A model generated the notes under the pieces. That model had not been told where the DNA came from, did not search any database, and saw nothing but the letters and a program-made list of their open reading frames with translations. The translations under genes and the position numbers were made by a program. Source: an uncultured Actinomycetota bacterium (GTDB lineage Bacteria; Actinomycetota; Acidimicrobiia; Spongiisociales; UBA4744). From it: a DNA stretch of 64,000 bases. The DNA lies in assembly GCA_963718995.1 (NCBI GenBank), contig CAVRAP010000006.1:5795-69794 (forward strand), in the 5' to 3' direction. Shown here piece after piece: positions 1 to 64,000 of the stretch. Positions within the stretch are counted from its first letter, which is position 1; the number at the start of each line of letters is the position of its first letter.

Positions 1-61
1 GTCGGCGGAGAGTATAGGAAAGTCCGGGTACCCCGGAGCTCTGAGGGCATCCGCCAAAGGT

Positions 62-649
62 TTAAGTCCCCGGTACCCCGAACCGGGCCAACCCCTCTTC
101 AATCGCCGCTTCGGAATCGACGCTGAACCACGAGCGACCGTCCTCACCCCACGTTTGCCACTCGGCTGCTTCGATGGGGCTGAGGAGCATCTCATCGAGG
201 AGGGACTGGATCGATCCGCCGGCGGCATCCTCGGCCTCCGCCCGTTCCGCCCAGGACCCCGGGTAGACCGCGCACGTTACCTGCCGGGCAGGGCCGGCAA
301 TAGGTACGACGGCGTGCAGCGGTCCGGCCTGCTCGAGGAGACTGCGGAGGGTTGCCGTGCGAACCCACGGTTGGTCGACCGCCACCACCAGAACCGGTTC
401 ACCATCGGCGATGCGCAAGGCAGTGGCCAGTCCGGCCAGCGGGCCGCGCCGGGCCGGATGGTCGTCCGGCACGCACGCGATTCCGGCCAGGGTCCCGGAC
501 CTGCCCAGCACCACCAATTGGCTTGTCACAGGCCTCATCGCCTCGGCCACCCACTCGATCATCGGCCGGCCCGCTACCTCAACCAGTGCTTTGTCGCGCC
601 CCATACGGGCGGCGCCGCCGCCCGCCAAAATGACACCAAGATGGTTCAT
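62..649 (-). CDS. MobA-like NTP transferase (molybdenum cofactor guanylyltransferase family)
   Basis: ORF 62..973 trimmed to the internal ATG (minus-strand codon at 649..647). N-terminus 'MNHLGVILAGGGAARMGRDKAL' is the typical nucleotidyl-transferase glycine loop. The upstream 108 codons look like high-GC read-through. Confidence 0.5.
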   Translation of the reverse strand: MNHLGVILAGGGAARMGRDKALVEVAGRPMIEWVAEAMRPVTSQLVVLGRSGTLAGIACVPDDHPARRGPLAGLATALRIADGEPVLVVAVDQPWVRTATLRSLLEQAGPLHAVVPIAGPARQVTCAVYPGSWAERAEAEDAAGGSIQSLLDEMLLSPIEAAEWQTWGEDGRSWFSVDSEAAIEEGLARFGVPGT

Positions 650-825
650 AGTTGCCACGGTAATTGCTCCCGGCGTATCCCCGTCATCTTCGTGGTTTTG
701 GCCGCCGGCAGGGGAGTTGTCTCTCCATTCGCCGTGCCGCCCTTCACTACCTTTGTCATCCGTGCTGGTGACTAAGGTTTCACGACGGGGGACCATTCTT
801 GACGGGTCAGTTTTGATGAGGCGGC

Positions 826-1914
826 ATGAAGTTCGACATTCAGATAATCCCGTACCGACCGGAGTTTCGCGGGCGGGTAGCGGAATTGCGGAGTTCGGTG
901 CTCGGCCACTCACCTGCAGAGAATGAGCTGTATATCGATTGGAAATACGAAAGAAATCCTTTTCCTGACGCAACGGTCCTGTACCTGGCGGTCGCGGGAG
1001 AGCGGGTTATCGGTATGCGCGGCATGTTCGGGACGAAGTGGGAATTCGCCTCCAGCAACGTCATCGCGATGTCACAAGACGCGGACGTTATCGTCGTTCC
1101 GGACCATCGCGGCCAGGGGATATACCGGGCTATGGACAAAGCCGCACTGGCGCACATGGCCGAGAAGGGTGTCTCCCACATGATCTCGATGAGCTCCAAT
1201 GCTGTCAATCGCGCGGCGGCTGCTCACCTGGGTTGGACAACGGTGGCCGGGTACGAGTTCGCCAGGAGGAAGGTGCGGGGATGGCCGTTCCGACCAGAAC
1301 TCACCGGCCGTTTGGACGTTGCCATTCGCCGCAGGCTGCACTCCGGACTGCTCGGCAAAGGCCAATTTCACTATTTCGACCGACGGGGGAACGCGAACTC
1401 TGGATCAACCTGGAGCGGATCCCAGGTGGACCCGGACAGCTTGTCCCAGGTGTTCGAACGATCGACCAGAACCCGTCCGATCCGCCCGATCCAAAGCTCT
1501 GAATATCTCACCTGGCGGTACCGGAACCCGATCGCAGAGTATCGGTTCCTGTATTCGGGGCGGGACCCGGTTGACGGCTACCTGGTGCTGGGCAAGGCCA
1601 ATCCATGGCATCTGTGGATCGTCGACATGCAGGCGAACGACGCCGACGTCGCCCGCGACCTACTCGCGAGCGCAATCAAACGCGCCTCGTGGGCTGCCCT
1701 GGACCTGTGGACGGTTTCACTGGCCAAGCCTCAGGCAGATTTGCTCGAGGAGTTTGCCTTCCGAAAGCTCCAGCCCAACACATCGCCCGCCACGGAGGGT
1801 GTCTTCATGGTGCGCCCGACTGCCGTAGGTGACATGTCACTCATGCTCGGCGGCGTTTCCTTGAAGGACATCGACAACTGGGATCTCCGCATGATCACGT
1901 CGGACGCCTACTGA
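826..1914 (+). CDS. GNAT-family acetyltransferase domain protein (362 aa)
   Basis: Motif 'VIVVPDHRGQGIYRAMDKAA' resembles the GNAT acetyl-CoA binding Q/RxxGxG/A segment. No closer family assignment is possible from sequence alone. Confidence 0.4.
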   Translation: MKFDIQIIPYRPEFRGRVAELRSSVLGHSPAENELYIDWKYERNPFPDATVLYLAVAGERVIGMRGMFGTKWEFASSNVIAMSQDADVIVVPDHRGQGIYRAMDKAALAHMAEKGVSHMISMSSNAVNRAAAAHLGWTTVAGYEFARRKVRGWPFRPELTGRLDVAIRRRLHSGLLGKGQFHYFDRRGNANSGSTWSGSQVDPDSLSQVFERSTRTRPIRPIQSSEYLTWRYRNPIAEYRFLYSGRDPVDGYLVLGKANPWHLWIVDMQANDADVARDLLASAIKRASWAALDLWTVSLAKPQADLLEEFAFRKLQPNTSPATEGVFMVRPTAVGDMSLMLGGVSLKDIDNWDLRMITSDAY

Positions 1915-1970
1915 AGCAGTTCGCCGCTCGCAAGATTCACGGGCGGTCATCGCGACCATATTGTTCCGGT

Positions 1971-2474
1971 TCAAGGCTCCCGGATCTCGACGTTGAGGGT
2001 CATGTCGCCTGCATTCTGAAACTGGAGGGTGAGTTCCAGTTCGCCGCCTTCGACGAAGTCCTCGATCTTGTCGATACACATCACGTGGAGTCCGCCTTGT
2101 TCGAGAACCGCAGAGCCTCCCGCCGGGACCGTGATTCTGCCGTCTTCCGCAGGTCGCATGGCCATGGCTCCCTCGTCGTTCATGTAGGACTCGTGCAGTT
2201 CGACCGTTTCGCACGCAGGCGAACTGGCGTTGATGAGGGCGTCATCATCAGCTCCGTTGTTCTTGATGGTCATGAAGAACGCTCCGGTGGTTGCAACCGT
2301 CGGCGACGGCCGTCCCCACGCGTCTGAGATCTCAATGCCGGTGTCGCCGCTACAGGACACGGTCGTCGTAACCACCACCATGGCCACCATGGCCAAGACC
2401 AAACGTGTCGTTGTCCGTTTCACTCTTTTTCCTCCGGGTAGACGTTTCCGTCCTCCCTCCCAGACCTTGTTCAC
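1971..2474 (-). CDS. copper chaperone PCu(A)C (DUF461/YcnI-like) lipoprotein
   Basis: Hydrophobic signal with lipobox 'TTTVSCSG'. Conserved PCuAC-like segments 'FFMTIKNNG', 'MAMRP' and 'HVMCIDK' (Met/His Cu ligands). True start may be an internal ATG near 2390. Confidence 0.65.
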   Translation of the reverse strand: MNKVWEGGRKRLPGGKRVKRTTTRLVLAMVAMVVVTTTVSCSGDTGIEISDAWGRPSPTVATTGAFFMTIKNNGADDDALINASSPACETVELHESYMNDEGAMAMRPAEDGRITVPAGGSAVLEQGGLHVMCIDKIEDFVEGGELELTLQFQNAGDMTLNVEIREP

Positions 2475-3100
2475 CGCAGCATGTATTCGAGGTCGGCGGC
2501 GATGGCATCGGCGCCGGTTCCGTAGCCGATGACCAGCTTGAGGCGCCCTTCCCTGTCGATCACATTGAGGGTGGCGACGTGATCAACGAGATAGTTTGAT
2601 GCGCCTTCTTCTTCGTGCGCCTCGTACCAGATGCCGTAGGGCGTCGCGGCGCTGCGCACCTCGTCGTCGGTGCCGGTCACCCCGACAAACGTGGGGTTGA
2701 AAAACTCAACGTATTCGGCCAGTTTGGCGGGGTCATCGCGGGCGGGATCGACCGAGATCATGATCAGCTGCACGTCGTCGGCATCATTCCCCAGTTGAGC
2801 AAGGGCCTTGTTGACATCCGAGAGGGTGGTCGGGCACACGTCCGGGCAGAATGTGTAACCGAAGTAGAGCACAACCAGTTTGCCCCGATAGTCGCTGAGG
2901 CTGACCGGCCCGTTGGCCGAGGTGAGGGTGAAATCAACCGCAGGCATCTCCGACTGGAGCACGGTCCCGCTGAATTGGTGGGGACGCAAGCGGGGCAGGA
3001 TCAACCAGGCGAACAGAGCCAGGACGACCGTGACCCCCAGGACAATCGGGAGGAGGAGGCCGACAGATTTGGCGCGAGGCGTGTCTTGGAGATCGGTCAT
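2471..3100 (-). CDS. SCO1/SenC family copper-binding thioredoxin-fold protein
   Basis: N-terminal TM helix, CxxxC motif 'CPDVCP' and the 'DH' copper ligand region of the SCO family. 4-nt overlap with the upstream gene. Confidence 0.8.
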   Translation of the reverse strand: MTDLQDTPRAKSVGLLLPIVLGVTVVLALFAWLILPRLRPHQFSGTVLQSEMPAVDFTLTSANGPVSLSDYRGKLVVLYFGYTFCPDVCPTTLSDVNKALAQLGNDADDVQLIMISVDPARDDPAKLAEYVEFFNPTFVGVTGTDDEVRSAATPYGIWYEAHEEEGASNYLVDHVATLNVIDREGRLKLVIGYGTGADAIAADLEYMLR

Positions 3101-3909
3101 GGTGAATAGCAGAGGAATAGGTGGGCAGCCTCGTAGGCGAGGGTAGTGGCGCCGGTGCTCTTCTCGACCTCCTCGGCGATGACGCCGAGGTGACGAACGA
3201 TGCGATCGACATCAGGCGAAACGGTCTTGTACCTGTACTCGTTGCGGATGATCCCGTACCCGTCGACGAGGACAAAGCCGGGGTCGAGGATGAACGTCCC
3301 GTCGTCCTGCTGTTCATAGAACGTGCGAAACCCTCCGCCGACGATATCTTTGAGCGCCCCCTGGTTATCGGTTGTGGCAAATCGCCAGTTCGGCCCTGCC
3401 CCGAGTTCCGCGGCGTGGGCGGCCATAGTCTGCGGTGTGTCGCGCTCCGGGTCGACCGAGATGGTCACAAACTCGACCTGGTTGCCGTACAACTCGACTT
3501 CCGAGAGCCGGCTCTGCACAGCCTGCATCGTGGCGTCGACGTCCCCACATGGTGGCGGGCAGTTGGTGTAGGTAAAGCTGTAGAGCACGAATGTGCCCCG
3601 GAGGTCTTCACTGGTGAGGCGTTGACCGGATTGATCGGTCATGGTGAATCCCGGCGCCAGACGGATCCGGGGCAACACTTGCACCGGCTGGAACACGACG
3701 AAAGCGAATACGGATGCGAAGACAATGACCGCAAAGCTGATAAGCCCGATTTTCCAACCGCGGCTCAACATGCGGGGTTCCCGGTCGGTGCCTGCGGTGG
3801 AAGCTCGTAATCCAGCCATATCGTCATCAGCCGGTTCATGGTAGCTGTGCTCTGCGCGAGCAAATCCGGGCCCGGCCGGCGTCTGAACGACCAGGGCTAC
3901 ACTGCCCAT
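3097..3909 (-). CDS. SCO1/SenC family protein (second paralogue)
   Basis: TM helix 'IGLISFAVIVFASVFAFVVF', CxxxC 'CPPPCG' and the SCO fold. Start more likely the internal ATG at 3771 ('MLSRGWKIG'). Confidence 0.75.
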   Translation of the reverse strand: MGSVALVVQTPAGPGFARAEHSYHEPADDDMAGLRASTAGTDREPRMLSRGWKIGLISFAVIVFASVFAFVVFQPVQVLPRIRLAPGFTMTDQSGQRLTSEDLRGTFVLYSFTYTNCPPPCGDVDATMQAVQSRLSEVELYGNQVEFVTISVDPERDTPQTMAAHAAELGAGPNWRFATTDNQGALKDIVGGGFRTFYEQQDDGTFILDPGFVLVDGYGIIRNEYRYKTVSPDVDRIVRHLGVIAEEVEKSTGATTLAYEAAHLFLCYSP

Positions 3910-3914
3910 TCGTC

Positions 3915-4337
3915 ATGCGTCGCCCACTCCTCGCCCTGGTTGTTGCCCTGGTGCTCCTGTCGGGTTGTGGAGAGGACGAAGGCAGCAATCTGGCCCCCGA
4001 CGCGGTCCCCGGCAGTATTCCGAACCTTTTCGGAAGCTACGTCGTCAACGGTTTCGACCCCCTCGGAACCGAGTACGGCGGACACCTGACCATCACCGAA
4101 GGCGAGGGCCTCAACCGCTTCCACCTCCAGTGGATCATCACCGGCAGCGTCCAGGAGGGGATCGCCAGCCTCGACGGCAACAAGCTGCTCGTCGAGTGGA
4201 GAACGGTCGATGGGCTCAACGCCGAGGCTTCCGGAACGGCCGAATACACAGTGACCGAAGCGGGCGAGCTGTATGGGACCCGCACCGTGGTCGGCAGCGA
4301 CGAGGTCGGCACGGAAGAAGCGTTCCCGAACCCCTAG
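3915..4337 (+). CDS. small secreted lipoprotein, unknown function
   Basis: Signal peptide plus lipobox 'LVLLSGCGEDE'. 140 aa with no recognisable catalytic motif. Confidence 0.55.
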   Translation: MRRPLLALVVALVLLSGCGEDEGSNLAPDAVPGSIPNLFGSYVVNGFDPLGTEYGGHLTITEGEGLNRFHLQWIITGSVQEGIASLDGNKLLVEWRTVDGLNAEASGTAEYTVTEAGELYGTRTVVGSDEVGTEEAFPNP

Positions 4338-4346
4338 GTTTCAAAC

Positions 4347-4411
4347 CGTTCTTGCGTGAGTTTCCTGCGGATATTCGCGGTTTCTCACGCAAGAACGGGA
4401 TTTTCCGCCGT
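4347..4411. terminator. perfect 15-bp inverted repeat (ccgttcttgcgtgag ... ctcacgcaagaacgg) with 22-nt spacer
   Basis: Read directly from the sequence. It lies immediately after the stop of the lipoprotein gene. It could be a terminator or an operator. Confidence 0.5.
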
Positions 4412-4453
4412 TCCTCCCCTAAAGGTGTGCCGTTGAGATATCGATATATCCAC

Positions 4454-4804
4454 ATGCCTCATTTCAACGGGACGATTCAACTCGACGACGGTGACGGTCT
4501 TGAGACGATCCTGACGGTCGACTCCGGTCGACTCATCGCGAAAGCGGGAGAACACGAAATCGGCAACTGGGCCGTCGGAGAACTCGAGATGGAACGTCGC
4601 AACGGTGAGTTCCACATCAAGGTGGAAGGCGAAGAGCTAGTCGTCGGGGTTGAAGACGCGGTCGGCTTCACGGAGATCCTCGGGATCAAAGAAGCGAAGG
4701 TGAAGGAAGGTCGACAGAAGAAAGTCCAGGGCCCCCGAGGGTCAAGCGGAAGGAGCGCAATCAGGCAGAGGCGAACCCGCCCGCCGCATCTCCCGCTCCC
4801 GTAG
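4454..4804 (+). CDS. hypothetical protein (116 aa)
   Basis: Internal ATG of ORF 3965..4804. The region upstream of the ATG is Arg/Pro-rich read-through. Acidic, no motif. Confidence 0.35.
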   Translation: MPHFNGTIQLDDGDGLETILTVDSGRLIAKAGEHEIGNWAVGELEMERRNGEFHIKVEGEELVVGVEDAVGFTEILGIKEAKVKEGRQKKVQGPRGSSGRSAIRQRRTRPPHLPLP

Positions 4805-4815
4805 TTGCGGCACCC

Positions 4816-5142
4816 GTGGCCGTGACCGAACCCCCGCCCCCGTCGATCGCCGACGCCGACGCGGCCTCCGAAAAGGGACCATCTCTGTGGGCCCGGATCC
4901 CGGCACGCGGGAAGCTGGCCGGCCTCGGTGTGATCGGTCTCGTCGTGTTCTTCTTTCTCGCCCCCAACTTGCTGGCCCTCCTGCTCCTCCTCGTCGGGGT
5001 TGCGACCCTGTTCCTGGCGATCGCCGCCAAGAGCGAGAGCGGGACGGGTGTGCTTCCGCCGCCCTTCTTCGCGACCAACGCAGCCATTGCCGGTGGTATC
5101 GGGAGTGCGGTGTTGGCGCTGATCATCATGGTGATCACCTAG
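4816..5142 (+). CDS. small membrane protein (2 TM helices)
   Basis: Two hydrophobic stretches: 'LAGLGVIGLVVFFFLAPNLLALLLLLVGVATLFLAIAA' and 'IAGGIGSAVLALIIMVIT'. Confidence 0.4.
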   Translation: MAVTEPPPPSIADADAASEKGPSLWARIPARGKLAGLGVIGLVVFFFLAPNLLALLLLLVGVATLFLAIAAKSESGTGVLPPPFFATNAAIAGGIGSAVLALIIMVIT

Positions 5143-5226
5143 CTCGACCACGCGGTCGAAAGCGCTGAACCCTTCTTTTTGCCGGCGTCGCGATATGCGC
5201 GATAGTTGTAGCCCGACCATCGCGAG

Positions 5227-6243
5227 GTGTCCGCCGTGTACCAGCCTTCCGACAACCGTTACGACAGTATGACCTTTGCCCGTTGCGGCCGCAGCGGCCT
5301 CGACCTGCCGAGGCTCTCGCTGGGCTTGTGGCATAACTTCGGTGGTGAGGGACTCTCGAAAAACGCTCGCACCATGCTGCTCAACTCCTTCGATCACGGC
5401 ATCACTCACTTCGACCTGGCCAACAACTACGGGCCGCCTCCAGGATCAGCAGAAGAGAACTTCGGCAAGATCATGGCCTCCGACCTGGCTCCGTACCGGG
5501 ACGAGCTGGTCATCTCGACCAAGGCCGGCTACCTGATGTGGGACGGACCCTACGGTGAATGGGGATCGCGCAAGTACCTGATCTCGAGCCTCGATCAGAG
5601 CCTGAAACGAATGGGTCTCGAATACGTCGACATCTTCTATTCGCATCGTTTCGATCCGGCAACGCCTCTCGAGGAAACGATGGCGGCTCTCGACTCGGCG
5701 GTGCGGTCGGGCAAGGCTCTCTATGCCGGCATCTCGTCCTACGGCCCGGACCAGACCCGGGAAGCTGCGGCCATTCTCAAGTCGCTTGGCACCCCGTGTC
5801 TGATCCATCAGCCGTCGTACTCCATGCTCAACCGCTGGGTTGAAGAGGGACTGCTCAACGTTCTCGAAGAGGAGGGCATCGGCTGCATTGCGTTCTCGCC
5901 GCTCGCCCAGGGTTTGCTGACGGACAAGTACCTCAAAGGTGTTCCGAAACGGTCCCGGGCCGCCCTCGGTGACTCGTTCAGCACCGAGCTTCTCACCGAA
6001 CAGAACCTGGCCAACGTCAGGGGACTCCACGAGATTGCGGCCGAACGCGGACAAACCCTGGCGCAGATGGCTATCGCCTGGGTTCTGCGTGACTCGCGGG
6101 TGACCTCGGCCCTGGTCGGCGCCAGCCGCTGGAAACAGATCGAGGACCTCCTCCAGGCCCTGGAACGCCCGGCTTTCAGCGACGAGGAGTTGGCCGCCAT
6201 CGACCGGTTCGCCCTGGACGGAGGCATCAACATCTGGGGGTAG
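5227..6243 (+). CDS. aldo/keto reductase (Tas/YghZ-like, L-glyceraldehyde-3-phosphate reductase type)
   Basis: AKR signatures: 'LGLWHNFG', 'FDLANNYGPPPGSAEENFG', 'ISTKAGY', 'YVDIFYSHRFDP' and 'ALVGASRWKQIEDLL'. Confidence 0.85.
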   Translation: MSAVYQPSDNRYDSMTFARCGRSGLDLPRLSLGLWHNFGGEGLSKNARTMLLNSFDHGITHFDLANNYGPPPGSAEENFGKIMASDLAPYRDELVISTKAGYLMWDGPYGEWGSRKYLISSLDQSLKRMGLEYVDIFYSHRFDPATPLEETMAALDSAVRSGKALYAGISSYGPDQTREAAAILKSLGTPCLIHQPSYSMLNRWVEEGLLNVLEEEGIGCIAFSPLAQGLLTDKYLKGVPKRSRAALGDSFSTELLTEQNLANVRGLHEIAAERGQTLAQMAIAWVLRDSRVTSALVGASRWKQIEDLLQALERPAFSDEELAAIDRFALDGGINIWG

Positions 6244-6400
6244 CCCCCCTCCGCTTCTCGCCTTTTGGCGAGAACCACCTCCCCCCTTCTCGTCGAGCTT
6301 CGCTCGCACGTTTGGTTGGTGGGAGCGAGCCCCCCTCCGCTTCTCGCCTTTTGGCGAGAACCACCTCCCCCCTTCTCGTCGAGCTTCGCTCGCCAGGGGG
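6244..6400. repeat. tandem duplication (2 x ~88 bp) of a GC-rich palindromic element
   Basis: Unit 'cccccctccgcttctcgccttttggcgagaaccacctccccccttctcgtcgagcttcgctcgc' occurs twice. It contains the hairpin ttctcgcc-tttt-ggcgagaa. Sits between the convergent AKR and cbaA genes. Confidence 0.8.
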
Positions 6401-6409
6401 GAGGTTGGG

Positions 6410-8104
6410 CTACCAGGGGCGGATGGTGGGGGCCCGGCCGGAGCTGAGGTCGATATTGGCGATCTGATCTACCAGTTGCGGGCCGTAGGCGACCAGGATC
6501 AGGAGGACGGTTGCCACGATCCACGGTACCCAGCGGTCGAGCCAGAGGGGGGTGAGCTGGGGGTCCTGCTCGGATTCGGCCACGGGGATCTCGATCGCCT
6601 GTCCCGACCCGAGGCGCTCCTTGCCCCAGGCGGTGCGGGCCATGATCACGAAGTACATGATGGCGGACACCATGAGGATGGTGCCGCCCAAACCGACCCG
6701 CAGGAGGTGGCCGGTCCACTCCTCAGGAACGTACGGGGCTACCCCGAGCGGGGTCCGGCGCGGTGCGCCGAGCAATCCGAGTACATGCATGGCGTTGGAG
6801 AAAATGAGCATGCCGATGAACCAGGTCCAGGCCTGGATGACCGCCATCCGGGGTTTCCACAGCGGTTTGCCGGTGATCCACGGCACCAGCCAGTAGGAGA
6901 TGCCCATGAAGGAGAGGGTGGTGGCCGTGGCCACGGTCAAGTGAAAATGCCCGGGCACCCAGGTGGTGTTGTGGATCACGAGGTTGACGTTGTACGACGC
7001 GTTGGTGAGTCCGCCGATCCCACCGAACATGAACAGGATCCCGGCCAGGAGCTGCGCGGTGACCGACCCATCGCTCCACGGGAGCGCGCGCACCCAGCCC
7101 AGCAGGCCCTTCCCGCCCCGCCGGCGAGCCGCACGTTCGAGTGAGGCAATCACGGTGAAGGCGGTGAGCATCGACGGCAGGAACACCGAGTAGGTGAGCA
7201 CGGCGTGGATGTATTTCCATGCAGCCGGGACGCCCGGATCGGCGAACTGATGGTGGAAACCGAGTGGTACCGACAGCAACAGGAAGAGCCACATGGCCAG
7301 GCGGGCCAGCGAATCAGAGAACAGCTTTCCGCCCGCCTGTTTCGGCAGCATCCCGTACCAGGACACGTAGGCAGGGAGCAGCCAGAAGTAGACCAGCGGG
7401 TGGCCCGTGAACCAGAAATAGGTGCGGGCCAGTTGCGGGTCGGTACCTTCGATCAGTCCCAGCGACCAGGGCAGCAGCATGGTGAGGATCTCCACGGCGA
7501 TCCCCAGGGTGGCGAACTGCCACATGGCCATCGTGACCAAACCACCGAAAGCAATGAAGGGGGTCCTGGTGTCCGGATTGTCCTTGCGCCACGCCCGGTA
7601 GGTGAAGAAGAAGCCGTATCCCTCGATCCAGCTTCCGACCACCACCAGCGTCAGCCCGGCATAGAACGCCCAGTTGGCCTGGAGCGGCGGGTAGAAGGTG
7701 TAGAGGACCGATGCTTCGTCCAGAAGGATCGGAACGGCCGCCGTGACCAGACCGACCACCATGGTCCAGAAGCCGACCCGGTTGAGCCTGGGGAAGCGGA
7801 GCCCCCGCTTGAACCCGATCAACGTGGTCAGGGTGAAGAACCCGGTGATGAAGAAGGTCGTCCAGATCAGGGCGTTGAGCACCCCGTGAATCGTGAGACC
7901 CTGGTAGTAGGTCTTGAAGACGGGTTGCAGATACGGATAGAGATCTACCCCGGAGAACTGGAAGGCTTGCAAGGGACCAAAGAAGGTGCCGATCGACAGA
8001 GCGATAATGGCGACGAGAATATGGGCGCCAATGAACCGCTTGTCCTTCCTGGTCACCTCGTAGGTGGCCGGCTCGTCTCTTCCTATCTCTTCGCGAGTCG
8101 CCAT
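6410..8104 (-). CDS. cbaA: cytochrome c oxidase subunit I, ba3 (B-family) type
   Basis: 564 aa with 13 or more TM helices. The N-terminal region, overall length and the accompanying subunit II/IIa pair match the Thermus-type ba3 oxidase. Confidence 0.85.
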   Translation of the reverse strand: MATREEIGRDEPATYEVTRKDKRFIGAHILVAIIALSIGTFFGPLQAFQFSGVDLYPYLQPVFKTYYQGLTIHGVLNALIWTTFFITGFFTLTTLIGFKRGLRFPRLNRVGFWTMVVGLVTAAVPILLDEASVLYTFYPPLQANWAFYAGLTLVVVGSWIEGYGFFFTYRAWRKDNPDTRTPFIAFGGLVTMAMWQFATLGIAVEILTMLLPWSLGLIEGTDPQLARTYFWFTGHPLVYFWLLPAYVSWYGMLPKQAGGKLFSDSLARLAMWLFLLLSVPLGFHHQFADPGVPAAWKYIHAVLTYSVFLPSMLTAFTVIASLERAARRRGGKGLLGWVRALPWSDGSVTAQLLAGILFMFGGIGGLTNASYNVNLVIHNTTWVPGHFHLTVATATTLSFMGISYWLVPWITGKPLWKPRMAVIQAWTWFIGMLIFSNAMHVLGLLGAPRRTPLGVAPYVPEEWTGHLLRVGLGGTILMVSAIMYFVIMARTAWGKERLGSGQAIEIPVAESEQDPQLTPLWLDRWVPWIVATVLLILVAYGPQLVDQIANIDLSSGRAPTIRPW

Positions 8105-8608
8105 CTACTTCTCCACCACCGTAAGGCTCCCGAACATGAAGGCATGTCCGGTGCCGCAATACTCGGTGCAGACATAGGGGTAGTCGCCAACCTTGTCGAA
8201 GGTGTGGGTCAATTTGGATACTTGCCCGGGGAGGATCTGCATGTTGATGTTGGTGTTCTGGAGTTTGAATCCGTGCTGAATGTCCAGGCTGGTGACGTAG
8301 AAAGTGACCGTGGAGTTGACCGGGACTTCAACTTCTCTGGGCTCGAACTGCCAGGTGGTTGAATTGCCGATGATGTAGAGCTCGTAGACGCCGGGGGAGA
8401 GTTCCCGCAGGCCCGGGTTCTCCCACGGACCGGTGAGGTTGTTGGGATCTACCCGCTCCTCGGGAGAGGGGACCTGAAACCCGAGGGCAAAACCGGCGAC
8501 GGTGACGGCGGCGGCGAAGACGATCACCAGGATGATCGAGACCCGCATCCAGTTCTTCTCATACGGGTCGATGTGCAAGGTCTCTTTGGTTGCGCCTGAT
8601 TCGCTCAT
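8105..8608 (-). CDS. cbaB: cytochrome c oxidase subunit II, ba3 type (CuA)
   Basis: 167 aa with one TM helix and the CuA motif 'HGF...CTEYCGTGHAFM'. Start 'MSESGATKE' overlaps the stop of the IIa gene (ATGA). Confidence 0.85.
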   Translation of the reverse strand: MSESGATKETLHIDPYEKNWMRVSIILVIVFAAAVTVAGFALGFQVPSPEERVDPNNLTGPWENPGLRELSPGVYELYIIGNSTTWQFEPREVEVPVNSTVTFYVTSLDIQHGFKLQNTNINMQILPGQVSKLTHTFDKVGDYPYVCTEYCGTGHAFMFGSLTVVEK

Positions 8609-8751
8609 ACCGTGACACCTCGCGAGAGCAGGATCACATAAACGGATCCCCACAGGATGATGATCGCCAGCACGAACATCACCAGGATCGCCACCGTCCC
8701 TCGCGGTTGAAACTCCTCTTCCTCAATTTCGGTTCGCGCCTCGTCGGCCAT
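8605..8751 (-). CDS. cbaD: cytochrome ba3 oxidase subunit IIa (48-aa single-TM peptide)
   Basis: Translated by hand from the minus strand: MADEARTEIEEEEFQPRGTVAILVMFVLAIIILWGSVYVILLSRGVTV. This is the same single-helix architecture as Thermus subunit IIa. Not in the supplied ORF list because it is under 60 aa. Confidence 0.6.
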   Translation of the reverse strand: MADEARTEIEEEEFQPRGTVAILVMFVLAIIILWGSVYVILLSRGVTV

Positions 8752-8954
8752 TCGTATCCCCTCGGCGGTGGCCCGCACGCTCGGACCGAATCGGTGTGAT
8801 TCCGGGCGAGCTTAGGAAACGAATCCGCCTGCTGCAATGTCATGAAGAAAGTGAATTTGTGCACCGCTTTGGATTGAGCCGTCGGCGCGTCGGTTTAAGA
8901 TGAGGCCGCCTTCACGCTGGAGGGGTTTTGACTTCCGGAAACTCGAAGAGACTC

Positions 8955-9644
8955 ATGCGAACGGCGCTGGGGATGATCGTCGCCGGGTTGCTGATGGTGC
9001 TGATGGCTCCGATGGCGACCGCCCAGGAGGATCTGGGTGAAGACGTCTACGGACGCAACTGCGTGGGCTGCCATCAACCTGATGGGAGCGGCATAGCCGG
9101 GAACTTCCCGCCCCTGGCCGGCAACGCCAACGTTCAAGACGCTACTTATGTCGAAGAAGTCATTCGCAACGGCAAGCAAGGTGAGCTGGTGGTAGACGGC
9201 GTCACCTATGACGGGGTGATGCCGGCTTTTGGTCAGCTCTCCGATGAGGAGATCACCGCCGTCATCGACTACGTACAAAACCGGCTGGGTGTCTCGGGTG
9301 GCGGCGACGCCGGTACTCCCGCTGAGGAGGGTACGACCTTTCCCTGGAACCTCGTCATGCTTGGTTCGGCCCAGACCATCCTTGTCGTCGGTGCGGTGTT
9401 CCTCCTGACCTCACCCCGCAAGAAGAAGGAGCTGACCTGGTGGAACGCCTACGGCCGGGCTGTCTTGATCTTCTTGTTCTTTGCGCTGGCCACTACGTGG
9501 CTTCCCTCCTGGACGATGACCCAGGAGATCATCGCCGGAGCGCCGCGGCTCGTCGGTGATCTGATCGGATCCGGCTTGTGGATGGTGATGCTGGCGGCCG
9601 GTATCGGCGGCCTGATCTGGCTGCAGAGGACGGAACGGATCTGA
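8955..9644 (+). CDS. membrane-anchored mono-haem cytochrome c
   Basis: Signal peptide, 'CVGCHQPDG' haem site, 'GVMPAF' Met-ligand region and two C-terminal TM helices. Stop overlaps the next start (TGATG at 9642-9646). ORF list starts at TTG 8928. Confidence 0.8.
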   Translation: MRTALGMIVAGLLMVLMAPMATAQEDLGEDVYGRNCVGCHQPDGSGIAGNFPPLAGNANVQDATYVEEVIRNGKQGELVVDGVTYDGVMPAFGQLSDEEITAVIDYVQNRLGVSGGGDAGTPAEEGTTFPWNLVMLGSAQTILVVGAVFLLTSPRKKKELTWWNAYGRAVLIFLFFALATTWLPSWTMTQEIIAGAPRLVGDLIGSGLWMVMLAAGIGGLIWLQRTERI

Positions 9645-11445
9645 TGGCAGGCGATCTCGTGTTCCGCCAGGAGCTGCAGTTCTACGACGAAAATATTCCC
9701 TGCCTGGCCGCTTGTCCGGTCCATACCAACGCCGGGATGTACGTGGCCGCCATCGCCGACGGGAAGGATGAGCTGGCCTATTTGACGGCCCGGTTGCCGA
9801 ATCCGTTCGCTTCGGTATGCGGACGGGTCTGCGCAGCACCTTGTGAAGATGCCTGCCGGCGCGGCGAGATTGACCGCCCCATCGCCATCCGGGCTCTCAA
9901 ACGCTTCGTCACCGAGCAGTTTGGGCCGGAGACCGAGGGCAGCGACGTTTGGAAACAGGTGGCGGCACCGCCCGAGGTCGAGCGACCGGAAAGTGTCGGG
10001 ATCGTCGGGGGTGGTCCGGCCGGGCTGGCGGCCGCGCACGACCTGCGCCGTCTCGGCTATCAGGTAACCGTGTACGAAGCCACCCGGCAGCTGGGCGGGA
10101 TGATGTTGCTCGGCATTCCCGAGTACCGGCTCGATCGGACCCTGCTGGCCAACGAGATCAAGGTCATCGTGGATCTGGGTGTTGACGTGCACCTCAATAC
10201 CAAGCTCGGGTCGGACGTCATCGTTGGACTGAATTGCGGGAGAAGCACGACGCCCTGTTCGTGGCGATCGGCGCCAACCTCGGTCGCGGTCTCGACATCG
10301 AAGGCCATGAAGCCGATGGAGTGCTGCGGGCCATCGAGTTTCTCATCAACGCCAATCAAGGATTCCAGGTCGACGTCGGAGAACGGGTGGTCGTGATCGG
10401 AGGCGGAGACGTCGCTATGGACGCAGCCCGTACCGCCTTGCGCGCCGCCGAGTACGAAGAGATAGCTCTGGGCGGCTACGTGGAGGCGGAGGAACGGGCC
10501 CACATGACCGAAGCGATGGACGTGGCCCGCACCGCCGCCCGGTCCGGCGCCCAGCACATCACGGTCATGACACTCGAGTCCCGGGAGGAAATGCCCGCCT
10601 CTGAGTTCGAGGTCGAGGAAGCGATGCACGAGGGGATCGAGTTCTTCAACCGCCGCGGTCCGGCCAGGATCGTCACGGAGAATGGCAAGGTGACCGGACT
10701 CGAGACCATCAAGGTGCTGTCGGTTTTCGACGACGAAGGGCGGTTCAGCCCCACGTTCGATCAAGACGATCGGGCAACCGTCGACGCCGACACGATCATT
10801 CTGGCCATCGGCCAGGCCATCGACGTCGAAGCCCTCGGCGACAACGGACCGGAGATAAGCCCGCGCAAAACCATCCAGGTTGGTGCCGACAGCCTGGCCA
10901 CCTCGCTGCCGATGGTGTGGTCGGGCGGCGACGCCGCTCGCGGTCCCCGCACCCTCATCGACGCCATTGCCGATGGACGCAAGGCCGCCGCCGAGATCCA
11001 TCAGGCATTTGGTGGTGCGGTTGAGGAGCGGCAACCGGGCACCATGGTGCAACTCCAGCAGTTCCACCGCCTCGACGACATCTACGACAGGATCGGACGG
11101 GTGGACGTGCCGACGCTGCCGACCGATCGTCGGATCGGTCTGGCCGAGGTCGAGACCGGTTTCACCCCGGACCAGGCGCGCTGCGAAGCCAAACGGTGTC
11201 TGCGTTGTTTCGCCAACATCCTGCTGGACACCTCGATATGTGTGCTGTGCGCTCTGTGTGCCGATGTTTGCCCCCTGGACCTGATCGACCTGGTTCCCTC
11301 CGATGAAGTGGCGCCGGGTCTCCCGATCGGGACCGCTTTGACGCTGGATGAAACAAGCTGTATTCGTTGTGCGCTCTGTATCGAGCGCTGTCCCACCGAC
11401 GCCCTGTCGATGGGGCTCTGGACAGGAGTAGGAGTGCCTGTATGA
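9644..11445 (+). CDS. GltD-like NAD(P)H-dependent FAD/Fe-S oxidoreductase with C-terminal 2x[4Fe-4S] ferredoxin domain (apparent -1/+1 frameshift near 10230)
   Basis: N-terminal GltD-type cysteines 'CLAACPVH...CGRVCAAPCEDAC', FAD site 'IVGGGPAGLAAA', NAD(P) site 'VVVIGGGDVAMDAA' and C-terminal 'CLRCFANILLDTSICVLCALCADVCP...CIRCALCIERCP'. The two ORFs 9578..10396 and 10234..11445 join as '...SDVIVGLN/ELREKHDALFVAIGA'. Confidence 0.7.
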
Positions 11446-12173
11446 AGGTCATGGATCGAGTGAGGGAGACCACGGTCGGCCGGTCGATCTGGCGGGCTCC
11501 CGACCGGGCAACGGAACGAGACCGGGCCGCCGGGCACTGGGCCAACTTCTTCCTGCACATCTACCCGGTGAAGATGCGCCGCAAGGAAATGACCTTCCGT
11601 TACACCTGGTTCCTCGGGGTGGCATCGGTCGTGTTGTTCGGATCGCTGGTCGTGTCCGGGATCTACTTGATGTTCTTCTATGTGCCGTCCCCGGCCTCTG
11701 CCTACGGCAATATCCAGAACCTCCAAACCCAGGTGGCCTTCGGGCAATACATGCGCAACGTGCACCGCTGGTCGGCCCATCTCATGGTGCTCGTGGTGGC
11801 CGCCCACATGGCGAGAGTCTTCTATCGCGGTTCCTATAAGGCGCCGAAAGAGTTCAACTGGGTGATCGGGGTCATTCTGCTCGTGCTCACGCTGCTGCTG
11901 TCGTTCACCGGCTATCTGCTCCCGTGGGATCAGCTGGCCTACTGGGCCGTAACCGTCGGAGCGGCGATGGCCGGCTTCGTGCCGCTGCTCGGAGAGACCA
12001 TCAAAGGCATCCTGATCGGCGGCGATACCGTCGGGTCGGCCACGCTGCTGCGGTTCTACGTTCTGCATGTGGCCGTCCTGCCGGTGGCGGTGGTCGTCCT
12101 GCTGACGATCCATTTGTGGCGCTGGAGAAAAGACGCCATGCTCGACACCAGGGAAGGAGGCGATGATGAGTAG
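11442..12173 (+). CDS. cytochrome b6-type (N-terminal di-haem half of cytochrome b)
   Basis: Four TM helices with His pairs 14 residues apart (HRWSAHLMVLVVAAH) and 15 apart (HVAVLPVAVVVLLTIH). ATGA overlap with the upstream gene at 11442-11445. Confidence 0.85.
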   Translation: MKVMDRVRETTVGRSIWRAPDRATERDRAAGHWANFFLHIYPVKMRRKEMTFRYTWFLGVASVVLFGSLVVSGIYLMFFYVPSPASAYGNIQNLQTQVAFGQYMRNVHRWSAHLMVLVVAAHMARVFYRGSYKAPKEFNWVIGVILLVLTLLLSFTGYLLPWDQLAYWAVTVGAAMAGFVPLLGETIKGILIGGDTVGSATLLRFYVLHVAVLPVAVVVLLTIHLWRWRKDAMLDTREGGDDE

Positions 12174-12687
12174 TCAAGAACCCGTCATCGTCGACGGGAA
12201 GCGGGTGCTTGGTGTGGTCCCCGGGAAACCCCCGGGTGGCGAGCGCAAGGTTCTCGATGAGCAAGAACCGGTGATGGTGTGGCCCCACCTCCTGATTCGC
12301 CACGGGGTGGCCGCGTTGGTCGTGATGGTCACCGTGCTCTTGCTGGCGTTGTTCTTCAACGCCCCTCTGCGCGAAATTGCCAACCCGTTGGTTACTCCCA
12401 ACCCGGAGAAGGCCCCGTGGTACTTCGCAGCGTTGCAGGAGTTGTTGAGTCATTTCCATCCGATGGTGGCCGGCGTACTCGTACCCGGCGCCATCATCAT
12501 CGGCCTCGCTGCCCTGCCCTACATGGACAGGAACCCGCAGTTGTCGCTGCGGTTCCGCAAGGTGGCGGTGGCGACCTTCACGGTGTTCATGGTGGTGTGG
12601 ATCATCCTGACGTTGATCGGCTTCATGTTTCGCGGTCCCAATTGGGGCTGGGTGTGGCCCTGGCAAGAGTGGTACGGAGAGCTATGA
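12163..12687 (+). CDS. cytochrome b C-terminal half / b6f subunit IV-like protein
   Basis: Three TM helices and a PEWY-box variant 'EKAPWYFAALQELL'. 11-nt overlap with the b6 gene. Confidence 0.75.
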   Translation: MMSSQEPVIVDGKRVLGVVPGKPPGGERKVLDEQEPVMVWPHLLIRHGVAALVVMVTVLLLALFFNAPLREIANPLVTPNPEKAPWYFAALQELLSHFHPMVAGVLVPGAIIIGLAALPYMDRNPQLSLRFRKVAVATFTVFMVVWIILTLIGFMFRGPNWGWVWPWQEWYGEL

Positions 12688-13190
12688 GCGAAGAAATCGA
12701 ACGCAGAGAGTTTCTGAAACGAGGCTGGATGACCGGCGCCGGTTTGATCGGCGTGGCCGGAGCATGGACCACGTGGGATATCTTGCAGCCTGGTGAGACC
12801 GCTGGTTTCGGCGGAGAAGTACGCACCATTGCTGCAGACGCCGTTCCCGAAACCGACGTGGTGGCGGTGCCTGCCGCCCGGGCCTACCTGACCAAGGTGG
12901 AGGGGGAGGTCGTCGCCATCTCGGAGACCTGTCCCCATCTCGGCTGTCGGGTGCCATGGTGTGAGTCCTCGGGCCAGTTCGAATGTCCCTGTCACGGGTC
13001 GATCTTCAACCGCAAGGGAGAAGCCCGGGAAGGGCCAACCCCTCGCTCCATGAGCCAGTATCCGGTCGAGATCATCGACGGTCTGGTCATCGTCAACACC
13101 GGGGCTCCGATCGAGGGCGAGCCGATCGGCACCCCGGAAACCATCGACGAGCCCGTCCGGGGCCCGTCGTGTGAGGAGGGAAGCCACTGA
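12684..13190 (+). CDS. Rieske [2Fe-2S] protein with twin-arginine signal
   Basis: 'RREFLKRG' TAT motif and Rieske boxes 'CPHLGC' and 'CPCHGS'. ATGA overlap at 12684-12687. ORF 12279..13190 trimmed to this ATG. Confidence 0.85.
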   Translation: MSEEIERREFLKRGWMTGAGLIGVAGAWTTWDILQPGETAGFGGEVRTIAADAVPETDVVAVPAARAYLTKVEGEVVAISETCPHLGCRVPWCESSGQFECPCHGSIFNRKGEAREGPTPRSMSQYPVEIIDGLVIVNTGAPIEGEPIGTPETIDEPVRGPSCEEGSH

Positions 13191-13651
13191 TGCCCGAACG
13201 GCCCCCGGATCCCGCCCTGGAGGAATCGACTAACAAGTGGATGCAGTGGGGTCTGGTGCTGATGGTCATCATGGTGCTGGCGTTCCCCATCTACCGGATC
13301 ATCGAGCCGGACCGCCGCGCCGATGCCGCCGAGGGTCGGGTGACCGAACTGGCCGCCCAGGGTGATGAGTTGTTTGCTCTCACCTGTTCGGGTTGCCACG
13401 GCCAGGAAGGTCGCGGCGGCGCCACCGCTCCGACCCTCAACGCCAAGGAATTCCTCCAGGCGGCGGTTGACCTGCAGATCGAGTCGCTGATCGCCACCGG
13501 CGTCCCCGGTTCGCAGATGAGCCCTTACTCGTTGGACTTCGGCGGTCCGTTCACCCAGGAACAGATCGTCGCCCTCACCACGTACCTGCGGTCACTCGAA
13601 CCCGACGCCCCGAGCGTGCCCGACTGGAGAGACGGCGTCCCGGCCGGCTAG
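13190..13651 (+). CDS. membrane-anchored mono-haem cytochrome c
   Basis: N-terminal TM helix, 'CSGCHGQEG' haem motif and 'GSQMSPY' Met ligand. TGATG overlap at 13188-13192. Confidence 0.8.
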   Translation: MPERPPDPALEESTNKWMQWGLVLMVIMVLAFPIYRIIEPDRRADAAEGRVTELAAQGDELFALTCSGCHGQEGRGGATAPTLNAKEFLQAAVDLQIESLIATGVPGSQMSPYSLDFGGPFTQEQIVALTTYLRSLEPDAPSVPDWRDGVPAG

Positions 13652-13768
13652 AAGGGGTAGGGCGCTGCGGGAGGAGAGGGAGCGAATACCGCGGGCCGGT
13701 CGGCGGTGGTAGTAACTCTCGATGTTTGCCCGGTCCGGCAGTCGTCGGCGGGCATGGCCAGAAAGTTC

Positions 13769-14077
13769 CTAGACCGGGGAGTCCTCGTAGTGCATGGCCA
13801 TGACCTGGCGGAGCAGGTCGACGGCTTCCACGATCTTCATCGTGGTCAATGAATAGAAGACGAACTGGCCGTCCTTGCGGGCTTTGACCAAACCCCGTTC
13901 TCGCATGATCGCCAGGTGCTGAGAGACATTGGCCTGAGGAAGGTCGAGCTCCTCACAGATCTCACCGACCGACATCTCGCCGTTACGAAGCACATTGATG
14001 ATCAGAAGGCGTTTTGGATCGGCGAGTCCCTTGCAGACGCTGGCGTGCAGTTGGTTGAGTTCGTGGGCAATCGACAT
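13769..14077 (-). CDS. ArsR/SmtB-family transcriptional regulator
   Basis: 102-aa winged HTH: 'LADPKRLLIINVL...MSVGEICEELDLPQANVSQHLAIMRERGLV'. Confidence 0.8.
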   Translation of the reverse strand: MSIAHELNQLHASVCKGLADPKRLLIINVLRNGEMSVGEICEELDLPQANVSQHLAIMRERGLVKARKDGQFVFYSLTTMKIVEAVDLLRQVMAMHYEDSPV

Positions 14078-14244
14078 TGCTGGTCACTATGCCACAAGCC
14101 AGAAGGAAAACAAAGATGTATTCATCTCGTGGCATATGTTGCTTTGGCCGGGGTCTGGGAAACGGCTGGGGAGGACGGAATACTGTTTGTCCTATCTCCG
14201 TAGTGCTAATAGCCTGCAGCAACACTGTCTGTTCAGGTGAGGTC

Positions 14245-15087
14245 ATGGCTGCATTTCTGGTGATGTTGCGCGAGGGCGTCGAGGCGGCGTTGATCGTCGG
14301 GATTCTGCTCGCCTACGTCAATCGCGTGGGGCGGCGGCGGGAATGGCAGTGGGTGTGGGCAGGAACGATCTCCGCGTCCGTGCTCTCGGTGATTGCCGGC
14401 ATTGTGATCTTCTCAACGATTGGTGCACTCGACGATCGCGCCGAGGAGATAGCCGAAGGCATCGTGGCCTGGGTAGCGGCAGGTCTCCTGACCTGGATGA
14501 TCTTCTGGATGGGTTCTCAAGCCCGGCACATTCGGGGGAGACTCGAAGGTGAGGTCGACACCGCGATCGCTTCGGGCGGAGGAGGAGCGCTGGCTGCCAT
14601 TGCCTTCTTCGCCGTCCTCCGTGAGGGACTGGAGTCGGCGTTGTTCTTGATATCGACCACGGTCGGTACGGAAGCCGACGGGCTGCAACTTCTCGGCGGG
14701 ATGCTCGGCTTGGCAGCTGCGGTGGTGATTGGCTACCTCATCTATCGCGGTGGCACCAGGATCGACATACGCGCCTTCTTCCGGGTTACCGGAGTGCTCA
14801 TTATCCTGTTCGCAGCCGGTCTCGTCGCCAAAGGCATTCATGAATTCCAGGTTGTTGGCCTCCTCCCCACGGTGGTCGACCCTCTATGGAGCCTGGACAT
14901 CCTCGATCCCGACTCGAATCTGGCCGGCCAGTTCGCCAAGTCCCTGTTCGGCTGGCGTCCGGACCCGTCTCTGTTGATGGTGGTCGGATACCTTGCCTAC
15001 CTGATTCCGATCGGGGGAGCCTTCCTGTCGATGACTCGAAAGACCGCCCCCAAACCCGCCTCCACCTCCGGGGTTACCCCCGCCTAG
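14245..15087 (+). CDS. FTR1/EfeU-family high-affinity iron permease
   Basis: Two RExxE motifs ('LREGVEAALIVGILLAY' and 'LREGLESALFLISTT') in a 7-TM protein. Trimmed from ORF 14077..15087 to the ATG at 14245. Confidence 0.75.
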   Translation: MAAFLVMLREGVEAALIVGILLAYVNRVGRRREWQWVWAGTISASVLSVIAGIVIFSTIGALDDRAEEIAEGIVAWVAAGLLTWMIFWMGSQARHIRGRLEGEVDTAIASGGGGALAAIAFFAVLREGLESALFLISTTVGTEADGLQLLGGMLGLAAAVVIGYLIYRGGTRIDIRAFFRVTGVLIILFAAGLVAKGIHEFQVVGLLPTVVDPLWSLDILDPDSNLAGQFAKSLFGWRPDPSLLMVVGYLAYLIPIGGAFLSMTRKTAPKPASTSGVTPA

Positions 15088-15127
15088 CCCCCGCTCAACT
15101 GCCGGCAGCCGGGTACTGAGTACGGCT

Positions 15128-15916
15128 TCACCTTTTCCTCGCCACCCACACGGACCAGGTCAGGTGCCGGCGGTCCCGCTCGAAATCCTCCATCCACGAG
15201 GCTGCCAGGTGCCGGTAGTCGGCGTCAGGGTGCTCGCGCGCGTACGCATCTGCTGAGGCTACGACCGTTCGGTGATAGCCCTCCCAGGCCTCGTCGGGAG
15301 CGACCACCTCGGTGATCACTTCCAGATCGAGCCGGGTCAGGATCGCGTTCTGTTCCCCCCTGGTCAGCGTTGCCGCTTCGGGGGCGCCGGCCTCCTGGAG
15401 GCCCGGGCGAGCGGCTGCGGTGCGAAGCCGCAAGTCTCCGATGGCTAGCCGTCCACCCGGCCGAAGGCGAGCCGCCAGTGCCCGGGTGGTCCCGGCAAAG
15501 CCGTGCCAGATCCACGAGCCGCCCAGGCAGGTGGCTATGTCCCAACGTGGTTGGCGCGGGACCGATCGGCCGTCGCCCAGCCACCACTCCAGGGTTCCCG
15601 CCGGTTCGGCATTCAAGGCTCTTTCCCTGGCTCGTAGGAGGACCCAGGGCGAGAGGTCGACGCCTACGCCGGAGACCGGAGTCCGGCGAGCCATGTCGAG
15701 CAGGAGGTCGCCATGACCGCAGGCGATATCGACCGCATGCGAGCGATCTGTCGGGCCGAGGCCGTCGAGAACCGCCGACAATTCCGTGCGCCGCATCGGA
15801 TTGCAGATCTCGTGAAGATGGTGGAGCGCCTCAAACGGATAGAAACGTTCCCAGGCCCCCTCCACATCGGTAGCGGGGAGCACGAGAATGTCCGATGGCA
15901 GGGGAGGGTGGTCCAT
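15128..15916 (-). CDS. class I SAM-dependent methyltransferase
   Basis: Motif I 'VDIACGHGDLLLDMA' and post-I acidic 'GVDLS'. Confidence 0.7.
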   Translation of the reverse strand: MDHPPLPSDILVLPATDVEGAWERFYPFEALHHLHEICNPMRRTELSAVLDGLGPTDRSHAVDIACGHGDLLLDMARRTPVSGVGVDLSPWVLLRARERALNAEPAGTLEWWLGDGRSVPRQPRWDIATCLGGSWIWHGFAGTTRALAARLRPGGRLAIGDLRLRTAAARPGLQEAGAPEAATLTRGEQNAILTRLDLEVITEVVAPDEAWEGYHRTVVASADAYAREHPDADYRHLAASWMEDFERDRRHLTWSVWVARKR

Positions 15917-15937
15917 GGGTCCAGGGTAGAGGTGACC

Positions 15938-16123
15938 GGTTTCCAGTTTCCAGTTTCCAGTTCGTCCAGTAACCAGTTTCCAGTTATCAGTTATCAGTTA
16001 TCGGGTATCGGTATCAGAGAGTGGTATGCCGTTCGCTGGCTACTGGCTACTGGCTACCGGCTACTGGCTACTGGCTACTGGCTGACTGGCTGCTGGCTGC
16101 TGGCTACTGGCTACTGGCTACTG
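15938..16123. repeat. CAGT-core heptanucleotide tandem repeat array, inverted two-arm organisation
   Basis: Left arm (ccagttt)x3 then (tcagtta)x3 on the top strand. Right arm (ctggcta/ctggctg)x~12, which is (ccagtag)n on the bottom strand. Runs up to the stop codon of the MmpL gene. Confidence 0.9.
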
Positions 16124-18661
16124 TCCGCTTCCGACCAGCTCCCGCTCGACGGGAGCTTCGCCCCGGTTTCGATGCCAGCGGTCCCACAGGATCAACATGC
16201 TCGGGAGAACGCCGACCGAGGCAACCAGTGAGAACCCGATCGCCATGGCGGTCACCGCCCCGAACTGCTGAAAGGGGATCAGGCTCGAAGTCATCAGAAC
16301 GCCGAACCCGGCCAGAGTGGTGAAAGCCGAGCCGGCCAGGGCTCCGCCCGTATGGCCCGTGGTTGAGCGCATCGCTGCTTCAGGATCGTCGAACCGTTGC
16401 CGGTCTTCCAGATACCGGTGAGTCACGTGGATTGAGTAGGGGACGCCGATGCCGATAGCGAGGGCGGCGGTCATGGCGGTGACCGGCCCGAAGGGTATGT
16501 CCAGGACCGCCATCATCCCGTAGGTCCAGAGGACGACCATGACCACCGGGAGGATCGTGATGATGCCCAGGAACGGTCGGCGCGATTCGTACCAGAACGT
16601 TGCAACGAGCAACAGCATCGCAGCCGACAGGGTGATGATCAGCGATAGGTTCTGCGAGTCTTGCAGCGCTCCGACCACCGAGGCAGTCATGATGTTGACG
16701 TTGGTGGCGGTGGCGGTGACCTCGGGGAGCGCGGTTACGGGCGCGAAGTCGGCCGCCAGGTCGTCGGCCAGCTGCGCAGCGAATTCCTCTCCGGCCTGCG
16801 TCGAGACCTCGACCCTGGCGTAGCGGAGCAAACCCGCATCGTCGGCCGCCAGGACTGTCGGCATGATCGTTGGAGCCGCTTGCAGGGCGGACCGGTAGAT
16901 GGCTTCTACATTGGCGTCGTCGCTCATCGTCAAATCGGAGGTCATGCCCAACGTCCGGGCACGTTCGGCGAACTCGGGGTCGGCAGGCTGACCGCTCGCG
17001 TCGGGTCTGACCAGAGAAGCAATGACAGAGATGGGACTCTGCGCGGCGGCGTAGCCGTCGAGCGTTACGACGTGGTCGGTGCCTGCCAGGTTGGCGATGG
17101 CCGCCAGCAGGGCATTGTGGGACCGGGGTGTTGCCAGGTCGCCCTCGATGAGTATGTCGACGGTTTCGCCGAACCCACCACTGAATTCTTCCGCCAGAGT
17201 CTCGTACGACGTGCGGAGCGGGTCTTCGGCCGGCACGAAGTCGGTCGAACTGAATTCGGTGGTGAGTCGTGACATGCCGAAAGCACCGAGGCCGGTGAGG
17301 GCCAGCGCCAGTACCAGGGTGGGTATGGCCAGGTGCTCGGCAACGAGGGCCGTCTTGCTCATGACCTTCGGCATCAATCGTTGCTCGGGACGCTCGAACT
17401 CGCGGCGCGGCAGGGAATCCGCCCGTTCGGCACGTTGATCGAGCAGGACCCGGACGGCGGGGAGGAAGGTCAGGGTGATCAGGAAGGCCCCGACGATTCC
17501 AATCGCAGCCACGATGCCAAAGTCCCGGAGCGGCGGGATGGGATTGGCGACGTTGGTGAGGAAGCCGACCGCTGTGGTGGCGGTAGCCAGGATCAGGGCG
17601 ATCCCAACGGTCGTAGTCGCCCGCTCGGCCCCGGCCTTGACCTCCCGGCCCGCTCCCAGTTCCTCCCGGTAACGGGCCGTCACGTGGATGGCGAAGTCAA
17701 CTCCCAATCCGACCAGGAGCACGGGTAACACCTGGAGCAGCGGACTGAAGTCCCCGATCACGTGCAGGTACTTGGGGCCGAGCAGCACTCCGATACCAAT
17801 GACCCAGACAATCGACATGCCGATGGCTGCCAGGGTGAGACCCAGGTCTGCGAACGTCCGGCGGACGGCTGCAGCACCGTTGCGTCTTTCCTTCGGCCGG
17901 ATCCAATACACCGTGGCGAGGATGGCGGCGATGGTGGCTCCGGCGATGAGAAAAAGCCGGATGAGTTCATCGGAGAGCGGATCGACGGTGAGCAGCAGCT
18001 CGGCGCTGAACGCGGTAGCCGTGGTTGACCCCACGCCCGCGCCCGACACAACGCCGGTGATTGCGGTCTGCAGCGTCTGGAGCGCACTGAGGTCCAATCC
18101 GGAGGTGTCGAGGAACACGACCATCAGTCCGGTCCCCGACGTGACCGCCGCCAGGTCCGTACTGGTTGAGGAGAGGAGGCCCTCGAAGAGCTGCCGCTGT
18201 TCCCGGGGTACCCGGGCAAGCGAACCGGTGAAGGCGGCCTTCACGGCCTGGTCGTCGAGTGCGGAAATCGGATAGGCCATCGCCTGGACTGCCTGCAGGG
18301 TCGGTGTTAGGTAGCCGACGACGGGACCGTCCGGGCGGTCACTGAGTGCCACGGCGGGTTCCAGCCCGCGAATGGCCTGTTCGACGGCCAGCACCGTTTG
18401 CAGGCCTTCCGCCGTAATGACATCTCCTCCCGCTGACTCGATGAGGACCTGGACGGTGTTTTCGGAGCTTCCGAACCGCTCGTCGATGGTGGTGAGGGCG
18501 CGCAGCTCGGCGTTGTCGGGGACGAAGACCTCGATGCCGCTGGTCTGGACGAGTTGGGGGGCGAAGGCCCCGAATAGAGCGGTCAGCGTCAGGATGACGA
18601 TGATGACGGCGACGGGTGCTTTCCGTACGATGGCAGCCAGGAACATGACGAGGGTCTTCAC
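16118..18661 (-). CDS. MMPL-family RND-type membrane transporter
   Basis: 847 aa with two 6-TM bundles and large periplasmic loops (MmpL architecture). Divergent from a TetR gene. Confidence 0.85.
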   Translation of the reverse strand: MKTLVMFLAAIVRKAPVAVIIVILTLTALFGAFAPQLVQTSGIEVFVPDNAELRALTTIDERFGSSENTVQVLIESAGGDVITAEGLQTVLAVEQAIRGLEPAVALSDRPDGPVVGYLTPTLQAVQAMAYPISALDDQAVKAAFTGSLARVPREQRQLFEGLLSSTSTDLAAVTSGTGLMVVFLDTSGLDLSALQTLQTAITGVVSGAGVGSTTATAFSAELLLTVDPLSDELIRLFLIAGATIAAILATVYWIRPKERRNGAAAVRRTFADLGLTLAAIGMSIVWVIGIGVLLGPKYLHVIGDFSPLLQVLPVLLVGLGVDFAIHVTARYREELGAGREVKAGAERATTTVGIALILATATTAVGFLTNVANPIPPLRDFGIVAAIGIVGAFLITLTFLPAVRVLLDQRAERADSLPRREFERPEQRLMPKVMSKTALVAEHLAIPTLVLALALTGLGAFGMSRLTTEFSSTDFVPAEDPLRTSYETLAEEFSGGFGETVDILIEGDLATPRSHNALLAAIANLAGTDHVVTLDGYAAAQSPISVIASLVRPDASGQPADPEFAERARTLGMTSDLTMSDDANVEAIYRSALQAAPTIMPTVLAADDAGLLRYARVEVSTQAGEEFAAQLADDLAADFAPVTALPEVTATATNVNIMTASVVGALQDSQNLSLIITLSAAMLLLVATFWYESRRPFLGIITILPVVMVVLWTYGMMAVLDIPFGPVTAMTAALAIGIGVPYSIHVTHRYLEDRQRFDDPEAAMRSTTGHTGGALAGSAFTTLAGFGVLMTSSLIPFQQFGAVTAMAIGFSLVASVGVLPSMLILWDRWHRNRGEAPVERELVGSGQ

Positions 18662-18721
18662 GGGATAGTCTCCTTGGGAACCTTTAGCAACAAATGATAC
18701 ACTTCATGTAAAGATCGTAAC

Positions 18722-19307
18722 ATGGCTGAAAACACCAACACAACTCGCGAACGGATCCTGGAGGCCGCTCTCGAGCTGTTCATCCGCCAGGGGATCCGCA
18801 AGACGTCGATCGACGATGTTGCCGATCGGGCGGGCGTAACGAGGGTCACGGTGTACCGGCACTTCTCGGATCGGCAACAGTTGATTGGAGAGTCGTTCCG
18901 TCTGGTCAACGCAACGTTCGACCGGATCCGGGCGGCTCTCGAAGACGAACCGGACCTCGACGGCTACCTGAACCGAATGGCGACCGAGCTGACTTCGGTA
19001 CCGCTCGGAATCATGTCGGGCTTGGCTGAACTGGAAACGCTGCATCCGGACATCCACGCCGACCTGCGCAAAGGCAGACGCAAGCTTCTCCGTGCGATCT
19101 TTGACCAGCTCTACGCCCGGGCGCAAGAACGAGGGCAGACTGCGATCTGGTCTCGACAAAGACGTGGTTGAAGCCTTGTTCTGGGAGGTCGTGATGACCC
19201 TCCCGGAGAGCTCGGTGCTTTCGTCGCGCGGGCTGACGCCTGCCGAGATATACGCAACGCTCAGCGGCTTGCTACTGCACGGTCTCCTGAAAGAGTCGGA
19301 CCGCTAG
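18722..19307 (+). CDS. TetR-family transcriptional regulator (apparent frameshift near 19133)
   Basis: N-terminal 'RERILEAALELFIRQGIRKTSIDDVADRAGVTRVTVYRHF'. ORFs 18722..19171 and 19092..19307 join as '...YARAQERG/RLRSGLDKDVVEALFWEVV'. Confidence 0.7.
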
Positions 19308-20038
19308 CGGGCGGTCCCTCGCATCGAACCGGTCAGAAGTGACCCGTTGAGATCGTAGAGGACGCACGTGATGGCGTGATCCCCCTCGCCCCAGCCTTCC
19401 TCACTTGGATAGAAGTAGCCAAAATCGAGGACGGAGTCCTCATAGGCAATCGAAACGAAAGTGTCGAAGGCAGTGAGACAGAACTGATCGGCGAAATCCC
19501 AGATGGCTGTTTCCCCCGGAAATGACTCGGAGGTCGTGTAGTTGGTCGTCACGTAGACCTCGTTTTCGTGCGGCTCGTTGCAGGGGATCGCGTCGACGTC
19601 CTTGATTTCGACGGCATCCTCAGATCCGGACGGCATGTCAAAACAATCGCCGGCCCGCAGCTCGGTAACTTCGAGATCCCCGGCTTCCACAATGACGCCG
19701 GAGTCGGTCCGGTCGGCGCCGTTGAGGGCTCCATCGATCAAGCCCCACGCAGTGGGGGCGAGGACGAGCAGCAGGAAGCCACCCCGCAGGACGTTCTTGA
19801 GGGGAAAGCCGCGCCCGGGGGGTGCGGTGACGGGTGGAGGTGGTATCTCCTGAGCGGCCACATAGGTTTCGGCATCCTGGCCTTCGAGGGTGTACGGGTC
19901 GGCCTCCCGGTCGAACTCGATGCCGGGCGGTGGCGGGGGGAGGTCCCTTCGCTGACCGAGCAGCGGGCCCCGGCAGGTCGGGCAATACGCGGGCGATGCG
20001 TCACCGACGTCGGCGCTGCAATGCGGGCACGGTTTCAT
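19304..20038 (-). CDS. membrane protein with N-terminal zinc ribbon and Pro-rich linker
   Basis: 'CPHCSADV...CPTCRG' zinc ribbon, a 'PPPPPG'/'PPPPVTAPPG' linker, one TM helix and a C-terminal extracytoplasmic domain of about 130 aa. Confidence 0.5.
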   Translation of the reverse strand: MKPCPHCSADVGDASPAYCPTCRGPLLGQRRDLPPPPPGIEFDREADPYTLEGQDAETYVAAQEIPPPPVTAPPGRGFPLKNVLRGGFLLLVLAPTAWGLIDGALNGADRTDSGVIVEAGDLEVTELRAGDCFDMPSGSEDAVEIKDVDAIPCNEPHENEVYVTTNYTTSESFPGETAIWDFADQFCLTAFDTFVSIAYEDSVLDFGYFYPSEEGWGEGDHAITCVLYDLNGSLLTGSMRGTAR

Positions 20039-20097
20039 GGGAGCTCCCGGAACGATTCCTTCAGTTTTCGGCGAGTCGCGCTGAGTACTTGAGCGGG

Positions 20098-21198
20098 TCA
20101 GGTACCGGCAACGAGAAGCGGAACCTGAAGCTCCTCCTTTGCCAGCCCGCCGTGATAGCCGGTCAGCCGCTTGTCCATGAAGCGGGGGATCAACAGGCGG
20201 CCCGGATCGGCAAGCAGGACCTTGTCCGGCAGTCGTCCGGCCAGGTCCGGATGGTCCCGGCCGGGCCCCAACCAGGTCCGGTACTCCGATGTCTCAACGA
20301 CCCGGCATGGCAGGCCGACGAGCGCCTTCGAGAGCTCGGCGTCGAACCGGCGCACCAGCACCGCTCGGGGGTCGCCGTAGAATTCTGGTCCCATCCGGTG
20401 CGGGATGAACGCCTTGTCGCCTTCGGCGTAGTCGATGTGCCCGTGATCGGCAGTTCCCACCATCACCGCGTGAGCCGGGAGGGCCGAGGCAATGCGGTCC
20501 CAGACGGCGGCCGCCGTCGAGATGGCTGCGGCGTACTCATCAGAGCCCTGGCCACCCACGTGGGCGGCCACGTCAACATTCGGGAAGTACGTGAAGATGA
20601 ACCGGCCGGGCACCGCAGCCAGCTGGGCGGTGGCGTCGATGATCTCGTTGATGGTCCACACGGCTTCATTGCGACATCCTCGATAGAGAACCCGGCTGAG
20701 CGGACTGTCCTGAAAGTTGCCGGGCTGCACGGTGATCGGCTCAATGTCATGGGCTCGCAAGCGCTGCCACAGGTTGGGGGCCGGCAGGAAGGAATCGTGG
20801 TCGAGGCGTACGGCTTCCCCCCAGGGTGTCGTCCACTTCAAGGTGTTCACGACCTGACCGGCGGCGGGAACATACAGTTGGTGCCCGATCAGACCGTGGG
20901 TCCCGGGCGCCAGCCCGGTGGCGATGGTCGCCAGGTTGGCGCTGGTCGTGGTGGGAAAGACCGCGTCGAGAGCCGCGGTCCGGGCGTTGCGGAGGGAAGC
21001 CGCCCCGGGGTGCTGGAGCTGGGCATCGCCCAAGCCGTCGAAAAGGACGAGCACGTAGGTGGCGGCCTCCGGGATGTGCCCGGCGAGGTGAGCGTGCAGC
21101 CGCTCGGCCGGGGCAGATCCGGTCAGGCGATGTTCGAGCTCCGCCATCAGGTTGAGCAGGCTGCCGCCGGCGTAGTCGGGAATGGAGGGTTCAATCAC
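20098..21198 (-). CDS. alkaline phosphatase-family (nucleotide pyrophosphatase/phosphodiesterase-like) metalloenzyme
   Basis: Metal-ligand pattern 'FDGLGD...T(T)(S)...DHGH' typical of the AP superfamily. GTG start at 21198. Confidence 0.6.
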   Translation of the reverse strand: MIEPSIPDYAGGSLLNLMAELEHRLTGSAPAERLHAHLAGHIPEAATYVLVLFDGLGDAQLQHPGAASLRNARTAALDAVFPTTTSANLATIATGLAPGTHGLIGHQLYVPAAGQVVNTLKWTTPWGEAVRLDHDSFLPAPNLWQRLRAHDIEPITVQPGNFQDSPLSRVLYRGCRNEAVWTINEIIDATAQLAAVPGRFIFTYFPNVDVAAHVGGQGSDEYAAAISTAAAVWDRIASALPAHAVMVGTADHGHIDYAEGDKAFIPHRMGPEFYGDPRAVLVRRFDAELSKALVGLPCRVVETSEYRTWLGPGRDHPDLAGRLPDKVLLADPGRLLIPRFMDKRLTGYHGGLAKEELQVPLLVAGT

Positions 21199-21307
21199 AG
21201 TTTCCAGTTTCCAGTTATCAGTTGTCAGTTATCAGTCATCAGTCATCAGTCATGAGTCATGAGTTATCAGTTGCCAGTTGCCAGTTGCCAGTTGCCAGTT
21301 GCCAGTC
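21197..21307. repeat. CAGT-core heptanucleotide tandem repeat array (unidirectional)
   Basis: (ccagttt)(ccagtta)(tcagttg)(tcagtta)(tcagtca)x3(tgagtca)x2...(gccagtt)x5. Lies in the divergent promoter region between 21198(-) and 21455(+). Confidence 0.9.
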
Positions 21308-21454
21308 AAGCACTCTCGCTATGCGCGAGATGCCGAATGACGGCTGTCGACCGAACCGGGGATTCGCCTAAATGTGACCTTTTGGCCTAGCTTGACGGGC
21401 CTATGGGACCCGTGTGTAACCACCGGTCATCTATAGCGTTTCATCACATAAACC

Positions 21455-22597
21455 TTGAGGGAGGTTCCTATGCGACACAAGCGTGTCGTTTTTTCTGTAA
21501 TCACCGTCCTCGCCTTGTTGCTGACCGCCTGCGGCGGCGGCGAAGCGGAGACGACCACCACTGCAGCCCCTGCTGCTACTACCACCACGGAAGCGCCAAC
21601 GACCACGGAAGCGCCTACCACCACCGAAGCCCCGTTTGAGGCTCCGGACGGTGCGCTGGTTTCCTATCCGGCCGATGCGGCTCCTGCACTCGACGGCGTT
21701 GCCGACGATGCGGCATGGGCCGATGCCCCCGAAGTCAACGTCAGTGTCTCCGGCGGGTCCAACAGCGGTGCGGCCGATGTGACGCTGAAGTCGGTGCATT
21801 CCGGCGACATGGTGTATTTCCTGGTCAGCTGGGATGACCCGACCGAGAGCTACCTGCGCTCCCCTTGGGAGAAGCTGGCCGACGGCACCTGGGCCCAGAA
21901 GTCGGACCCGGATGACAAGGGTGGCGACAACAACGTGTGGTACGAGGACAAGATGTCGATGATCTGGAATATCGGCAACACCATCCCCGACTTCGACACC
22001 GTTGGTTGTTTCACCGCTTGCCATGCGGGTGAAGACTCCGACGCCAAGCCATACGGAAACAAGTACACCGACGAAGAAGGACAGCTGGGCGACATCTGGC
22101 ACTGGAAGTCGGTTCGTAACCTGAACCAGGTTGACGACCAGTACCTGGACTCCACCCGCTATTCCGCCGACACGCCCGGCGCCGGACGCCACGGCGACCC
22201 CAGCGACGGTGGCGGTTATACCAACAACAAGACCGAGGACGGCTCGTTGCCTGCCTTCATGGCTCCCGACGGCGGGTCGAAGGACGGCGCTCCCGGCTAC
22301 ATCCTCGATTCCGAGAAGGTTGAGTTCGACGACTCGCTGTTCGCCGTTGGTGACCTGCTGCCCGGCATTTACAAGACCGAGTTCACCGGTGATCGTGGAG
22401 ATCTCACGGCCGGATTCGCCTACGCCGGCGGTACCTGGACTGTGGAAATCGGTCGCAAGCTTGTGACCGGATCTGAGTTTGACGTCCAGTTCGACGACAT
22501 GGCCGGGCTCTACCACTTCGGGGTAGCCACGTTTGACAATGCCCAGGTGCGGCATTCGTTCCAGACGGGTGTCGTTCCGTTCGTGTTCAAGCCGTAA
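21455..22597 (+). CDS. secreted lipoprotein with Thr-rich linker and a putative haem-binding EB_dh/DOMON-like domain
   Basis: Lipobox 'LLLTACGG', linker 'TTTEAPTTTEAPTTTEAP', and similarity in architecture to the ethylbenzene-dehydrogenase-gamma/DOMON fold ('GCFTACHAG'). Assignment is tentative. Confidence 0.4.
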   Translation: MREVPMRHKRVVFSVITVLALLLTACGGGEAETTTTAAPAATTTTEAPTTTEAPTTTEAPFEAPDGALVSYPADAAPALDGVADDAAWADAPEVNVSVSGGSNSGAADVTLKSVHSGDMVYFLVSWDDPTESYLRSPWEKLADGTWAQKSDPDDKGGDNNVWYEDKMSMIWNIGNTIPDFDTVGCFTACHAGEDSDAKPYGNKYTDEEGQLGDIWHWKSVRNLNQVDDQYLDSTRYSADTPGAGRHGDPSDGGGYTNNKTEDGSLPAFMAPDGGSKDGAPGYILDSEKVEFDDSLFAVGDLLPGIYKTEFTGDRGDLTAGFAYAGGTWTVEIGRKLVTGSEFDVQFDDMAGLYHFGVATFDNAQVRHSFQTGVVPFVFKP

Positions 22598-22613
22598 GCA
22601 ACATCTAGCTCAA

Positions 22614-22650
22614 AGGGCCCGTGGCGGAAGCCGCGGGCCCTTTTTGTTTG
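22614..22650. terminator. bidirectional rho-independent terminator
   Basis: 'aaagggcccgtggcggaagccgcgggccctttttgttt': a 7-bp GC stem followed by a T-run. Sits between convergent genes. Confidence 0.75.
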
Positions 22651-22784
22651 GGTTGGATCTCCCCCCTGCGACCGAAGCGAGTGGGTTGGGGGGAGTACCG
22701 CCGCAGGCGGGGAGGGGGGCCGGTTCTCACCAACTAGGCCTGATGCCGCCACGCAGCGGAGCGGAGAGGAGAGGGTGGAACTCT

Positions 22785-23648
22785 CTAGAGCTCTCGGTGC
22801 CACTCAGCAATGGCCCGGCCGATCTCGTCGGGGGAATCTTCCTGAATGAAGTGGATTCCGGGGACGGTCGCCTCGGTCTGGTTCGGCCACGTGCGGCAGA
22901 ACTCGCGCTGGGGGCCGATCAGAATCGAGCCGGGGTCGGCGTTGATAAACAACTTGGGCAGGTCGCTGGTTGCCAGCCATTGCGAGTAGCCGTCGACGAT
23001 ACGGTGCACGTCGGCCGGCGAGCCGTTGATGGGGATCTCCCGGGGCCAGGTGAGCATCGGGCGCCGGGCTTCGCCCGCCTCGAGATAGGGCTTGCGATAT
23101 TCGGTCATCTCCGCCTCAGTCAGATCCCGCATGATGGATCCGGGTAGCACCCGCTCGATGAAGAGATTGCGGGCGAGGATCATCTCTTCACCCGCCTCGG
23201 ACCGGAGCCCCGCGAAGAACTGGCGGGCCGAGGCTGGCCACTCTTCCCACGTCACCGGTCGGACGATGGCCTCCATGTAGGCGATCCCTTTCACAGAATC
23301 CCGGTGACGGTTGGCCCAATCGAAGCCGAGTCCCGACCCCCAGTCGTGGAGGACCAGGGTGACGTTCGCATCGACGCCGAGTACGTCGAGCAGAGTATCG
23401 AGGTAGGAACTGTGTTCCAGGAAGCGGTAGGTGCCTGCGCCGCTCGGGGTTTGCTTTTGCGAGTCGCCCATGCCGAGGAGATCCGGGGCGATGCAGCGGC
23501 CGTGCTCCTGGAGGTGGGGGATCACGTTGCGCCACAGATACGAAGAGGTCGGATTGCCGTGCAGGAACACAATGGGGTCGCCCCGGCCCGTCTCGACATA
23601 GGCCATGGAGTGGCCGAGCACCTCGACCCGCTTCTTCTCGTATGCCAT
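22785..23648 (-). CDS. haloalkane dehalogenase-like alpha/beta hydrolase
   Basis: 'VFLHGNPTSSYLWRNVIPHL' oxyanion/HGxP region, nucleophile 'VLHDWGSGLGF' and 'IHFIQEDSPDEI' His region. Trimmed from ORF 22785..23777 to the ATG at 23648. Confidence 0.75.
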   Translation of the reverse strand: MAYEKKRVEVLGHSMAYVETGRGDPIVFLHGNPTSSYLWRNVIPHLQEHGRCIAPDLLGMGDSQKQTPSGAGTYRFLEHSSYLDTLLDVLGVDANVTLVLHDWGSGLGFDWANRHRDSVKGIAYMEAIVRPVTWEEWPASARQFFAGLRSEAGEEMILARNLFIERVLPGSIMRDLTEAEMTEYRKPYLEAGEARRPMLTWPREIPINGSPADVHRIVDGYSQWLATSDLPKLFINADPGSILIGPQREFCRTWPNQTEATVPGIHFIQEDSPDEIGRAIAEWHREL

Positions 23649-23791
23649 CCCGCCTCCCCGATCGCTTTCCCCGAACGCTACCCCGCACTCCCGTGGAAAA
23701 CGCAGGAACTTTGGGGCGCCATCCGGACTTCCTATACTTCCGGCACTGCGGGGCGCAGGCGTCCCGGCTTCGAGCACGAGGGGTAGGTCGG

Positions 23792-24157
23792 GTGAGTCCG
23801 TACTTTCAGGACTACGTGACGGTGGCAGCGTTTGGAGCGCTGGGCGTCGTGCTGGTGCTCGCCCTGCTGGGGATAGCTTCCATCTTTCGCCCTTCTCATC
23901 CGCATCCCGCCAAGCTCCTGACGTACGAGTGCGGAGTCGATCCGGTCGGGGGGGATTGGAGCCAGTCGCAGGTCAGGTACTACATCTTTGGCCTGCTGTT
24001 CGTGATCTTCGACGTCGAAGCGGTGTTCATTTTTCCGTGGGCCATCATCCTCGAGCGACTCGGTGTGTTCGGCCTGGTTGAGATGGTGATCTTCATATTC
24101 ATCCTGCTCCTGGGCCTGATCTATGCCATCCGCAAAGGAGTGCTCAAGTGGGAGTGA
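23792..24157 (+). CDS. nuoA: NADH-quinone oxidoreductase subunit A
   Basis: 3-TM protein with 'YECGVDP' and '[15 protein letters not shown]' motifs. GTG start. Confidence 0.85.
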
Positions 24158-24645
24158 TCGAACGATTCGGGATGCCAAAACCGGTGTCCTGGCTGCTCAA
24201 CTGGGGTCGTAAGTACTCGCTGTGGATGTATCAGTTCGGGTTGGCTTGCTGTGCCATCGAAATGATCGCTGCCGCCGGTCCCCGCTTCGACATGATGAGG
24301 TTCGGGATCATCCCGCTGCCCGCTTCTCCCCGGCAGGCCGACCTGATGATCGTGGCCGGCACCGTGACCGACAAGATGGCACCCGCCGTGCGCCGCCTGT
24401 ACGAGCAGATGCCTGATCCCAAGTATGTGATCTCGATGGGATCGTGCGCCAACTGCGGCGGTCCGTACTGGGACTCGTACTCGGTGACGAAAGGAGTCGA
24501 TCAGATCATCCCCGTTGACGTGTACGTACCCGGTTGCCCGCCCCGACCGGAAGCCTTGATGGAAGGGATCGTTCTGCTCCAGAAGAAGATCCAAAACGAG
24601 AATCTCCAGGAGAAGTGGAAAGAGCGTGCCGAGCAACCCGTCTAA
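24148..24645 (+). CDS. nuoB: NADH-quinone oxidoreductase subunit B (N2 cluster)
   Basis: '[10 protein letters not shown]', '[10 protein letters not shown]' and 'VPGCPPRPE'. Confidence 0.9.
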
Positions 24646-25207
24646 TACCGCGGATTCTCAAGAGGTGCTCTTCGCCTATGCGGAGCACGTCGCCGACGTT
24701 CTCGACGCGGACCCGGTGGTAGCTCGTCATGGAACGGTCAAGGCGCACGTTCCGAGGGAGCGCTGGATCGAGGCCCTCACCAAGGCCCGGGACGATCTCG
24801 GTCTGGTTTTCTTCTCGTGGTTGTCCGCCATCGACTGGTCGAATCAGGTCGAGGTGGGGGATCCCCCTGCTGAGGAAGTCGACGAACGTCTCGAACTTCT
24901 GTGCACGATCAGCGACCTGTCCGAAGGCAAGCGGGTCACCATCTCCACCGAGGTTTCCAAGGACGACCCGACGATGCCGACGGCCACCGGCGTGTACCGG
25001 GGCGCCAACTGGCACGAACGGGAGACCTTCGAGATGTTCGGGATCGACTTCACCGGCCACCCCGACCTGAAAAAGCTCTACCTGGTTGAGGATTTCGAGG
25101 GGAACCCGCTTCGTAAGTCGTTCCCGTTGCTGAGCCGCGAAGTGAAACCGTGGCCCGGCACGGTGGATGTCGAGGCGATGCCGTCTACCGAAAATCCGGA
25201 GGCGTGA
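24626..25207 (+). CDS. nuoC: NADH-quinone oxidoreductase subunit C
   Basis: 30-kDa subunit fold: '[30 protein letters not shown]'. Confidence 0.85.
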
Positions 25208-26391
25208 TGGACCACGAAGCCGCCATGGCTCTCTCGGAAGTGTCCGTCTCCATCGAACTCGAAACTCCGGAGATGACGCTGAACATCGGACCACAGCACC
25301 CGTCAACGCACGGGGTTCTCCGCCTGGTTGCCCAGGTCGACGGCGAGCGGGTCCGCGATATCAAGCCGGTCATCGGGTACATGCACCGCGGGTACGAGAA
25401 GATCTCGGAAGTCCGTACGTACCCGCAGATCACCGCTCTGATCAATCGCCTCGACTGGGTCGCCGGGTACGCAAATGAAATCCCTTTCATCGTCGGCGCC
25501 GAGCGGCTGATGGAACTGGAAGTTCCCCCGCGCGCCCAGTACATCCGGCTGATCCTCACCGAGATGGCCCGGATCTCTTCCCATCTGATCTTTTGTGGTT
25601 CCTACCCGCTCGAGTTGGGGGCCGGGACCCCCATGTTCTTCGCTCTGCGGGAAAGGGAGCGGGTGCTCGATCTCATGGAGGCGGTCACCGGCGGCCGTTT
25701 CCACCTCAACTTCAACCGCCTGGGCGGTGTTAAACCGACAGCCGGGGCCGGTTCCAGCACCCGCAAGCAAATCCAGGACCTTCCCAAGGGTTTCTACGAG
25801 GGCACCCGGGCCGCCATGGGGCGGGTGCTCGGCGTGTGCGACGAACTGGACCAGCTCATCAGCGGCAACGAGATCCTCTTTGCGCGTACCAAAGGTGTCG
25901 GGGTGATGACACCGGAGCAAGCGGCCGCCTACGGGGTCTCCGGTCCCAATCTGCGCGGGTCGGGAGTTGCCTTCGATCTCCGCAAAGTCGAGCACTACCT
26001 GCCGTACGACCAGCTGGATTTCAACGTGATAACCCGCCAGGAAGGCGATTGCTACGCCCGGTACGCCGTGCGGGTCGACGAGGTCCGGGAGTCGGCCAAG
26101 ATGATCATCCAGGCGATCGATTCGATTCCCTCAGGACCGTTGCAGGCGAAGGTGCCGAAGATCATCAAGGTGCCAAAAGGCGAGACCTATATGCGGGCGG
26201 AGAACCCCAAAGGTGAGATGGGCTACTACATCGTCTCCGAGGGCGGCACCGGACCGTACCGCTTGAAGATCCGCACCGCCTCCTTCTCCAACATCTCCGT
26301 GCTGTCCGAACTCATGGAAGGTGCTTTGATCCCCGACATCGTTGCCATCATGGGCAGTTTCGACTTCGTCCTCGGCGAGGTGGATCGATGA
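25207..26391 (+). CDS. nuoD: NADH-quinone oxidoreductase subunit D (49-kDa)
   Basis: 'LNIGPQHPSTHGVLRL', 'YMHRGYEKI' and the C-terminal 'RTASF' region. ATGA overlap with nuoC. Confidence 0.9.
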   Translation: MDHEAAMALSEVSVSIELETPEMTLNIGPQHPSTHGVLRLVAQVDGERVRDIKPVIGYMHRGYEKISEVRTYPQITALINRLDWVAGYANEIPFIVGAERLMELEVPPRAQYIRLILTEMARISSHLIFCGSYPLELGAGTPMFFALRERERVLDLMEAVTGGRFHLNFNRLGGVKPTAGAGSSTRKQIQDLPKGFYEGTRAAMGRVLGVCDELDQLISGNEILFARTKGVGVMTPEQAAAYGVSGPNLRGSGVAFDLRKVEHYLPYDQLDFNVITRQEGDCYARYAVRVDEVRESAKMIIQAIDSIPSGPLQAKVPKIIKVPKGETYMRAENPKGEMGYYIVSEGGTGPYRLKIRTASFSNISVLSELMEGALIPDIVAIMGSFDFVLGEVDR

Positions 26392-26448
26392 TGCCTGCGA
26401 CCTACGGCCGCAGGTTGACGAACTTCGTTCGTCGCTCGCTGCGCTCGA

Positions 26449-26536
26449 TCAGTTTCCAGTTTCCAGTTTCCAGTTTCCAGCAAGGAGGCGGTCCTCGATT
26501 GCGGACTGGCTACTGGCAACTGGCTACTGGCTACTG
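26449..26536. repeat. CAGT-core heptanucleotide repeat array, inverted two-arm organisation, inside the nuo cluster
   Basis: (cagtttc)x4, then 'caaggaggcggtcctcgattgcgga', then (ctggcta/ctggcaa)x4. Fills most of the 163-bp nuoD-nuoH spacer. Confidence 0.9.
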
Positions 26537-26554
26537 CTTGCCTCCGCAGGAGGC

Positions 26555-27538
26555 GAGCGTATGAACTTCTGGCTCGAGCTGGCGATCAAGCTGGTCGTGA
26601 TCGGGGCCATGATCCCGCTGACGGCCTTGGTGCTCGGCTACGGAGAGTTGAAGATCTCGGCTCACATGCAGTCCCGGATCGGCCCGTATTTCGCCGGCGG
26701 CCGGTGGGGTTGGGCGCAGCTCCTGGCCGACGGGGTGAAGTTCATTCAGAAAGAAGACATCATCCCGGACAATGCCGACCGACCGGTCTTCAAGGTCGCC
26801 CCGGTGCTCGTGATGATCTCGACTGCCACGCTCTTCGTCATTCTCCCCTTCGGCCCGGGTGACGGGTTCATTGTCCGTGACCTCAACCTCGGCATCTTCT
26901 ACGCGCTGGCGATTTCCTCGGTCGGGACCATCGGGGTCTTGATGGCCGGGTGGTCGTCCGGGAACAAGTACTCCCTGATGGGGGGTCTCCGGGCGGCGGG
27001 CCAGTTGATCGCCTACGAGTTGCCGCTCGTGCTGGCCGTAGTCGGCGTCGTGATCCAGGCGGGCACCATGTCGATGCAGGGCATCGTCGATGCGCAGATC
27101 GCCCAGGGATGGCCGTATGTGTTCACCCAGTTCCTCGGGTTCTTCATCTTCCTCATTGCCGGACTGGCCGAGCTCAGTCGAACCCCGTTTGATATGCCGC
27201 TTGCCGAATCCGAGCTGATCTCCGGCTATCTGACCGAATACTCCGGTTTCCGGTTCCTCTTCTTCTACCTGGCCGAGTACGCCAGCATGTTCGCCGTTGC
27301 CGCCATCGCAACCACGTTGTTCCTCGGTGGCTATGCCTTCTGGGGCGTTTCGGCTTCCTGGACCGGGCCGATCTTCTTTGTTGGGAAGGTCTTGATGATC
27401 GGCTTCGTCATCATCTGGCTGCGCTGGACCTTCCCGCGTTTCCGTGAGGACCAACTGCAGACACTGGCCTGGAAATGGCTCATCCCGCTCGCCCTGGCCA
27501 ACATCCTCGTCACCGCGGTTCTCAAGGTGGTGTTCTGA
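26555..27538 (+). CDS. nuoH: NADH-quinone oxidoreductase subunit H
   Basis: 8-TM protein with the 'QSRIGPY...GLLQ'-type motif. RBS 'aggagg' at 26542. Trimmed from ORF 26342..27538. Confidence 0.9.
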
Positions 27539-27996
27539 TGGAACTCCGCATCCCCGGGCTCGCCAGAGGCATGTGGGTCACGTTGAAGACCCTCTTCAAG
27601 AAGCCGGTCACCATCAACTACCCCAAGGTCAAGGAAACCCCGGTGCCCCGGGCCCGCGGCGTTATCGCCCTCGACCAGGAGGCCTGCACGGTGTGCATGT
27701 TGTGCGCCCGCAACTGTCCCGACTGGTGCATCTACATTGAGGGTCACAAGGAAGAGCAGGTACCGGACAAGCCGGGCGGCCGGGTCAAGGTACGAGCCGA
27801 ACTGGACCGTTTCGACATCGATTACGCCCTCTGCATGTACTGCGGCATCTGCGTTGAGGTGTGCCCGTTCGATGCCCTCTTCTGGACCCCCGAGTATGAG
27901 TACTCCGAGTATCAGATGGGCGAAATGATGCACGACATGGACCGCCTGCAGGACTGGCTGCAGACGGTGCCGGAACCGCCGGAGTTGGAGACCTAG
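27538..27996 (+). CDS. nuoI: NADH-quinone oxidoreductase subunit I (2x[4Fe-4S])
   Basis: '[12 protein letters not shown]' and '[12 protein letters not shown]'. ATGA overlap with nuoH. Confidence 0.9.
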
Positions 27997-28590
27997 ATGG
28001 CCGACTGGATTGCCGAACCGACGAATTGGGTGTTCCTGGTTCTGGCGCTGGTGATTGCCGTGTCCGCCGTGCGGGTGGTGACGAGCACCAACGTGGTGCA
28101 TGCCGCTCTGTTTCTGGTGCTCGCCCTCGGTGGCACGGCCGGTCTCTTCCTGCTGCTCTCGGCCGAGTTTGTTGCCTGGGTGCTGGTACTCGTGTACATC
28201 GGCGCGGTGATCGTGCTGTTCCTGTTCGGGATCATGATCACCCGCGCCCCTACCGGCCCGAATATCGAAGTCGACGGCCGGCGGGCGCCGGCGGCCATGG
28301 CCGCCTTCCTCATGTTCATCGTGACCGCCGGATCGGCGTTGACGGCGTTCGGTGACCAACAGATCGCCAATCTCGGCGGCGGAACCTCGACGGAAGTCAT
28401 CGGCGAACAGTTGCTGCAGCGCTTCGTGATTCCCTTCGAGGTCGTTTCGTTCGTGCTGCTGGCCGCCCTGATCGGCGGTATCACCCTGGCCCGCAAAGAC
28501 GCTTCTCCCGCCGAAGAAGAAGCGGCGGAAGAGGCCCGGGGTACGGGGCCCGGGCCGCGCGACGGCCAACTCCCGAAGGGAGTGAGCTGA
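27997..28590 (+). CDS. nuoJ: NADH-quinone oxidoreductase subunit J
   Basis: 5-TM protein, typical position and size. Confidence 0.85.
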   Translation: MADWIAEPTNWVFLVLALVIAVSAVRVVTSTNVVHAALFLVLALGGTAGLFLLLSAEFVAWVLVLVYIGAVIVLFLFGIMITRAPTGPNIEVDGRRAPAAMAAFLMFIVTAGSALTAFGDQQIANLGGGTSTEVIGEQLLQRFVIPFEVVSFVLLAALIGGITLARKDASPAEEEAAEEARGTGPGPRDGQLPKGVS

Positions 28591-28895
28591 TGTACCTCAA
28601 CCAGTTCCTCATCCTCGGCGCTCTGCTGTTCTCGCTCGGCATCTACGGTCTGCTGGTCCGCCGCAACGCGGTGATGGTGCTGCTATCCATCGAGCTGATG
28701 CTCAACGCGGTCAACATCAACCTGATCGCTTTCGAAGCCTTCCTGCAGAACGCCGAAGTAGGCGGGCAGATCTTCGCCATCTTCGTCATCACGGTGGCGG
28801 CGGCGGAAGTCGGGGTCGGCCTGGCCATCATCTTGATGATTTTCCGGAACCGGACCTCTGCCAATATCGACGAACTCGACCTGATGAAGTGGTAA
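28590..28895 (+). CDS. nuoK: NADH-quinone oxidoreductase subunit K
   Basis: 101-aa 3-TM protein with 'LSIELMLNAVNINL'. Confidence 0.9.
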   Translation: MYLNQFLILGALLFSLGIYGLLVRRNAVMVLLSIELMLNAVNINLIAFEAFLQNAEVGGQIFAIFVITVAAAEVGVGLAIILMIFRNRTSANIDELDLMKW

Positions 28896-28899
28896 CGGC

Positions 28900-30930
28900 A
28901 TGATCTCACTCACCAACTTCGCCATCGCCGCCGCAGAAGAGACCGGGCACGCCGTCGAGTACGGAGACGGCGGCTTCCTGGCCGAGTGGGCCTGGTTGCT
29001 GGTGATTGCGCCTTTCGTCGCTTTCCTGGCGATCGTGTTCTTCGGGAAGCGCCTGCCTCGCCAGGGTGGCGAGATCGCGGTCGGCGCCATGGCCTTCGTG
29101 GCTCTCTACGCCGCCGTCCTGTTCATCATGAACGTCACCGAAGGCGTCGTTTTCGAGCACTCGGTTGAGGTTGCGAGGTTCGGGAGCTTCGCGGTTGAGT
29201 GGGGGTGGGTCGTCGACGGGCTGTCCTCGATGATGTACCTGGTGGTCGGGTTGATGTCGGTCCTGATCTTCACCTACGCCCTCGGCTACATGGAAGGCGA
29301 CGTTCGCGTCACCTGGTTCTTTGCCGCTTTCAGTCTGTTTGCCGGGTCGATGCTGCTGCTGGTTTCCGCCCCCAACCTCATCCAGTTGATCGTCGGCTGG
29401 GAAGGGGTCGGGCTTTCTTCCTACCTGTTGATCGGCCACTACTGGGAACAGAAAGAGAACTCCTCGGCGGGAATGAAGGCCTTCTACGTCAACAAGGTGG
29501 CCGACATCGGTTTGATCATCGGCGCTTTCGTGCTGGCCATCCCGGTCGGATCGTTCAAGATTTCCGTCATCCTCGACGCCGTGGTCGGGGACTCCGAATC
29601 GATGAAGACCGTTGCCATCGCCGGTGCGGTCTTGCTGTTCATCGGGGCGATGGGCAAGAGCGCCCAGTTCCCCTTTCACGTGTGGTTGCCCGACGCGATG
29701 GCAGGCCCGACTCCGGTCTCGGCGCTGATGCACGCCGCCACCATGGTCACGGCCGGCGTCTACCTCCTGGGCCGGATGTTCCCTCTGTACGCAGAAATGG
29801 CCGCCGATGCCCGTGTCCTGGTGCTGGTTGTCGGAACGATCACGCTGATCATTGCCGGGTTGTTGGCCCTGGTACAGGACGACATCAAAAAGGTGCTGGC
29901 GTACTCAACGGTGAGCCAGTTGGGTTACATGGTGGCGGCTATGGGGGCCGGTGCCTACACGGCCGGTCTCTTCCACCTGTGGACCCATGCCTTCTTCAAG
30001 GGGTTGTTGTTCCTCGGAGCCGGTTCGGTGATCCACGGCGTCCACTCCAACAACATGAGTGACATGGGCGGCCTCCGCAAGAAGATGCCCATCACCTTCG
30101 GCACCTTCGTGGCCGGCACCCTGGCGCTGGCCGGCATCTTCCCCTTCGCCGGGTTCTTCTCCAAAGATGAGATCCTCGCCGCCTTCAACTACGAGGGGTA
30201 CACGGCGGTGCTGGCCATCGGCATCATCGGCGCCTTTATCACCGCCTTCTATATGGCCCGGACCGTGTTCCTCACGTTCTACGGCACGTACAAGGGTCAC
30301 GGCGAGCCCCACGAATCGCCCCGGCTGATGACCGTGCCGATGGTGATCCTGGCCGGTCTGGCTGTGGTAGGCGGTTGGGTCAACATCCCCGGGATCTACA
30401 CCGGTTTCACCACCTGGGTCGGTACCCGGGCGCACGTCTTTGAGGAGCACCATGCCGAGAGCTTCGACTGGCCGGTCTTGGCGATGGGCCTGACCGCCGG
30501 CCTCCTCGGCATCGGCCTCGGCTACTTGCTCTTCTTCAAGGACAAGCAGACCCAGCGCGAGCGCGACACCTTCCGGGTCCCCGTGCTGTATCCCTTGCTC
30601 GAACACAAGTACTACCTGGATGACCTCTACATGGGCGGCATCGTCAACCCCATCAAGGGACCCATCGCCAGGTTCGTCAACTGGACCAACTCGTACATTT
30701 TCGACGGGATCGTCAACGGGACCGGGTTCCTCGCCAGGGCTCTGGCGGGCGTGGTGTACGGCCTGTTCGATCAGCGGGGCATCGACCTCGCCTTCAACGG
30801 GATTGCGTTCACCGCCGACGGCGCCGGCGGCAAGACGCGGCTTCTCCAAACCGGCAAGGTGCAGCAGTACGCGGGCGCCACGGTGGTCGGCGCAGCATTG
30901 CTGGTCATCGGTTTCGTAATTTTCAGATAG
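28900..30930 (+). CDS. nuoL: NADH-quinone oxidoreductase subunit L
   Basis: 676-aa antiporter-like subunit with the long C-terminal amphipathic helix region. Confidence 0.9.
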   Translation: MISLTNFAIAAAEETGHAVEYGDGGFLAEWAWLLVIAPFVAFLAIVFFGKRLPRQGGEIAVGAMAFVALYAAVLFIMNVTEGVVFEHSVEVARFGSFAVEWGWVVDGLSSMMYLVVGLMSVLIFTYALGYMEGDVRVTWFFAAFSLFAGSMLLLVSAPNLIQLIVGWEGVGLSSYLLIGHYWEQKENSSAGMKAFYVNKVADIGLIIGAFVLAIPVGSFKISVILDAVVGDSESMKTVAIAGAVLLFIGAMGKSAQFPFHVWLPDAMAGPTPVSALMHAATMVTAGVYLLGRMFPLYAEMAADARVLVLVVGTITLIIAGLLALVQDDIKKVLAYSTVSQLGYMVAAMGAGAYTAGLFHLWTHAFFKGLLFLGAGSVIHGVHSNNMSDMGGLRKKMPITFGTFVAGTLALAGIFPFAGFFSKDEILAAFNYEGYTAVLAIGIIGAFITAFYMARTVFLTFYGTYKGHGEPHESPRLMTVPMVILAGLAVVGGWVNIPGIYTGFTTWVGTRAHVFEEHHAESFDWPVLAMGLTAGLLGIGLGYLLFFKDKQTQRERDTFRVPVLYPLLEHKYYLDDLYMGGIVNPIKGPIARFVNWTNSYIFDGIVNGTGFLARALAGVVYGLFDQRGIDLAFNGIAFTADGAGGKTRLLQTGKVQQYAGATVVGAALLVIGFVIFR

Positions 30931-30943
30931 GAGGGACGAGAGC

Positions 30944-32518
30944 ATGGGGTGGTTCGATAACGGGTGGGGCTTGAGCCTGATCGTGTTCCTGCCCCTGGTA
31001 GGCGCGGTCGCCGTGCTCTTCACCCCCAAGAAAAACGAAGCGGCCATCAAGGCGCTCTCGCTCGGGTTCACCGGAGTGACCCTGGTGCTTGCCACCCTCA
31101 TGGCCATCCGGTTCGATTTCGGAAACGCCGACATGTTCCAGTTCGGAACAAGTCTCACGTGGATCGAGTCGATCAACTCCGGCTATCACATCGGCATAGA
31201 CGGGATATCACTACCCCTCCTGGTGTTGTCCGCGTTCGTCACCGTGCTGGCCGTGATCTACTCGTTCAACCACTGGCCGGAACCGCACAACCCCAAAGGG
31301 TTCATGGCGTTGACGCTGGTGCTGGCCACCGGCATGAACGGCACCTTCGTGGCGCTCGACCTGGTGCTCTTCTTCGTGTTCTTCGAACTCGTGCTGCTTC
31401 CGATGTACTTCATGATCGGGATCTGGGGCGACAAGGCCGTTATGAAGATCCCCGGTTTCAACCGGGAGGTGGAGACCCGCCTGTACGCCTCCATCAAGTT
31501 CTTCCTGTTCACCCTGTTCGGGTCGGCCTTCATGCTGCTGGGCTTCCTGGCGCTCTACTACAAGTCGGGCGAGTTCGGGACCAAGACCTTCGACATCCCT
31601 GCCCTGATCGAACTCGCACCCAACTTCACCGGAACCTTCGGGTTCCTGGTGTTTGGAGCGCTGTTCCTGGGATTCGCAGTGAAGGTGCCGATGTGGCCCT
31701 TCCACACCTGGTTGCCCGACGCCCATACCGCCGCGCCGACCGTCGGGTCCGTGCTGCTGGCCGCCGTCCTCCTGAAGCTCGGTTCCTACGGGTTCATCAG
31801 GATCAGCATCCCGATCCTGCCGGAGATGGCGCGCGAGTGGGCCCCGGCCATCGCCATCCTGGCGGTGATCGGCATCATCTACGGGTCGCTGGCGTGTCTC
31901 GCCCAGACCGATATGAAACGGCTGATCGCGTTCTCCTCGGTCGGTCACATGGGTTTTGTGATGCTCGGCATCGCCTCGATGACCCCGGTCGGCATCAACG
32001 CGGCGATCATCGGCATGGTCGCTCACGGGGTCATCACCGGCCTCTTGTTCTTCGTCGCAGGTTCGATGTCGCACCGCTACCACACCCGCGACATGGCCCG
32101 CCTGGGCGGCAACATGAAGGTCATGCCGATCATGGGTGGCATCCTCGGGTTCACCGCCATGGCCTCCCTCGGCTTGCCCGGCCTGGCCGGGTTCTGGGGC
32201 GAATTCATGGCCCTCTTCGGTGCGTACAGTCCGCTGGCCGGCCTCAACACGACACTGTTCAGGACTGCCATGGTGCTCGGCGCGATCGGCACCGTGCTGA
32301 CGGCCGGCTACATGCTGTGGATGCTGCAGAAGGTCAACCTGGGCGAACCGTCCGCCGAATGGGAAGGCAAGTCCTTCCACGACGTCGACGCGTACGAACT
32401 GACGGCCTGGGTTCCGCTGGTGGTCGTGATCGTGGCGATCGGGGTGTTCCCCCGCCTGGTGCTGGGCGCCACCAACGACGCGGTGGTTTCCATGCTGACG
32501 ACAGCGTTTGGGGGCTGA
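30944..32518 (+). CDS. nuoM: NADH-quinone oxidoreductase subunit M
   Basis: 524-aa antiporter-like subunit. Confidence 0.9.
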   Translation: MGWFDNGWGLSLIVFLPLVGAVAVLFTPKKNEAAIKALSLGFTGVTLVLATLMAIRFDFGNADMFQFGTSLTWIESINSGYHIGIDGISLPLLVLSAFVTVLAVIYSFNHWPEPHNPKGFMALTLVLATGMNGTFVALDLVLFFVFFELVLLPMYFMIGIWGDKAVMKIPGFNREVETRLYASIKFFLFTLFGSAFMLLGFLALYYKSGEFGTKTFDIPALIELAPNFTGTFGFLVFGALFLGFAVKVPMWPFHTWLPDAHTAAPTVGSVLLAAVLLKLGSYGFIRISIPILPEMAREWAPAIAILAVIGIIYGSLACLAQTDMKRLIAFSSVGHMGFVMLGIASMTPVGINAAIIGMVAHGVITGLLFFVAGSMSHRYHTRDMARLGGNMKVMPIMGGILGFTAMASLGLPGLAGFWGEFMALFGAYSPLAGLNTTLFRTAMVLGAIGTVLTAGYMLWMLQKVNLGEPSAEWEGKSFHDVDAYELTAWVPLVVVIVAIGVFPRLVLGATNDAVVSMLTTAFGG

Positions 32519-34013
32519 TTTGTCACCGGACATCGACTACCTCGCGCTGGCGCCGGAGATCACTCTGGCGGTGACGGCCGTGGTCGTCCTGTTGCTCGAC
32601 CTGTTCCTGCCTCGGAGCCAGAAGTACTGGACGGCCATCGTCGCGGTACTGGGAGTCAGCTTTGCCGCTCTTCCGCTGATCGCCCTGGCCGTCAGCGACG
32701 TCGGGACGCGGAGCATGCTCGGCGGCAGCTTCGTCGTCGATGACTTCGCCCTCGTGCTCAAGGGACTGTTCGTGGTGGCCGGGTACCTGGTGCTGCTCAT
32801 GTCGGTCAGTTACATCGAGTCCGACCGTTACTACCAGGGCGAGTACTACTTCCTGATGCTCATGTCGATTCTCGGCACCGTGGTGCTGGCCTCGTCCCGT
32901 GATCTGATCACCATGTTCATCGCCATCGAATTGGTGTCCCAGCCGATGTACCTGCTGGCCGGATGGCGCAAGGGTGACCTGCGGTCCAACGAGGCGTCGC
33001 TCAAATACTTCCTGCTCGGGGTTCTGGCCTCGGCTCTCATGCTCTACGGCATGTCGTTCGTGTACGGCCTCACGGGTGAGCTGACGTTCGCGGGCATTGC
33101 CGCAGCCGGAGCCGGAATGGCAGGCGACCCGGGATTCATCATGGCGATCCTCTTCATGATCGCCGGGTTCGGCTTCAAGGTGTCGGCCGTGCCGTTCCAC
33201 TTCTGGGCGCCGGATACGTATGAAGGCGCACCAACCCCGGTGACCGCCTACCTGTCGGTATCGTCGAAGGCGGCGGGGTTCGTGGCTTTGCTGGTGGTGC
33301 TCTATTCGGCGTTCCCGGACGCGGCCGGGGTGTGGGGCCCGGCCATCTGGATCCTGGCGGCCCTGTCGATGACGCTGGCCAACCTGACCGCTTTGCGGCA
33401 AACCAACATCGTCCGGCTGCTGGCCTACTCGTCGGTCGCCCAGGCGGGGTTCATGCTGGTGCCGTTCGCGGCGGCCGCCACGACGGATCAGATCGGGCTG
33501 GGGGAGGCCTTTGCCGCCACCGTCACCTACATCGTGATCTACGCCTTCATGAACCTGGGCGCCTTTGCGGTGGTCATTGCCGGTGCCCGCAAGACCGGCA
33601 CGGGCGATATCGAAGGTTGGGGTGGGCTTGGTTCGTACGCCCCGGGTATCGGACTTCTGGCCGGGGCTTTCTTCTTCTCCCTGGCCGGCATCCCGCCCCT
33701 GGCGGGCTGGATCGCCAAACTGGTCATGTTCAGTGCGGCTATGGGGGCCGGATCGGCCTGGATGGTGGCCCTGGCCGCGATCGCCGCAGTGAACGCGGTG
33801 ATCGCCCTCTTCTACTACGCACGGGTCGTCAAGACGATCTGGATGGACCCGGTCCCGGCCACGGCCCCCGACGAAGAGGTGCGGACCGGTCCGGTGGCGG
33901 GGTCGCTTGGCCTCGCTCTCGGACTGTCGGTGGCGGTGGTGGTGGCGGCCGGTTTCTTCCCCTCCCTCGTCACCTTCTTCTCCGATGCCACCAAGGTGCT
34001 CGCCGGCGGTTAG
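32508..34013 (+). CDS. nuoN: NADH-quinone oxidoreductase subunit N
   Basis: 501-aa antiporter-like subunit. TTG start overlaps the end of nuoM. Confidence 0.85.
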   Translation: MGADLSPDIDYLALAPEITLAVTAVVVLLLDLFLPRSQKYWTAIVAVLGVSFAALPLIALAVSDVGTRSMLGGSFVVDDFALVLKGLFVVAGYLVLLMSVSYIESDRYYQGEYYFLMLMSILGTVVLASSRDLITMFIAIELVSQPMYLLAGWRKGDLRSNEASLKYFLLGVLASALMLYGMSFVYGLTGELTFAGIAAAGAGMAGDPGFIMAILFMIAGFGFKVSAVPFHFWAPDTYEGAPTPVTAYLSVSSKAAGFVALLVVLYSAFPDAAGVWGPAIWILAALSMTLANLTALRQTNIVRLLAYSSVAQAGFMLVPFAAAATTDQIGLGEAFAATVTYIVIYAFMNLGAFAVVIAGARKTGTGDIEGWGGLGSYAPGIGLLAGAFFFSLAGIPPLAGWIAKLVMFSAAMGAGSAWMVALAAIAAVNAVIALFYYARVVKTIWMDPVPATAPDEEVRTGPVAGSLGLALGLSVAVVVAAGFFPSLVTFFSDATKVLAGG

Positions 34014-34043
34014 CCCGGGCGATGCTCGGGACGCGTAGTCTCC

Positions 34044-34538
34044 TTGTCAGGCAAACGGAGGGGAGAGATGAACCAGATCGAGACAGAGTTCTTCGGGTTG
34101 CTGGACATGACCCACGGAATACGGGACAGCGCCGTTGCCCTCATCGGCGGCGCCGACCTGGCCTTCAGGATCGAGGGCTGCAAGTCGCTGGGCGAGGTGC
34201 TGCAGGACCTGGGCGATATCGAAACCATGTACACAGGTTCCTTCCAGACGATGAAGATGGATTTCGCCGCACAAGCACCCGGGCGCGACGACATCGCGTC
34301 GGGCGCGGCGGCGGTCGCCTGGCTGCACGGATTGGACGGCGACCTCAAGGCTGCCCTGGCCGCCCTGAGCGACGATGACCTCGCCAAGCCCATCGATCGG
34401 GGTGGATGGCACATGCCGGCGTTGGTTCAGTTCCACACGTACCGGGAGGCCATGCTGATCCAGTTCGGCAAGCTCGACTGCTATCTGCGGGCCCTCGGCA
34501 AGGAGCTGCCCGAAGAGTGGGTGGCCTGGGTCGGGTAG
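34044..34538 (+). CDS. hypothetical protein (164 aa)
   Basis: ORF with consistent codon usage directly downstream of nuoN. No diagnostic motif. Confidence 0.4.
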   Translation: MSGKRRGEMNQIETEFFGLLDMTHGIRDSAVALIGGADLAFRIEGCKSLGEVLQDLGDIETMYTGSFQTMKMDFAAQAPGRDDIASGAAAVAWLHGLDGDLKAALAALSDDDLAKPIDRGGWHMPALVQFHTYREAMLIQFGKLDCYLRALGKELPEEWVAWVG

Positions 34539-34628
34539 TCCCGATCGGGCGGAATGAGTGGTCCCAACCCGCCGGGGGGATGGTCCGGGCAGCTAGCCTC
34601 CGCTGCACACCCGAGAAACGGTTGATCC

Positions 34629-36703
34629 ATGCCGGTAGACGAAGACAAGTCCCCGCAACGCAAGGCCGCCAAGAAACCCGCCGCCAAGAAACCGGCGGCG
34701 CCGCCCGCCTCTCCGGCCTCCCCGGCGAAACCAACCGCCGGAACGCCGGCCGCCCAACCACCTGCGGAGGCAGCCTCCGCCGATCTGCCCTATTTCAGCC
34801 TGCTCACCGAAGACGACCTGTTCCTGTTCAACGAAGGCTCGCACTTCCGGCTCTACGAGAAGCTGGGTTGTCATCTCGTCGAGGTAGAAGGCGTGGCCGG
34901 GGCCTATTTCGCTGTGTGGGCGCCGGACGCCGAGTACGTGTCGGTGATCGGGGACTTCAACTTCTACAACCCGGGCGAGCACCCGCTCAAGCCGAAAGGA
35001 GCCTCGGGGATCTGGGAGGGGTTCATCCCCGGGATCGAACAAGGCGAGACGTACAAGTTCCACATCGGCTCCAAGTTCAACGTGTACCGGGTGGACAAAG
35101 CCGACCCCTTCGCGACCTACTCCGAGGTGCCGCCCAAGACGGCCTCTCGCGTCTGGGATCTCGCTTACGAGTGGGGTGACGCTGACTGGATGAAGGTCAG
35201 AGAGGTCCATAACGCCCACAACGCCCCCATATCGATCTACGAGATGCACCTGGGCTCGTGGCGGCGGGTTCCCGAGGAGGGCAACCGGTCGCTCACGTAC
35301 CGGGAGACCGCTCCTCTGCTGGTCGAACACCTCCAGAAGATGAACTTCACGCATGTGGAGTTCCTGCCGGTCATGGAGTATCCGTTCGGTGGTTCGTGGG
35401 GATACCAGTCGACCGGCTACTTCGGTCCGACCTCCCGATTCGGTAGCCCGGAGGACTTCATGTTCCTCATCGACACGCTGCACCAGGCGGGGATCGGCGT
35501 GATCGTCGACTGGGTGCCTTCGCACTTCGCCACCGACGAGCACGGCCTCGGCTATTTCGACGGCACGCACCTGTACGAGCATTCGGACGAGCGCGAAGGG
35601 CTTCCATCCCGACTGGGGGAGCTGGATCTTCAACTACGGCCGCAACGAGGTGCGCAGCTTCCTCATCTCCAGCGCCATCTCCTGGCTGGACCGGTATCAC
35701 ATCGACGGGATCCGGGTTGATGCGGTCGCCTCGATGCTGTACCTCGACTACTCCCGCGAAGACGGCGAGTGGATCCCCAACGAGTACGGCGGCAACGAGA
35801 ACATCGAAGCGATCACTCTGCTGCGGCGGTTCAACGAGGAGGTCTACCGCCAGTTCCCGGACGTGCAGACCTTCGCCGAGGAATCGACCGCCTGGCCGTC
35901 GGTGTCCCGGCCCGACCTACATCGGCGGACTCGGGTTCGGCTTCAAGTGGGACATGGGATGGATGCACGACACCCTGGCCTACATGCAACTCGATCCGCT
36001 GTTCCGTCAGTACCACCACAACGACCTGACGTTCCGGGGTCTGTACGCCTTCACGGAGAGTTTCACGCTGCCGCTCTCCCACGACGAGGTGGTGCACGGC
36101 AAGGGTTCGCTGGCCGCCAAGATGCCGGGCGACGACTGGCAGAAGTTCGCCAACCTGCGCCTGCTCTACGCCTACATGTTCGCCCAGCCCGGCAAGAAGC
36201 TGCTGTTCATGGGCGGCGAGATCGCCCAGTGGGCCGAGTGGAACCACGACGGTTCGCTGGCCTGGGACCTGCTGGATTGGGAACCGCACCGCGGCATCCT
36301 CAAGCTGGTCGGCGACCTCGGCCGGGTCTACCGGGATGAGCCGGCGCTCTACGAGTGGGACACCGACGACCGCGGCTTCGAATGGGTGGAGGCCAACGAC
36401 TGGCAGGCGAGCACCCTCTCATGGTTGCGACGGGGCGGGTCGACCGACGACATCATCCTGGCCATCTTCAACTTCACCCCGGTCGCCCGGTACAACTACC
36501 GCATGGGCGTGCCGCGCGAGGGCCACTGGGAGGAGATCCTCAACACCGACGCCGCCGATTACGGTGGCAGCGGTCTGGGCAACCTCGGAGGGGTGGAAGC
36601 TCACAAGACCGGCGCCCACGGCCGGCCGTTCTCGGTGAATCTGACGTTGCCTCCCCTGGGGGCGGTGTTCCTGAAGAGTTCTCAGGAGCTGAGTTCCCCG
36701 TAA
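34629..36703 (+). CDS. glgB: 1,4-alpha-glucan branching enzyme with Ala/Lys/Pro-rich N-terminal extension (two apparent frameshifts near 35595 and 35915)
   Basis: GH13 motifs '[13 protein letters not shown]', '[17 protein letters not shown]', 'FAEESTAWP' and '[13 protein letters not shown]'. The three ORFs 34629..35720, 35650..36339 and 35717..36703 are successive frames of one gene. Confidence 0.8.
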
Positions 36704-36746
36704 CCAGTTGCCAGTAACCAGTAATTGGCAGTTCCAGTTGCCAGAA
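36699..36746. repeat. short CAGT-core heptamer array
   Basis: 'aaccagttgccagtaaccagtaattggcagttccagttgccag' overlaps the glgB stop. Confidence 0.7.
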
Positions 36747-36761
36747 TGTGCTGGATGACTG

Positions 36762-38154
36762 ATGACTGATGGCTTTTCTCTGAAGCAGCGACTGATCGAA
36801 CAGATCCGGGTTGAGGGTCCGATGCCGTTCGAGGATTTCATGGCGGCAGCCCTCTATGACCCCGAGGATGGGTTCTTCACGTCCAAGTCTCTGCGGTCCG
36901 TCAAGTCCGGCGATTTCCTGACCAGCCCCGAAGTAAGCCCCCTCTTCGGCGAAACCCTCGCCAAGTTCGTAGACCAGGAACTCTCCACCCTCCCCCTCAC
37001 CCCCTCCCGCCGGCGGGAGGGGGAAAGAGAAACGACGCCCCGCCGCCCACGCCGGGGCAGGTGCCCTGACCGCGCGGGTCGATGCGCAGAACTCCCTCTC
37101 CCGCTGGCGGGAGAGGGTTGGGGAGAGGGTGGAAGAGGCCGCACGGAAGAAGACAGTCTCCAGCCAGGAAGACACCCCAGACTACGTCCTCCCCCGGCTC
37201 TGCCGGGGGAGGTGGCCCGGCCCAAAGGGCCGGGTCGGAGGGGGCAGGTCCCCGAACAGTCCGATCGAGAGCAGGACTCCCTCTCCCGCTGGCGGGAGAG
37301 GGTTGGGGAGAGGGTGGAACCAACCCCGCTCCTCGTCGAGGTCGGAGCCGGTTCCGGGTCGCTCCTCAAACCCCTCCTCGCCACCCTCGAGACCCCGATC
37401 GAGCCCTGGGCCGTCGAGGCATCCCCGGCCGCTCGTGAGGCTCTGGGAGAGCTGATCGATCCCGACCACATCGTCCGCACCCTCGACGATCTGCCCGACC
37501 ACTTCTCCGGCGTCGTGGTCGCCAACGAACTCCTGGACAATCTGCCGGTCGCCATCGCCGTCCGCACCGGTCATGGCTGGACGGAACGCTGGGTAGGAGT
37601 CCAAGACGATGATCTGGTCCTCGTCCCCGTCGACGCTCGCCCCGAGGTCGCCGACATGGGCCGAGCAATTCGGCCTCCCCGCCCCCGAACGAGGCCTGGT
37701 CGAGGTGCAACTGGCCGCAGCGGAGTGGCTGCAATCGATCCTGACCCGTCTCGACTCGGGAACGATCCTGTTGATCGACTACGGCGACACCGCCGAGAAC
37801 CTGGAGAAGCGGCGGGTGGAGGGAACCCTCCGCACCTACCGGGCCCACCACCTCGGCCCCCACCCCCTCGACGAACCGGGAGAGACCGACATCACCGCCG
37901 ACGTCAACTTCACGGCGCTGATCGATCGAGCCGTGCAACTGGGAGCGAGCATCGAGTACCACCGCCAGGACGACTTCCTCGACCAGTTCGGGTTGCGAGC
38001 CCGCCTCAGCAAACTCCGCCACCAAGAACTGGACCTGGCCCGCGACGGCGACCCGATGGAGCGATTGAAGGTGCGGTCCACCCGGACCGAAGCCGAGACG
38101 CTGCTCCACCCGCGTGGCCTGGGCGACTTCCGTGTCCTGGTGGTCCGAAAGTGA
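36762..38154 (+). CDS. MidA/NDUFAF7-like SAM-dependent methyltransferase (DUF185), interrupted in frame by a repeat insertion and carrying an apparent frameshift near 37660
   Basis: N-terminal 'PMPFEDFMAAALYDPEDGFFTSK...GDFLTSPEVSPLFGE', SAM site 'LVEVGAGSGSL' and a C-terminal part in ORF 37609..38154. The 606-aa ORF 36762..38582 is the N-terminal part followed by an out-of-frame run-on. Confidence 0.65.
36990..37330. repeat. three copies of a GC-rich palindromic element (core cctctcccgc-tg-gcgggagagg) inserted in frame in the MidA-like gene
   Basis: 'ctccctctcccgctggcgggagagggttggggagagggtggaa' occurs at about 37086 and about 37270. A variant 'ccctcccgccggcgggaggggg' occurs at about 37005. 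The insert translates to 'LPLPLAGEGWGEGG'. Confidence 0.8.
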
Positions 38155-38204
38155 GGGGCCGCCCAACTGGGCGGCCCCTCGACGATTGTTGGTTTGAGCG
38201 ATGC

Positions 38205-40430
38205 TTACGGCGTAAGCAACAGGGCTGCGTCGGCGGTGATGAACCCTGCACCGTCGGCGTCGCCAGCGTCACCTTTGGCAACACCCCAACAAATCTCCTC
38301 CGAAGCCCCCGAAGGTTCGAGGAGCACGGTCCTGCAACCATATTCCATCCCAATGGCAGCCTCCTCAAGGATGGTTTCGACCTCCCACTGTTCGAGTCCC
38401 GGGTTCTTCTGCAGCATGAGGGCTGCGATGCCGGCAACGTGGGGGCTGGCCATCGACGTGCCTCCGAGGAAGAAGTAATTCGTCTTTCCCCGGTTCAGTT
38501 GGTAGGGGCCGACGACCCACGACCCGGGGAGCGGCCACATCCAGATCCTGACCATCTAGCTCCCGACTGGAGAAGTCGGTGATGTAGTAGTCGCCAACGT
38601 CCGTCGGGTCCGCAACGTTCACGTTCCACCACCAGGAGCGATTCCCATCTGGCCACTCGCCAACCCAGCCGCTGGCCGCGACCGAGATCACCGGTTCGTA
38701 GGCACCCGGATAACCCATTCCGAGGTTGCCCTCGTTGCCTGCCGATGTGACGACAATCACTCCGTTCTCAATGGCGTAGTCGTTGGCTGCCCTCTCTACG
38801 GGCTCCTGGACAGGACCGCCGAGACTCATGTTGATGACGACTGGGCCGTCGAGGACACCATCCTTCTTCAAGTTGGCGACGTAGGTAATGCCAGCCGCTA
38901 CCACCGATGACCCCCATCCGGAGCCATTGTCGCGGCACTGTGACCGGGATGACCGTCGCCATCGGGGCTACGCCGTTGATCGGCGTGCCGCCCAGGCTGT
39001 AGCCCAGGATGGTGCTGGTCACGTGGGTGCCATGCGAGTTGGTGTCATGTTCCCACTTATTGGGCTGTTCGGAGATGTTTCCCTGCCCTCCTCCACCGCC
39101 GCCAAATGACTTCGCCAGGTCGGTCGCGATCCGCTCTTCGGGGAGGTTGCCCCACGTGTGCCATATACCACCGGTGTCGATCACGGACGTCAACGGCGTT
39201 GACCACGACTGGAATAACGCTTGGTAGAGCCCTGCGATTCCTTCAGGGGCGGTACGTTCCATCAGAGGAAGGAAGTCGCTGGGGACTGCCGTCTGCGCCA
39301 CCGATAGAGCCGTTCGCGACCTGATGATTGACCCTCAATGAACGGCTTGTCACCACCGTTGCTGCGAAGAAACCGTCAGATCCCGAAGGATGCTGCAGCA
39401 TTCACAGCGGCGGAGAGGTCATCGTCGATGGCTGACCGTAGCTCGAACCGAGGGACATGTTGATGGTGTCGATCAGGTCCTTGGCTTTACGGTCCACGTC
39501 GGGTCGACTGCGAACTCCATGCCCTGGATGAGCGCAATTCCCGAGCAAGATGTCGAAACGGACGAGCAAACCTTCACGGCGTACAGCTCGACTCCTGGAG
39601 CAACGCCGTTTTCGCCGCCGATGATGTCGGCGACATGGGTTCCGTGTCCGCCTCCGGGTCCGTCATCCGGCGGATAACGTCATCTGGTTCCTCGAGCGCG
39701 TTGCCCCTACCAACCCAGTTGGATCCAACGAAGTCGTAGCCTCCGACAACCTTGGCGGTCGGGAACGTGCCATCTTCGACCACTGTCGGGTTGTCGTTGG
39801 CGAAGTCGATACATCAGCTGGATTGCCAATGGGGTGCCACCGAGGGCGGCGTGGTAGTAGTCGATGCCGCTGTCGAGCACCGCGACCTTGACTCCAGATC
39901 CGTCGACGCCAGCGTTCTGAACGGCTGCTGCCGCCGATATAGGGAACCGTTTCGCTCAGGTCGAGTTCGTAATTGCCAACTTCCTTGATTCGCAGCAGAC
40001 CGATGAGTCGGAAGCCAGGTCGGTGAGCTGAGCAGCGTCGATCTTACGAACACTGCGTTTAGGACTCTCTGCGTACCGGCGAGCTCCTTGGCACCTGTCG
40101 CCGTCTCAGGCTGGCCAGGAATTGGTCTGCTCTTGCTGGGACCTCAACGAGGGCTTGCCGCGGCCACGGCTTGCCGCACTCGGCCACGGAGGCCGGTGAG
40201 CGCTCAACCTGATGCTGACGTCAATCTCGCCCGCGTCGCTCGACTCGAGAACGTCTTGTCGGCGGCGCTGGCCGTTATCGGCGAGTCCAGTTTGAGACCT
40301 CATCGAATCTGGCTCGATCGACTCGATCGGTGCTGCCTCTTCGCTCCGACGGTACGGCGAGTGCCAACATGGTCAAGAGCGCGACGATCAGTACAACGAA
40401 ACGTTTCACGAGATGCCCTCCTCGTATCTC
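38205..40430 (-). pseudogene. subtilisin-like (S8) serine protease, disrupted by multiple frameshifts
   Basis: The catalytic triad is split across frames: 'VIDTGG' and 'HGTHVTS' in 38768..39301, and 'GTSMASPHVAG' in 38205..38555. A putative signal peptide 'KRFVVLIVALLTMLALAVPSE' sits in 40275..40553. At least four frame changes. Confidence 0.55.
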
Positions 40431-40576
40431 TTCCCCGATTTCCGGGGGCCCTCCCAGGCCCACTTTTTTCACCCTAGTCCAAGAAATCGATGGCTGCTTT
40501 CTGCGTTTTCGCGACCACCCATTCACAAAGGCGCATGCGATATCCCATCGCACAATCTCGCCATCTCATTACCATC

Positions 40577-41440
40577 ATGGGCACGATGAACAACTTGAAA
40601 ACCTTTGGATTGTTGGCCTTCATGAGCGCCCTGGTGGTGCTCGTTGCCCAGGCATTCGGGGCCACGTGGTGGATCGGGCTTGGCTTCGCCGGCGTCCTCA
40701 ACTTCTTCGTCTACTTCTTCTCGGCCAAGATGGCGCTGGCCGCCAGCCGGGCCAAACCGGTCGAAGAGCACGAACTGCCGCAGGTGTACGCCATTGTGCG
40801 GAACCTGGCCACGCAGACCAACATGCCGATGCCGAAGATCTACGTGATCGACTCCCCGCAGCCCAACGCCTTCGCCACCGGCCGCAACCCCAAGAACGCC
40901 GCCGTGGCCGTCACCTCCGGCATCCTGCAGCTGATGACCTACGAGGAACTCGAAGGCGTGCTCGCCCACGAACTGGCCCACGTCCGCAACCGCGACATCC
41001 TGATCTCGTCGATCGCCGCGATGCTGGCGGCCGCTCTCTCGATCTTCGCCCGGATGGCTTTCTGGGGTGGGATGGGACGGCGGCGGGGTAATGACGCGCT
41101 CAGCGGGATCGTCACCATCCTCAGCCTGATCCTCGCTCCGATCGCCGCCATGCTGATCAGGTTGGCGATCTCCCGGGCCCGCGAGTACCAGGCCGATGCC
41201 TCCGGGGTAGCCATCACCGGACAGCCGCTCAACCTGGCCAGCGCTCTCCGCAAACTGGAGATCGGTACCTCCCGGATCCCGATGAACGTCAACCCGGCCG
41301 TCAGCCAGCTGTTCATCGCCGACCCGCTCAAAGCGTTCGGCAAGCGCGGGGGCGGTGGGGGATTGGGTCGCATGTTCGCCACCCACCCGCCGATCGAGGA
41401 TCGGGTACGGCGTCTCGAAGAGATGCAGTACAACATCTAG
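40577..41440 (+). CDS. htpX: zinc metalloprotease HtpX (M48)
   Basis: 'HELAHVRNRD' zinc motif, four TM segments and the C-terminal 'ATHPPIEDRVRRL'. Confidence 0.85.
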   Translation: MGTMNNLKTFGLLAFMSALVVLVAQAFGATWWIGLGFAGVLNFFVYFFSAKMALAASRAKPVEEHELPQVYAIVRNLATQTNMPMPKIYVIDSPQPNAFATGRNPKNAAVAVTSGILQLMTYEELEGVLAHELAHVRNRDILISSIAAMLAAALSIFARMAFWGGMGRRRGNDALSGIVTILSLILAPIAAMLIRLAISRAREYQADASGVAITGQPLNLASALRKLEIGTSRIPMNVNPAVSQLFIADPLKAFGKRGGGGGLGRMFATHPPIEDRVRRLEEMQYNI

Positions 41441-41463
41441 GGGCCCCGTTAGGGTCTCGGGAC

Positions 41464-41988
41464 ATGGCTGCATTTGAGGTCTCTCTCGAAACCGGAGCGG
41501 TGATCGCCGCGTTCGCCGGAGTGCTGGGCGGCCTCTGGGGAGGACTGATCAGTGTGCGGGCTGCCACCCGCGGACCGCAATGGGCTCTCGACCATTTGAA
41601 GAAGTGGAATCCGATTCTGCTTGCACTCGTCGTGGTCAGTGTCGCCGTGATGTTCCTGGTGTCGCCCGGTTGGGTCGGGGTCAGCCTTGTCTATGTCACC
41701 GGGATCATTGCCTGGATGGCCCGCAGCGTCTCCAAGAGCTTGGCAAGGGTGCGGGCCGCCGGAGCGTTCGAGCCGATTCCGGCCGACCGTCAGGCGGCCA
41801 TCCTCCTCCGGGCGGCTCGATGGTTGCTGATCGGCGGCGCCGCCATCGTGGTGGTAGCGATCGTCGACTACACCTGGCGGGGTTGGCCGGCCGCCTTCGA
41901 CCTCATCCTGGCCGCGGCCCTCCTGGTGCCGGGATTCCGGATCAAAAAACAGGGGGAAGAGCTGGCGGGTCAGGTGGAGGGGGAGTAG
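41464..41988 (+). CDS. hypothetical membrane protein (4 TM helices)
   Basis: Hydrophobic helices. No motif. Confidence 0.4.
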   Translation: MAAFEVSLETGAVIAAFAGVLGGLWGGLISVRAATRGPQWALDHLKKWNPILLALVVVSVAVMFLVSPGWVGVSLVYVTGIIAWMARSVSKSLARVRAAGAFEPIPADRQAAILLRAARWLLIGGAAIVVVAIVDYTWRGWPAAFDLILAAALLVPGFRIKKQGEELAGQVEGE

Positions 41989-42039
41989 GGCGCGTCGAAC
42001 GCGGTCGTGCTCTGTTCATTCCCCGACCCCAGTGGTTGC

Positions 42040-42350
42040 GCCGCTGCGGTACTTGCCACCCTCTCCGCGTCGCCGCCTGTGGCAGCGACGCGCCTCTCCC
42101 GCTTGCGGGAGAGGCTGGGAAGGCGTGGTGTGTGTTGGTTGGGTGGGGCGGTCTCGCGGGAGGATGTCTTGCCACCCTCTCCGCTTCGCCGCCTGTGGCA
42201 GCGACGCGCCTCTCCCGCTTGCGGGAGAGGCTGGGAAGGCGGGGTGTGTGTTGGTTGGGTGGGGCGGTCTCGCGGGAGGATGTCTTTTCACCCTCTCCGC
42301 TTCGCCGCCTGTGGCAGCGACGTGCCTCTCCCGCCGGCGGGAGAGGCAAG
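42040..42350. repeat. tandem array (~2.7 x 118 bp) of GC-rich palindromic element containing cctctcccgc-tt-gcgggagagg
   Basis: Unit 'caccctctccgc.tcgccgcctgtggcagcgacgcgcctctcccgcttgcgggagaggctgggaaggcg.ggtgtgtgttggttgggtggggcggtctcgcgggaggatgtctt' is repeated. Confidence 0.85.
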
Positions 42351-42364
42351 GCAATGGGCTGTTG

Positions 42365-43100
42365 TTACCTGGTGGGGACTTCGATGGTGTAGGTGCCGTT
42401 GCCGGGGATGAACCAGGCCGCCTGGGCTCCGTATTGACGGAGTCCTTCGACCAGCACCCGGGCGCCGGGTGTTCCGTCGGCTCCAACAATGAGCAAGTCT
42501 CCCCTCGGTGTCGGAGACCAGGACCCAGGCGCCGTCTGGCGACCATTGCGCCTCGACGAAGCTGTAGTCGGCTGGAGCACCCTCGACGGAGAGAATGGTC
42601 TGATCGGAGCCGTCGACGCGCACGATCACCGACGTTGCTCCATCCCGGCTGCCTTCGATGCGAACCCGGGCGCCGTCGGGGCGTTCTGTCCTCGTATCCG
42701 ACGGATAGGGGAGTGGTACCGTCGGGTCGGGTTGATTGCCCTGGGGAACCCGGTCAACCTCCGTTCCGGTGCTCGGGTCGATCAGCAGGTAGGTGGGTTC
42801 TGCGTTGTAGTCGAGGACTACGAGCAGGCCGTCGGCGGTCCAGGAGGGGTACTCAACGTAGTTCATGCTGCACCAGACTTCCCGGGTGTCGCCCCCGGAA
42901 GCGGGCACAGTCGTCAAACACTGCGTGTCGCCGAATTCCACATACGCAACGGTGCCGGGAATCGACGGGTCGGGTTGGTCGGTGAGGGACGGGAAATCGG
43001 GCAGCGGGATGACGCCGAAAACGAAGATGACCGCCGTCACCACGGCCAGCACCGACACAGCCCCCACGATCGAAACGATGGCCCGTCGCTCCGGTTTCAT
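42365..43100 (-). CDS. membrane-anchored beta-propeller (TolB/WD40-like) protein, apparent frameshift near 42500
   Basis: N-terminal TM helix and repeated 'DG' beta-strand segments. ORFs 42288..43100 and 42365..42580 join as '...LVSDTEGRL/LIVGADGTPGARVLVEGL'. Confidence 0.45.
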
Positions 43101-44051
43101 GACTGTTCCTCCATGTCGGGTTCAGCAACGACTTCGGTGCGTAAGCGGGCAACCAGCAGGGCCGCACCCAGGAGCACGACACCGGTCAAGAAGAGCGCCA
43201 GGGGAACTCCGATCGTGTCGCCGAAATACTCGAAGATGATCTGGGGCACGAAGATGAAGAGGCTACCGGCGCCGAAGCCCAGCAGGACGGTGTTCCGCAA
43301 ACCGACACTGAAGGCAAGAAGGGCGCCGGCCGTCGCCAGACCCAGCAACAAGGGCCAGGCGTTGTCACCGGAACGCATGACCTGCGGGCCGATCACTGCG
43401 GCGAACGACCCGAGCGCATAGGCGGTGATCTGCGGCTTGAGGTGATTGCCCCAGGCCAGGAACAGCCAGGCGATTCCGATTGCCCAGACGGCCAGGCCGT
43501 AGTACTCCTGAGGCGGTTGGTCGAGGTGAGCCAGCAGGGTCAGCGAGGTGGCCGACGGCGGCCCCGCCCAGGAGGATCTGCTGCAGGCTGCGAGGGGACA
43601 GGCGGTAGAGGACGTAGCCGATCGCCAGGCCGGACGCCGACGCTATGAGCGCGGTGGTCTCTTCCTTCATGTCGAGAACGTCGTTGGCCAGCAAGCCAAA
43701 GAAGAACGCCACGCCAACCGTTGCCAGAGCCCACGAGAAGCTCGCCAGGCGGTGGATGGCTTCGTTCTGGTTGTCCTTGACGAACCAACCGGCCGCGAGA
43801 AACGCGATGGTGCCGGCACCGACCAACAACAAACGGGCCCAGGTCTCGAGGTCCGGCCAGAACTCGCCGGCCAGAATGAAGGCGGCGATCAGGGCCAGGG
43901 AACCGCCCAGGTATCCGAGTACCTCTGCGATCAAAGGGACCCGACGTTCGTCGGTCGGTGCCGCCTCGTGAGAACGGATCGCCGTTGCCTGGTCTTGGTC
44001 GATCAGTCCAGCTGCGACCCACTCGCGAAGGCTGGTAACAAGATCTTTCAC
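43097..44051 (-). CDS. polytopic membrane protein, apparent frameshift near 43560
   Basis: ORFs 43365..44051 and 43097..43396 are both strongly hydrophobic and contiguous. The N-terminal cytoplasmic domain is followed by 8 or more TM helices. Confidence 0.45.
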
Positions 44052-44240
44052 GGGTGCCCTCCGATGTGGTGGTCTTTTCTCTCCTCATGGTTCCACCAAA
44101 GGACGAGTCCAACCATCGGGGAGTACCCTGATATCGAAAGCGGTGGAAAGGACGCAGCGGAACACGGCGGAGGTGGTCTGCATTTGGGGAGAGCGCCGGT
44201 GGCGCTAATCTACCTGCCGCCTGAAGTGCGCTTCGGGCAT

Positions 44241-44322
44241 GCCGGGATGCCCGAGCGGCCAAAGGGAGCAGACTGTAAATCTGCCGGCAATGCCTTCGGA
44301 GGTTCAAATCCTTCTCCCGGCA
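44241..44322 (+). tRNA. tRNA-Tyr (GTA), long variable arm
   Basis: Acceptor gccggga/tctcccggc, D-arm 'cccgagcggccaaaggg', anticodon loop 'gactgtaaatc', extra arm 'gccggcaatgccttcgga' and T-loop 'ggttcaaatcc'. Confidence 0.85.
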
Positions 44323-44415
44323 CCTGGCGCCCAGCGCCTCCTTGAGCCAGGCTCAAGTAAGTTAAAAAAGGCGGAGAATCGCTTGCGATTCTCCAACCTG
44401 AACTCGAAGGTTCAG

Positions 44416-44488
44416 GCCCCCTTAGCTCAGCTGGCAGAGCGCCGCCATGGTAAGGCGGAGGTCTCCGGTTCAATTCCGGAAGGGGGCT
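44416..44488 (+). tRNA. tRNA-Thr (GGT)
   Basis: Acceptor gccccct/agggggc, D-arm 'gctcagctggcagagc', anticodon loop 'ccatggtaagg' and T-arm 'tccggttcaattccgga'. Confidence 0.85.
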
Positions 44489-44582
44489 CGAAGCGGCGAC
44501 CGAAACTCGTCGTGACACGGGCTTGGCCAAGGGCGACGAAGCGCCGCAGGCGGTTCGTCCAACCTGAAGCGAAGCTTCAGGC

Positions 44583-44656
44583 GGCGGCGTAGCTCAGTTG
44601 GTAAGAGCGCTCGACTCATAATCGAGAGGTCGGCAGTTCAAGTCTGCCCGCCGCTA
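44583..44656 (+). tRNA. tRNA-Met (CAT), elongator type
   Basis: Acceptor ggcggcg/cgccgct, anticodon loop 'gactcataatc' and T-arm 'ggcagttcaagtctgcc'. The anticodon stem lacks three consecutive G-C pairs, so it is not an initiator. Confidence 0.8.
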
Positions 44657-44696
44657 CGACAGGAACTGACGGGAACGGAAGAAGGAAGGTACCCCC

Positions 44697-45887
44697 ATGG
44701 GCAAGGCGAAGTTTGAGCGGACGAAGCCGCATGTGAATGTTGGGACGATGGGTCATATTGATCATGGGAAGACGACGTTGACGGCGGCGATTACGAAGGT
44801 TTTGCATGAGGCGAATGATTCGGTTGCGTTTACGTCGTTTGATGAGATTGATAAGGCGCCGGAGGAGCGTGAGCGGGGGATCACGATTCAGATTGCTCAT
44901 GTTGAGTATGAGACGGATGCTCGTCATTACGCGCATGTGGATATGCCGGGTCATGCTGATTACATCAAGAACATGATTACGGGTGCTGCTCAGATTGATG
45001 GGGCGATTTTGGTGGTGTCGGCGGCGGATGGTCCGATGCCCCAGACGCGGGAGCATGTGTTGTTGGCCCGTCAGGTTGGGGTGCCTTATATCGTGGTGTA
45101 TTTGAATAAGGTCGATCAGGTTGATGATCCGGAGTTGTTGGATTTGGTTGAGTTGGAGGTTCGGGATTTGTTGACGGAGTATGAGTTCCCCGGGGATGAG
45201 ATTCCGGTGGTGCGGGGTTCGGCTTTGGCGGCGTTGACGGGTGGTGATGATGCGGCGGTTGCTTCGATTATGGAGTTGATGGCGGCGGTTGATGATTATG
45301 TGCCGACGCCGGAGCGTCCTTTGGATCGTCCGTTCCAGATGCCGATTGAGGATGTGTTCTCGATTACGGGTCGGGGGACGGTGGTGACGGGTCGGATTGA
45401 GCAGGGGGTTGTGAAGGTTGGTGAAGAGGTTGAGATTGTGGGGATCCGGCCGACTCGCAAGACCGTAGCGACGGGTGTGGAGATGTTCCGCAAGCTTTTG
45501 GATGAGGGTCGTGCGGGTGACAATGTTGGGGTGTTGTTGCGGGGGGTTGGGAAGGATGATGTGGAGCGGGGTCAGGTGTTAGCGAAGCCTGGTTCGATTA
45601 CTCCGCATACGACGTTTGAGGCAACGGTGTATGTGTTGACTCGGGAGGAGGGTGGTCGTCATAACCCGTTTTTCCCGGGGTATCGCCCGCAGTTTTATTT
45701 CCGGACGACGGATGTGACTGGGTCGGTGACGTTACCGGAGGGTACGGAGATGGTGATGCCGGGTGATAACACGACGATGACGGTTGAGTTGATTACGACT
45801 ATCGCGATGGATGAGGGTCAGAAGTTCGCGATTCGTGAAGGAGGCCGCACCGTCGGCGCCGGAACCGTAACCAAAATCATCGCCTAG
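44697..45887 (+). CDS. tuf: elongation factor Tu
   Basis: '[10 protein letters not shown]', 'DMPGHADY' and 'NKVD'. 396 aa. Confidence 0.97.
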
Positions 45888-45980
45888 GTCCCGCCGCCGG
45901 GCGGCGGGGCGTACTTCGTACGGATCGAAGTACCAGGTACGAAGTACAAGATACGTGAACGAGCGAAGCGAGCGAACCTT

Positions 45981-46142
45981 ATGGCTTCTGACAAACGACC
46001 GCCTTTGACTCTTGCTTGTGAAGAGTGCAAGCGGCGCAACTACGTGACAACCAAGAGCAAGTCGAACACCAGAGACCGGTTGGAACTGAACAAGTTCTGT
46101 CCCTGGTGCCGATCACACACCAAGCACAGGGAGACTCGCTGA
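45981..46142 (+). CDS. rpmG: 50S ribosomal protein L33
   Basis: 53 aa '[53 protein letters not shown]' with four Zn-ribbon cysteines. Below the ORF-list length threshold. Confidence 0.85.
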
Positions 46143-46218
46143 CGTCTCCGGCGGAAGGGCCCCGTCGGGCTGCTAGCGTGCAGCTTCGAAGTTCCTGCGG
46201 GTGGAGTAGCGGACCTTT

Positions 46219-46250
46219 GACTTCAGGGTGGGCGTTGCCCACCCTGAAGC
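46219..46250. terminator. 12-bp perfect stem-loop (cttcagggtgggc-gttg-cccaccctgaag)
   Basis: Read directly. Lies between rpmG and the dehydratase gene. No T-run follows, so it may be an attenuator or processing site. Confidence 0.45.
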
Positions 46251-46266
46251 TTTGAGGAGGGAAGTG

Positions 46267-47130
46267 ATGCCACTCGAGTCTTTGGTGGGGAGAACTTTCG
46301 GTCCCCATCCCTTCCGGGTCTGTTCCGACAAGGTCGCCGAGTTCGTGGTGGCCACCGGAGACGATCCGAAACGTTGGACTCGCTTCGCTCCTCCTGCCTT
46401 TGCAGCGGTTGCGCTGTTCGCTGTGGCGCCGGCTTTTCTCGACGATGACGATGTTGTGCCTTACACGCGGGTACTCGTCCACACAGACCAGACGTTTCGC
46501 TGGCATCTTCCCTGGTCCATCGAGGATCCCATGTCTGTGCAGGGAAGCGTCGAACAGGTGCGGACGCGCAGCGCAGGGAGCTTCGTCTCCTTCGCTATGA
46601 CGGTCGACAACGACACAAGCGAGCGAGTCCTCGACTCGCGATCAACGTTCCTGATGTCCTCGCAGACCCCGGACGCAGCCCCGGCGGACGAACCGGAGCC
46701 ACCGGTCCGTAGCAAGTCCCGCGACAAACCTCCGGGTCGGATTCCACTTCCGGCGATAGGTGAGTCCTTTCCGGCTCTCGAAAAGTCGGCCAGTCGGGCA
46801 GACCTCGTGCGTTACGCCGGAGCGACCCGGGATTGGAACCCGATCCACTTTGACCACAATGCCGCCCGTGGCGCCGGACTTCCCGGTATGGTCGTGCACG
46901 GATTGCTGATGGCGGCGTGGGCTACCCAGGCCGGCACCCGGATGGTCGACCATCCCTTGCCGCTTGCCGAAGCCCGGTTCCGGTTCCGAACTCCCCTCCG
47001 TCCGGGCGAACCGGCCACCGTCATCGGTGTCGTCGAAAGCGACGACGACAAAACGGTCGGGCTCAAGGTGCAGGTCGTTGCGGATCAGATCGAGCGGGTC
47101 GGATCCACGATGTTCCTGCGAAAGGCGTAA
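46267..47130 (+). CDS. MaoC-like (R)-specific hydratase/dehydratase, fused double hot-dog (HadAB-like)
   Basis: N-terminal pseudo-hotdog plus C-terminal catalytic hotdog 'DWNPIHFDHNAARGAGLPGMVVHG'. Its position between rpmG and tRNA-Trp/secE matches the actinobacterial had locus. Confidence 0.75.
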   Translation: MPLESLVGRTFGPHPFRVCSDKVAEFVVATGDDPKRWTRFAPPAFAAVALFAVAPAFLDDDDVVPYTRVLVHTDQTFRWHLPWSIEDPMSVQGSVEQVRTRSAGSFVSFAMTVDNDTSERVLDSRSTFLMSSQTPDAAPADEPEPPVRSKSRDKPPGRIPLPAIGESFPALEKSASRADLVRYAGATRDWNPIHFDHNAARGAGLPGMVVHGLLMAAWATQAGTRMVDHPLPLAEARFRFRTPLRPGEPATVIGVVESDDDKTVGLKVQVVADQIERVGSTMFLRKA

Positions 47131-47134
47131 CGCA

Positions 47135-47710
47135 ATGAAGCCGCAAAGGGTCGAAAGCGATGACATGGAAGAACTCGTTGCGCGGGCCCGAGCGGGCAGC
47201 AGCGAGGCTTTCGAGAAACTGGTAGAAGCTCACCAACACGAGGTGTTTGGTTTGGCCCTGCGACTGGTCGTCGACCGTGAACTTGCCGCCGACGTCTCTC
47301 AGGAGGCGTTCATCAGGGCGTGGCGTGCCCTCCCCAATTTCCGGGGCGATGCCGCCTTTTCCACCTGGCTTCACCGAATCACGGTCAACGCCGCGTGGAC
47401 CTTGAAGAAGCGGAAAGCGCGTCATGCCGCTCTACCCATCGACGAGTCACCGGAGCCGGCGGATCTCCGGCGGAGCTCCAATCCGGAACACGCCGGCGAG
47501 AATACGGAACTCAGAGCAAAACTGGCCGGGGCCCTCAATGATCTCCAACCCGCTCAACGGTCGGTTGTGGTTCTCAAGGACGTCTACGGATGGACCCACC
47601 ATGAGGTGGCCGAGTCGCTGGGGATCACCGTGACCGCGGCGAAAGTCCGCCTGCATCGAGCCCACCTCAAGCTGCGCGAGCAGCTACGCGACGTCGAGGA
47701 GTCAAGGTGA
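47135..47710 (+). CDS. ECF-type RNA polymerase sigma factor
   Basis: Sigma-70 region 2 'FEKLVEAHQHEVFGLALRLV...DVSQEAFIRAW' and region 4 'QRSVVVLKDVYGWTHHEVAESLGITVTAAKVRLHRA'. Confidence 0.85.
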   Translation: MKPQRVESDDMEELVARARAGSSEAFEKLVEAHQHEVFGLALRLVVDRELAADVSQEAFIRAWRALPNFRGDAAFSTWLHRITVNAAWTLKKRKARHAALPIDESPEPADLRRSSNPEHAGENTELRAKLAGALNDLQPAQRSVVVLKDVYGWTHHEVAESLGITVTAAKVRLHRAHLKLREQLRDVEESR

Positions 47711-48048
47711 ACACCCGTCTCCACCATTCACTCGTTCGCTGGCGCATCCCGGAACATGTGATGGGCGGCCGACCCTTCGGGGCTACCGATCAACAACATG
47801 TGGATGCCTGCTTGCGTTGTCAGGCGGAGGCCGCCAATTTCCGGGCCATCGCCAGGGCTTTGCGTTCGATGCGAGACCCCGAAGAGTCCGCCCCGCCCGG
47901 GCTCGTGATGCGAGTCATGGCCAACCTCAGCAGGCCGCTGACCGAAGCCCATCAGGGACCCGATCGGGTCGTTGTGGTGGCTTCAGTCGTGGTTGTTGCC
48001 GCGGCTATGGCATTATTGGGTCGTCACCGGCTACGGCCGGCTAGTTGA
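47707..48048 (+). CDS. putative anti-sigma factor (zinc-finger, single C-terminal TM)
   Basis: Overlaps the sigma gene stop by 4 nt. 'HVDACLRCQ' HxxxCxxC motif and C-terminal helix 'VVVASVVVVAAAMALL'. GTG start. Confidence 0.55.
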   Translation: MNTRLHHSLVRWRIPEHVMGGRPFGATDQQHVDACLRCQAEAANFRAIARALRSMRDPEESAPPGLVMRVMANLSRPLTEAHQGPDRVVVVASVVVVAAAMALLGRHRLRPAS

Positions 48049-48109
48049 TCGGAGTTTTACAGCCGATTTCGCGGGACCGTATACTTGCCCGTCACGTTGG
48101 ACCCCTCTT

Positions 48110-48185
48110 AGGGGTGTAGCTCGAAGTTGGTTAGAGCGCCGGTCTCCAAAACCGGAGGTTGTGGGTTCGAGTCCCTCCACCCCTG
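48110..48185 (+). tRNA. tRNA-Trp (CCA)
   Basis: Acceptor aggggtg/cacccct, D-arm 'gctcgaagttggttagagc' and anticodon loop 'ctccaaa'. Conserved position directly upstream of secE. Confidence 0.8.
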
Positions 48186-48210
48186 CTGATCGATACGAAA
48201 AGGTGTTGGC

Positions 48211-48510
48211 ATGAATCGAGAGATGCGCCGCCTCCAGGAGCGCGAAGAGCGCCTGCAGAAAAAGCAGGGAAAGCGGCGACCCCAAAAACGACCCCAAAAA
48301 GGTCAGGAGCAGCTGAACTTCTTCGCCCGTGTGCGGAAGTTCCTGAAGGAAGTCCGGGTCGAGCTGAAACGAGTTTCGTGGCCGTCGCGCGAGCAGATGG
48401 TTGCTTTCACGACCGTTACGATCATCACCAGTGCCGCCGTGACGGTGTTCGTATTCGGATTGGACTTCCTCTTCAAAGAGGGCATTCTCTTACTCCTGGC
48501 GAGGAATTGA
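48211..48510 (+). CDS. secE: preprotein translocase subunit SecE
   Basis: Basic N-terminus and a single C-terminal TM helix 'FTTVTIITSAAVTVFVFGLDFLF'. Synteny with nusG. Confidence 0.85.
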   Translation: MNREMRRLQEREERLQKKQGKRRPQKRPQKGQEQLNFFARVRKFLKEVRVELKRVSWPSREQMVAFTTVTIITSAAVTVFVFGLDFLFKEGILLLLARN

Positions 48511-48515
48511 TCGAC

Positions 48516-49145
48516 ATGGCCAAAGTGGTTGAGGAACAGCAAGAAGAAGAGACCGGAGCGGACGAGGAGAAGGTTGAAGAAGCCCCCCGTCCGGTCAGTC
48601 CATTCGATCTGCCCGGCGACTGGTATGTGATCCATTCGTACTCCGGGTACGAGAACAAGGTGAAAGTCAACCTCGAGACGCGAACCCGATCAATGCACAT
48701 GGAGGACCGCATCTTCGAGGTGGCGATCCCGATGGAAGATGTTGTCGAGTTCAAGGGTGGTAAGAAAGTCACCACCCCGAAGAAGGTATTCCCCGGGTAC
48801 ATCCTCGTCAGGATGTACCTCGACGATGACTCCTGGTACGCGGTGCGCAACACTCCCGGTGTGACGGGTTTCGTCGGATCCGGCATCAAGCCGACACCTC
48901 TGGCCAGACGCGAAGTTGAGCGATTCCTGGGAGTCCAGGAAGAGGAAGAAACCAAGAAGGCCCCACGGTTCAAGCCGGCGTGGGAGATCGGGGAAAGCGT
49001 GCGGGTGGTAACCGGCCCGTTCGCCGATTTCAACGGCGTGATCGAAGACATGAACATCGATCAGCAGAAGGTGACCGTGCTGGTGAACATCTTCGGTCGG
49101 GATACCCCGGTCGAATTGGGATTCGGCGACATCCAGAAGCAATAG
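48516..49145 (+). CDS. nusG: transcription termination/antitermination factor NusG
   Basis: NGN domain '[14 protein letters not shown]' and KOW '[22 protein letters not shown]'. Acidic N-terminal tail. Confidence 0.9.
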
Positions 49146-49240
49146 GAGTTATCAGTCTTCCGAACAAACGGATGACTGAGGAACTGAGAGGGCGGCCGCA
49201 GGCCGACCGACTGAAGACTGAAATACTGAGGACTGAAATC
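49146..49240. repeat. degenerate CAGT/ACTG heptamer cluster with central palindrome gggcggccgcaggccgacc
   Basis: 'tcagtcttc...gactgaggaactgag...gactgaagactgaaatactgaggactgaaatc' in the nusG-rplK spacer. Confidence 0.6.
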
Positions 49241-49669
49241 ATGGGACGAAAACGACTAGCAGCCATCTTGAAGCTTCAAATCCCGGCCGGCCAGGCCAGC
49301 CCGGCGCCGCCGGTCGGTCCCGCACTCGGCCAGCACGGGGTGAACATCATGGACTTCGTGAAGGCGTACAACGCTGCCACGGAGAGCCAAACGGGCACCA
49401 TCGTTCCCGTCGAGATCTCGATCTATGAGGATCGCAGTTTCACCTTCATCACCAAGACCCCCCCGGCGGCGGTCTTGCTTCGGCAGGCCGCCCGGTTGGA
49501 GAAAGGTTCGCCGGAACCCCACAAGGAAAAAGTCGGGTCGGTCACCAGCGATCAGGTCCGTCAGATCGCCGAAACGAAGATGGTCGACCTGAACGCCAAC
49601 GATATCGAAGGGGCGATGAAGATCATCGCCGGAACCGCCCGTTCGATGGGGATTGTTGTCAAGGGTTGA
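49240..49669 (+). CDS. rplK: 50S ribosomal protein L11
   Basis: '[30 protein letters not shown]'. Confidence 0.95.
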
Positions 49670-49752
49670 TGCCTTTGGCAGTGATCAGTACTCAGTCTTC
49701 AGTCGTCAGTACTGATAACTGGCAACTGACAACTGCGGCACGAAGTGCCGCT
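49670..49752. repeat. CAGT-core heptamer array plus 7-bp GAAG-loop hairpin (gcggcac-gaag-gtgccgc)
   Basis: (cagtgat)(cagtact)(cagtctt)(cagtcgt)(cagtact)(gataact)(ggcaact)(gacaact), then the hairpin. Lies in the rplK-rplA spacer. Confidence 0.8.
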
Positions 49753-49810
49753 CTAGGAATTGGGAGGCTGCGGGCACAAAGTCCGGGCCGTTTGAACCAC
49801 AGGAGGAAAG

Positions 49811-50506
49811 ATGCCGAAGCACGGCAAGAAATACAACGATGCGTTGAAACTCTTCGACGCTACGACCGCCTATCCGGCCGCTGCGGCAGTTCAGCTGGTC
49901 AAGTCCATGTCCTTCGTCAAGTTCGATGAAACGGTCGAAGCTGTCTTCAAGCTCAGCATCGATCCCCGCAAGGCCGATCAGTTGGTGCGCGGCACCGTCA
50001 GCCTGCCACACGGCACCGGTAAAGATGTTCGGGTCGCAGTCTTTGCGCAAGGCGACAAAGTGCGCGAAGCCGAGGCGGCCGGGGCCGACCTCGTCGGCGG
50101 CGCCGAATTAGTTGCAGAATTCCAGGGCGGTCGAGCTCTCGAATTCGAAGTCGCCATCGCCACCCCCGATCTCATGGCCGAGGTCGGAAAGCTCGGGCGC
50201 GTGTTGGGCCCCCGCGGCCTGATGCCGAATCCCAAAGCCGGCACCGTCACGTTCGACGTGGGCAAGGCGGTCGAGGAGTTCAAGGCCGGCCGTATCGAGT
50301 ATCGCAACGATCGGTACGGCAATGTGCATGCTCCGATCGGCAAGGTCTCATTCACCGATGAGCAACTGGATGAGAATCTGGCGGCACTCACCGCCGAAAT
50401 TGTCCGGGCGCGTCCGGCGTCGGCCAAGGGGCGGTTCGTTCGCAACCTCTCGGTCTCGTCGACGATGGGTCCGGGGGTACGGGTCGACGTCGGCAAGATG
50501 CTGTAG
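49811..50506 (+). CDS. rplA: 50S ribosomal protein L1
   Basis: 231 aa with '[19 protein letters not shown]' and '[12 protein letters not shown]'. Confidence 0.95.
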
Positions 50507-50527
50507 ACAGTCTGGATCAGTTTTCAG

Positions 50528-50551
50528 TCGGGCGGCCCTCCGGGGCCGCCC
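50528..50551. terminator. stem-loop cgggcggccc-tccg-gggccgcccg followed by ctttgtt
   Basis: 10-bp perfect GC stem 22 nt after the rplA stop. Nearly identical to the hairpin after rplL. Confidence 0.6.
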
Positions 50552-50559
50552 GAGCTTTG

Positions 50560-51340
50560 TTGGTGGTGTGCCGGCCTGAGCTTTGTTGGTGGTGTGCCGT
50601 CCCCCCTCCGCCTCGCTGCGCTCGGCACCTCCCCCCTTCCTACTCACTTCGTTCGCAGGGGGGAGGGGTTCGCAGGGGGGAGGGCTTCGCAGGGCGGGGA
50701 GGGAGGTTGGGGAGAGGGCTTGGGGGTCCTCGTTCTCGAGCGAGGGCACGGTGGTTCCTTGGTGGGAACCTGGACTGACGGCGGTGCGAAGGCCGTCCCG
50801 CTGCCGCTCTTCTACGGCGATACGTCAGGGTAGGGGCTGTCGTATCGCCGGAGTGACACCGGTGCCCGTTCGTGCCTCGGTCTTGGGTGGGGGCGGTTGA
50901 CAACCACCCTTGGACAAGGACCCCCAAAGCAAAACGTTGAGTTGTCAACCGGAGTGTCGCGCAATGCGCGGCGTGTGTCTACTCGTTTTGGTGTTGAAGG
51001 TCTGCGGGTCTTTGTTGGTGGGAACCATCCCCCCTCCGCCTCGCTGCGCTCGGCACCTCCCCCCGTCTTGCTCACTTCGTTCGCCGGGGGGCGCGAGGCA
51101 TCCCCTCTCCGCCTGGCTGCGTCGGCACCTCCCCCCGTCTTGCTCACTTCGTTCGCCGGGGGGAGGGCGCGAGGCATCCCCTCTCCGCCTGGCTGCGCTC
51201 GGCACCTCCCCCCGTCTTGCTCACTTCGTTCGCCGGGGGGCGCGAGGCATCCCCTCTCCGCCTGGCTGCGTCGGCACCTCCCCCCGTCTTGCTCACTTCG
51301 TTCGCCGGGGGGAGGGGAGCGAGGCATCGACTTGGCGTTG
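50560..51340. repeat. ~0.8-kb block of GC-rich repeats in the rplA-rplJ leader (direct 22-bp duplication, inverted gttgacaac...gttgtcaac, and ~4.5 tandem ~64-bp units)
   Basis: Tandem unit 'ctcgctgcgctcggcacctccccccgtcttgctcacttcgttcgccggggggcgcgaggcatcccctctccgcctgg' from about 51030 to 51335. Related copies lie at 50600-50720. Confidence 0.85.
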
Positions 51341-51499
51341 ACCAACACCGATTGGTACTGTTTGGTTCACAACTCCAATACCTCGGCCGAAGACCGCCGG
51401 TGCCTCAGGGCTCAAAGGGAAATTCCCGCCTGCGCAGGTTGGACCTCACAAGGGGCCATTCGTCTTCGGCGAGGGCCCCCGTTTTGATGAGGAGGAGTA

Positions 51500-52609
51500 A
51501 TGCCAAGACCTGAGAAGGTCCAGGCAGTTGAAAAGATACGAGAGCAGTTCGGCGAAGCCCGGGCTACCTTCGTGACCGAGTATCGCGGTCTGACGGTCGG
51601 CGAGCAGCAAGAGTTGCGCCGGAGCGTGCGGAAGGCCCAGGGCGAGTACCAGGTTCTCAAAATGTCCCTGGCGCGCAGAGCTGTCGAGGACATGTCCCTC
51701 GAAAGCCTGTCGGAACTGCTCGTCGGACCGACCGCCCTTGCGTTTGCCAACCACGACGCGGTTTCGGTTGCGAAAGTCCTTCGGGATTTTGCATCCGAGC
51801 ATGACAAGCTGATCATCAAGGGAGGAATCCTCGGCGAGGTCTTTTTGCCGCCCGAGCAGATCTCTCGATTGGCCGACATTGAACCGCGAGACGTCTTGCT
51901 GTCCAAGATCGCCGGCGGTTTCAAGGCACCGTTGTCCAAGATGGCCGGATTGCTCGGCGCCAAGATACGTGACGCTGCATCGATGTTTTCTCAACTGCTG
52001 GAAAAGAAGGAAGCAGAAGCGCCGGAGGTTGAAGAGGCTCCCGTCGCGGTTGCCGTCCCAACCGACGTAGTGACTGAGGAGGCTCCTGCCGCTGTGGTTG
52101 AGGAGGTTGCCGAGGTTGTGACTGAGGAGGCTCCTGCCGCTGTGGTTGAGGAGGTTGCCGAGGTTGTGACTGAGGAGGCTCCTGCCGCTGTGGTTGAGGA
52201 GGTTGCCGAGGTTGTGACTGAGGAGGCTCCTGCCGCTGTGGTTGAGGAGGTTGCCGAGGTTGTGACTGAGGAGGCTCCTGCCGCTGTGGTTGAGGAGGTT
52301 GCCGAGGTTGTGACTGAGGAGGCTCCTGCCGCTGTGGTTGAGGAGGTTGCTGAGGTTGTGACTGAGGAGGCTCCTGCCGCTGTGGTTGAGGAGGTTGCTG
52401 AGGTTGTGACTGAGGAGGCTCCTGCCGCTAAGGCCGAAGCACCTAAGAAACCGGCACCAAAGAAATCGGCACCCAAGAAACCGGCACCAAAGAAACCGGC
52501 ACCAAAGAAGAAGCCCGCTCCCAAGGCCAAGGCCGAAACGAGTACGGCAACAGCAGATGCTGACACGGCACCTGCTGACGGATCCGACGACACCGCCAAG
52601 GAGGAATAG
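51500..52609 (+). CDS. rplJ: 50S ribosomal protein L10 with ~185-aa C-terminal extension (7 x 17-aa acidic repeats + PKK-rich basic tail)
   Basis: Canonical L10 core '[33 protein letters not shown]...'. Then ([16 protein letters not shown])x7, encoded by seven near-identical 51-bp units at 52069..52426. Then '[32 protein letters not shown]'. Confidence 0.9.
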
Positions 52610-52614
52610 ACACC

Positions 52615-52998
52615 ATGGCAAAGATGAAGACAGACGAGCTCCTTGCGGTCTTCGAAGAGATGACCGTGCTCGAGCTCAAGGAATTCCTCGACTCGTTCGA
52701 GGAGCGGTTCGATGTCACGGCAGCCGCCCCGATGGCCATGGCAATGCCTGCCGCGGCCGGAGCTGCCGCCCCTGTGGAGGAAGAGCAGGACGAATTCGAC
52801 GTCATGCTCATTGCCGCAGGCGACAAGAAGATCCAGACCATCAAAGAGGTTCGGTCTTTGACCAGCCTTGGTCTGAAAGAAGCCAAGGACGTGGTCGACA
52901 ACGCCCCGAGCGCCGTGCTCGAAGGCGTGGACAAAGAGACCGCCGAAAAGGCCAAGGCCCAACTCGAGGGCGCAGGCGCTACGGTCGAACTGAAGTAA
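52615..52998 (+). CDS. rplL: 50S ribosomal protein L7/L12
   Basis: Ala-rich hinge and C-terminal '[27 protein letters not shown]...ATVELK'. Confidence 0.95.
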
Positions 52999-53024
52999 TC
53001 GATTCGACTGCGTCGAATCTCAGT

Positions 53025-53052
53025 CAGGGCGGCCCTTCGGGGCCGCCCTGAC
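53025..53052. terminator. 12-bp stem / UUCG-loop hairpin (tcagggcggccc-ttcg-gggccgccctga), preceded by a second hairpin gattcgac-tgc-gtcgaatc at 53002..53020
   Basis: Read directly. Lies between rplL and rpoB, the classical attenuator position. Confidence 0.6.
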
Positions 53053-53165
53053 AGTTTCCAGTCGGTCGGCCTGCGGCCGACCTCTCAGTTTCCAGTATCC
53101 AGTATCTGGCTATCCCAGGCCCGGGTAACTGGTAACCGGCAACCGCCAACTGCCAACTGGCGACG
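53052..53165. repeat. CAGT-core heptamer array with internal palindrome ggtcggcctgcggccgacc
   Basis: 'cagtttccagtcggtcggcctgcggccgacctctcagtttccagtatccagtatctggctatccc...ggtaactggtaaccggcaaccgccaactgccaactgg'. Confidence 0.8.
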
Positions 53166-53328
53166 CTTACCCTTGACCTGGCCCTCCCGGATGCGGTAGG
53201 TTCTACTTCACAAGCCCCGCAGATGGGCAGCTGTTTGCGGATGCAAATCTTTAGTTGTCGCCTCGTTAGTCGCGTGCTAACCTGGCGTTTCGTCGTCTGC
53301 AGCCATCCCAGGGCCCAAGGAGCAACAC

Positions 53329-56300
53329 TTGACTTCGCGCGTCGCTGACCGCTTCTCTTTTGGCAAAATCCCCGAAGTACTACCACTACCCGACCTGCTT
53401 GCGGTTCAATACGAATCGTTTCAATGGTTCATCGAAGAAGGCCTGAAAGAGATTTTCGTTGGCATCTCGCCGATCGAGGACTTCACGGGCGAGCTTGCGT
53501 TGGAATTGACCGACCATCGCTTCGGCGACCCGCCGAGGACGTTGGAGGAATGCAAGGAACGGGACGCTCACTTCTCGCGACCGTTGTTCGTGACCGCCCG
53601 GTTCGTGAACCGCAAGACCGGTGAGATCAAGGAGCAGCAGGTATTCCTCGGCGACTTCCCGATCATGACCGAAAACGGCGTGTTCATCATCAACGGCACC
53701 GAGCGGGTGGTCGTCAGTCAGCTGGTTCGTTCGCCCGGCGTCTACTTCGACAGCACCCCCGACAAGACCTCTGACCGCGAGATCTTCACAACCAAACTGA
53801 TTCCTGGTCGGGGCGCCTGGCTGGAATTCGACACCGACAAGCGCGACACGATCGGGGTGCGCGTTGATCGCAAGCGCCGCCAGTACGTCAGCGCCTTCCT
53901 GCGCGCCCTGGGGATCGCAGATTCCGATGAAGAGATCCTCGAGTTGTTCAACGGTGCCGAGTCGATCCGCAACACGCTGGCGCGTGACACGGCGGCCGAC
54001 AAGGACGAGGCGCTGCTGGACTTGTACCGGAAGTTGCGGCCCGGCGAGCCAACCACGGTTGAGTCGGCGCGTGGTCTCATCCAAACGCTTTTCAAGAACC
54101 CGAAGCGGTACGACCTGACGCGAGTTGGCCGCTACAAGATGAATCAGAAGTTCGGATGGCCGATTCCCACGGACTACGACCCCGAATCCCAGGGCCTCCT
54201 CACCAACGACGACATCCTCGACTCGATTCGTTACCTCGTGCACTTGCACGCTGGTGCGAAGACGTTCCTGACGTCCGCGGGTACCGAGGTGCCCGTCCAG
54301 ACCGACGATATCGATCACTTCGGCAACCGGCGCATCCGGACGGTCGGAGAACTGATCCAGAATCAGGTACGCGTGGGTCTCACCCGACTCGAGCGGGTTG
54401 TGCGCGAGCGGATGACTACCCAGGATCCTGAGTCGATCACTCCGCAAAGCCTGATCAATATTCGTCCGGTGGTTTCCGCCATCAACGAGTTTTTCGGCTC
54501 CAGCCAGCTCAGCCAGTTCATGGATCAGCCCAACCCTCTGGCCGGCCTGACCCACCGACGTCGTCTCTCGGCGCTCGGTCCCGGCGGTCTTTCGCGGGAA
54601 CGGGCCGGATTCGAGGTACGCGACGTTCATCCTTCCCACTACGGGCGGATGTGTCCGATCGAAACCCCTGAGGGTCCCAACATTGGTCTCATCGGGTCAC
54701 TCGCGACATTCGCCCGGGTCAACCGGTACGGGTTCATCGAGACGCCGTATCGCAAGGTTGAAGGAGGGACGGTCACGAAGAAGATCGACTTCCTGACGGC
54801 GAGCGAGGAAGAGCGATTCGTGATTGCCCAGGCCAATGCGCCGCTGAAGGAGAACGGGGCGTTCCTCAACGACCGGGTGCTCGTGCGCAAGGCAGGTGGC
54901 GGCGGCGAGATCGATCAGGTGCCGCCCAAAGAAGTCGACTACATGGATGTGTCGCCGAAGCAGATCGTATCGGTCGCCACCGCCCTCATCCCGTTCCTCG
55001 AACACGACGATGCGAACCGGGCGCTCATGGGTTCCAATATGCAGCGTCAAGCCGTGCCGCTCCTTCGCGCCGAAGCGCCGCTGGTCGGGACCGGAGTGGA
55101 AGCCCGGGCCGCCAAGGATTCGGGTGACATGGTCATCAGCACGGTTGCTGGTGAAGTCGTCGATGTCGATGGCAACAGCATCGTCGTCAAAGAGACCGGC
55201 ACGAACGCCAAGCACACCTTCCCCGTGCTGAAGTTCATCCGCTCCAACCAGGGAACGTGCATGAACCAGAAGGCATTGGTGCGGGTCGGCGACAAGGTCA
55301 AGGTCGGCGACGTCCTGGCCGACGGGCACAGCACCGATCAGGGAGAGTTGGCCCTCGGGCGCAACTTGCTGGTTGCGTTCATGCCGTGGGAGGGCCACAA
55401 CTACGAAGACGCCATCATCATCTCCGAGCGTCTCGTCAAAGATGACGTGCTGACTTCGATTCACATCGAAGAGCACGAAATCGAGGCACGGGACACCAAA
55501 CTTGGAGCGGAGGAGATCACCCGCGACATTCCGAATGTTGCCGAAGAAGTCCTCCACGACCTCGACGAGAACGGCATCATCCGCATCGGAGCCGAAGTCG
55601 GACCGGGTGACTACCTGGTCGGCAAAGTGACCCCGAAGGGTGAGACCGAGCTGACCCCCGAAGAACGCCTGCTGCGCGCGATTTTCGGTGAGAAAGCCCG
55701 GGAAGTTCGCGACACGTCACTCAAAGTTCCTCACGGTGAGGCCGGCAAGGTCACCGACGTGAAGGTGCTGCGGCGTTCCGAGGGCTACGACCTCAAACCG
55801 GGTGTCAATGAGCTCGTGCGGGTCCATGTCGCTCAGCAGCGGAAGATCTCTGAAGGCGACAAACTGGCCGGACGCCACGGCAACAAGGGGGTCATCGCCA
55901 AGATCCTCCCTGAAGAGGATATGCCCTTCATGGAGGACGGGACCCCGGTCGACATCATCCTTTCGCCGCTGGGGGTTCCCTCTCGCATGAACCTCGGTCA
56001 GGTGCTCGAGACCCACTTGGGCTGGGCAGCCGGCCAGGGATGGGCTCCTTTCGAGTCCGATAGCCCGGCGGCGGTCGGGGCCAAGCCCTGGACCAGGGTG
56101 GCAACCCCGGTGTTCGACGGTGCCCGTGAAGGGGAGATCGCCGACGTCCTGGCGAACAGCTTCCCGAACCGGGACGGCCAGCAGCTGGTCGATGGGACGG
56201 GCAAGGCCTTTCTCACCGACGGGCGCAGCGGCCGGCGGTACGACCGTCGCATCACGATCGGGCAGATCTATATCTTGAAACTCGTCCACCTGGTTGACGA

Positions 56301-56715
56301 CAAGATTCACGCCCGGTCCACCGGCCCGTACTCAATGATCACGCAGCAGCCCCTCGGCGGTAAAGCCCAGTTCGGTGGCCAGCGCTTCGGAGAAATGGAA
56401 GTCTGGGCTCTCGAGGCTTACGGCGCTGCCTATGCCCTGCAAGAGCTCCTGACGATCAAATCCGACGACGTGGCCGGCCGTGTGAAGGTCTATGAGGCCA
56501 TCGTCAAGGGCGAAAACATCCCCGAACCCGGTATCCCGGAATCGTTCAAGGTGCTGGTCAAGGAAATGCAGAGTCTTTGCCTCAACGTCGAGATGCTCTC
56601 GGCCGGTGAGGAAATCGAACTGCGGGAGCTCGATGAGGATGTGTTCCGCACTGCGGAATCCCTCGGAATCGATCTCTCCCGGCCGGAACGCCGCGAATCA
56701 GAAATCGACGTATAA
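53329..56715 (+). CDS. rpoB: DNA-directed RNA polymerase subunit beta
   Basis: 1128 aa. TTG start with RBS 'aaggag'. Conserved blocks throughout, for example '[13 protein letters not shown]' and 'MNVGQ'-type regions. Confidence 0.97.
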
Positions 56716-56755
56716 CCAAAGTAAACAACGGCCGTGACCACCTGGAAGGAGCGCC

Positions 56756-60691
<3,936 letters not shown>

Positions 60692-60714
60692 CGACTATCG
60701 GCGCTATTGATGGA

Positions 60715-60740
60715 GAGCCCCGGGCGGTTGCCCGGGGCTC
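60715..60740. terminator. 11-bp perfect stem-loop (gagccccgggc-ggtt-gcccggggctc) followed by tctccgttcccc
   Basis: 24 nt after the rpoC stop. Confidence 0.6.
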
Positions 60741-60858
60741 TCTCCGTTCCCCTATAGTTCACCCGGTCGACCCGGCGGCAAGGGGCCTTCGACCCTACGC
60801 AAGATGCTGGAGCGTCTGCAAGAGTTACTGCAGAATTGGCAGCTTGACAAGAGGAGCG

Positions 60859-61992
60859 ATGATGACACGGAAATGGGCTTGGCTGGCCATCGTGCTGGTG
60901 TTAGCGCTGGTGGTAGCTGCGTGCGGCAGCACGGCGGACGAAACAACGACTACTGCGGACGGAGACACCGGGACTACAGCCTCATCGGAGGAGCCGCTCC
61001 GGGTGGCGTTTGTCTACGTTGGTCCGGTCGGTGATGCCGGGTGGACCTGGGCCCATGATCAGGGTCGGCTCTACCTCGAAGCCAACGTTCCCAACGTCGA
61101 GACGAGGTTCTTGGAGAGCATCCCGGAGGGGTCGGAGTCGCAACGCGTATTTGAAGAACTGGCCGCCGACGGAGTCGATCTGATCTTCGGTACTTCCTTC
61201 GGGTACATGGAACCGATGCTGGCTGCCGCCGAGAAATACCCGGATACCGTGTTCATGCACGCAACGGGATACAAAACCTCGGCGAACATGGGAACCTACT
61301 TCGGCGCCGCGGAGGAGGGCCGGTACCTGACCGGAATGGCGGCCGGGGATGTTACCGAATCCAACCTGGTCGGCTACGTTGCAGCGTTTCCGATCCCCGA
61401 GGTGCTGCGCGGCATCAATGCCTTCGCACTCGGCGTGAAAGAAGTGAATCCCGATGCCAAAGTACAGGTTGTCTGGTCGAACACGTGGCTCGATCCCAAC
61501 CTCGAACGGCAAGCGGCTGAAGCGCTGCTCGATGCTGGAGCCGATGTTCTGGCCATGCACCAGGACACTCCTGCCACCGGCCAGGCGGCAGAGGGCGTTG
61601 GTGCGAAGTGGGTCGGCTACAACTCTGACGGTGAACGGTTCGCCACAGACGCGTGGCTGACCGCGCCGGTCTGGGACTGGGGACCGTTCTACGTCATGAC
61701 CGCCGAGCAGGTACGCAACGGGACGTGGGTGTCCGAGCAGTTCTACGGCGACATGGCCGGCGGGATGGTCGACATTGCCCCCTTCGGGTCTTCGGTGCCT
61801 CAGGAAGTCCAGGATCTGATTCTGGAGAGGAAAGCACAGATCATCGACGGTTCCTTCGAGGAGTTCGCAGGTCCGATCGTTGATCAGGACGGCACCGAAC
61901 GATACGCAGACGGCGTCGTTGCGCCGCTCGGCGAACTCCTGGGAATGGACTACTTGGTCGACAACGTGATTGGGAGTCCAACTGGCGGCTAA
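60859..61992 (+). CDS. BMP-family (PnrA/Med-like) ABC transporter substrate-binding lipoprotein, likely nucleoside-binding
   Basis: Lipobox 'LALVVAACGS', Thr-rich linker and the BMP fold ('AFVYVGPVGDAGWTWAHD', 'LIFGTSFGY', 'KVQVVWSNTWLDP'). RBS 'gaggag'. Confidence 0.8.
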   Translation: MMTRKWAWLAIVLVLALVVAACGSTADETTTTADGDTGTTASSEEPLRVAFVYVGPVGDAGWTWAHDQGRLYLEANVPNVETRFLESIPEGSESQRVFEELAADGVDLIFGTSFGYMEPMLAAAEKYPDTVFMHATGYKTSANMGTYFGAAEEGRYLTGMAAGDVTESNLVGYVAAFPIPEVLRGINAFALGVKEVNPDAKVQVVWSNTWLDPNLERQAAEALLDAGADVLAMHQDTPATGQAAEGVGAKWVGYNSDGERFATDAWLTAPVWDWGPFYVMTAEQVRNGTWVSEQFYGDMAGGMVDIAPFGSSVPQEVQDLILERKAQIIDGSFEEFAGPIVDQDGTERYADGVVAPLGELLGMDYLVDNVIGSPTGG

Positions 61993-63568
61993 TACCGACG
62001 ATCGTCAGGGCGAGGAGCGGGACGTCCAACCGGACGCCCCGCCTCCTCCAGCCGTCCGTCTTGCTCTCGAAGCGCGCGGGATCGACAAGGAGTTCTACGG
62101 CGTCAAGGCCAACGAAGCGGTCGATTTCGAATTGCGGTGGGGCGAGGTCCACGCCCTCCTGGGTGAAAACGGCGCAGGGAAATCGACATTGTGCTCGGTG
62201 TTTGCCGGGCTTTACCACCCCGATGCAGGCGAACTGATCCTCGATGGTGAGCCGGTTTCTTTCCGATCACCAAGCGATGCGCTGGCCGCCGGCGTTGGCA
62301 TGGTCTACCAGCACTTCCGGTTGGTCGAAAACCTTACGGTGGCTGAGAACCTGGCGCTCGGACATCCCGAGCAGGGCTTTGTGCTCTCCAAACGGGAGAT
62401 CGAGACCCAGGCGGCCGAGCTCGCCAAGCGTTACAACCTGCCGGTGGATCCTTCGGCTCGCATCTGGCAGCTCTCGGTCGGAGAACAACAGCGGGTCGAG
62501 ATCCTCAAGATGCTCTACCGGCGGGCCCGGATTCTCATCCTCGACGAGCCGACCGCGGTGCTGACTCCTCAAGAATCCGAAGCTTTGTTCGACACGGTCC
62601 GGCTCCTCGCCGCCGAGGGCAAGTCGATCATCATCGTTTCGCACAAACTGAACGAGATCCAGGCGGTGACCGACCGGGTAACGGTCCTTCGGGACGGCAA
62701 GAGCGTCGGCACCGTCAACACTGCGGATACCGACCAGAAGGGCCTGGCCAAGATGATGGTCGGACGTGACCTGGAGCTGCCCAAGCGGCATTCGGCGTCG
62801 CAGCCGGGGAACGTGGTGCTGAAGGCCAACGGGGTCACGGTGGCGGGCGACCGGACCGACGAAGCGGTCGCCGCCGTCAGTTTCGAGGTGCGAGAGGGCG
62901 AGATCGTTGGAATCGCCGGCGTGTCCGGGAACGGCCAGCGAGAACTGGCGGAAGCCCTCGCCGGACTGCGAGTCATCAGGAAGGGATCGGTCGAAATCGG
63001 GGGAGTCCCCATGGTCGTCGGCGTCTTGGAGCGCATCGGGAGCGGTTTGAGCTACGTGCCGGGAGACCGACTCGGGCGAGGGTTGGCGCCGGGTTTGACG
63101 ATCGAAGAGAACAGCGCGCTGAAGGACTACCGGTATCCGCCTTTTTCGAAGGGGCCGATTCTGTCCACCCAGGCCTTCAGTGAGCACGCCAAAGACCTCA
63201 TCGAACGGTTCGACATTCGTGGCGTCCGCGAAGGTCTGCCCATTCGTTTGCTCTCGGGTGGCAATCTCCAGAAAGCCCTCGTAGCTCGCGAAGTGGCCCG
63301 CGATCCAAAGGTACTCATTGCAGCTTCGCCTACTCGCGGACTCGATGTGGGTGCAACCGAAGCGGTCAGGAACCTGCTGCTGGCGCAGCGGGACGCGGGA
63401 GTCGGAGTACTCATGATCTCCGAGGATCTCGATGAGGTTATGGCTCTTTCCGATCGGATCCTGGTGATGTTCGACGGCCGTGTCGTTGGTGAGGTATCCG
63501 GTGACGACGCACAGGTCGAACAGATCGGATTGATGATGGGTGGCACCGTGTCGGAGGCGACCGCATGA
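61970..63568 (+). CDS. ABC transporter ATP-binding protein with duplicated ATPase domains (sugar/nucleoside type)
   Basis: Walker A 'GENGAGKST' and signature 'LSVGEQQRVEI' in the first half. 'GVSGNGQRE' and 'LSGGNLQKA' in the second half. Start codon uncertain (TTG). Confidence 0.85.
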   Translation: MGVQLAANTDDRQGEERDVQPDAPPPPAVRLALEARGIDKEFYGVKANEAVDFELRWGEVHALLGENGAGKSTLCSVFAGLYHPDAGELILDGEPVSFRSPSDALAAGVGMVYQHFRLVENLTVAENLALGHPEQGFVLSKREIETQAAELAKRYNLPVDPSARIWQLSVGEQQRVEILKMLYRRARILILDEPTAVLTPQESEALFDTVRLLAAEGKSIIIVSHKLNEIQAVTDRVTVLRDGKSVGTVNTADTDQKGLAKMMVGRDLELPKRHSASQPGNVVLKANGVTVAGDRTDEAVAAVSFEVREGEIVGIAGVSGNGQRELAEALAGLRVIRKGSVEIGGVPMVVGVLERIGSGLSYVPGDRLGRGLAPGLTIEENSALKDYRYPPFSKGPILSTQAFSEHAKDLIERFDIRGVREGLPIRLLSGGNLQKALVAREVARDPKVLIAASPTRGLDVGATEAVRNLLLAQRDAGVGVLMISEDLDEVMALSDRILVMFDGRVVGEVSGDDAQVEQIGLMMGGTVSEATA

Positions 63569-64000
63569 AGAGCTTCACCCTCGGCAGCCGTCGGTTCACG
63601 ATCTCCCCTCGACCCAATCCCACGGGACTCAACTCGCTGGTGGTCTTCTTCATCGCGGTGATCGGCGCTCTTCTCGTCGGCGCCGTGTTTCTGGCGGTCA
63701 CGGGCTTCGCCCCATTCAAGGTATATGCCGAAATGGCCGATTCGGCCCTCGGCGGCAGCCGGGCCATTTCGGAGACACTGCTCGCGGCCGGCCCGTTGAT
63801 TCTGGTCGGTCTGGCGGCGGCAATCGCCTTCAAAATGCTGATCTGGAATATCGGCGGCGAAGGCCAGTTGCTGGTGGGGGCCATCGTGGCGGCAGGAGCC
63901 GGTATAGCGCTCGGTGACAGCTTTCCCGGATGGATCGGCATTCCCATCGTCCTGCTGGCCGGGGCGCTCGGCGGTGCTTTGTGGGCTTCGCTGTCAGCGG
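63565..64000 (+). CDS. ABC transporter permease (partial, runs off the window end)
   Basis: ATGA overlap with the ATPase gene. Hydrophobic helices 'LVVFFIAVIGALLVGAVFLAV' and so on. Not in the ORF list because it has no stop within the window. Confidence 0.7.
   Translation, partial: MKSFTLGSRRFTISPRPNPTGLNSLVVFFIAVIGALLVGAVFLAVTGFAPFKVYAEMADSALGGSRAISETLLAAGPLILVGLAAAIAFKMLIWNIGGEGQLLVGAIVAAGAGIALGDSFPGWIGIPIVLLAGALGGALWASLSA

Follow-up and report, generated by a model that had tools for sequence, protein, structure and literature searches.

Three-block repeats resembling the BoxC/PIT/TMECO class in an Acidimicrobiia genome and their variation among relatives

Introduction

The BoxC element, PIT element, or TMECO intrastrand triplex motif belongs to the interspersed repeats of Escherichia coli and other Proteobacteria (Bergler 1992; Hoyne and Maher 2000; Holder et al. 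2015, PMC4666352). The published TMECO pattern is CCCTCNCCC-N3-6-GGGNGAGGG-N3-GGGNGAGGG (Holder 2015, PMC4666352), and the motif search behind it covered loops of 1-6 nt only (PMC4666352). One criterion of the class is an intrastrand triplex formed by the single strand in vitro, as seen by CD and NMR; for the E. coli element, the isolated single strand gave a stable triplex in vitro, and neither in vivo DMS footprinting nor double-stranded oligonucleotides gave a triplex signal in E. coli (PMC4666352). The E. coli loci are unusually variable and PIT/BoxC displayed no promoter or terminator activity (PMC4666352).

Several other systems share features with these elements. REP/BIME repeats with their RAYT transposases (PMC2817692, PMC3333891, PMC3733652) are extragenic palindromes rich in G and C that are found, often in clusters, at the 3' ends of genes, and REPs are species-specific and known targets for insertion sequences. 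The G-quadruplex-hairpin-duplex switch motif of E. coli concerns the same E. coli sequences viewed from the G-rich strand (Kaplan et al. 2016, PMC5100583). Eukaryotic H-DNA shows homopurine-homopyrimidine mirror symmetry, and H-DNA or mirror-repeat sequences have been associated with replication stalling and instability (summarised in PMC4666352). Here, five repeat sites in an Acidimicrobiia (Actinomycetota) genome are compared with these systems, the analysis covering a 64-kb window of that genome (the whole stretch of DNA under study).

Results

A three-block design common to five sites

All five sites (Table 1) shared one design of three blocks of 8-9 nt: a homopyrimidine block termed Y, the inverted complement of Y termed R, and a third block (H or RH) that mirrors Y or R. 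An 8-nt scan of the window identified 10 exact three-block loci, all within the five sites and covering all five, compared to 0 in 200 dinucleotide shuffles. An exact mirror block lay no more than 45 nt away at 10 of the 12 asymmetric pyrimidine/purine hairpin loci, and since the third block at asymmetric blocks is a mirror copy, direct or inverted duplication cannot be its source. At least six different block sequences obeyed the rule. With Y, R, and the mirror block on one strand, a hairpin results whose major groove can take the third block as a base-triple strand, and the design, as read from sequence, is that of a hairpin plus third strand following the base-triple rule. Under Watson-Crick folding, the only kind computed, the hairpin forms and the third block stays single-stranded; the predicted element folds were very stable. 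The G-rich short-loop form can, judging by its G tracts, alternatively adopt a G-quadruplex fold.

Two sequence types were distinguished: BoxC-like elements with short or long loops built on CCTCTCCC (sites 3 and 4), and a type of ~100 nt named A1 built on CCTCCCCCC (sites 1, 2, and 5, with a degenerate copy in site 3). A sequence-only reading of the window had proposed an interspersed family of GC-rich palindromes around a 22-bp core, present as tandem arrays at five or more sites. The family is genuine, with repeats at all five places far above chance, and the core CCTCTCCCGC-NN-GCGGGAGAGG exceeds the expectation, with five exact matches and one two-mismatch match in the window versus 0 expected (positions 37001, 37095, 37280, 42093, 42209, and 42325). 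However, the core joins only sites 3 and 4 and is lacking from sites 1, 2, and 5, and the unifying feature is the mirror third block, which had been overlooked, instead of the palindrome. Tandem arrays were retained at sites 1, 4, and 5, whereas site 2 holds a single element and site 3 is not a simple tandem array. The proposed mostly extragenic placement was borne out by four intergenic sites, of which three separate convergent gene pairs and the fourth occupies the rplA-rplJ spacer, as was the location of one cluster inside the MidA reading frame.

Table 1. Repeat elements and context features in the 64-kb window.
Feature	Coordinates	Strand	Composition
Site 1, A1 array unit 1	6244..6327	+	H CCCCCCTCC, nested hairpin, Y CCTCCCCCC, loop 2
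Site 1, full A1	6305..6409	+	Leader GTTTGGTTGGTGGGAGCGAG, H CCCCCCTCC, hairpin CTTCTCGCC/GGCGAGAA, Y CCTCCCCCC, loop 2 TTCTCGTCGAGCTTCGCTCGCCA, R GGGGGGAGG
Site 2, single A1	22652..22744	-	Covariance model 54.8 bits, E 1.8e-10, outside training set
Site 3a, short-loop three-block motif	36988..37023	+	CCCTCCCCC-tca-CCCCCTCCC-gccggc-GGGAGGGGG
Site 3b, BoxC/TMECO copy 1	37094..37129	+	CCCTCTCCC-gctggc-GGGAGAGGG-ttg-GGGAGAGGG
Site 3c, degenerate A1-like	37183..37266	-	CCTCCCCC / GGGGGAGG / GGAGGGGG; covariance model 29.4 bits, E 7e-5
Site 3d, BoxC/TMECO copy 2	37279..37314	+	42-nt repeat identical to copy 1
Site 4 array	42052..42347	+	2.6 tandem units of 116 bp, 96% matches; between convergent genes
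Site 4 long-loop BoxC-type elements	42059-42114, 42175-42230, 42291-42346	+	One per unit, then 53-nt G/T-rich spacer
rplA terminator-like hairpin (context)	50528..50553	+	11 pairs, 10 G-C
Site 5 left	50548..50694	+	One A1 (50575-50672) directly after rplA terminator
Site 5 right	51004..51328	+	A1 head-to-tail, 3.9 units of 72/77 bp = 149-bp double unit x 2.0, 97% matches

The A1 elements of sites 1, 2, and 5

In the A1 element, the leader and the second loop are conserved and the nested hairpin varies. The blocks are CCCCCCTCC / CCTCCCCCC / GGGGGGAGG at sites 1, 2, and 5, and the element also recurs in related metagenome contigs. All 13 distinct loop-1 sequences fold with at least five pairs into several distinct stems (z <= -3 in 12 of the 13), and an A1 covariance model recovered copies beyond its training set in both the window and relatives. 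The site 1 array contains two units, as had been proposed, of 86 bp instead of ~88 bp, and 66 nt are 100% identical between them. Unit 1 begins immediately past the stop codon of an aldo/keto reductase gene, the position of its R block being taken by the G/T-rich leader of unit 2. The full A1 (DNA fold z -3.6 and -5.3; covariance-model score 81 bits for a copy within the training set) ends 5 nt short of the stop of a convergent COX1 gene. A minus-strand alpha/beta-hydrolase gene has its stop 41 nt upstream of the site 2 element, which is also situated directly past the terminator hairpin of a plus-strand gene.

Site 5 occupies the rplA-rplJ spacer, where the T-rich tail of the rplA hairpin overlaps the A1 leader. 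In the left element the leader is duplicated (26 bp x 2.2; 50548-50603) as is the R block (17 bp x 2.6; 50651-50694), and these repeats together with the right array replace the 4.5 units of 64 bp counted earlier. The right array ends ~170 nt upstream of rplJ, and CATC is common to its unit junctions; the higher-order 149-bp unit and these junctions fit stepwise slippage.

The MidA cluster and site 4

Site 3 combines a 42-nt BoxC-type element, present in two identical copies at a distance of 185 bp, with one variant motif in the opposite orientation and one degenerate A1-like element. The variant motif (3a) lies within the MidA ORF, has reversed BoxC geometry with variant block sequence, and is common to relative L121. 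Copy 1 (3b) reads in frame as ...PLPLAGEGWGEGG... and is the ortholog of the single copy in L121, while copy 2 (3d) reads DSLSRWRERVGERVE, a peptide kept in the MidA of relatives. The degenerate element (3c) falls within a 185-bp segment absent from L121 and is homologous to an A1 in the L246 MidA gene. The MidA reading frame passes through its elements, which fall in a loop predicted to be disordered, with low predicted confidence and no secondary structure.

At site 4, the proposed tandem array was recovered, with 2.6 units instead of ~2.7 and a unit slightly shorter than the 118 bp given earlier. Each element follows the order CCCTCTCC, nested hairpin GCGTCGCCGCC/GGCAGCGACGC, CCTCTCCC, gcttgc, and GGGAGAGG. 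The search for a donor of the 143-bp spacer and the 53-nt spacer yielded none, and derivation of the site 4 spacer from its flank did not withstand a shuffle test.

Match to the BoxC/PIT/TMECO class

The published TMECO pattern was matched exactly by both MidA copies (3b and 3d) and by positions 10284-10319 of L121; owing to different loops or blocks, sites 1, 2, 4, and 5 are not covered by so narrow a pattern. A 47-mer matched 4986 of 5426 E. coli genomes with 85% identity over 41 nt, including the 3' TGGAAG, for example in the nrdD-nrdG spacer. The third block was present at 126 of 149 core hairpins (>120 genomes, at least seven phyla) compared to 3 of 149 controls. It was situated 9-66 nt away in 32 of the 126, with a nested hairpin in every long-loop case among the matches listed.

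Variation among relatives

Relatives carried elements at all four sites compared. The number of copies, the sequence of the hairpin, and even the type of element differed. Sites 3, 4, and 5 varied in copy number, type, or content between the window and L121, L249, L250, L244, and L246, with flanks aligning at 76-96%. In place of the site 4 array, L121 holds one unit plus a remnant and L249 and L250 a different element type. Against the ~4 units and two partial duplications at site 5, L249 (~94% identical) and L250 have single elements. The loop-1 hairpin was swapped in L249, and an element of L249 was interrupted by an insertion sequence with an rve transposase; some copies in relatives had decayed to remnants. 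Element combinations in the MidA loop differed by relative, always in frame, and the window carried an extra 225 bp in MidA with the frame kept.

The comparison of array copy number suggested in the sequence-only reading revealed differences at sites 4 and 5, where the tandem expansions are specific to this lineage. The recent amplification claimed for the arrays held for these two sites, given the single copies found there in relatives of 84-94% nucleotide identity. It did not extend to the origin of the site 1 array, which is common to relatives, so that only its present perfect identity is recent.

Discussion

The elements resemble BoxC/PIT/TMECO in their pyrimidine, purine, and mirror blocks, mostly intergenic location, and loci varying among relatives. 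They differ in their host, as Holder et al. give Proteobacteria for TMECO, and in head-to-tail tandem amplification, copies that form part of a coding frame, versions whose long loop contains a nested hairpin, and the ~100-nt A1 relative with extra conserved modules and another block sequence. With the architecture, its enrichment, the E. coli BoxC match, and the pattern of change among relatives directly observed, the five sites are regarded, with confidence somewhat above even, as members of the BoxC/PIT/'TM' class of interspersed bacterial repeats, being non-autonomous, structure-prone sequences that expand, shrink, and swap via slippage and recombination.

While DNA is single-stranded in the course of replication or repair, short-lived fold-back structures would arise on it and stall the polymerase. 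The stalled polymerase could slip at short homologies, with gain or loss of tandem units, or undergo template switching or recombination with other copies, by which hairpins or whole elements would be swapped. We infer that such structures form in vivo and cause the copy changes. This explanation would require no cellular function for the elements, which have no coding content of their own and persist at the same spots across related lineages in locations of low harm, i.e., gene 3' ends, one long spacer, and one disordered protein loop with its frame kept. The retention of elements at the same sites in lineages down to ~76-85% identity and the conserved non-block modules of A1 (leader and loop 2) count against this model as they hint at selection, unlike the prediction of a purely 'junk' model. 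Likewise, since dispersed copies share non-block sequence, some means of spread to new sites is needed and slippage alone is insufficient. The negative DMS and double-stranded oligonucleotide results from E. coli (PMC4666352) weigh against the model too, as do the donor search and shuffle test for the spacers.

A role as functional 3'-UTR or leader elements is unlikely although not negligible; their hairpins would terminate transcription independently of a U-tract, block 3' exonucleases in the manner of REP, or tune rplJ expression, possibly with the H-Y-R strand forming a triple helix as RNA. Intergenic elements are positioned directly beyond stop codons or beyond a terminator, at the 3' ends of genes, or between rplA and rplJ. 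In the latter spacer the transcribed strand runs H-Y-R through both A1 elements, and pyrimidine-motif triplexes are possible in RNA (PMC4666352). Several lineages keep elements at the same sites, and the nested hairpin is maintained with differing stem sequences in folds predicted to be very stable. However, orthologous sites vary freely in type and copy number, with one element IS-interrupted and others reduced to remnants, unlike a required signal, and the absence of promoter or terminator activity for PIT/BoxC in E. coli also argues against this role. At convergent gene pairs element orientation cannot be scored. Searches of Rfam, including 6C RNA and the L10 leader, yielded only tRNAs at gathering score in the window and nothing meaningful at E <=1 in 50400-51600.

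It is also doubtful that the repeats are non-autonomous mobile elements of MITE- or REP-like type, moved in trans by some enzyme, for instance an HUH/Y1 transposase that recognises hairpins in single-stranded DNA, with possible phage carriage between phyla. The leader and loop 2 common to dispersed A1 copies, different element types at the same site in close relatives, the varying A1/BoxC combinations in the MidA loop, and BoxC-type motifs in >120 viral contigs and at least seven phyla are consistent with such mobility. However, no target-site duplication or terminal inverted repeats were visible where relatives differ, with no clean filled-versus-empty pair at close divergence among the sites compared. 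The sole transposase seen is that of the insertion sequence lying within an L249 element, not a partner, and 30 years of literature on BoxC give no transposase. The REP/BIME-type behaviour proposed in the sequence-only reading was replaced by BoxC/PIT/TMECO (PMC4666352) as the fitting known family. Although the L249 case recalls REPs as insertion targets, no GTAG/CGTC tetranucleotide head adjoining any hairpin was seen when the units and A1 alignment were read by eye, the arrays are all head-to-tail direct repeats with none alternating, the units include a third mirror block, sequence conservation extends across phyla, and no RAYT is known for the BoxC-type class.

An assembly artefact is highly improbable: single-base indels in the window disrupt four genes in comparison with L121, glgB and MidA among them, C6/G6 runs are error-prone in long reads, and the metagenome assembly of the closest relatives, taken as long-read from its metaFlye-style 'contig_N' names, has a split rpoB, but the same element kinds occur at the same sites in at least six independent assemblies from different samples, single long reads span arrays of <350 bp, consistent substitutions among units build the higher-order 149-bp repeat, and MidA keeps its frame despite the added segment.

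The remaining systems match single aspects of the repeats. In GGGAGAGGG-TTG-GGGAGAGGG, four G3 tracts adjoin a hairpin as in the E. coli switch motif; a G-quadruplex is not common to the five sites because A1 and the long-loop elements are without four closely spaced G tracts. H-DNA involves long mirror repeats in duplex DNA under supercoiling, in contrast to the present elements, in which a single strand carries the three short blocks and their defined loops. Rickettsia palindromic elements (Ogata et al. 2000) are reportedly in-frame palindromic repeats of 100-150 bp in coding genes, at positions tolerating an extra surface segment, and are said to be without the triplex design. The in-frame repeats in the MidA loop, the one gene examined, resemble them, whereas sequence and host are unrelated.

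In conclusion, repeat copy number in this Acidimicrobiia lineage turns over quickly, with some copies in frame within a gene, and a class of elements known for decades yet unexplained is met here in an Acidimicrobiia genome.

Core Motif and Shared Design of the Repeats

A core search, Tandem Repeats Finder, and a repeat finder upheld the repeats at the five sites as genuine, but the core and geometry described in the sequence-only reading required correction. The 22-bp core CCTCTCCCGC-NN-GCGGGAGAGG, previously assigned to all sites, had five exact matches in the window and one with two mismatches (0 expected); all six were confined to 37001-37301 and 42093-42346, and the other three sites carried CCCCCCTCC, CCTCCCCCC, and GGGGGGAGG in its place. 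Array geometry was taken from Tandem Repeats Finder and the repeat finder, and site 2, also described as an array, turned out to be a single element.

Coordinates, geometry, and flanking genes of the repeat sites and associated features in the window
Feature	Position	Geometry or note	Three-block example	Left flank	Right flank
Site 1	6244-6409	2 units x 86 bp; 66 nt identical	CCCCCCTCC ... CCTCCCCCC ... GGGGGGAGG	aldo/keto reductase (+)	COX1 (-)
Site 2	22652-22744		CTCCCCCC ... GGGGGGAG ... GAGGGGGG	EB_dh-like (+)	alpha/beta hydrolase (-)
Site 3 (in MidA ORF)	36988-37314	two identical 42-nt copies, 185 bp apart; two other motifs	CCCTCCCCC-tca-CCCCCTCCC-gccggc-GGGAGGGGG; CCCTCTCCC-gctggc-GGGAGAGGG-ttg-GGGAGAGGG		
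Site 4	42052-42347	116 bp x 2.6	CCCTCTCC ... CCTCTCCC-gcttgc-GGGAGAGG	hypothetical (+)	hypothetical (-)
Site 5	50548-51328	26 bp x 2.2; 17 bp x 2.6; 72/77 bp x 3.9 (149 bp x 2.0)	CCCCCCTCC ... CCTCCCCCC ... GGGGGGAGG	rplA (+)	rplJ (+)
Terminator-like hairpins	22616-22645, 50528-50553	GC-rich, strong, with T-rich tails			
Heptamer repeats	15939-16123, 21198-21306, 26450-26536, 36692-36722, 49711-49735, 53076-53166				
Single-base insertions vs L121, frames broken	35595, 35914 (glgB); 37655 (MidA); 42504 (245-aa gene); 43554 (DUF2157)				

The five sites share a design that the sequence-only reading had missed, in which a homopyrimidine block (Y) is accompanied by its inverted complement (R) and by a third block mirroring Y or R. 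A scripted scan requiring three exact 8-nt blocks within 45 nt retrieved ten loci in the window, all inside the five sites and including a new locus at 37188-37244, and none in 200 dinucleotide-preserving shuffles. An exact mirror block was present at ten of 12 asymmetric pyrimidine/purine hairpin loci, and the remaining two had one with a single mismatch. Where the blocks run H-Y-R, the third block H is the pyrimidine image of R in the same reading direction (C+.G-C and T.A-T triples); where they run Y-R-RH, the final one is a reversed copy of R, corresponding to G.G-C and A.A-T triples. Such a mirror copy is not producible by direct or inverted duplication and matches exactly the requirement of a third strand. 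The complement-plus-mirror relation held for all of at least six different block sequences, a type of comparative signal that favours a constraint on triplex formation over a mere palindrome.

Relationship to the BoxC/PIT/TM Class

A scan of one genome per species found the 22-bp core at a minimum of 120 loci across bacteria, the matches listed including Alpha-, Beta-, and Gammaproteobacteria, Polyangia, Chloroflexota, Armatimonadota, Acidobacteriota, Planctomycetota, Gemmatimonadota, and Bacteroidota. In the flanking sequence, the hairpin was followed by GGGGTGAGGG or GGGGAGAGGG, strings that led by text search to studies of intrastrand triplex repeats (Holder et al., 2015; PMC4666352) and of a G-quadruplex-hairpin-duplex switch (Kaplan et al., 2016; PMC5100583). 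TMECO is identical to BoxC, known from the 1990s, and to the PIT element of Hoyne and Maher, and is defined by the pattern CCCTCNCCC-N3-6-GGGNGAGGG-N3-GGGNGAGGG (PMC4666352). This pattern was matched exactly by the window copies at 37094 and 37279. Of 5426 complete E. coli genomes, 4986 contained a match to their 47-mer at 85% identity across 41 nt, for example tCCCCTCTCCCttgaGGGAGAGGGttaGGGTGAGGGtggaagg between nrdD and nrdG. Isolated as a single strand, the E. coli element adopts a stable triplex fold, and its loci are unusually variable (PMC4666352).

Among the matches listed from diverse genomes, the third block lay at most 8 nt away in 94 of 149 core hairpins and at 9-66 nt in 32, and was absent from 23; random control positions gave no short-range and three long-range matches. 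The long-loop examples displayed carried a nested hairpin in the loop, which is the design of the site-4 units. Published searches were confined to loops of 1-6 nt (PMC4666352), and thus long-loop and 100-nt relatives would escape them. BoxC/TMECO-type motifs were also observed in more than 120 viral contigs (IMG/VR; loci L251-L330 among them), several with two to four copies, and such contigs are a possible vehicle for spread across phyla. A literature search on Acidimicrobiia repeats found nothing specific.

The A1 Element

Metagenomes were scanned for related elements with the pattern CCCCCCTCC-N12-42-CCTCCCCCC-N12-42-GGGGGGAGG, and one of several subfamilies among the matches listed agreed with sites 1 and 5 (A1, approximately 100 nt). 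A1 consists of the leader GTTGGTGGGAACC, H, G-(variable hairpin)-CA, Y, loop 2 TTCTCGCTCGCTTCGCTCGCA, and R. The 5' motif TTTGTTGGTGG was ruled out as a mere terminator tail by a 16-element alignment that identified it as the conserved A1 leader; at site 5, the leader overlaps a terminator tail. RNAalifold on a MAFFT alignment gave the Y-R stem and misaligned the variable nested hairpin; folded one by one, all 13 distinct loop-1 sequences formed at least five pairs in several different stems, with z of -3 or lower in 12 (mean z -4.6). As single-stranded DNA, A1 elements are predicted to fold into two adjacent hairpins with the H block left free. A covariance model built from 16 copies also recovered copies outside its training set, including site 2 (minus strand, 54.8 bits, E 1.8e-10), a degenerate A1 at 37183-37266(-), and two copies in each of the related contigs L249 and L250.

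Other three-block subfamilies occurred at loci L136, L138, L163, L173, L179, and others; at L168, L175, L223, and others; and at L146, L160, L174, and L177. One had a fourth block pairing with H to give a nested double hairpin, one the long hairpin CCTCCCCCC-TTCCCGT...ACGGGAA-GGGGGGAGG, and one was a single conserved locus on long contigs.

The left element of site 5 comes after the rplA terminator, and a 3'-end RNA function could be envisaged for the elements; this reading is unlikely. No Rfam match was found for the repeats, including to 6C RNA and the L10 leader, and both identities were dropped; for the E. coli element, neither an in vivo footprint nor promoter or terminator activity was found (PMC4666352). 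The terminator-like hairpins are directly followed by the A1 elements of sites 2 and 5. The pair of A1 elements upstream of rplJ encloses an approximately 340-nt block (~50700-51000) that was highly conserved in L249 and L250, contained an inverted repeat GGTTGACAAC...GTTGTCAACC (about 50897-50950), and had no Rfam match; the block may be an L10 leader or promoter. The L10 ORF itself (rplJ, 51500-52609) spans 369 aa with the Pfam L10 domain limited to residues 1-98, the rest consisting of in-frame tandem repeats (48-bp x 7.7 at 52062-52429 and 15-bp x 4.7 at 52439-52509), and 375-aa versions were also present in L249 and L250.

Elements Inside the MidA Reading Frame

The MidA ORF continues through the elements of site 3, and the BoxC-encoded peptide SLSRRRERVGERVE was found at the same place in relatives with an intact 385-408-aa MidA; the more distant homologues P0057 and P0088 had no insert. 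Homologues of MidA and L1 came from Acidimicrobiia MAGs, and a cyanobacterial origin (Gloeobacter), suggested initially by GC content and the heptamer repeats, was dropped on this basis. Reversed A1 elements occupy the MidA loop of the syntenic contigs L244 and L246, the latter with A1 plus BoxC. The window MidA is 225 bp (75 codons) longer than that of L121, and a 185-bp part of this difference (A1-like plus BoxC), either gained in the window or lost from L121, was homologous to the L246 arrangement. No donor was found in the sequences compared for the 143-bp spacer or the additional 40 nt in MidA, or for the middle block of site 5. In the AlphaFold model of L121 MidA (mean pLDDT 89), the insert (approximately residues 73-110) is flanked by a helix and by the first methyltransferase-fold strand, and itself has no secondary structure and pLDDT ~48-64. 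Downstream (38157-40274 vs L121 11160-14977), most of a 192-aa gene and of an approximately 1070-aa S8 peptidase gene is missing from the window, with weak remnants at 39413-39971; both genes lie between MidA and an M48 peptidase in L121, L242, and L244 and are also absent from L246.

Change Between Relatives

Syntenic contigs were identified via MidA (L121, L242, L244, and L246) and L1 (L249, ~94% identical, and L250, ~84.5% identical), and site 1 orthologues (L226 and L127/L152) via the metagenome scan. All three relatives also had two units at site 1, and units were more alike within than between genomes, with unit 1 decayed in L226, indicating an old array that was recently homogenised in the window.

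Site 4 comprised one unit plus a remnant in L121 and one unit in L246, the same design with blocks CCCTCGCC / CCCCTCCC / GGGAGGGG in L244, and an A-type element CCCCCTCC / CCTCCCCC / GGGGGAGG with different loops in L250 and L249, where (1404-2590) an IS of ~1.1 kb sits in loop 2 between CCTCCCCC and GGGGGAGG. The IS encodes rve-type transposase fragments and is reminiscent of IS elements targeting REP hairpins. An origin of the 53-nt site-4 spacer from the right flank was rejected (1481 of 2000 shuffles scored at least as high as the local alignment). Site 4 variation was at odds with the relatedness of the lineages; mobilisation of the elements in trans is slightly less probable again than an RNA function.

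At site 5, L249 and L250 each carried a single left and a single right A1 at the same positions, indicating that all three expansions are specific to the window's lineage; the spacer measured 720-736 bp in these relatives vs 993 bp in the window. CATC was common to the unit junctions, and units alternating between 72 and 77 bp imply two or more rounds of duplication. The left element of L249 had a different, perfect loop-1 hairpin, pointing to a swap and not to point mutation.

Frame Breaks and Other Repeats

The window MidA has a +1 frameshift 340 nt downstream of the repeats, and single-base insertions relative to L121 break five frames in all, including those of glgB and two further genes. 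The 7-kb nuo operon had no such indels, and rpoB was split in the assembly of the closest relative. Given indels in several genes and the split rpoB, the frame breaks are likely (long-read) sequencing errors, with true pseudogenes possible. As an explanation of the repeats, which recur in relatives, assembly artefact is highly improbable. A separate heptamer tandem repeat family (CAGTTAT, CTGGCTA, GTTTCCA, CAGTTGC, and others) occupied intergenic spacers, and some arrays differed in length from L121 (insertions at 36715-36753).

Interpretation and Significance

The best-supported explanation places the elements in the BoxC/PIT/TM class, as non-autonomous, structure-prone repeats. They would persist where they are tolerated and vary through slippage, through deletion, and through exchange between copies, with fold-back structure as the likely trigger. 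A 3'-end RNA function and mobilisation in trans may both be compatible with this explanation.

A further, rather doubtful proposal is that three-block elements form a pan-bacterial class selected for forming base triples in vivo, whether on single-stranded DNA or, as an ENE-like 3'-end triple helix of the H-Y-R strand, on RNA. If true, A1 would be an undescribed multi-module structured Acidimicrobiia element with its own function or mobility system, concerted three-block change between variants would be comparative evidence for a biological role of intrastrand triplexes, and alternative elements would be exchanged at the MidA loop and at site 4, as cassette-like hot spots.

Known from the 1990s onwards, BoxC/PIT/TM elements still lack a settled function, mode of spread, and in vivo structure. 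New here are the class in an actinobacterial host, 85% identical to its E. coli counterpart, its long-loop and 100-nt relatives, tandem amplification, and an in-frame hot spot in a gene. In practice, such elements give rise to spurious or lengthened ORFs and to protein loops that vary, and they flag spots where assemblies of related strains will differ. The locus set also provides clear before-and-after comparisons for expanded arrays, swapped hairpins, replaced elements, and elements residing in frame within a gene. Taken as a whole, it offers concrete substrates for asking whether the third block, and not the hairpin, causes instability.

Follow-up and report, generated by a model that had tools for sequence, protein, structure and literature searches.

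The closest known relatives of the operon considered here are the anammox gene clusters Kustd1480-1485 and Kuste4569-4574 (Kartal 2011/2013, de Almeida 2016, Hauser 2025), in which a split cytochrome b6, subunit IV and a Rieske protein are encoded together with an Fe-S flavoprotein. The subunits of the Kuenenia complex co-migrate in the complexome (de Almeida 2016, cited in PMC5600118 and PMC12954380), and four Fe-S clusters have been modelled for the flavoprotein (Hauser et al. 2025, PMC12954380). Quinol oxidation by these complexes is proposed to drive the reduction of NAD(P)+, a proposal backed by Rieske potentials above +300 mV and by AlphaFold3 cofactor paths (PMC12954380). The Kustd1480 Rieske protein, which by its description has the serine-present, tyrosine-absent pattern, was measured at +335 mV, and His62 of the Kustd1481-type cytochrome b has been proposed to ligate an additional, interfacial haem b (PMC12954380).

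Anammox cytochromes b fall within subfamily G (Dibrova et al. 2013/2017), whose operons include Geobacter ExtOPQ/Cbc6 and Methylomirabilis DAMO_0768. Cytochrome b of this subfamily co-occurs with NAD(P)-binding Fe-S oxidoreductases (Dibrova et al., PMC5600118), the genes of which adjoin it "in many other cases" (Dibrova et al. 2017, PMC5600118). The cluster of Geobacter lacks a flavoprotein and contains multi-haem cytochromes.

The window analysed here, 64,000 nucleotides from an uncultured member of the Acidimicrobiia, carries the standard respiratory operon of a large clade of this class (Table 1). It encodes a quinol-oxidising core of split cytochrome b6/subunit IV and Rieske protein, two membrane-anchored mono-haem cytochromes c and, in addition, a cytoplasmic flavoprotein of the NfnB/GltD type with FAD and one dinucleotide site. 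As judged from its genes, the operon is the aerobic, O2-linked relative of the anammox complexes.

Table 1. Positions of the bc operon and its flanking genes in the window
Feature	Position	Strand	Basis or remark
ba3-type haem-copper oxidase subunit I, 564 aa	6410-8104	-	E=1e-143 to T. thermophilus ba3 1EHK/1XME
ba3 oxidase subunit II, cupredoxin without fused cytochrome c domain	8105-8608	-	PF00116 COX2 in L001 orthologue
CoxIIa-like single-TM ba3 subunit, 57-aa ORF	8605-8778	-	weak PF08113 CoxIIa match in L001 orthologue
Intergenic gap between divergent oxidase and bc operons; promoters presumed	8779-8927	.	position only
Class I cytochrome c gene	8928-9644	+	PF00034/PF13442; first operon gene, position kept in relatives
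NfnB/GltD-family Fe-S flavoprotein gene, frameshifted in assembly	9644-11445	+	Pfam; NCBIfam NF009410
Lesion, extra bases A10220 and T10230	10220-10230	+	alignments to L001 orthologue
Cytochrome b6-type four-helix cytochrome b gene	11442-12173	+	PF00033
Subunit IV gene	12163-12687	+	PF00032; three main hydrophobic segments
Tat-exported Rieske [2Fe-2S] protein gene (predicted)	12684-13190	+	PF00355
N-terminally anchored mono-haem cytochrome c gene	13190-13651	+	PF00034/PF13442
ArsR/MarR-type HTH regulator gene, convergent	13769-14077	-	HTH_5/HTH_20/MarR_2 matches in L001 orthologue

The respiratory core and its spread

The six genes and their identities, as listed in a first-pass annotation of the window, are borne out by Pfam, and the five stop/start overlaps are exact (TGATG, ATGA, 11 nt, ATGA and TGATG). 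The best solved-structure match of cytochrome b is cytochrome b6 (E=7e-43), with which it shares the split from subunit IV and the bis-His spacing already annotated (His108/His122, 14 residues apart, and His209/His224, 15 apart). However, the haem cn cysteine, which the anammox cytochrome b retains in a CxGG motif, is absent in the alignment with cytochrome b6, where Phe57 lies opposite Cys35; cytochrome f and the small Pet subunits are also missing, and the quinone is presumably menaquinone, unlike in b6f. The protein has an N-terminal extension with a conserved His39 (within LHIYP) that aligns with His62 of the Kustd1481-type protein. Since a relative lacking the flavoprotein (L025) keeps this residue too, it does not point specifically to an extra haem.

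The PEWY variant of subunit IV is confirmed as APWYF at residue 84, within a KAPWYF motif common to the anammox subunit. In the Rieske protein the Tat motif RREFLKRG and the two cluster-binding boxes, CPHLGC at residue 83 and CPCHGS at 101, were found as annotated. Its top PDB matches are b6f Rieske proteins and 9rk3, the latter being ~85-89% identical to Rieske proteins from anammox-type operons, and its CPCHGS-I-F box (serine present, tyrosine absent) follows the CPCHGS-x-F pattern of the anammox-type Rieske protein of locus L023 (CPCHGSGF). The first cytochrome c has a signal peptide and the expected CVGCH motif (residue 45), but instead of two C-terminal anchors hydropathy gives three hydrophobic segments (142-160, 174-197 and 208-230). 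The last one is mono-haem as predicted (CSGCH at residue 66), with one N-terminal TM segment at 20-38, and weakly resembles the first half of the actinobacterial di-haem QcrC (NF050122, 45 bits, below cut-off).

Cytochrome b and subunit IV are respectively 47% and 39% identical to their counterparts in anammox Brocadiaceae. Differences concern the gene order (c-F-b-IV-R-c against R-b-F-IV-c, F being the flavoprotein), the cytochromes (two mono-haem proteins against one 936-aa multi-haem protein), subunit IV (three TM helices against five) and the partner chemistry, an O2-reducing ba3 oxidase in an aerobe as opposed to nitrite/NO in an anaerobe. Within subfamily G, the best NCBIfam matches are ExtP for cytochrome b (264.6 bits) and ExtQ for subunit IV, both under cut-off, and members from Latescibacterota, Acidobacteriia and anammox bacteria likewise carry the N-terminal extension and KAPWYF. 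Identity of the Acidimicrobiia cytochrome b to the other sampled members is only 45-50% throughout, against 60-72% among those members. The actinobacterial QcrCAB (bcc)-aa3 supercomplex comes from the same phylum and likewise has anchored c-type haem domains that could pass electrons straight to the oxidase without soluble cytochrome c. In contrast to that system, the cytochrome b here is of the short b6 type rather than a long QcrB (106 bits against a cut-off of 500), the haems sit on two separate proteins, the oxidase is ba3 instead of aa3 and a flavoprotein is present.

The divergent ba3 oxidase of the first-pass annotation was recovered, its subunit I matching 1EHK and the CoxIIa-like ORF being in place; the start of subunit II at 8608 was inferred from a 167-aa orthologue. 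Subunit I is a conserved divergent neighbour of the bc operon and its likely electron sink. The six-gene order is found in 21 of 21 related species-level Acidimicrobiia genomes, and the possibility that the flavoprotein gene is a lineage-specific insertion was rejected on this count. The Acidimicrobiia loci compared reach down to 70% identity and are mostly located beside a ba3 oxidase, usually divergently. In a metagenome scan, for which the flavoprotein family was defined by its C-terminal module, the same protein adjoins Rieske/cytochrome b genes in Methylomirabilota and in a soil/peat group, and in every locus with enough flank the family lies next to cytochrome b, subunit IV and Rieske genes, in three gene orders. 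Homology to the anammox subunits holds, but the arrangement is no rarity shared with anammox bacteria alone: the association is widespread, as had already been remarked by Dibrova et al.

The flavoprotein and its reading frame

The first-pass annotation described an intact flavoprotein of ~600 aa. This could not be upheld for the sequence as deposited, as 9644-11445 spans 1802 nt, which is not divisible by 3. The frame shift encodes a 250-aa N-terminal and a 403-aa C-terminal piece, and the gene calling of the source assembly yields just the latter. Relative to the intact orthologue, the two extra bases amount to a net +2 frameshift; their deletion restores an 1800-nt ORF for a 599-aa protein that is about 98-98.8% identical to the intact 599-aa P0001, with 7 aa differences. 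That the gene decayed only very recently into a true pseudogene, leaving a complex that works without its product, we consider unlikely, even though neither insertion sits in a homopolymer run and related complexes without flavoprotein exist. Across the whole repaired gene dN/dS is 0.033, a value equal to that of cytochrome b, and the remaining three members of the 90% cluster all have an intact flavoprotein. In addition, an extra G within a GGG run interrupts a second conserved gene of the window (glgB-like), and sister long-read "MFD" MAGs carry frameshifts at other, scattered positions in the operon and COX1. For these reasons the lesion is most likely a long-read assembly error and not gene decay.

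The repaired protein comprises a Fer4_20 domain, an FAD site (GGGPAG), an NAD site (GGGDVAMD), an RCLRC linker and a 2x[4Fe-4S] ferredoxin domain. Its annotated membership of the NfnB/GltD family is confirmed by Pfam, NCBIfam and PDB matches (9bov 4e-89, NfnA 9n5u 2e-83, NfnB 4ylf 2e-66, 5jca 3e-64 and GltD 2vdc 9e-54), with scores under every NCBIfam cut-off. Like NfnB, GltD and SudA it combines Fer4_20 with FAD and NAD(P) Rossmann domains, but it has an added C-terminal ferredoxin module, which is family-specific and conserved between clades, and it has neither a GltB nor an NfnA partner gene next to it. The N-terminal domain of GltD and NfnB has eight cysteines. Those annotated here are indeed of this Fe-S type, yet only six are conserved; a conserved RCLxC motif that precedes the ferredoxin domain seems to take the place of the missing CxxC. 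Both the six cysteines and this motif recur, together with the 2x[4Fe-4S] tail, in the anammox Brocadiaceae protein, which is 36% identical end to end with the same domain order. In all, 16 cysteines are conserved, enough for four [4Fe-4S] clusters and matching the model of Hauser et al. 2025; an AlphaFold2 model (pLDDT 55.5) was too low in confidence for cluster geometry.

The NAD domain differs from that of the anammox homologue by a 33-36-aa insertion and by its nucleotide pocket, where [ST]LE[SA] occurs in 120/120 Acidimicrobiia homologues and YRR in 120/120 anammox ones; at the same position the two solved relatives aligned, 9bov and 9n5u, have YRR[TS]. In the NfnB/GltD family the basic pair binds the 2'-phosphate of NADPH, while preference for NAD is classically determined by an acidic residue that closes beta2. 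From Leu-Glu in place of Arg-Arg we infer a pocket of the NADH type.

Direction of electron flow

In the proposed mechanism, menaquinol would be oxidised at the Qo site and one electron would travel from the Rieske protein via the cytochrome c subunits to the adjacent ba3 oxidase and O2. On the cytoplasmic side, the ferredoxin domain at the C-terminus and the Fe-S chain would connect the b-haem chain with FAD and NAD(H). Because of the aerobic setting and the NADH-type pocket, we favour, at a probability of roughly 45 %, a flavoprotein that oxidises NADH and feeds haem bH and an N-side quinone site. On this reading a single enzyme would serve as both NADH- and menaquinol:cytochrome c oxidoreductase, with an NDH-2-like function placed on a bc complex, analogous to FNR docking on b6f except that the partner is an operon-encoded NfnB/GltD-type Fe-S protein. 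Zhang et al. reportedly described the association of FNR with the n-side of b6f in 2001, which offers a precedent for electron supply to the N-side by a pyridine-nucleotide flavoprotein. Three points weigh against NADH input: the published hypothesis for the anammox homologues runs the opposite way, a donor at -320 mV would tend to hold the b haems in the reduced state, which could stall turnover at Qo, and the quinone site needed on the N-side is putative here and the haem cn cysteine absent.

Transfer of the Kartal/Hauser model to an aerobe would reverse the flow in the same complex, and we regard this as a real if doubtful contender. Quinol oxidation would bifurcate, the high-potential electron passing from the Rieske protein through cytochrome c and the ba3 oxidase to O2 and the low-potential one crossing the membrane by way of bL and bH before the Fe-S chain delivers it to FAD for the reduction of NAD+; this would be a Q cycle in which the recycled electron is exported to NAD+ rather than to an N-side quinone. 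Such a scheme has been proposed for the homologous anammox complexes, fits a cytochrome b comparison in which the haem cn cysteine is missing and no N-side quinone site is evident, and sidesteps over-reduction of the b haems by NADH. The Rieske box shared with the anammox-type protein of L023 also speaks for it, but weakly, since a serine-containing box occurs in the ordinary menaquinol-oxidising actinobacterial QcrA. Its energetics are a further difficulty. Cytochrome c has a potential of ~+250 to +300 mV. With standard potentials of ~-70 mV for MK and -320 mV for NAD (PMC12954380), two electrons passed to cytochrome c would yield an estimated ~650-750 meV, against ~410-490 meV for NAD+ reduction plus ~300 meV for moving two charges against the membrane potential. 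Quinol-driven reduction of NAD+ is therefore marginal by this estimate, unlike with nitrite/NO (+380 mV) in anammox; moreover, it is not obvious why an aerobic heterotroph would need it, and the pocket is not the NADPH-type (YRR) one of the autotrophic anammox enzymes. It is quite improbable, finally, that the flavoprotein is co-transcribed without being stably built into the complex and connected to the b haems, in which case the bc complex would operate by an ordinary Q cycle. The protein could then serve a soluble partner (ferredoxin or another substrate) or have a regulatory or redox-sensing role. In line with this, the solved structures nearest to it belong to modules of soluble enzymes (Nfn, formate-dehydrogenase-like proteins and GltD), and close cytochrome b relatives (L025-L027) function without any flavoprotein. 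However, ATGA/TGATG coupling at both ends of its gene, adjacency held in at least four lineages despite rearranged gene order, retention of the C-terminal module between clades and co-migration of the Kuenenia subunits (cited in PMC12954380) all argue for an integral component.

Neighbouring loci

A sigma-70 consensus scan of 8779-8927 gave no promoter-like site. An ArsR/MarR-type regulator gene stands beside the operon also in L001-L006, L018 and L021. The complex I cluster annotated as lacking its NADH module was verified, with nuoABCDHIJKLMN at 23642-34013 and nuoEFG absent; the connection to the bc operon suggested in the first-pass annotation is speculative. In L001, a genuine gltBD pair is located a few kb away, its GltD being only 26-30% identical to the flavoprotein.

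Composition of the operon and its b6-type core

The first-pass annotation described six translationally coupled genes, and a re-reading of the sequence recovers the five stop/start overlaps that it reported, namely TGATG, ATGA, an 11-nt overlap, ATGA and TGATG. The motifs cited for the individual subunits are likewise found: CVGCH and CSGCH in the first and last cytochromes c, APWYF in subunit IV (SUIV), CPHLGC and CPCHGS together with a Tat-type RREFLKRG in the Rieske protein, and two bis-His pairs in cytochrome b, His108/His122 (spacing 14, helix B) and His209/His224 (spacing 15, helix D). Two details need correction. The first cytochrome c, credited with two transmembrane (TM) anchors, has a signal peptide and three C-terminal hydrophobic segments, and the N-terminal Fe-S domain of the flavoprotein, for which GltD-type cysteines had been claimed, contains six conserved Cys only. 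A consensus scan for promoters and terminators gave nothing usable.

Genes of the Rieske/cytochrome b operon and further features of the window
Feature	Position	Strand	Domains, motifs or content
Class I cytochrome c	8928-9644	+	PF00034/PF13442 (Pfam); CVGCH
Fe-S flavoprotein	9644-11445	+	Fer4_20, FAD/NAD Rossmann, 4Fe-4S dicluster domains (Pfam)
Cytochrome b/b6	11442-12173	+	PF00033, 4e-44 (Pfam)
Subunit IV (C-terminal cytochrome b/PetD domain)	12163-12687	+	PF00032, 2e-13 (Pfam)
Rieske protein	12684-13190	+	PF00355 (Pfam)
Second class I cytochrome c	13190-13651	+	PF00034/PF13442 (Pfam); CSGCH
Heptamer tandem repeats, whole tract	15939-16123		
Heptamer repeat (GTTTCCA)	15939-15985		~6 copies
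Heptamer repeat (CTGGCTA)	16036-16123		~12.4 copies
EB_dh-domain protein, 380 aa	21455-22597	+	ethylbenzene dehydrogenase gamma / NarI-like haem b subunit type
Complex I cluster	23642-34013	+	nuoABCDHIJKLMN
glgB-like gene, split	34629-36703	+	CBM48, alpha-amylase catalytic and C-terminal domains

With the b6f complex the operon shares the division into a cytochrome b6 and SUIV, and its cytochrome b aligns to cytochrome b6 structures with E=7e-43. The bis-His sites, the PxWY motif of SUIV (as the variant KAPWYF, which is common to other subfamily-G members) and a Tat Rieske protein with CxH...CxxH boxes are further b6f-type features. However, the haem cn (ci) Cys of the b6f CxGG motif has no counterpart, Phe57 standing opposite Cys35 of cytochrome b6, and cytochrome f is absent, the c-type subunits being two class I mono-haem cytochromes. 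The haem-cn position reads WFLGV in all aligned Acidimicrobiia homologues, whereas the Cys is retained in the anammox bacteria and Methylomirabilota. The complex thus belongs to the b6-like Rieske/cytochrome b group, with neither haem cn nor cytochrome f; judged by score or context it is not GltD, NfnB, ExtPQ or actinobacterial QcrABC.

Comparison with ExtP and ExtQ of the Geobacter selenite/tellurite operon gave 264.6 bits (cut-off 290) and 62.7 bits (cut-off 150). The Geobacter Ext cluster also fails as a flavoprotein-containing homologue: the cluster lacks a flavoprotein and the window operon lacks ext genes. The models for actinobacterial QcrABC, with its long QcrB, three-TM QcrA and di-haem QcrC, remain far below their cut-offs (NF050120, 106 bits vs 500; NF050121, 35 vs 275; NF050122, 45 vs 200).

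The flavoprotein: reading frame, family and cofactor sites

While the six-gene arrangement is real, the ~600-aa flavoprotein announced with it is not intact in this assembly, the gene spanning 1802 nt, a length not divisible by three. Reading from 9644 runs into nonsense and then a stop at 10396, the rest of the protein lying in another frame from ~10228. The gene call of the source assembly is a 403-aa fragment only; the other three members of its 90 % cluster have 599 aa. In an alignment with L001, the locus of an Acidimicrobiia relative (93 % identical DNA) whose counterpart gene encodes the intact 599-aa protein P0001, two extra single bases appear, A at 10220 and T at 10230. Their removal yields an ORF of 1800 nt with 7 amino-acid differences from P0001 and a dN/dS of 0.033, which is the value for the neighbouring cytochrome b gene.

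A second conserved gene of the window, the glgB-like one, is split into ORFs 34629-35720 and 35717-36703. The break lies near 35590-35600, between ...EHSDEREG and FHPDWGS..., apparently at one extra G in a GGG run. Frameshifts also occur in the sister long-read MAGs of the 'MFD' type: in COX1 of L001 (7337-7442), in the flavoprotein gene of L018 at a different site (~8795), and at several sites in L022 and L014, with cytochrome b, Rieske and cytochrome c among the genes hit in MFD contigs. Pseudogenes cannot be inferred reliably from the gene calls of such assemblies. Since both the split glgB-like gene and the MFD frameshifts point to errors of long-read assembly, the interruption of the flavoprotein gene is most likely such an indel error. 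The same two bases could mark a true and very recent inactivation of the gene in this strain, which we regard as unlikely. Programmed frameshifting was rejected: there is no slippery site, the two single-base insertions are 10 nt apart and the close orthologues are all in frame.

Acidimicrobiia and anammox flavoproteins have a conserved C-terminal module in common (EAxRCLxC...NI..D..CxLCxxCxDVCP ... CIRCxLCxxRCP), which together with the six N-terminal Cys gives 16 conserved cysteines. This number fits the four Fe-S clusters that the AlphaFold3 models of Hauser et al. (PMC12954380) place between the membrane and FAD. An AlphaFold2 prediction of the intact orthologue, built with 29 homologues, reached a mean pLDDT of 55.5, with the Fe-S domains below 50. 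The idea of a permuted GltD N-terminal motif was followed with the linker/RCLRC fragment, which returned only generic polyferredoxin matches from the PDB and was uninformative.

An insertion of 33-36 aa in the dinucleotide domain of the Acidimicrobiia flavoprotein repeats the sequence of the first helix (DVAMDAARTALR ... EAMDVARTAARS). Among enzymes of this family, the 2'-phosphate of NADPH is bound by a basic pair, and an acidic residue in its place is the classical NAD determinant. At the end of strand beta2, where this pair is expected, 120/120 anammox homologues read YRR[TS] and 120/120 Acidimicrobiia homologues [ST]LE[SA]; the two solved relatives with alignments shown have YRRT (9bov) and YRRS (9n5u), and the soil/peat group described below has LE[SK], its spacing being longer too. 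From YRR versus the acidic LE we infer that the anammox type is NADPH-linked and the Acidimicrobiia/soil type NADH-linked.

This pocket also bears on the family assignment. Identity with GltD was ruled out by scores of 104 and 83 bits for the halves against TIGR01317 (cut-off 448) and of 105 and 121 bits against TIGR01318 (cut-off 483), by the lack of an adjacent gltB, and by a pocket that reads TLES as opposed to the NADPH-type YRR. NfnB was discarded on account of the operon having no NfnA-like gene, six N-terminal Cys instead of eight, and Leu-Glu replacing Arg-Arg. Genes of this kind are at present named 'FAD-dependent oxidoreductase', 'formate dehydrogenase beta subunit' or 'glutamate synthase small subunit-like'; annotation should recognise them as bc-complex subunits.

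Distribution of the operon and its anammox relatives

The nearest flavoproteins all belong to Acidimicrobiia/Actinomycetota MAGs, the best 120 matches (BLASTP local) being 70-98 % identical and 575-647 aa long, nearly all of ~600 aa. Scanning one genome per GTDB species produced 21 loci, all from Acidimicrobiia-type MAGs (one record is labelled Gemmatimonadales), with the ba3 oxidase as divergent neighbour in most of them. Absence of the flavoprotein from relatives, which would have marked it as a local insertion, was looked for and is not the case, because the order cytochrome c, flavoprotein, cytochrome b, SUIV, Rieske, cytochrome c is kept in every sufficiently long locus, down to ~70 % flavoprotein identity. 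The six-gene arrangement is the normal state of a large Acidimicrobiia clade. No description of this operon in Acidimicrobiia was found in the literature searched, which did not extend to earlier supplementary cytochrome b trees.

Some differences between these loci concern the surroundings of the operon. L001 has a genuine glutamate synthase pair, GltB (1533 aa) and GltD (478 aa), at 14493-20530, between ArsR-like and FTR1 permease genes, which is absent at the matching position of the window (~14146-14183) and represents an indel polymorphism between close relatives. In L028, another related locus, a GAF/HisKA_3 sensor kinase and LuxR-type regulators adjoin the bc operon, and a 773-aa fusion of a cytochrome b N-terminal domain, a 4Fe-4S dicluster and an FlpD/MvhD-like domain (4205-6526, minus strand) lies directly downstream of the ba3 COX1. 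This further membrane cytochrome b with a cytoplasmic Fe-S module has weaker matches in L003, L004, L007, L011 and L014 and is absent from the window.

Metagenome contigs scanned with the C-terminal module of the flavoprotein yielded 80 loci, in which the flavoprotein lies beside cytochrome b, SUIV and Rieske wherever the flank suffices. Acidimicrobiia-like contigs account for 45 of them and Methylomirabilota for one; about 34, many of them on IMG contigs of peat-soil style, form a group of high GC content with the order flavoprotein, Rieske, cytochrome b, SUIV, and their flavoprotein shows 40-46 % identity in those loci that cover the whole gene. In a subset of this soil/peat group (L076, 4579-5862; L105, 6814-8184; L095; L103) cytochrome b and SUIV are fused into a protein of 427-456 aa that still adjoins the flavoprotein, which adds independent cases to the b6+SUIV fusions treated by Dibrova et al. 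Close cytochrome b relatives without a flavoprotein occur in Latescibacterota, Acidobacteriia and one further contig. Identities of cytochrome b are 60-72 % among all the other forms and 45-50 % between any of these and the Acidimicrobiia one, which by this measure is a separate deep branch. The distribution agrees with Dibrova et al. 2017 (PMC5600118), who found subfamily-G cytochrome b together with large NAD(P)-binding Fe-S oxidoreductases and state that this holds 'in many other cases' outside the planctomycetes.

The second-best PDB match of the window's Rieske protein is 9rk3, which is taken to be one of the two Kuenenia Rieske proteins whose crystal structures were published in 2025 (PMC12954380). 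A search with its aligned part led to a Brocadiaceae locus (L023) in which Rieske is followed by a 251-aa cytochrome b, a 568-aa Fe-S flavoprotein, a 280-aa SUIV and a multi-haem cytochrome c of 936 aa. The flavoprotein of this locus falls into one cluster with proteins named from Candidatus Brocadia, Kuenenia, Scalindua and Wunengus. The likeness to anammox complexes that had been proposed is borne out at the sequence level. The flavoproteins are 36 % identical over 595 aligned residues, from end to end and with their domains arranged alike, the cytochromes b 47 %, N-terminal extension included, and the SUIV proteins 39 %, with KAPWYF in both. The flavoprotein of the window, an Fe-S protein with an NAD(P) site encoded inside the Rieske/cytochrome b operon, is thus a homologue of Kustd1483 and Kuste4570 of the anammox complexes.

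The two systems nevertheless differ in several subunits. The hexa- or octa-haem cytochrome c of the anammox complexes, 936 aa in L023, contrasts with two small, membrane-anchored class I cytochromes in the window, in each of which one CxxCH was located; the anammox SUIV has 280 aa and five TM helices, that of the window 174 aa and 3 main hydrophobic segments; and the anammox cytochrome b has haem cn, whereas that of the window lacks the CxGG Cys. Opposite His39 of the window (LHIYP) stands His62 of the Brocadiaceae cytochrome b of the Kustd1481 type (275 aa), a numbering verified via Arg266/Lys267. In Kustd1481 this His has been proposed to ligate an additional haem b at the interface, the haem binding being a model only (PMC12954380). 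Since the same His is present in L025, a related operon devoid of flavoprotein, it is weak evidence for such a haem.

On balance the earlier reading appears largely right as to the genes and their kinship, and its mechanism is a proposal from sequence. What it overstated is the rarity of the flavoprotein-Rieske/cytochrome b pairing, which is normal in a large Acidimicrobiia clade and also occurs in the soil/peat group and Methylomirabilota.

Direction of electron flow and genomic surroundings

The operon encodes a quinol-oxidising Rieske/b6 core with c-type haem subunits facing outside, and the core adjoins an O2-reducing ba3 oxidase, placed divergently as had been noted (a CoxIIa-like ORF, COX2 and COX1 on the opposite strand, COX1 matching the Thermus ba3 oxidase with E=1e-143). 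The flavoprotein gene is tightly and anciently linked to this core; that its product is nonetheless not a wired subunit is very unlikely. The flavoprotein would dock on the cytoplasmic face, its Fe-S chain joining FAD/NAD(H) to the N-side of the b-haem chain. NADH oxidised there would feed haem bH and a putative N-side quinone site, in effect an NDH-2-like entry built onto a bc complex. This is the favoured direction, at a little less than even odds, because quinol-driven NAD+ reduction is energetically marginal and because the putative NADH-type pocket, a host that is presumably an aerobic heterotroph and the known case of FNR on b6f all argue for it.

The opposite course is bifurcation, in which quinol would reduce NAD+ while a strong oxidant pulls the other electron. 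The potential of cytochrome c/ba3 is ~+250 to +300 mV. With menaquinone at ~-70 mV, an estimated ~650-750 meV is available per electron pair, against costs of ~410-490 meV for NAD+ reduction and ~300 meV for two charges moved against the membrane potential, which makes the process marginal in an aerobe. The anammox literature favours this version, there with NAD(P)+ as the acceptor (PMC12954380), and for the present operon it is possible but less probable than NADH input. The claim of a complex I cluster devoid of nuoEFG was confirmed, nuoH coming next after nuoD among its 11 genes (nuoA,B,C,D,H,I,J,K,L,M,N); nuoE, F and G could sit elsewhere in the genome. This neighbour is compatible with NADH input and is not evidence for it.

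We tentatively propose, with a probability of roughly 40 %, that aerobic Acidimicrobiia, Methylomirabilota and the soil/peat group carry an NADH-specific flavoprotein on the N-side of the Rieske/cytochrome b complex, where it either oxidises or makes NADH. It could pass electrons from NADH directly to cytochrome c and the ba3 oxidase, as a one-piece 'complex I+III' that may replace the missing NuoEFG module, or O2-driven quinol bifurcation could yield NADH. Either option, if true, means electron exchange between a bc-type complex and the pyridine-nucleotide pool of ordinary aerobes, in which the role of flavoprotein-bearing complexes would be easier to settle than in anammox bacteria.

What the NAD(P)-oxidoreductase-bearing Rieske/cytochrome b complexes do is a question dating from their discovery in anammox bacteria, for which prior data consist of complexome co-migration, Rieske potentials and models only. 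The flavoprotein module is not an anammox speciality: it accompanies this cytochrome b lineage as a fixed partner both in Acidimicrobiia, which are abundant aerobic Actinomycetota, and in other groups, in the former with mono-haem cytochromes, an adjacent ba3 oxidase and a pocket that looks NADH-type rather than NADPH-type. The two biochemical flavours, YRR versus LE plus insertion, may match opposite physiological directions, and in aerobes with O2 as acceptor both NADH:cytochrome c and quinol:NAD+ activity are directly testable. We consider the interest of the system moderate to fairly high because the aerobic hosts and the contrast between the two flavours bear on an open question of bioenergetics.

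Several other features of the window were recorded. EB_dh-type haem b subunits, such as the one listed in the table, are part of type II DMSO-reductase-family enzymes. The heptamer repeats are intergenic, upstream of an MMPL transporter gene, and possibly constitute a contingency locus or slippage-prone tract. A conserved translation/transcription region (44241-44657, 48110-48186, 44697-60691) comprises tRNA-Tyr/Thr/Met, an EF-Tu-sized ORF, tRNA-Trp, nusG, L11 and rpoB/rpoC-sized ORFs; over 44241-60691 Pfam support covers NusG and L11 only, EF-Tu and rpoB/rpoC being assigned by ORF size. Two unrelated genes, for a MaoC-like dehydratase and an ECF-type sigma factor, lie between tuf and tRNA-Trp.

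Follow-up and report, generated by a model that had tools for sequence, protein, structure and literature searches.

Intergenic heptanucleotide repeats with a CAGT core, mostly arranged as inverted pairs, in an uncultured Acidimicrobiia lineage

What are the arrays of 7-bp units that recur between genes along a contig of an uncultured member of the Acidimicrobiia, and do they do anything for their host? The original prediction for this DNA, a stretch of 64,000 nucleotides (referred to as the window in the rest of the text), treated them as a genome-specific family that matches no named element. Tandem Repeats Finder called period-7 arrays at 15939-16017, 16036-16123, 21198-21306, 26450-26480 and 26505-26536, and further along at 36692-36724, 36754-36771, 49209-49237, 49685-49735 and 53086-53106. 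A scan of the window for exact tandem runs at periods 2-13 returned ten runs of period 7 and none at any other period; the repeat unit is 7 nt long with a CAGT core, the top 4-mer core of these runs. The pattern CAGTN3CAGTN3CAGT matched 28 times in the window compared to 0.00 expected from 100 dinucleotide-preserving shuffles, confirming that the arrays are real and far more frequent than chance. The regular expression proposed with the prediction returned 12 runs of at least three units over both strands. The arrays are also richer in AT than their surroundings, as claimed, with a GC content of 50.7% compared to 62.4% for the window, a value below the ~66% originally given.

The sites and their immediate neighbours are as follows.

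15939..16017, site 1 left arm: CAGT type on the + strand, with CCAGTTT, CCAGTAA and TCAGTTA units (Tandem Repeats Finder); reads GAAACTG and TAACTGA on the - strand, the sense strand of a methyltransferase gene starting at 15916
15981-16001, (TCAGTTA)3 within the site 1 left arm: TAACTGA x3 in sense upstream of the methyltransferase gene
16036..16126, site 1 right arm: ~12 CTGGCTA units, ACTG type on the + strand (12.4 copies, 92% matches)
16118-18661, - strand, MMPL transporter gene: stop codon overlapped by the site 1 right arm
21198..21309, site 2: single orientation, ~16 CAGT units (CAGTTTC, CAGTTAT, CAGTCAT, CAGTTGC), in the divergent spacer between a phosphodiesterase-family gene (- strand) and an EB_dh-family gene (+ strand); TCAGTTA units also here, at 21212-21232
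26449..26481, site 3 left arm: (T/C)CAGTTT x4, 3' of the nuoD stop at 26391
26505..26536, site 3 right arm: five units, ACTGGCT and ACTGGCA, 25 nt ahead of the nuoH start at 26561
36692..36746, site 4 left arm: degenerate CCAGTTG and CCAGTAA units overlapping the final codons of a glgB-like ORF (end 36703)
36754..36771, site 4 right arm: (GATGACT)2.6, ACTG type, overlapping the ATG (36762) of a Methyltransf_28 gene
45908..45955, pair of GTAC-core heptamers downstream of tuf: GTACTTC GTACGGA ... GAAGTAC CAGGTAC GAAGTAC
49146..49240, site 5: nusG/rplK spacer, degenerate ACTGA type, GACTGAA GACTGAA ATACTGAG GACTGAA; interrupted by a GC hairpin and extending to the rplK ATG at 49241
49679..49713, site 6 left arm: CAGTGAT CAGTACT CAGTCTT CAGTCGT CAGTACT, 3' of the rplK stop at 49669
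49711..49738, site 6 right arm: ACTGATA ACTGGCA ACTGACA ACTG, ahead of a small, conserved hairpin and the leader of rplA
50515..50528, site 7: two units only, TCAGTTT TCAGTCG, below the array threshold
50528-50553, canonical terminator-like hairpin directly 3' of the site 7 units
53052..53106, site 8 left arm: rplL-rpoB spacer, CAGTTTC CAGTCGG, a GC hairpin, then TCAGTTT CCAGTAT CCAGTAT
53125..53160, site 8 right arm: degenerate AACTGGT AACCGGC AACCGCC AACTGCC AACTGG, upstream of a conserved sequence block preceding rpoB

Most of the sites first listed held up. The one at 50515-50527 dropped out with its two units, the one at 49146-49240 proved to be an ACTGA-type array, albeit degenerate and broken by a GC hairpin, and the GTAC-core pair at 45908-45955, where Tandem Repeats Finder calls periods of 7 and 14 at 45926-45955, had been overlooked. 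With neighbouring genes identified by Pfam or NCBIfam, every site is intergenic, as predicted, though some edges touch codons (the MMPL stop at 16118-16120, the glgB-like ORF end at 36703 and the ATG at 36762). Since 7 is not divisible by 3, an intragenic array would shift the reading frame. Rather than being confined to one mobile element, the arrays are spread over the nuo operon, the nusG-rplKAJL-rpoB cluster and other, unrelated spacers.

The majority of the sites are convergent inverted pairs of the form (CAGTnnn)n, short loop, (nnnACTG)n, an architecture that had been taken for simple arrays, its hairpins and fixed polarity unremarked. Pairing between the arms is predicted to join cores of 4-5 nt separated by internal loops of 2-3 nt, giving long interrupted stem-loops. 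The predicted folds reach -74.6 kcal/mol (z = -3.27) for the arms of site 1 and -61.7 kcal/mol (z = -5.06) for those of site 3, with z = -2.45 for the arms of site 4 and z = -3.78 for site 6; the fold predicted for site 8 is weak (z = -0.73), and the site 2 array is predicted to be unstructured as RNA (z = +0.11). The polarity of the pairs is absolute: all 93 scored close pairs run from CAGT to ACTG and none (0) runs in the opposite order. Among 33 pairs between same-direction genes, the better fold belonged to the sense strand 15 times and to the antisense strand 18 times; there is no folding advantage of the sense strand and no sign in these counts of selection at the RNA level. Moreover, the mismatched spacers of 2-3 nt between paired cores persist without compensation.

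Comparison with relatives revealed a rapid turnover at fixed positions. In 227 kb from close relatives, we found 27 period-7 regions, compared to 1, 2, 0, 0, 0 and 0 regions for periods 5, 6, 8, 9, 10 and 11, respectively. Relatives whose NuoD is 93-97% identical retain arrays at corresponding spacers. Across relatives with 86-97% identical proteins, a given spacer may contain a different number of units, units with GTAC or GAGTC cores, a GC-rich palindrome unrelated to the repeats, or no array at all. Site 2, ahead of the phosphodiesterase gene, counts about 16, 10, 5 and 2 units in four relatives. Between identical anchors, the nuoD-nuoH spacer measures 161, 159, 98, 45, 42 or 35 nt, with differing units or no array. 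The pair is present with other units in contigs L293 and L294 and missing from L292 and L295-L300, a clean presence or absence of about 125 nt; the array is dispensable, since the closest relatives lack it. In the rplK-rplA spacer, the hairpin is built on CAGT or GTAC, or a GC-rich palindrome stands in its place; the GTAC and palindrome versions occur even among contigs with an identical L1 protein. Site 5 is nearly identical in L001, while L002 has GAGTC-type heptamers instead. L001 and L295 have no arrays in 13-20 kb of the corresponding region. When flanks are included, orthologous arrays do not differ in length by clean multiples of 7.

We consider it probable that these are slippage-driven, non-essential intergenic heptamer repeats whose hairpins may affect mRNA processing or expression. 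Replication slippage would lengthen and shorten the arrays and palindrome instability would remove them, and none would be essential to the host. The earlier suggestion that they are slipped-strand hotspots fits both the series of about 16, 10, 5 and 2 units and the nuoD-nuoH array, which is present, altered or absent. Any effect would come from a stem-loop added to intercistronic RNA or to 5' untranslated regions, which could, by analogy, alter mRNA processing or stability or tune expression by copy number. Precedents for such an effect are the heptamer hairpin of hmw1A, which is cut by RNase III (PMC12721329), and the hairpin proposed for the hupS-hupL STRR (PMC2670836). Several observations speak against the favoured reading, namely the missing sign of RNA-level selection, the uncompensated spacers, the dispensable nuoD-nuoH array, the long single-orientation yet unstructured site 2 and the orthologous length differences that are not clean multiples of 7.

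Some of the same observations fit an account that we hold possible, if rather unlikely, in which the arrays and their inverted duplicates are neutral or selfish by-products that arise and decay in tolerant spacers with no cellular effect. Presence or absence and the swapping of filler between close relatives, the absence of a folding bias toward the sense strand, the lack of any preferred direction relative to start codons among single IMG/VR arrays and the 13-20 kb free of arrays in some relatives all agree with it. However, the 93:0 polarity of the pairs demands a directional mechanism or selection, arrays persist in the same spacers across ~7% protein divergence despite changing units, and the paired layout is preserved, which is also the case in Xanthomonas (PMC4692102).

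Nor is the absolute polarity accounted for by slippage alone. We tentatively raise, as an unlikely addition, the idea that a conserved directional mechanism makes or maintains CAGT-core heptamer hairpins; candidates would be a nuclease or binding protein that recognises the hairpin or CAGT specifically, or a form of slippage linked to transcription and to RNase III. If true, this would explain the strict CAGT to ACTG order, the sharing of one core by Acidimicrobiia, cyanobacteria, Beggiatoaceae and Bacteroidetes, and the CAGT hairpins with a conserved loop that occupy every spacer in the early regions of Mu-like phage contigs. The hairpins would then be tunable intergenic punctuation common to hosts and phages.

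Two binding models fare worse. It is improbable that repeated ACUG(A) heptamers in mRNA, a short way upstream of start codons, bind a translational regulator or ribosome-associated protein, the role MacGregor suggested for TAACTGA repeats (PMC4679880), with the upstream CAGU arm as an antisense lock. In favour of this model, whichever array lies closest to a downstream start codon has ACTG in the sense strand (7/7 window sites), TAACTGA x3 precedes the methyltransferase gene in the sense direction, units of the ACTGA type reach the rplK ATG and are conserved in L001, and a matching orientation was reported for TAACTGA repeats (PMC4679880). Yet pair polarity makes this orientation automatic at paired sites, leaving two sites that count independently; single arrays from IMG/VR divide without bias between the two orientations relative to start codons (69 vs 81), and the units vary between sites and between relatives. 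Still more improbable are double-stranded sites for a nucleoid-associated protein or regulator, an idea of the original prediction, here with the units arranged head to head. A CAGT core common to many sites and a strict head-to-head order are what a polar DNA-binding unit would lead one to expect, but the unit sequence changes between sites, and GTAC, GAGTC or an unrelated palindrome replaces the core at the same spacer in close relatives. In addition, neighbouring sites at a 7-bp spacing do not face the same side of the helix, CAGT outside the arrays is neither depleted nor enriched (observed/expected 0.75-0.9), and the nuo operon arrays are dispensable. Least probable of all are copies of a small mobile element (MITE- or REP-like) or pairs delivered by phages, for while the clean presence or absence of ~125 nt at nuoD-nuoH and the conserved-loop CAGT hairpins in every spacer of Mu-like phage contigs would suit such an origin, the window sites have neither termini nor target duplications nor loop sequences in common, the unit mix is peculiar to each site, and the arrays change gradually at fixed positions.

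Our favoured reading, that of slippage-driven repeats, places the window among systems already on record. REPs are single imperfect palindromes of 20-40 nt, conserved in sequence and mobilised by RAYT transposases. The arrays resemble the REP/BIME elements of enterobacteria in being intergenic and often intercistronic, in forming hairpins often in inverted pairs, in varying between strains and in the mRNA-stability effect suggested for them; however, REPs are not tandem 7-nt arrays, and we rejected this assignment as no conserved palindrome unit or flank is common to the sites. MITEs have terminal inverted repeats, a target-site duplication and copies of similar length, and were rejected as well, the sites having no shared termini and a length and unit mix that differ from one to the next. 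The same holds for CRISPR (repeats of 23-50 nt with unique spacers), since the copies here are contiguous 7-nt units without spacers. Intrinsic (Rho-independent) terminators, with a GC-rich stem and U-tract, were also rejected: canonical terminator-like hairpins adjoin arrays, e.g. at 50528-50553, and none of the terminator-like sites is a heptamer hairpin.

The window arrays are intergenic heptanucleotide simple-sequence repeats, a bacterial class already described and also named STRR or LSSR (PMC4679880, PMC4692102, PMC2670836), contrary to the claim that no named element matches them. They have the features of LSSRs (sensu Mrazek 2007, STRR-like repeats included): head-to-tail 7-nt units in excess over composition, predominantly intergenic and dispersed over many loci in the window and in relatives, with a unit number that varies between them locus by locus. 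Nor are they genome-specific: relatives have CAGT-core arrays too, at least 120 contig stretches in IMG/VR contain them, and the literature reports them from other phyla (PMC4679880). The window adds the occurrence of heptanucleotide repeats in an uncultured Acidimicrobiia lineage, represented by a metagenome-assembled genome; our literature search found no paper on repeats of this kind in Acidimicrobiia.

The classic STRR units, reportedly CCCCAGT, TTGGTCA and CAACAGT (Mazel et al. 1990), contain CAGT in two of three cases. Cyanobacterial STRRs form intergenic hairpins, e.g. at hupS-hupL, with a proposed role in transcript stability or translational coupling (PMC2670836). The window shares the 7-bp tandem units and intergenic hairpins, and its relatives L293 and L294 carry the CAGT-containing unit ACCCAGT; unlike the window, STRRs were defined in heterocystous cyanobacteria with specific units. 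Strict STRR1-3 was rejected, as the units are CCAGTTT, TCAGTTA, CCAGTAG and others and the host is an acidimicrobiian with an unsplit rpoC. In Haemophilus influenzae hmw1A, (ATCTTTC)n is transcribed in the 5' untranslated region as one arm of a long hairpin and varies in copy number; this is a single locus in a pathogen, with a proven RNase III and phase-variation mechanism and a G-rich, non-repeat other arm (PMC12721329). The window likewise has heptamer repeats of variable copy number as arms of predicted hairpins, but its family spans many loci.

TAACTGA repeats of Beggiatoaceae, cyanobacteria and Bacteroidetes are intergenic, often just upstream of start codons, ribosomal protein genes included, and differ between strains by indels in 7-nt steps (MacGregor 2015, PMC4679880). 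Their reverse complement equals the TCAGTTA units at 15981-16001 and 21212-21232, where the exact unit stands in direct repeat; such units are a minority here. In BOGUAY (Orange Guaymas 'Maribeggiatoa') almost all are direct repeats of one unit in 2-6 copies, with a single indirect repeat (PMC4679880), whereas the window, from the phylum Actinomycetota, mixes many unit variants, mostly in inverted pairs. The GGGAATC heptamers of Xanthomonas are mostly intergenic and dispersed over the genome, with 70-75 sites per genome formed by two convergent arrays on opposite strands; between species their position and site type (single or inverted pair) are kept, with variable length and sequence (Rehm et al. 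2015, PMC4692102). That G-rich unit forms a G-quadruplex in a gammaproteobacterial host; membership in this G-quadruplex type was rejected, since the window units have no G-tract of at least 3 and GGG is absent from every one of them. The 7-nt unit, the intergenic and dispersed placement, the convergent pairs and the position kept while length and sequence vary are nevertheless common to both.

Tandem Repeats Finder detected period-7 arrays at almost all of the positions at which the original prediction had placed CAGT-core heptamers, and the regular expression proposed for them matched 12 runs of at least 3 units when run on both strands of the window. The pattern CAGTN3CAGTN3CAGT occurred 28 times in the window, and on average 0.00 times when the sequence was shuffled 100 times with dinucleotides preserved. 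CAGT was the 4-mer core with the highest coverage, and a comparison of exact tandem runs at periods 2-13 gave 10 at period 7 and none at the other periods. The GC content of the arrays was 50.7%, compared to 62.4% for the window, a value lower than the ~66% initially claimed. Two of the sites listed earlier were weak cases (50515-50527, with only two units, and 49146-49240, with degenerate ACTGA-type units), and the list had omitted a GTAC-core pair at 45908-45955, directly after tuf. The arrays avoid coding sequence: their intergenic position held for all sites according to Pfam and NCBIfam scans and gene calls on syntenic contigs, from which the flanking genes were also named.

Numbered array sites of the window and their gene context
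Site 1: 15939-16126, between two minus-strand genes (stop of an MMPL transporter gene, start of a methyltransferase gene)
Site 2: 21198-21309, between divergent phosphodiesterase-family and EB_dh-family genes
Site 3: 26449-26536, between nuoD and nuoH, within an 11-subunit nuo operon (nuoA-D, H-N)
Site 4: 36692-36771, between glgB-like and Methyltransf_28 genes
Site 5: 49146-49240, between nusG and rplK
Site 6: 49679-49738, between rplK and rplA
Site 7: 50515-50528, downstream of rplA
Site 8: 53052-53160, between rplL and rpoB

The edges of several arrays touch a stop or start codon. Four spacers in the 15-38 kb stretch exceed 150 nt, and an array accounts for the length of three of them. The glgB-like gene next to site 4 (CBM_48, alpha-amylase and alpha-amylase_C domains, 34629-36703) is called as two overlapping ORFs (34629-35720 and 35717-36703), owing to a frameshift or to a sequencing error; in relatives it is a single gene coding for 685-689 aa.

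As an approximation to a genome-wide scan, we compared 227 kb of sequence, made up of 20 syntenic loci, from relatives whose L1 or NuoD is 86-97% identical. These loci contained 27 period-7 regions, corresponding to one per 8.4 kb, as well as one region at period 5, two at period 6 and none at periods 8-11. In 1.1 Mb of L1 loci from a range of bacteria among the matches listed, used as a control, we found 25 period-7 regions, or one per 44 kb, including some inverted pairs, for example in one Acidobacteriota and one Oscillospiraceae genome. A 76.6-kb NCBI/ENA contig encodes L1 and NuoD proteins that match those of the window at 100% identity, and the closest named relatives (87-90% identical in L1) carry the label Acidimicrobiia bacterium. 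A cyanobacterial origin, suggested by the resemblance of the heptamers to cyanobacterial short tandemly repeated repetitive (STRR) sequences, was rejected given these best named relatives, an rpoC that is unsplit in the window and a tuf-secE-nusG-rplKAJL-rpoBC layout that is non-cyanobacterial. In this locus, genes for tRNA-Tyr, tRNA-Thr and tRNA-Met (44241-44657) lie 5′ of tuf and that for tRNA-Trp (48110-48186) lies 5′ of secE, resulting in the order tRNAs-tuf ... tRNA-Trp-secE-nusG-rplKAJL-rpoBC, with two further genes, for an ECF sigma factor and a MaoC-like dehydratase, between tuf and secE.

Most sites are inverted pairs, a feature overlooked by the original prediction, in which CAGTnnn units are followed on the same strand by a short spacer and nnnACTG units. 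As single strands, these pairs are predicted to fold into long interrupted stem-loops in which paired cores of 4-5 nt alternate with internal loops made of the 2-3 nt spacers. Such folds were predicted at 26440-26565 (−61.7 kcal/mol, z = −5.06), 49670-49760 (z = −3.78), 15917-16135 on the minus strand (−74.6 kcal/mol, z = −3.27) and 36690-36775 (z = −2.45). Folding was weak at 53075-53170 (z = −0.73), and the region of the single-orientation array (21190-21320) was predicted to be unstructured (z = +0.11).

The pairs have a fixed polarity. Counting neighbouring arrays of opposite orientation no more than 80 nt apart, we observed the order CAGT-then-ACTG in 93 of 93 close pairs (3 in the window, 11 in close relatives and 79 in IMG/VR stretches retrieved with a strand-neutral pattern) and the order ACTG-then-CAGT in none of them. 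The latter arrangement was found only beyond 150 nt, where it arises from two distinct pairs lying next to each other. Since arm order is invariant under reverse complementation, the polarity is intrinsic to the pair. The 79 IMG/VR pairs came from 27 contig stretches, mostly of ~60% GC, and comprised 13 distinct dominant units. In the array nearest the downstream start codon, ACTG lies on the sense strand at 7 of 7 window sites, only two of which are independent, as this orientation follows from the fixed pair polarity at paired sites. Single arrays in the IMG/VR set showed no orientation bias toward start codons (69 compared to 81, by a crude ORF criterion).

Inverted pairs with quite different units, such as GCAGAAG/CTTCTGC, TAAGAGT/ACTCTTA and AATTGAC/GTCAATT, were observed in the same ribosomal-protein region of one Acidobacteriota genome, one Oscillospiraceae genome and more distant Acidimicrobiia (L198 5035-5118 and 9913-9986, L189 6341-7128, L141 and L146), indicating that the paired-heptamer architecture is not bound to the CAGT core. 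Among the IMG/VR contigs, L114 (1-11465, about 61% GC) is a Mu-like phage early region coding for GemA, Gam and a MuB-like AAA protein. It carries a CAGT/ACTG heptamer hairpin in almost every intergenic spacer, for 31 arrays in 11.5 kb, with near-perfectly complementary arms (TCAGTAA/TTACTGA) and a recurring loop, AGTAAAGGC(C)AAAAACTGA. Four other IMG/VR contigs of about 61% GC (L040, L048, L068 and L079) were grouped with it.

Comparison of orthologous spacers revealed rapid turnover at fixed positions. Three alternative fillers occupy the rplK-rplA spacer 5′ of the conserved rplA leader: a CAGT/ACTG heptamer hairpin in the window and L289, a GTAC-core heptamer hairpin in L002, L286, L283 and L203, and an unrelated GC-rich palindrome in L001, L284, L285, L287, L288, L290, L291 and L204. 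An identical L1 protein is encoded on contigs with the GTAC hairpin and on contigs with the GC-rich palindrome, and on alignment the window and L289 arrays are equally long, with base changes in the central units. The nuoD-nuoH pair consists of CCAGTTT/ACTGGCT in the window, CCAGTTT/ACTGGGT in L293 and TCAGTTn/ACTGGGT in L294, and is missing from L292 and six short contigs (L295-L300), with only CAG|CTACTG left at the L298 junction. Distances between common anchors at this spacer were 161, 159, 98, 45, 42 or 35 nt. The array upstream of the phosphodiesterase gene counts about 16, 10, 5 or 2 units across relatives. The (CCAGTTT)n array 5′ of the methyltransferase gene is retained in L294 and corresponds to (CCCAGTT)3 in L292. 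The nusG-rplK array is near-identical in L001 and consists of GAGTC-type heptamers in L002, which also has GTAC-type heptamers in its rplL-rpoB spacer. Length differences between orthologous spacers, diverged flanks included, were not clean multiples of 7. Across spacers, array position is thus kept, and the number and sequence of the units, as well as their presence, vary. The short-read contigs L283 and L203 start within an array, suggesting that heptamer arrays fragment metagenome assemblies of this lineage. In L293 (contig_29666, ERZ25039508), an abhydrolase-nuoA-nuoD segment is present twice (8587-14643) with several genes fused or split, which is probably due to a recent duplication or to an artefact of long-read assembly.

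Two conserved blocks were noted. Directly 5′ of the nuoH start, CCTCCGCAGGAGG (26540-26563) is kept even in relatives without the heptamer array, and its small predicted hairpin would pair a Shine-Dalgarno-like GGAGG with CCTCC. The block 5′ of rplA (49739-49810), kept in all relatives, comprises a small hairpin, GCGGCACGAAGTGCCGC, followed by GGAAATGGGAGGCTGCGG...GTCCGGGCCGYTTGAACCACAGGAGGA; it resembles an autoregulatory leader for ribosomal protein L1 and had no Rfam match at the gathering threshold. Another repeat family, made of GC-rich palindromes of the CCCTCTCC...GGGAGAGG type, occurs at 50548-50725 and 51026-51328 in the 1-kb rplA-rplJ spacer (72-bp unit, 3.9 copies, plus related copies) and at 42052-42347 (116-bp unit, 2.6 copies). 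In many relatives, a similar element stands between rplK and rplA instead of the heptamer hairpin. The L10 gene rplJ (51500-52609, 369 aa) contains an in-frame 48-bp tandem repeat (7.7 copies, 52062-52429) coding for a 16-residue unit, followed by a 15-bp repeat (52439-52509) coding for a lysine- and proline-rich tail. Its copy number varies among relatives, with called L10 lengths of 311-375 aa and an 84-nt indel between L290 and L291.

Several identities and roles were considered. Selection at the RNA level was not apparent from fold bias in 33 pairs between same-direction genes, the sense strand folding better in 15 and the antisense strand in 18 (P = 0.26, Wilcoxon test). Canonical terminators adjoin arrays in the window; the heptamer hairpins themselves were rejected as intrinsic terminators, as none scored as one and T-runs are absent 3′ of them. 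A restriction-site or methylation motif was rejected as no tested motif was strongly avoided in any compared genome, the observed/expected ratios outside arrays being 0.75-0.90 for CAGT and about 0.8-1.2 for CCAGT, TCAGT, GTAC and GAGTC. A known RNA family was likewise rejected, Rfam returning only four tRNAs in the window at the gathering threshold, as was a MITE, shared flanks having been looked for among the window sites and none found. Feature-by-feature membership tests dismissed REP/BIME and CRISPR elements.

The original observation stands, and its interpretation was supported in part. Arrays may grow and shrink by replication slippage and be lost through palindrome instability; they would be dispensable, and any effect would be exerted via an RNA stem-loop, located between cistrons or in a 5′ untranslated region. 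The 93:0 polarity is not expected from slippage alone; it points either to a directional step in the origin of the pairs or to selection against the reverse arrangement, and it provides a concrete, testable constraint on models of array origin or action. The nuo and rplKAJL-rpoBC spacer series, in which position is kept while unit, length and presence change, offers material for deciding between function and mutational debris. The main interest lies in the polarity rule, this core-operon comparative series and the finding of the same hairpins in contigs of Mu-like phages.

Among long simple-sequence repeats, heptamers are the most over-represented in many prokaryotes, according to summaries of Mrazek et al. 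2007 (PMC4679880, PMC4692102). Xanthomonas genomes each contain ~185 GGGAATC arrays, 70-75 sites being convergent inverted pairs, with positions kept between species and variable lengths (PMC4692102); this case suggests that a fixed pair polarity may be general. Direct repeats of TAACTGA are found between genes in Beggiatoaceae, cyanobacteria and Bacteroidetes, often directly 5′ of a start codon, ribosomal protein genes included (PMC4679880). Cyanobacterial STRR sequences are 7-bp repeats forming hairpins, as in hupS-hupL, with proposed roles in transcript stability or translational coupling (PMC2670836). In Haemophilus influenzae, (ATCTTTC)n located 5′ of hmw1A is transcribed as one arm of a long 5′ untranslated region hairpin that is cut by RNase III, higher copy number lowering expression (PMC12721329). 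In the literature searched, intergenic heptanucleotide arrays were described only in cyanobacteria, some Proteobacteria and Bacteroidetes, and we found no paper on heptamer repeats in Acidimicrobiia. The arrays of the window differ from strict-sense STRR1-3 and from G-quadruplex heptamers. Their architecture is like that of the Xanthomonas pairs and their core like that of TAACTGA, of which the TCAGTTA units are the reverse complement, and of STRR sequences. The window contains a new lineage-level example of an already described repeat class, poorly understood, that now extends to the uncultured actinobacterial lineage Acidimicrobiia.

What the first reader, a model, noticed from the sequence alone, without database searches (positions are those of the whole stretch)
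23792..34013. Eleven-gene complex I cluster (nuoABCD-HIJKLMN) without the NADH-dehydrogenase module NuoEFG
nuoD ends at 26391 and nuoH starts at 26555. The spacer between them holds only a heptamer-repeat element and no nuoE/F/G. Eleven-subunit complexes of this kind are known from cyanobacterial/plastid NDH-1 and Fpo-like enzymes, which use ferredoxin or F420H2 rather than NADH. The window separately holds a bc-type complex with its own NAD(P)H-binding flavoprotein. Together they suggest an unusual split between NAD(P)H oxidation and quinone reduction in this organism.
Basis: partly seen in the sequence, partly recalled or inferred. Interest (0 to 1): 0.6.

Follow-up and report, generated by a model that had tools for sequence, protein, structure and literature searches.

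The report
Second, NADH-module-less complex I operon
This soil actinobacterium (class Acidimicrobiia) has an intact 11-gene complex I-like proton pump with no NADH-oxidising subunits; this is a known second copy in Actinobacteria that usually sits beside a normal 14-gene complex I, and its electron donor is unknown.

Summary
Window 23792-34013 holds eleven contiguous, intact genes, nuoABCD-HIJKLMN. The 169-bp nuoD-nuoH spacer holds only a heptamer-repeat hairpin, and the 64-kb window has no NuoE/F/G homologue. All 80 related Acidimicrobiia loci, from soil genomes to marine Ca. Actinomarina, show the same D-to-H adjacency, and dN/dS is 0.01-0.10.

NuoD and NuoH are not canonical actinobacterial types: their best solved-structure matches are ferredoxin-dependent NDH-1 subunits, and NuoD falls outside the canonical clade. 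However, this is an already described EFG-less paralogue (Actinomarinales, Streptomyces nuo2). In relatives it lies on the same contig as a complete 14-gene nuoA-N, only 31-57% identical. It therefore does not show that the organism lacks an NADH complex I.

I could not test whether the window's own genus keeps the 14-gene copy. The proposed link to the flavoprotein/cytochrome b genes has no support.

One feature I found described only in piericidin-producing Streptomyces: the quinone-ligand tyrosine (Thermus Nqo4 Tyr87) is tryptophan here. It is invariant in this lineage and defines a moderately supported actinobacterial clade.

Verdict: a new member of a known kind, of modest interest.

The parts
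23792..24157 (+). nuoA (121 aa), membrane subunit
   Evidence: PF00507, 1.2e-35. Same length as the called gene in L001.
24148..24645 (+). nuoB (165 aa), carries cluster N2
   Evidence: PF01058 and NF005012, 245 bits. Cys34, Cys35, Cys100 and Cys130 align with the tandem-Cys N2 ligand pattern.
24626..25207 (+). nuoC (193 aa)
   Evidence: PF00329, 1.3e-34.
25207..26391 (+). nuoD (394 aa), quinone-site subunit. Trp84 replaces the quinone-ligand Tyr. It also has a 13-aa insertion and lacks a 23-aa segment of canonical NuoD.
   Evidence: PF00346, 1.6e-83. Residue-level alignment to Thermus Nqo4 and to NdhH. Trp is invariant in 82 loci (window included) and 120 database homologues. No Cys at the NiFe-ligand positions.
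26392..26560 (+). nuoD-nuoH spacer with a heptamer-repeat hairpin: (CAGTTTC)n at 26450-26480 and (ACTGGCT)n at 26505-26536. The nuoH ribosome-binding site GGAGG lies at about 26550.
   Evidence: The repeat is absent from the same spacer in the closest relative, L002, and is replaced by other heptamers in L003 and L005. No Rfam match.
26561..27538 (+). nuoH (325 aa)
   Evidence: PF00146, 4.9e-106. Best solved-structure matches are NDH-1 NdhA.
27538..27996 (+). nuoI (152 aa), short form with two CxxCxxCxxxCP motifs
   Evidence: TIGR01971, 101 bits. Motifs at residues 50 and 99. The 14-gene-type NuoI of relatives is 207-214 aa.
27997..28590 (+). nuoJ (197 aa)
   Evidence: PF00499, 2.2e-34.
28590..28895 (+). 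nuoK (101 aa), both membrane glutamates present
   Evidence: PF00420, 7.3e-28. Sequence SIELM...AAAEVG.
28900..30930 (+). nuoL (676 aa), antiporter-like subunit
   Evidence: NF005141, 621 bits, above its cut-off. WEGVG and K..FPFHVWLPDA motifs.
30944..32518 (+). nuoM (524 aa), antiporter-like subunit
   Evidence: TIGR01972, 562.7 bits.
32508..34013 (+). nuoN (501 aa), antiporter-like subunit
   Evidence: PF00361, 1.1e-65.
36762..38582 (+). NDUFAF7-like methyltransferase (PF02636), a probable assembly or modification factor. The gene model is uncertain.
   Evidence: PF02636, 2e-15. Homologues lie 55-1056 bp after nuoN in 12 relatives. The same association is published for Actinomarina (bioRxiv 10.1101/2021.02.01.429150).
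20098..21198 (-). PF01663 phosphodiesterase-family gene upstream on the opposite strand, a conserved neighbour of the operon. Its role in the system is unknown.
   Evidence: PF01663, 3.5e-17. tblastn homologue present in 74 of the fetched loci. Directly upstream of nuoA in L086, and second gene upstream in L001.

Best explanation
[quoted passage not shown] It is the actinobacterial EFG-less paralogue, the 'Nuo11' or 'nuo2' type.

Proposed mechanism:
- A donor other than NADH docks on the exposed NuoI/NuoB/NuoC/NuoD surface. Reduced ferredoxin is the most likely donor. F420H2 delivered through a separately encoded adaptor is second.
- Electrons pass through the two NuoI [4Fe-4S] clusters and NuoB cluster N2 to menaquinone. 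The menaquinone is bound in a modified pocket (His kept, Tyr replaced by Trp, Asp replaced by Glu).
- The three antiporter-like subunits pump protons.

The enzyme most probably works alongside a canonical 14-subunit NADH:menaquinone oxidoreductase encoded elsewhere in the genome. It does not replace it.

What is shown and what is inferred:
- Shown: gene content, intactness, cofactor ligands, purifying selection, paralogy, and coexistence of the two clusters in relatives.
- Inferred: the donor, the acceptor, and the presence of the 14-gene cluster in this particular genome.
For: **Gene content and intactness**
- Eleven intact genes.
- N2 and 2x[4Fe-4S] ligands are present, as are the conserved Glu/Lys motifs in K, L, M and N.
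- dN/dS is 0.013-0.103 for every gene against a 93% relative.

**Conservation of the layout**
- All 80 related loci (68-97% NuoD identity) have ABCD followed by H, with a gap of at most 286 bp.
- None of these loci has NuoF within 10 kb.

**Coexistence with a 14-gene cluster**
- The 14-gene and 11-gene clusters lie on one contig in two relatives.
- Four more loci show a second nuoN or nuoM-nuoN about 6-7 kb upstream.
- One further contig (48,244 bp) appears to carry both an 11-type NuoD and a NuoF, judged by matching contig length.
- The two paralogue sets are 31-48% identical for H-N against L082 and 30-57% for A-M against L085.

**Affinity of the subunits**
- Window D and H match NDH-1 best, while the 14-type D and H match M. 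smegmatis best.
- In an NJ tree NuoD lies outside the canonical clade, in a Trp87 clade that also contains Dermatophilaceae sequences. Bootstrap support is 69/100.

**Literature**
- PMC7771536, bioRxiv 10.1101/2021.02.01.429150, PMC8388888 and PMC11238625.
Against: - No donor module or ferredoxin-docking subunit (NdhS/V/O, FpoF) is encoded beside the cluster, so the donor is inference only.
- In mutagenesis work cited by PMC4758237, Tyr87-to-Trp severely reduces decylubiquinone reduction. Normal quinone reduction therefore cannot be assumed.
- The 14-gene cluster was not found within 23.8 kb upstream or 30 kb downstream of this cluster, the range in which relatives carry it. Its presence elsewhere in this genus could not be checked.
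Confidence: 0.7

Rival explanations
1. The 11-subunit enzyme is this organism's only complex I. NAD(P)H is oxidised elsewhere, for example by the flavoprotein associated with the cytochrome b genes at about 9.6-12.2 kb. The respiratory chain therefore separates NAD(P)H oxidation from quinone reduction.
For: - No nuoEFG in 64 kb.
- Relatives place the 14-gene cluster 6-23 kb upstream, but in this genus that region holds other genes.
- A GltD-like NAD(P)-binding/[4Fe-4S] protein sits next to a cytochrome b6-like gene.
Against: - Coexistence with a 14-gene cluster is seen wherever both could be examined, and it is published (PMC7771536; PMC8388888).
- The flavoprotein/cytochrome b unit is 12 kb away and separated from the nuo cluster by FTR1, methyltransferase, MMPL and TetR genes.
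- Only L004 keeps that neighbourhood.
- The flavoprotein reading frame is broken near 10230.
Confidence: 0.12
2. A shared N-module. NuoEFG from the 14-gene operon also docks on this Q-module, making a second NADH dehydrogenase isozyme with a different membrane arm and quinone site.
For: [quoted passage not shown]
- Differential subunit assembly has been proposed for Streptomyces nuo2 (PMC8388888).
Against: - The 14-gene cluster of relatives already has its own full set of partners.
- The docking subunits are only 30-41% identical between paralogues (NuoC 30%, NuoI 35%, NuoD 41%).
- This NuoI is 55-60 residues shorter.
- NuoD lacks a 23-aa segment present in every sequence of the canonical clade.
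Confidence: 0.1
3. An Fpo-like F420H2 dehydrogenase, as suggested for the Actinomarinales orthologue.
For: - Proposed in PMC7771536.
- F420 is widespread in Actinobacteria (stated in that paper).
- NuoD shares the 23-aa deletion with the FpoD model, giving a single-stretch alignment.
Against: - Every Fpo model scores far below its cut-off: FpoD 351.6 against 600, FpoH 265 against 475, FpoL 363 against 1050.
- No gene near the cluster matched the FrhB_FdhB families that FpoF belongs to, in the window or in the loci whose gene calls carry Pfam hits. Several window ORFs had no Pfam hit at all.
- Fpo keeps Tyr87 but lacks His38 (PMC4758237). This protein shows the opposite pattern.
Confidence: 0.12

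Closest known systems
The truncated 11-gene nuo cluster of Ca. Actinomarinales (Acidimicrobiia), described in PMC7771536 and bioRxiv 10.1101/2021.02.01.429150
   Same: - Orthologous: NuoD is 69-70% identical.
- Same gene order, nuoABCDHIJKLMN.
- An NDUFAF7-like gene and htpX lie downstream.
   Different: - In Actinomarina the 14-gene cluster, an iron ABC transporter and heliorhodopsin lie just upstream. Here the upstream region holds other genes, and no 14-gene cluster is seen in the 23.8 kb upstream within the window.
- This genus has a 169-bp repeat-bearing D-H spacer. In many Actinomarina loci the gap is 0-6 bp.
Streptomyces nuo2 genes (nuoA2, B2, D2, H2-N2), PMC8388888
   Same: - A second, EFG-less set of nuo genes beside a full nuoA-N in an actinobacterium.
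- The Trp87 NuoD clade found here also contains Actinomycetales/Dermatophilaceae proteins.
   Different: - The Streptomyces set lacks nuoC2 and has nuoD2 apart from the operon.
- Here all eleven genes are contiguous and intact.
- Direct orthology to Streptomyces NuoD2 was not tested.
11-subunit complex I-like enzymes of Firmicutes, Chlorobi and Dehalococcoides (Moparthi & Hagerhall 2011; PMC11238625)
   Same: - Same 11-gene layout.
- No N-module, unknown donor, ferredoxin suspected.
- NuoD lacks the 23-aa segment of canonical NuoD.
   Different: - Those enzymes are mostly described in anaerobes or phototrophs as the only complex I. Here the host encodes an aa3-type oxidase and probably a second, canonical complex I.
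- Most of those NuoDs keep Tyr87: 58 of the segment-lacking representatives have Tyr and 33 have Trp.
Cyanobacterial and plastid NDH-1 (ferredoxin:plastoquinone oxidoreductase)
   Same: - Eleven homologous core subunits and no NuoEFG.
- Best solved-structure match for this NuoD (6hum_H) and NuoH (7eu3_A, 6hum_A).
   Different: - No NdhS/V/O ferredoxin-docking subunits or NdhL-Q subunits were seen in the window.
- NdhH keeps Tyr87 and the 23-aa segment.
- NdhH, NdhI and NdhF models score far below their cut-offs.

Membership tests
[quoted passage not shown] | Contiguous nuoABCDHIJKLMN with no nuoE, F or G in the operon | tested here: met
   The D-H spacer is 169 bp.
[quoted passage not shown] | NuoD has lost the NiFe-hydrogenase cysteine ligands but keeps Q-site residues. 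NuoB has tandem-Cys N2. NuoI has two [4Fe-4S] motifs. | tested here: met
   GPQHPSTHG and ...DFVLGEVDR contain no Cys. NuoB has Cys34, 35, 100 and 130. NuoI has 2x CxxCxxCxxxCP. Exception: Tyr87 is Trp.
[quoted passage not shown] | No N-module genes anywhere in the genome (the definition used in PMC4758237) | not testable with these tools
   - Only 64 kb of this genome is available.
- Relatives do carry nuoEFG, in a separate complete 14-gene operon.
- Attempts to reach the genus genome-wide failed.
Canonical 14-subunit NADH:quinone oxidoreductase | NuoE, F and G encoded within the operon between nuoD and nuoH | tested here: not met
Canonical 14-subunit NADH:quinone oxidoreductase | NuoD reaches the equivalog score and groups with canonical NuoD | tested here: not met
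   - TIGR01962 scores 423.9, below the 459.35 cut-off, in two stretches. The relatives' 14-type NuoD scores 542.3.
- The NJ tree places window NuoD outside the canonical clade.
Fpo F420H2 dehydrogenase | Subunits reach the Fpo model cut-offs, and FpoF/FpoO are present | tested here: not met
   - FpoD scores 351.6 against 600, FpoH 265 against 475, FpoI 52 against 180, FpoL 363 against 1050.
- No FpoF-like gene was found among the window ORFs scanned. The genome beyond the window was not tested.
Photosynthetic NDH-1 | Ferredoxin-docking subunits NdhS/V/O and the NdhL-Q subunits | tested here: inconclusive
   None of the window ORFs scanned gave such a hit, and several small ORFs have no Pfam match. 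NdhH, NdhI and NdhF models score below cut-off. The rest of the genome was not seen.
Actinobacterial second nuo cluster (nuo2 / Actinomarinales truncated nuo) | An EFG-less nuo paralogue that coexists with a full nuoA-N in the same genome | tested here: inconclusive
   - Met in relatives with 71-77% identical NuoD on contigs CAZNDH010000008.1 and JBFHAT010000020.1, and orthology to Actinomarina is clear.
- Coexistence in this genome itself was not testable.

The most novel reading that the evidence does not exclude
The Trp87 NuoD clade marks a functionally distinct class of 11-subunit complex I-like enzymes in aerobic Actinobacteria. Its quinone chemistry would be altered: naturally insensitive to piericidin and rotenone, adapted to a different acceptor, or running in reverse to make low-potential reductant. 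In this genus the enzyme may have become the sole complex I after loss of the 14-gene paralogue.
Probability: 0.15. Interest if true: 0.6.

Novelty: new member of a known kind. Interest (0 to 1): 0.3.

Why it matters
The electron donor and physiological role of N-module-less complex I remain an open question (PMC11238625). These data add three points:
- The enzyme is conserved under strong purifying selection across a whole class of mostly aerobic Actinobacteria, from soil genomes to streamlined marine Actinomarina.
- It is a deep paralogue of the canonical enzyme, not a degraded copy.
- Its quinone-ligand tyrosine is invariably tryptophan. PMC4758237 calls this change 'unique or very rare' and links it to piericidin resistance.

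This gives a concrete, testable handle on function through inhibitor sensitivity and donor specificity. For genome annotation, the practical message is that an 11-gene nuo operon in Actinobacteria should not be read as 'no NADH complex I'.

Tried and rejected
1. **Exact-protein look-ups of the window's NuoK and NuoD.** Neither is on record, so the source assembly could not be walked.

2. **Matching contig lengths between the NuoF and NuoD hit lists.**
   - The aim was to find NuoF on a contig of the window's genus.
   - Two contigs (79,595 and 48,244 bp) carry both proteins, but they belong to relatives at 76-77% identity.
   - None of the genus contigs (76,616; 189,892; 693,227; 1,583,671 bp) appears in the 120 hits listed.

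3. **NuoF P0261 on contig_7785 of ENA record ERZ25039603.**
   - This is the same ENA record as the 93% relative's contig_6121, so it looked like direct proof.
   - I rejected it after a tetranucleotide control. In known same-genome pairs the partner cluster ranks 1st or 2nd of 52. L001 ranks only 25th for contig_7785.
   - The GC gap is 4.5 points, against 2.3-2.8 in the known pairs.
   - The ENA record is probably the whole soil metagenome rather than one genome.

4. **Metagenome scan with that NuoF.** It was saturated by generic motifs, and the best hit was only 63% identical.

5. **Heptamer arrays as a lineage marker.** They occur in 26 of 90 loci across many soil Acidimicrobiia, so they are not specific to the genus.

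6. **Rfam and promoter/terminator scans of the cluster.** Nothing informative.

7. **A functional link to the flavoprotein/cytochrome b genes.** Rejected for lack of conserved neighbourhood.

Full report
**Observation**

The window is 62% G+C DNA. Its closest relatives are soil metagenome-assembled genomes of the class Acidimicrobiia (Actinomycetota), with NuoD 92-97% identical in five species-level relatives.

Pfam and NCBIfam identify eleven consecutive + strand genes, nuoA, B, C, D, H, I, J, K, L, M and N, between 23792 and 34013. Seven gene lengths equal the called genes of a 93% relative exactly, and three differ by 3-4 residues.

nuoD ends at 26391. nuoH starts at the ATG at 26561, after a GGAGG, and not at 26555. 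The 169-bp spacer cannot hold a gene. It contains (CAGTTTC)x4.4 and the near-complementary (ACTGGCT)x4.6, which fold into a long imperfect hairpin with z = -5.1. NuoE, NuoF and NuoG from a related genome find nothing in the 64 kb.

**Is the cluster functional?**

- NuoB keeps the tandem-Cys N2 ligands.
- NuoI keeps both CxxCxxCxxxCP motifs.
- NuoK keeps both membrane glutamates.
- NuoL, M and N keep the TM5 Glu and the K...HxWLPDA motifs.
- Against the 93% relative, dN/dS is 0.013-0.103 for all eleven genes, with dS of 0.56-1.1.

The cluster is therefore an expressed, selected enzyme and not a decaying operon.

**Conservation of the layout**

A scan of one genome per species returned 80 loci with NuoD 68-97% identical, running from soil Acidimicrobiia to marine Ca. 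Actinomarina. In every locus nuoD is followed by nuoH, with a gap of 0-286 bp, and none has a NuoF homologue within 10 kb.

Two neighbours recur:
- A PF01663 phosphodiesterase-family gene upstream on the opposite strand, found in 74 loci.
- An NDUFAF7-like methyltransferase (PF02636) just downstream, found at stringent threshold in 12 relatives. In the window it lies 2.7 kb downstream, followed by htpX.

This matches the published Actinomarina context (bioRxiv 10.1101/2021.02.01.429150).

**It is a paralogue, not the only complex I, at least in relatives**

- Contig CAZNDH010000008.1 carries a complete nuoABCDEFGHIJKLMN. About 6 kb downstream it carries an 11-gene cluster whose NuoD was listed at 77% identity to the window's.
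- Contig JBFHAT010000020.1 carries nuoEFGHIJKLMN and, about 23 kb away, the 11-gene cluster.
- Four further loci show a second nuoN or nuoM-nuoN about 6-7 kb upstream.
- One more contig (48,244 bp) appears to hold both an 11-type NuoD and a NuoF, judged by matching contig length.
- The two sets are only 31-48% identical for subunits H-N and 30-57% for A-M, so they are deep paralogues.

The literature agrees:
- Ca. Actinomarinales have two nuo clusters, one lacking EFG (PMC7771536).
- Streptomycetes have nuoA-N plus nuoA2, B2, D2 and H2-N2 (PMC8388888).
- EFG-less 11-subunit enzymes are widespread and have no known donor (PMC11238625; PMC4758237).

**Affinity of the subunits**

| Subunit | Window (11-gene type) best solved structures | Relative's 14-gene type best solved structures |
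|---|---|---|
| NuoD | NdhH 6hum_H 327.8 bits; Thermus Nqo4 318; M. smegmatis only 257.6 | M. smegmatis 456.7; Thermus 441.6; NdhH about 312 |
| NuoH | Only NDH-1 NdhA at E<1e-62 (226-234 bits) | M. smegmatis NuoH 345.5 |
| NuoB | Uninformative: mitochondrial PSST 206, NdhK 186, Thermus 184 | not run |

Window NuoD also falls below the TIGR01962 equivalog cut-off, whereas the 14-type NuoD passes it.

I built an NJ tree from 115 sequences. These comprised full-length members of the 150 best 50%-identity cluster representatives, plus Thermus Nqo4 and the 14-type NuoD.
- Window NuoD falls in a clade of seven sequences, with bootstrap support of 69/100.
- That clade is separate from the canonical clade, which holds Thermus and the 14-type NuoD.
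- One member cluster of the clade is annotated Dermatophilaceae/Actinomycetales.

That criterion is not met, so the cluster is a genuine 11-subunit lineage.

**An altered quinone site**

The residue-level alignment shows the following:
- His38 of Thermus Nqo4 is kept, in GPQHPSTHG.
- The quinone-ligand Tyr87 (RMDY) is Trp84 here (RLDW).
- Asp139 is Glu, Phe146 is Met, and Asp401 is kept.
- There is a 13-residue insertion after GGVK.
- A 23-residue segment (Nqo4 314-337) is missing.

How widely the tryptophan is found:
- Trp is invariant in all 82 loci (window included) and in the 120 closest database proteins.
- The 14-type NuoD of a relative has RMDY and keeps the segment.
- Among the 150 representatives, Trp occurs in 33. 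All 33 lack the segment, and two are archaeal C/D fusions.

PMC4758237 reports Tyr87-to-Trp as 'unique or very rare', seen in piericidin-producing Streptomyces. It notes that the same mutation severely lowers decylubiquinone activity and confers resistance to rotenone and piericidin. I did not find this variant described for the Acidimicrobiia enzyme. It is the most interesting detail here.

**Mechanism**

Shown:
- An intact Q-module and P-module.
- No N-module in cis.

Inferred:
- A non-NADH donor docks on the NuoI/B/C/D surface that NuoEFG covers in the canonical enzyme.
- Electrons run through N6a, N6b and N2 to menaquinone.
- Protons are pumped.

Ferredoxin is favoured as the donor because of the NDH-1 affinity of D and H, and because of the precedent in other 11-subunit enzymes. 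F420H2 has been proposed in print, but every Fpo model scores far below its cut-off, and the His38/Tyr87 pattern is the reverse of Fpo's. A shared N-module is possible, but the docking subunits are only 30-41% identical to their 14-type counterparts, and NuoI is 55-60 residues shorter.

**What could not be settled**

I could not determine whether this genome itself has a 14-gene cluster.
- It is absent from the 23.8 kb upstream and 30 kb downstream of the cluster, where relatives keep it.
- One apparent hit was a NuoF on contig_7785, in the same ENA record as the 93% relative's contig. A tetranucleotide control discounted it. The partner cluster ranks 1st or 2nd of 52 in known same-genome pairs, but ranks 25th here.
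- From the pattern in relatives and in the literature, I estimate about 0.8 that a 14-gene cluster exists elsewhere in this genome.

**The flavoprotein and cytochrome b genes**

A GltD-like NAD(P)-binding/[4Fe-4S] protein lies next to a cytochrome b6/ExtP-like gene at about 9.6-12.2 kb. The two are 12 kb from nuoA, behind unrelated genes. Only one relative (L004) keeps that neighbourhood, and the flavoprotein reading frame is broken. Nothing ties these genes to the nuo cluster.

**Verdict**

The cluster is a new member of an already described kind, the actinobacterial EFG-less nuo paralogue. It carries a conserved Tyr-to-Trp change at the quinone site that deserves an experiment.

Noticed in passing
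window 15939-16123, 21198-21306, 26450-26536, 36692-36771, 45926-45955, 49209-49239, 49679-49735, 53086-53106; also L001, L003, L005, L011, L012, L015, L019, L088: A family of intergenic heptamer-repeat elements. Each has an array such as (CAGTTNC)n, often followed by a near-complementary array such as (ACTGGCT)n, and these pairs form long imperfect hairpins.
- The pattern CAGTNNNCAGTNNNCAGT matches 28 times in the window, against 0 expected by chance.
- Different loci use different heptamers (CGTACTT/CGAAGTA, GGTACGA, GGAACGA).
- The element is absent from the nuoD-nuoH spacer of the closest relative (L002).
- Period-7 arrays occur in 26 of 90 loci, mostly soil Acidimicrobiia, with two A/T-rich arrays in Actinomarina loci.
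- There is no Rfam match, and the function is unknown.
   Followed up: partly
window 25456-25458 (NuoD Trp84): The quinone-ligand tyrosine of complex I (Thermus Nqo4 Tyr87) is tryptophan. This is invariant in all 82 loci and 120 database homologues. It defines a clade that also includes Dermatophilaceae/Actinomycetales NuoD proteins.
   Followed up: yes
window 34629-35720 and 35717-36703: A GlgB-like branching enzyme (CBM_48 + alpha-amylase + Alpha-amylase_C) is split into two overlapping ORFs. In the relative L001 it is one 689-aa gene. This is either a frameshift or a long-read assembly error.
   Followed up: partly
window ~9620-12173: A GltD-like NAD(P)-binding flavoprotein with a 2x[4Fe-4S] domain lies directly upstream of a cytochrome b6/ExtP-like gene (264 bits against the ExtP model, cut-off 290).
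- The flavoprotein reading frame is broken near 10230.
- The minus-strand ORF 9449-10192 is probably spurious.
- A monohaem cytochrome c gene follows at 13190-13651.
   Followed up: partly
window 1971-8653: Aerobic respiration genes: cytochrome c oxidase subunits I and II (6410-8653, - strand), two SCO1/SenC genes and a PCuAC copper chaperone. These indicate an aerobic host.
   Followed up: no
window 42052-42347, 51026-51328, 52062-52429: Three large, near-perfect tandem repeats:
- 116 bp x 2.6
- 72/149 bp x 2-4
- 48 bp x 7.7 at 99% identity, inside the minus-strand ORF 51446-52621
   Followed up: no
L084 900-2850 and 5264-6371; L003 11295-17234: Several long-read MAG relatives show nuo genes broken into two or three pieces (nuoE, F, H, J, L, M). 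These are probably homopolymer errors in the assemblies. Single frameshifts in such assemblies should not be read as pseudogenes.
   Followed up: no
window 21455-22597: A gene with an ethylbenzene-dehydrogenase gamma-like haem domain (PF09459, 1.2e-39) lies between the phosphodiesterase and hydrolase genes upstream of nuoA. tblastn detected it in only two sequences in total.
   Followed up: no
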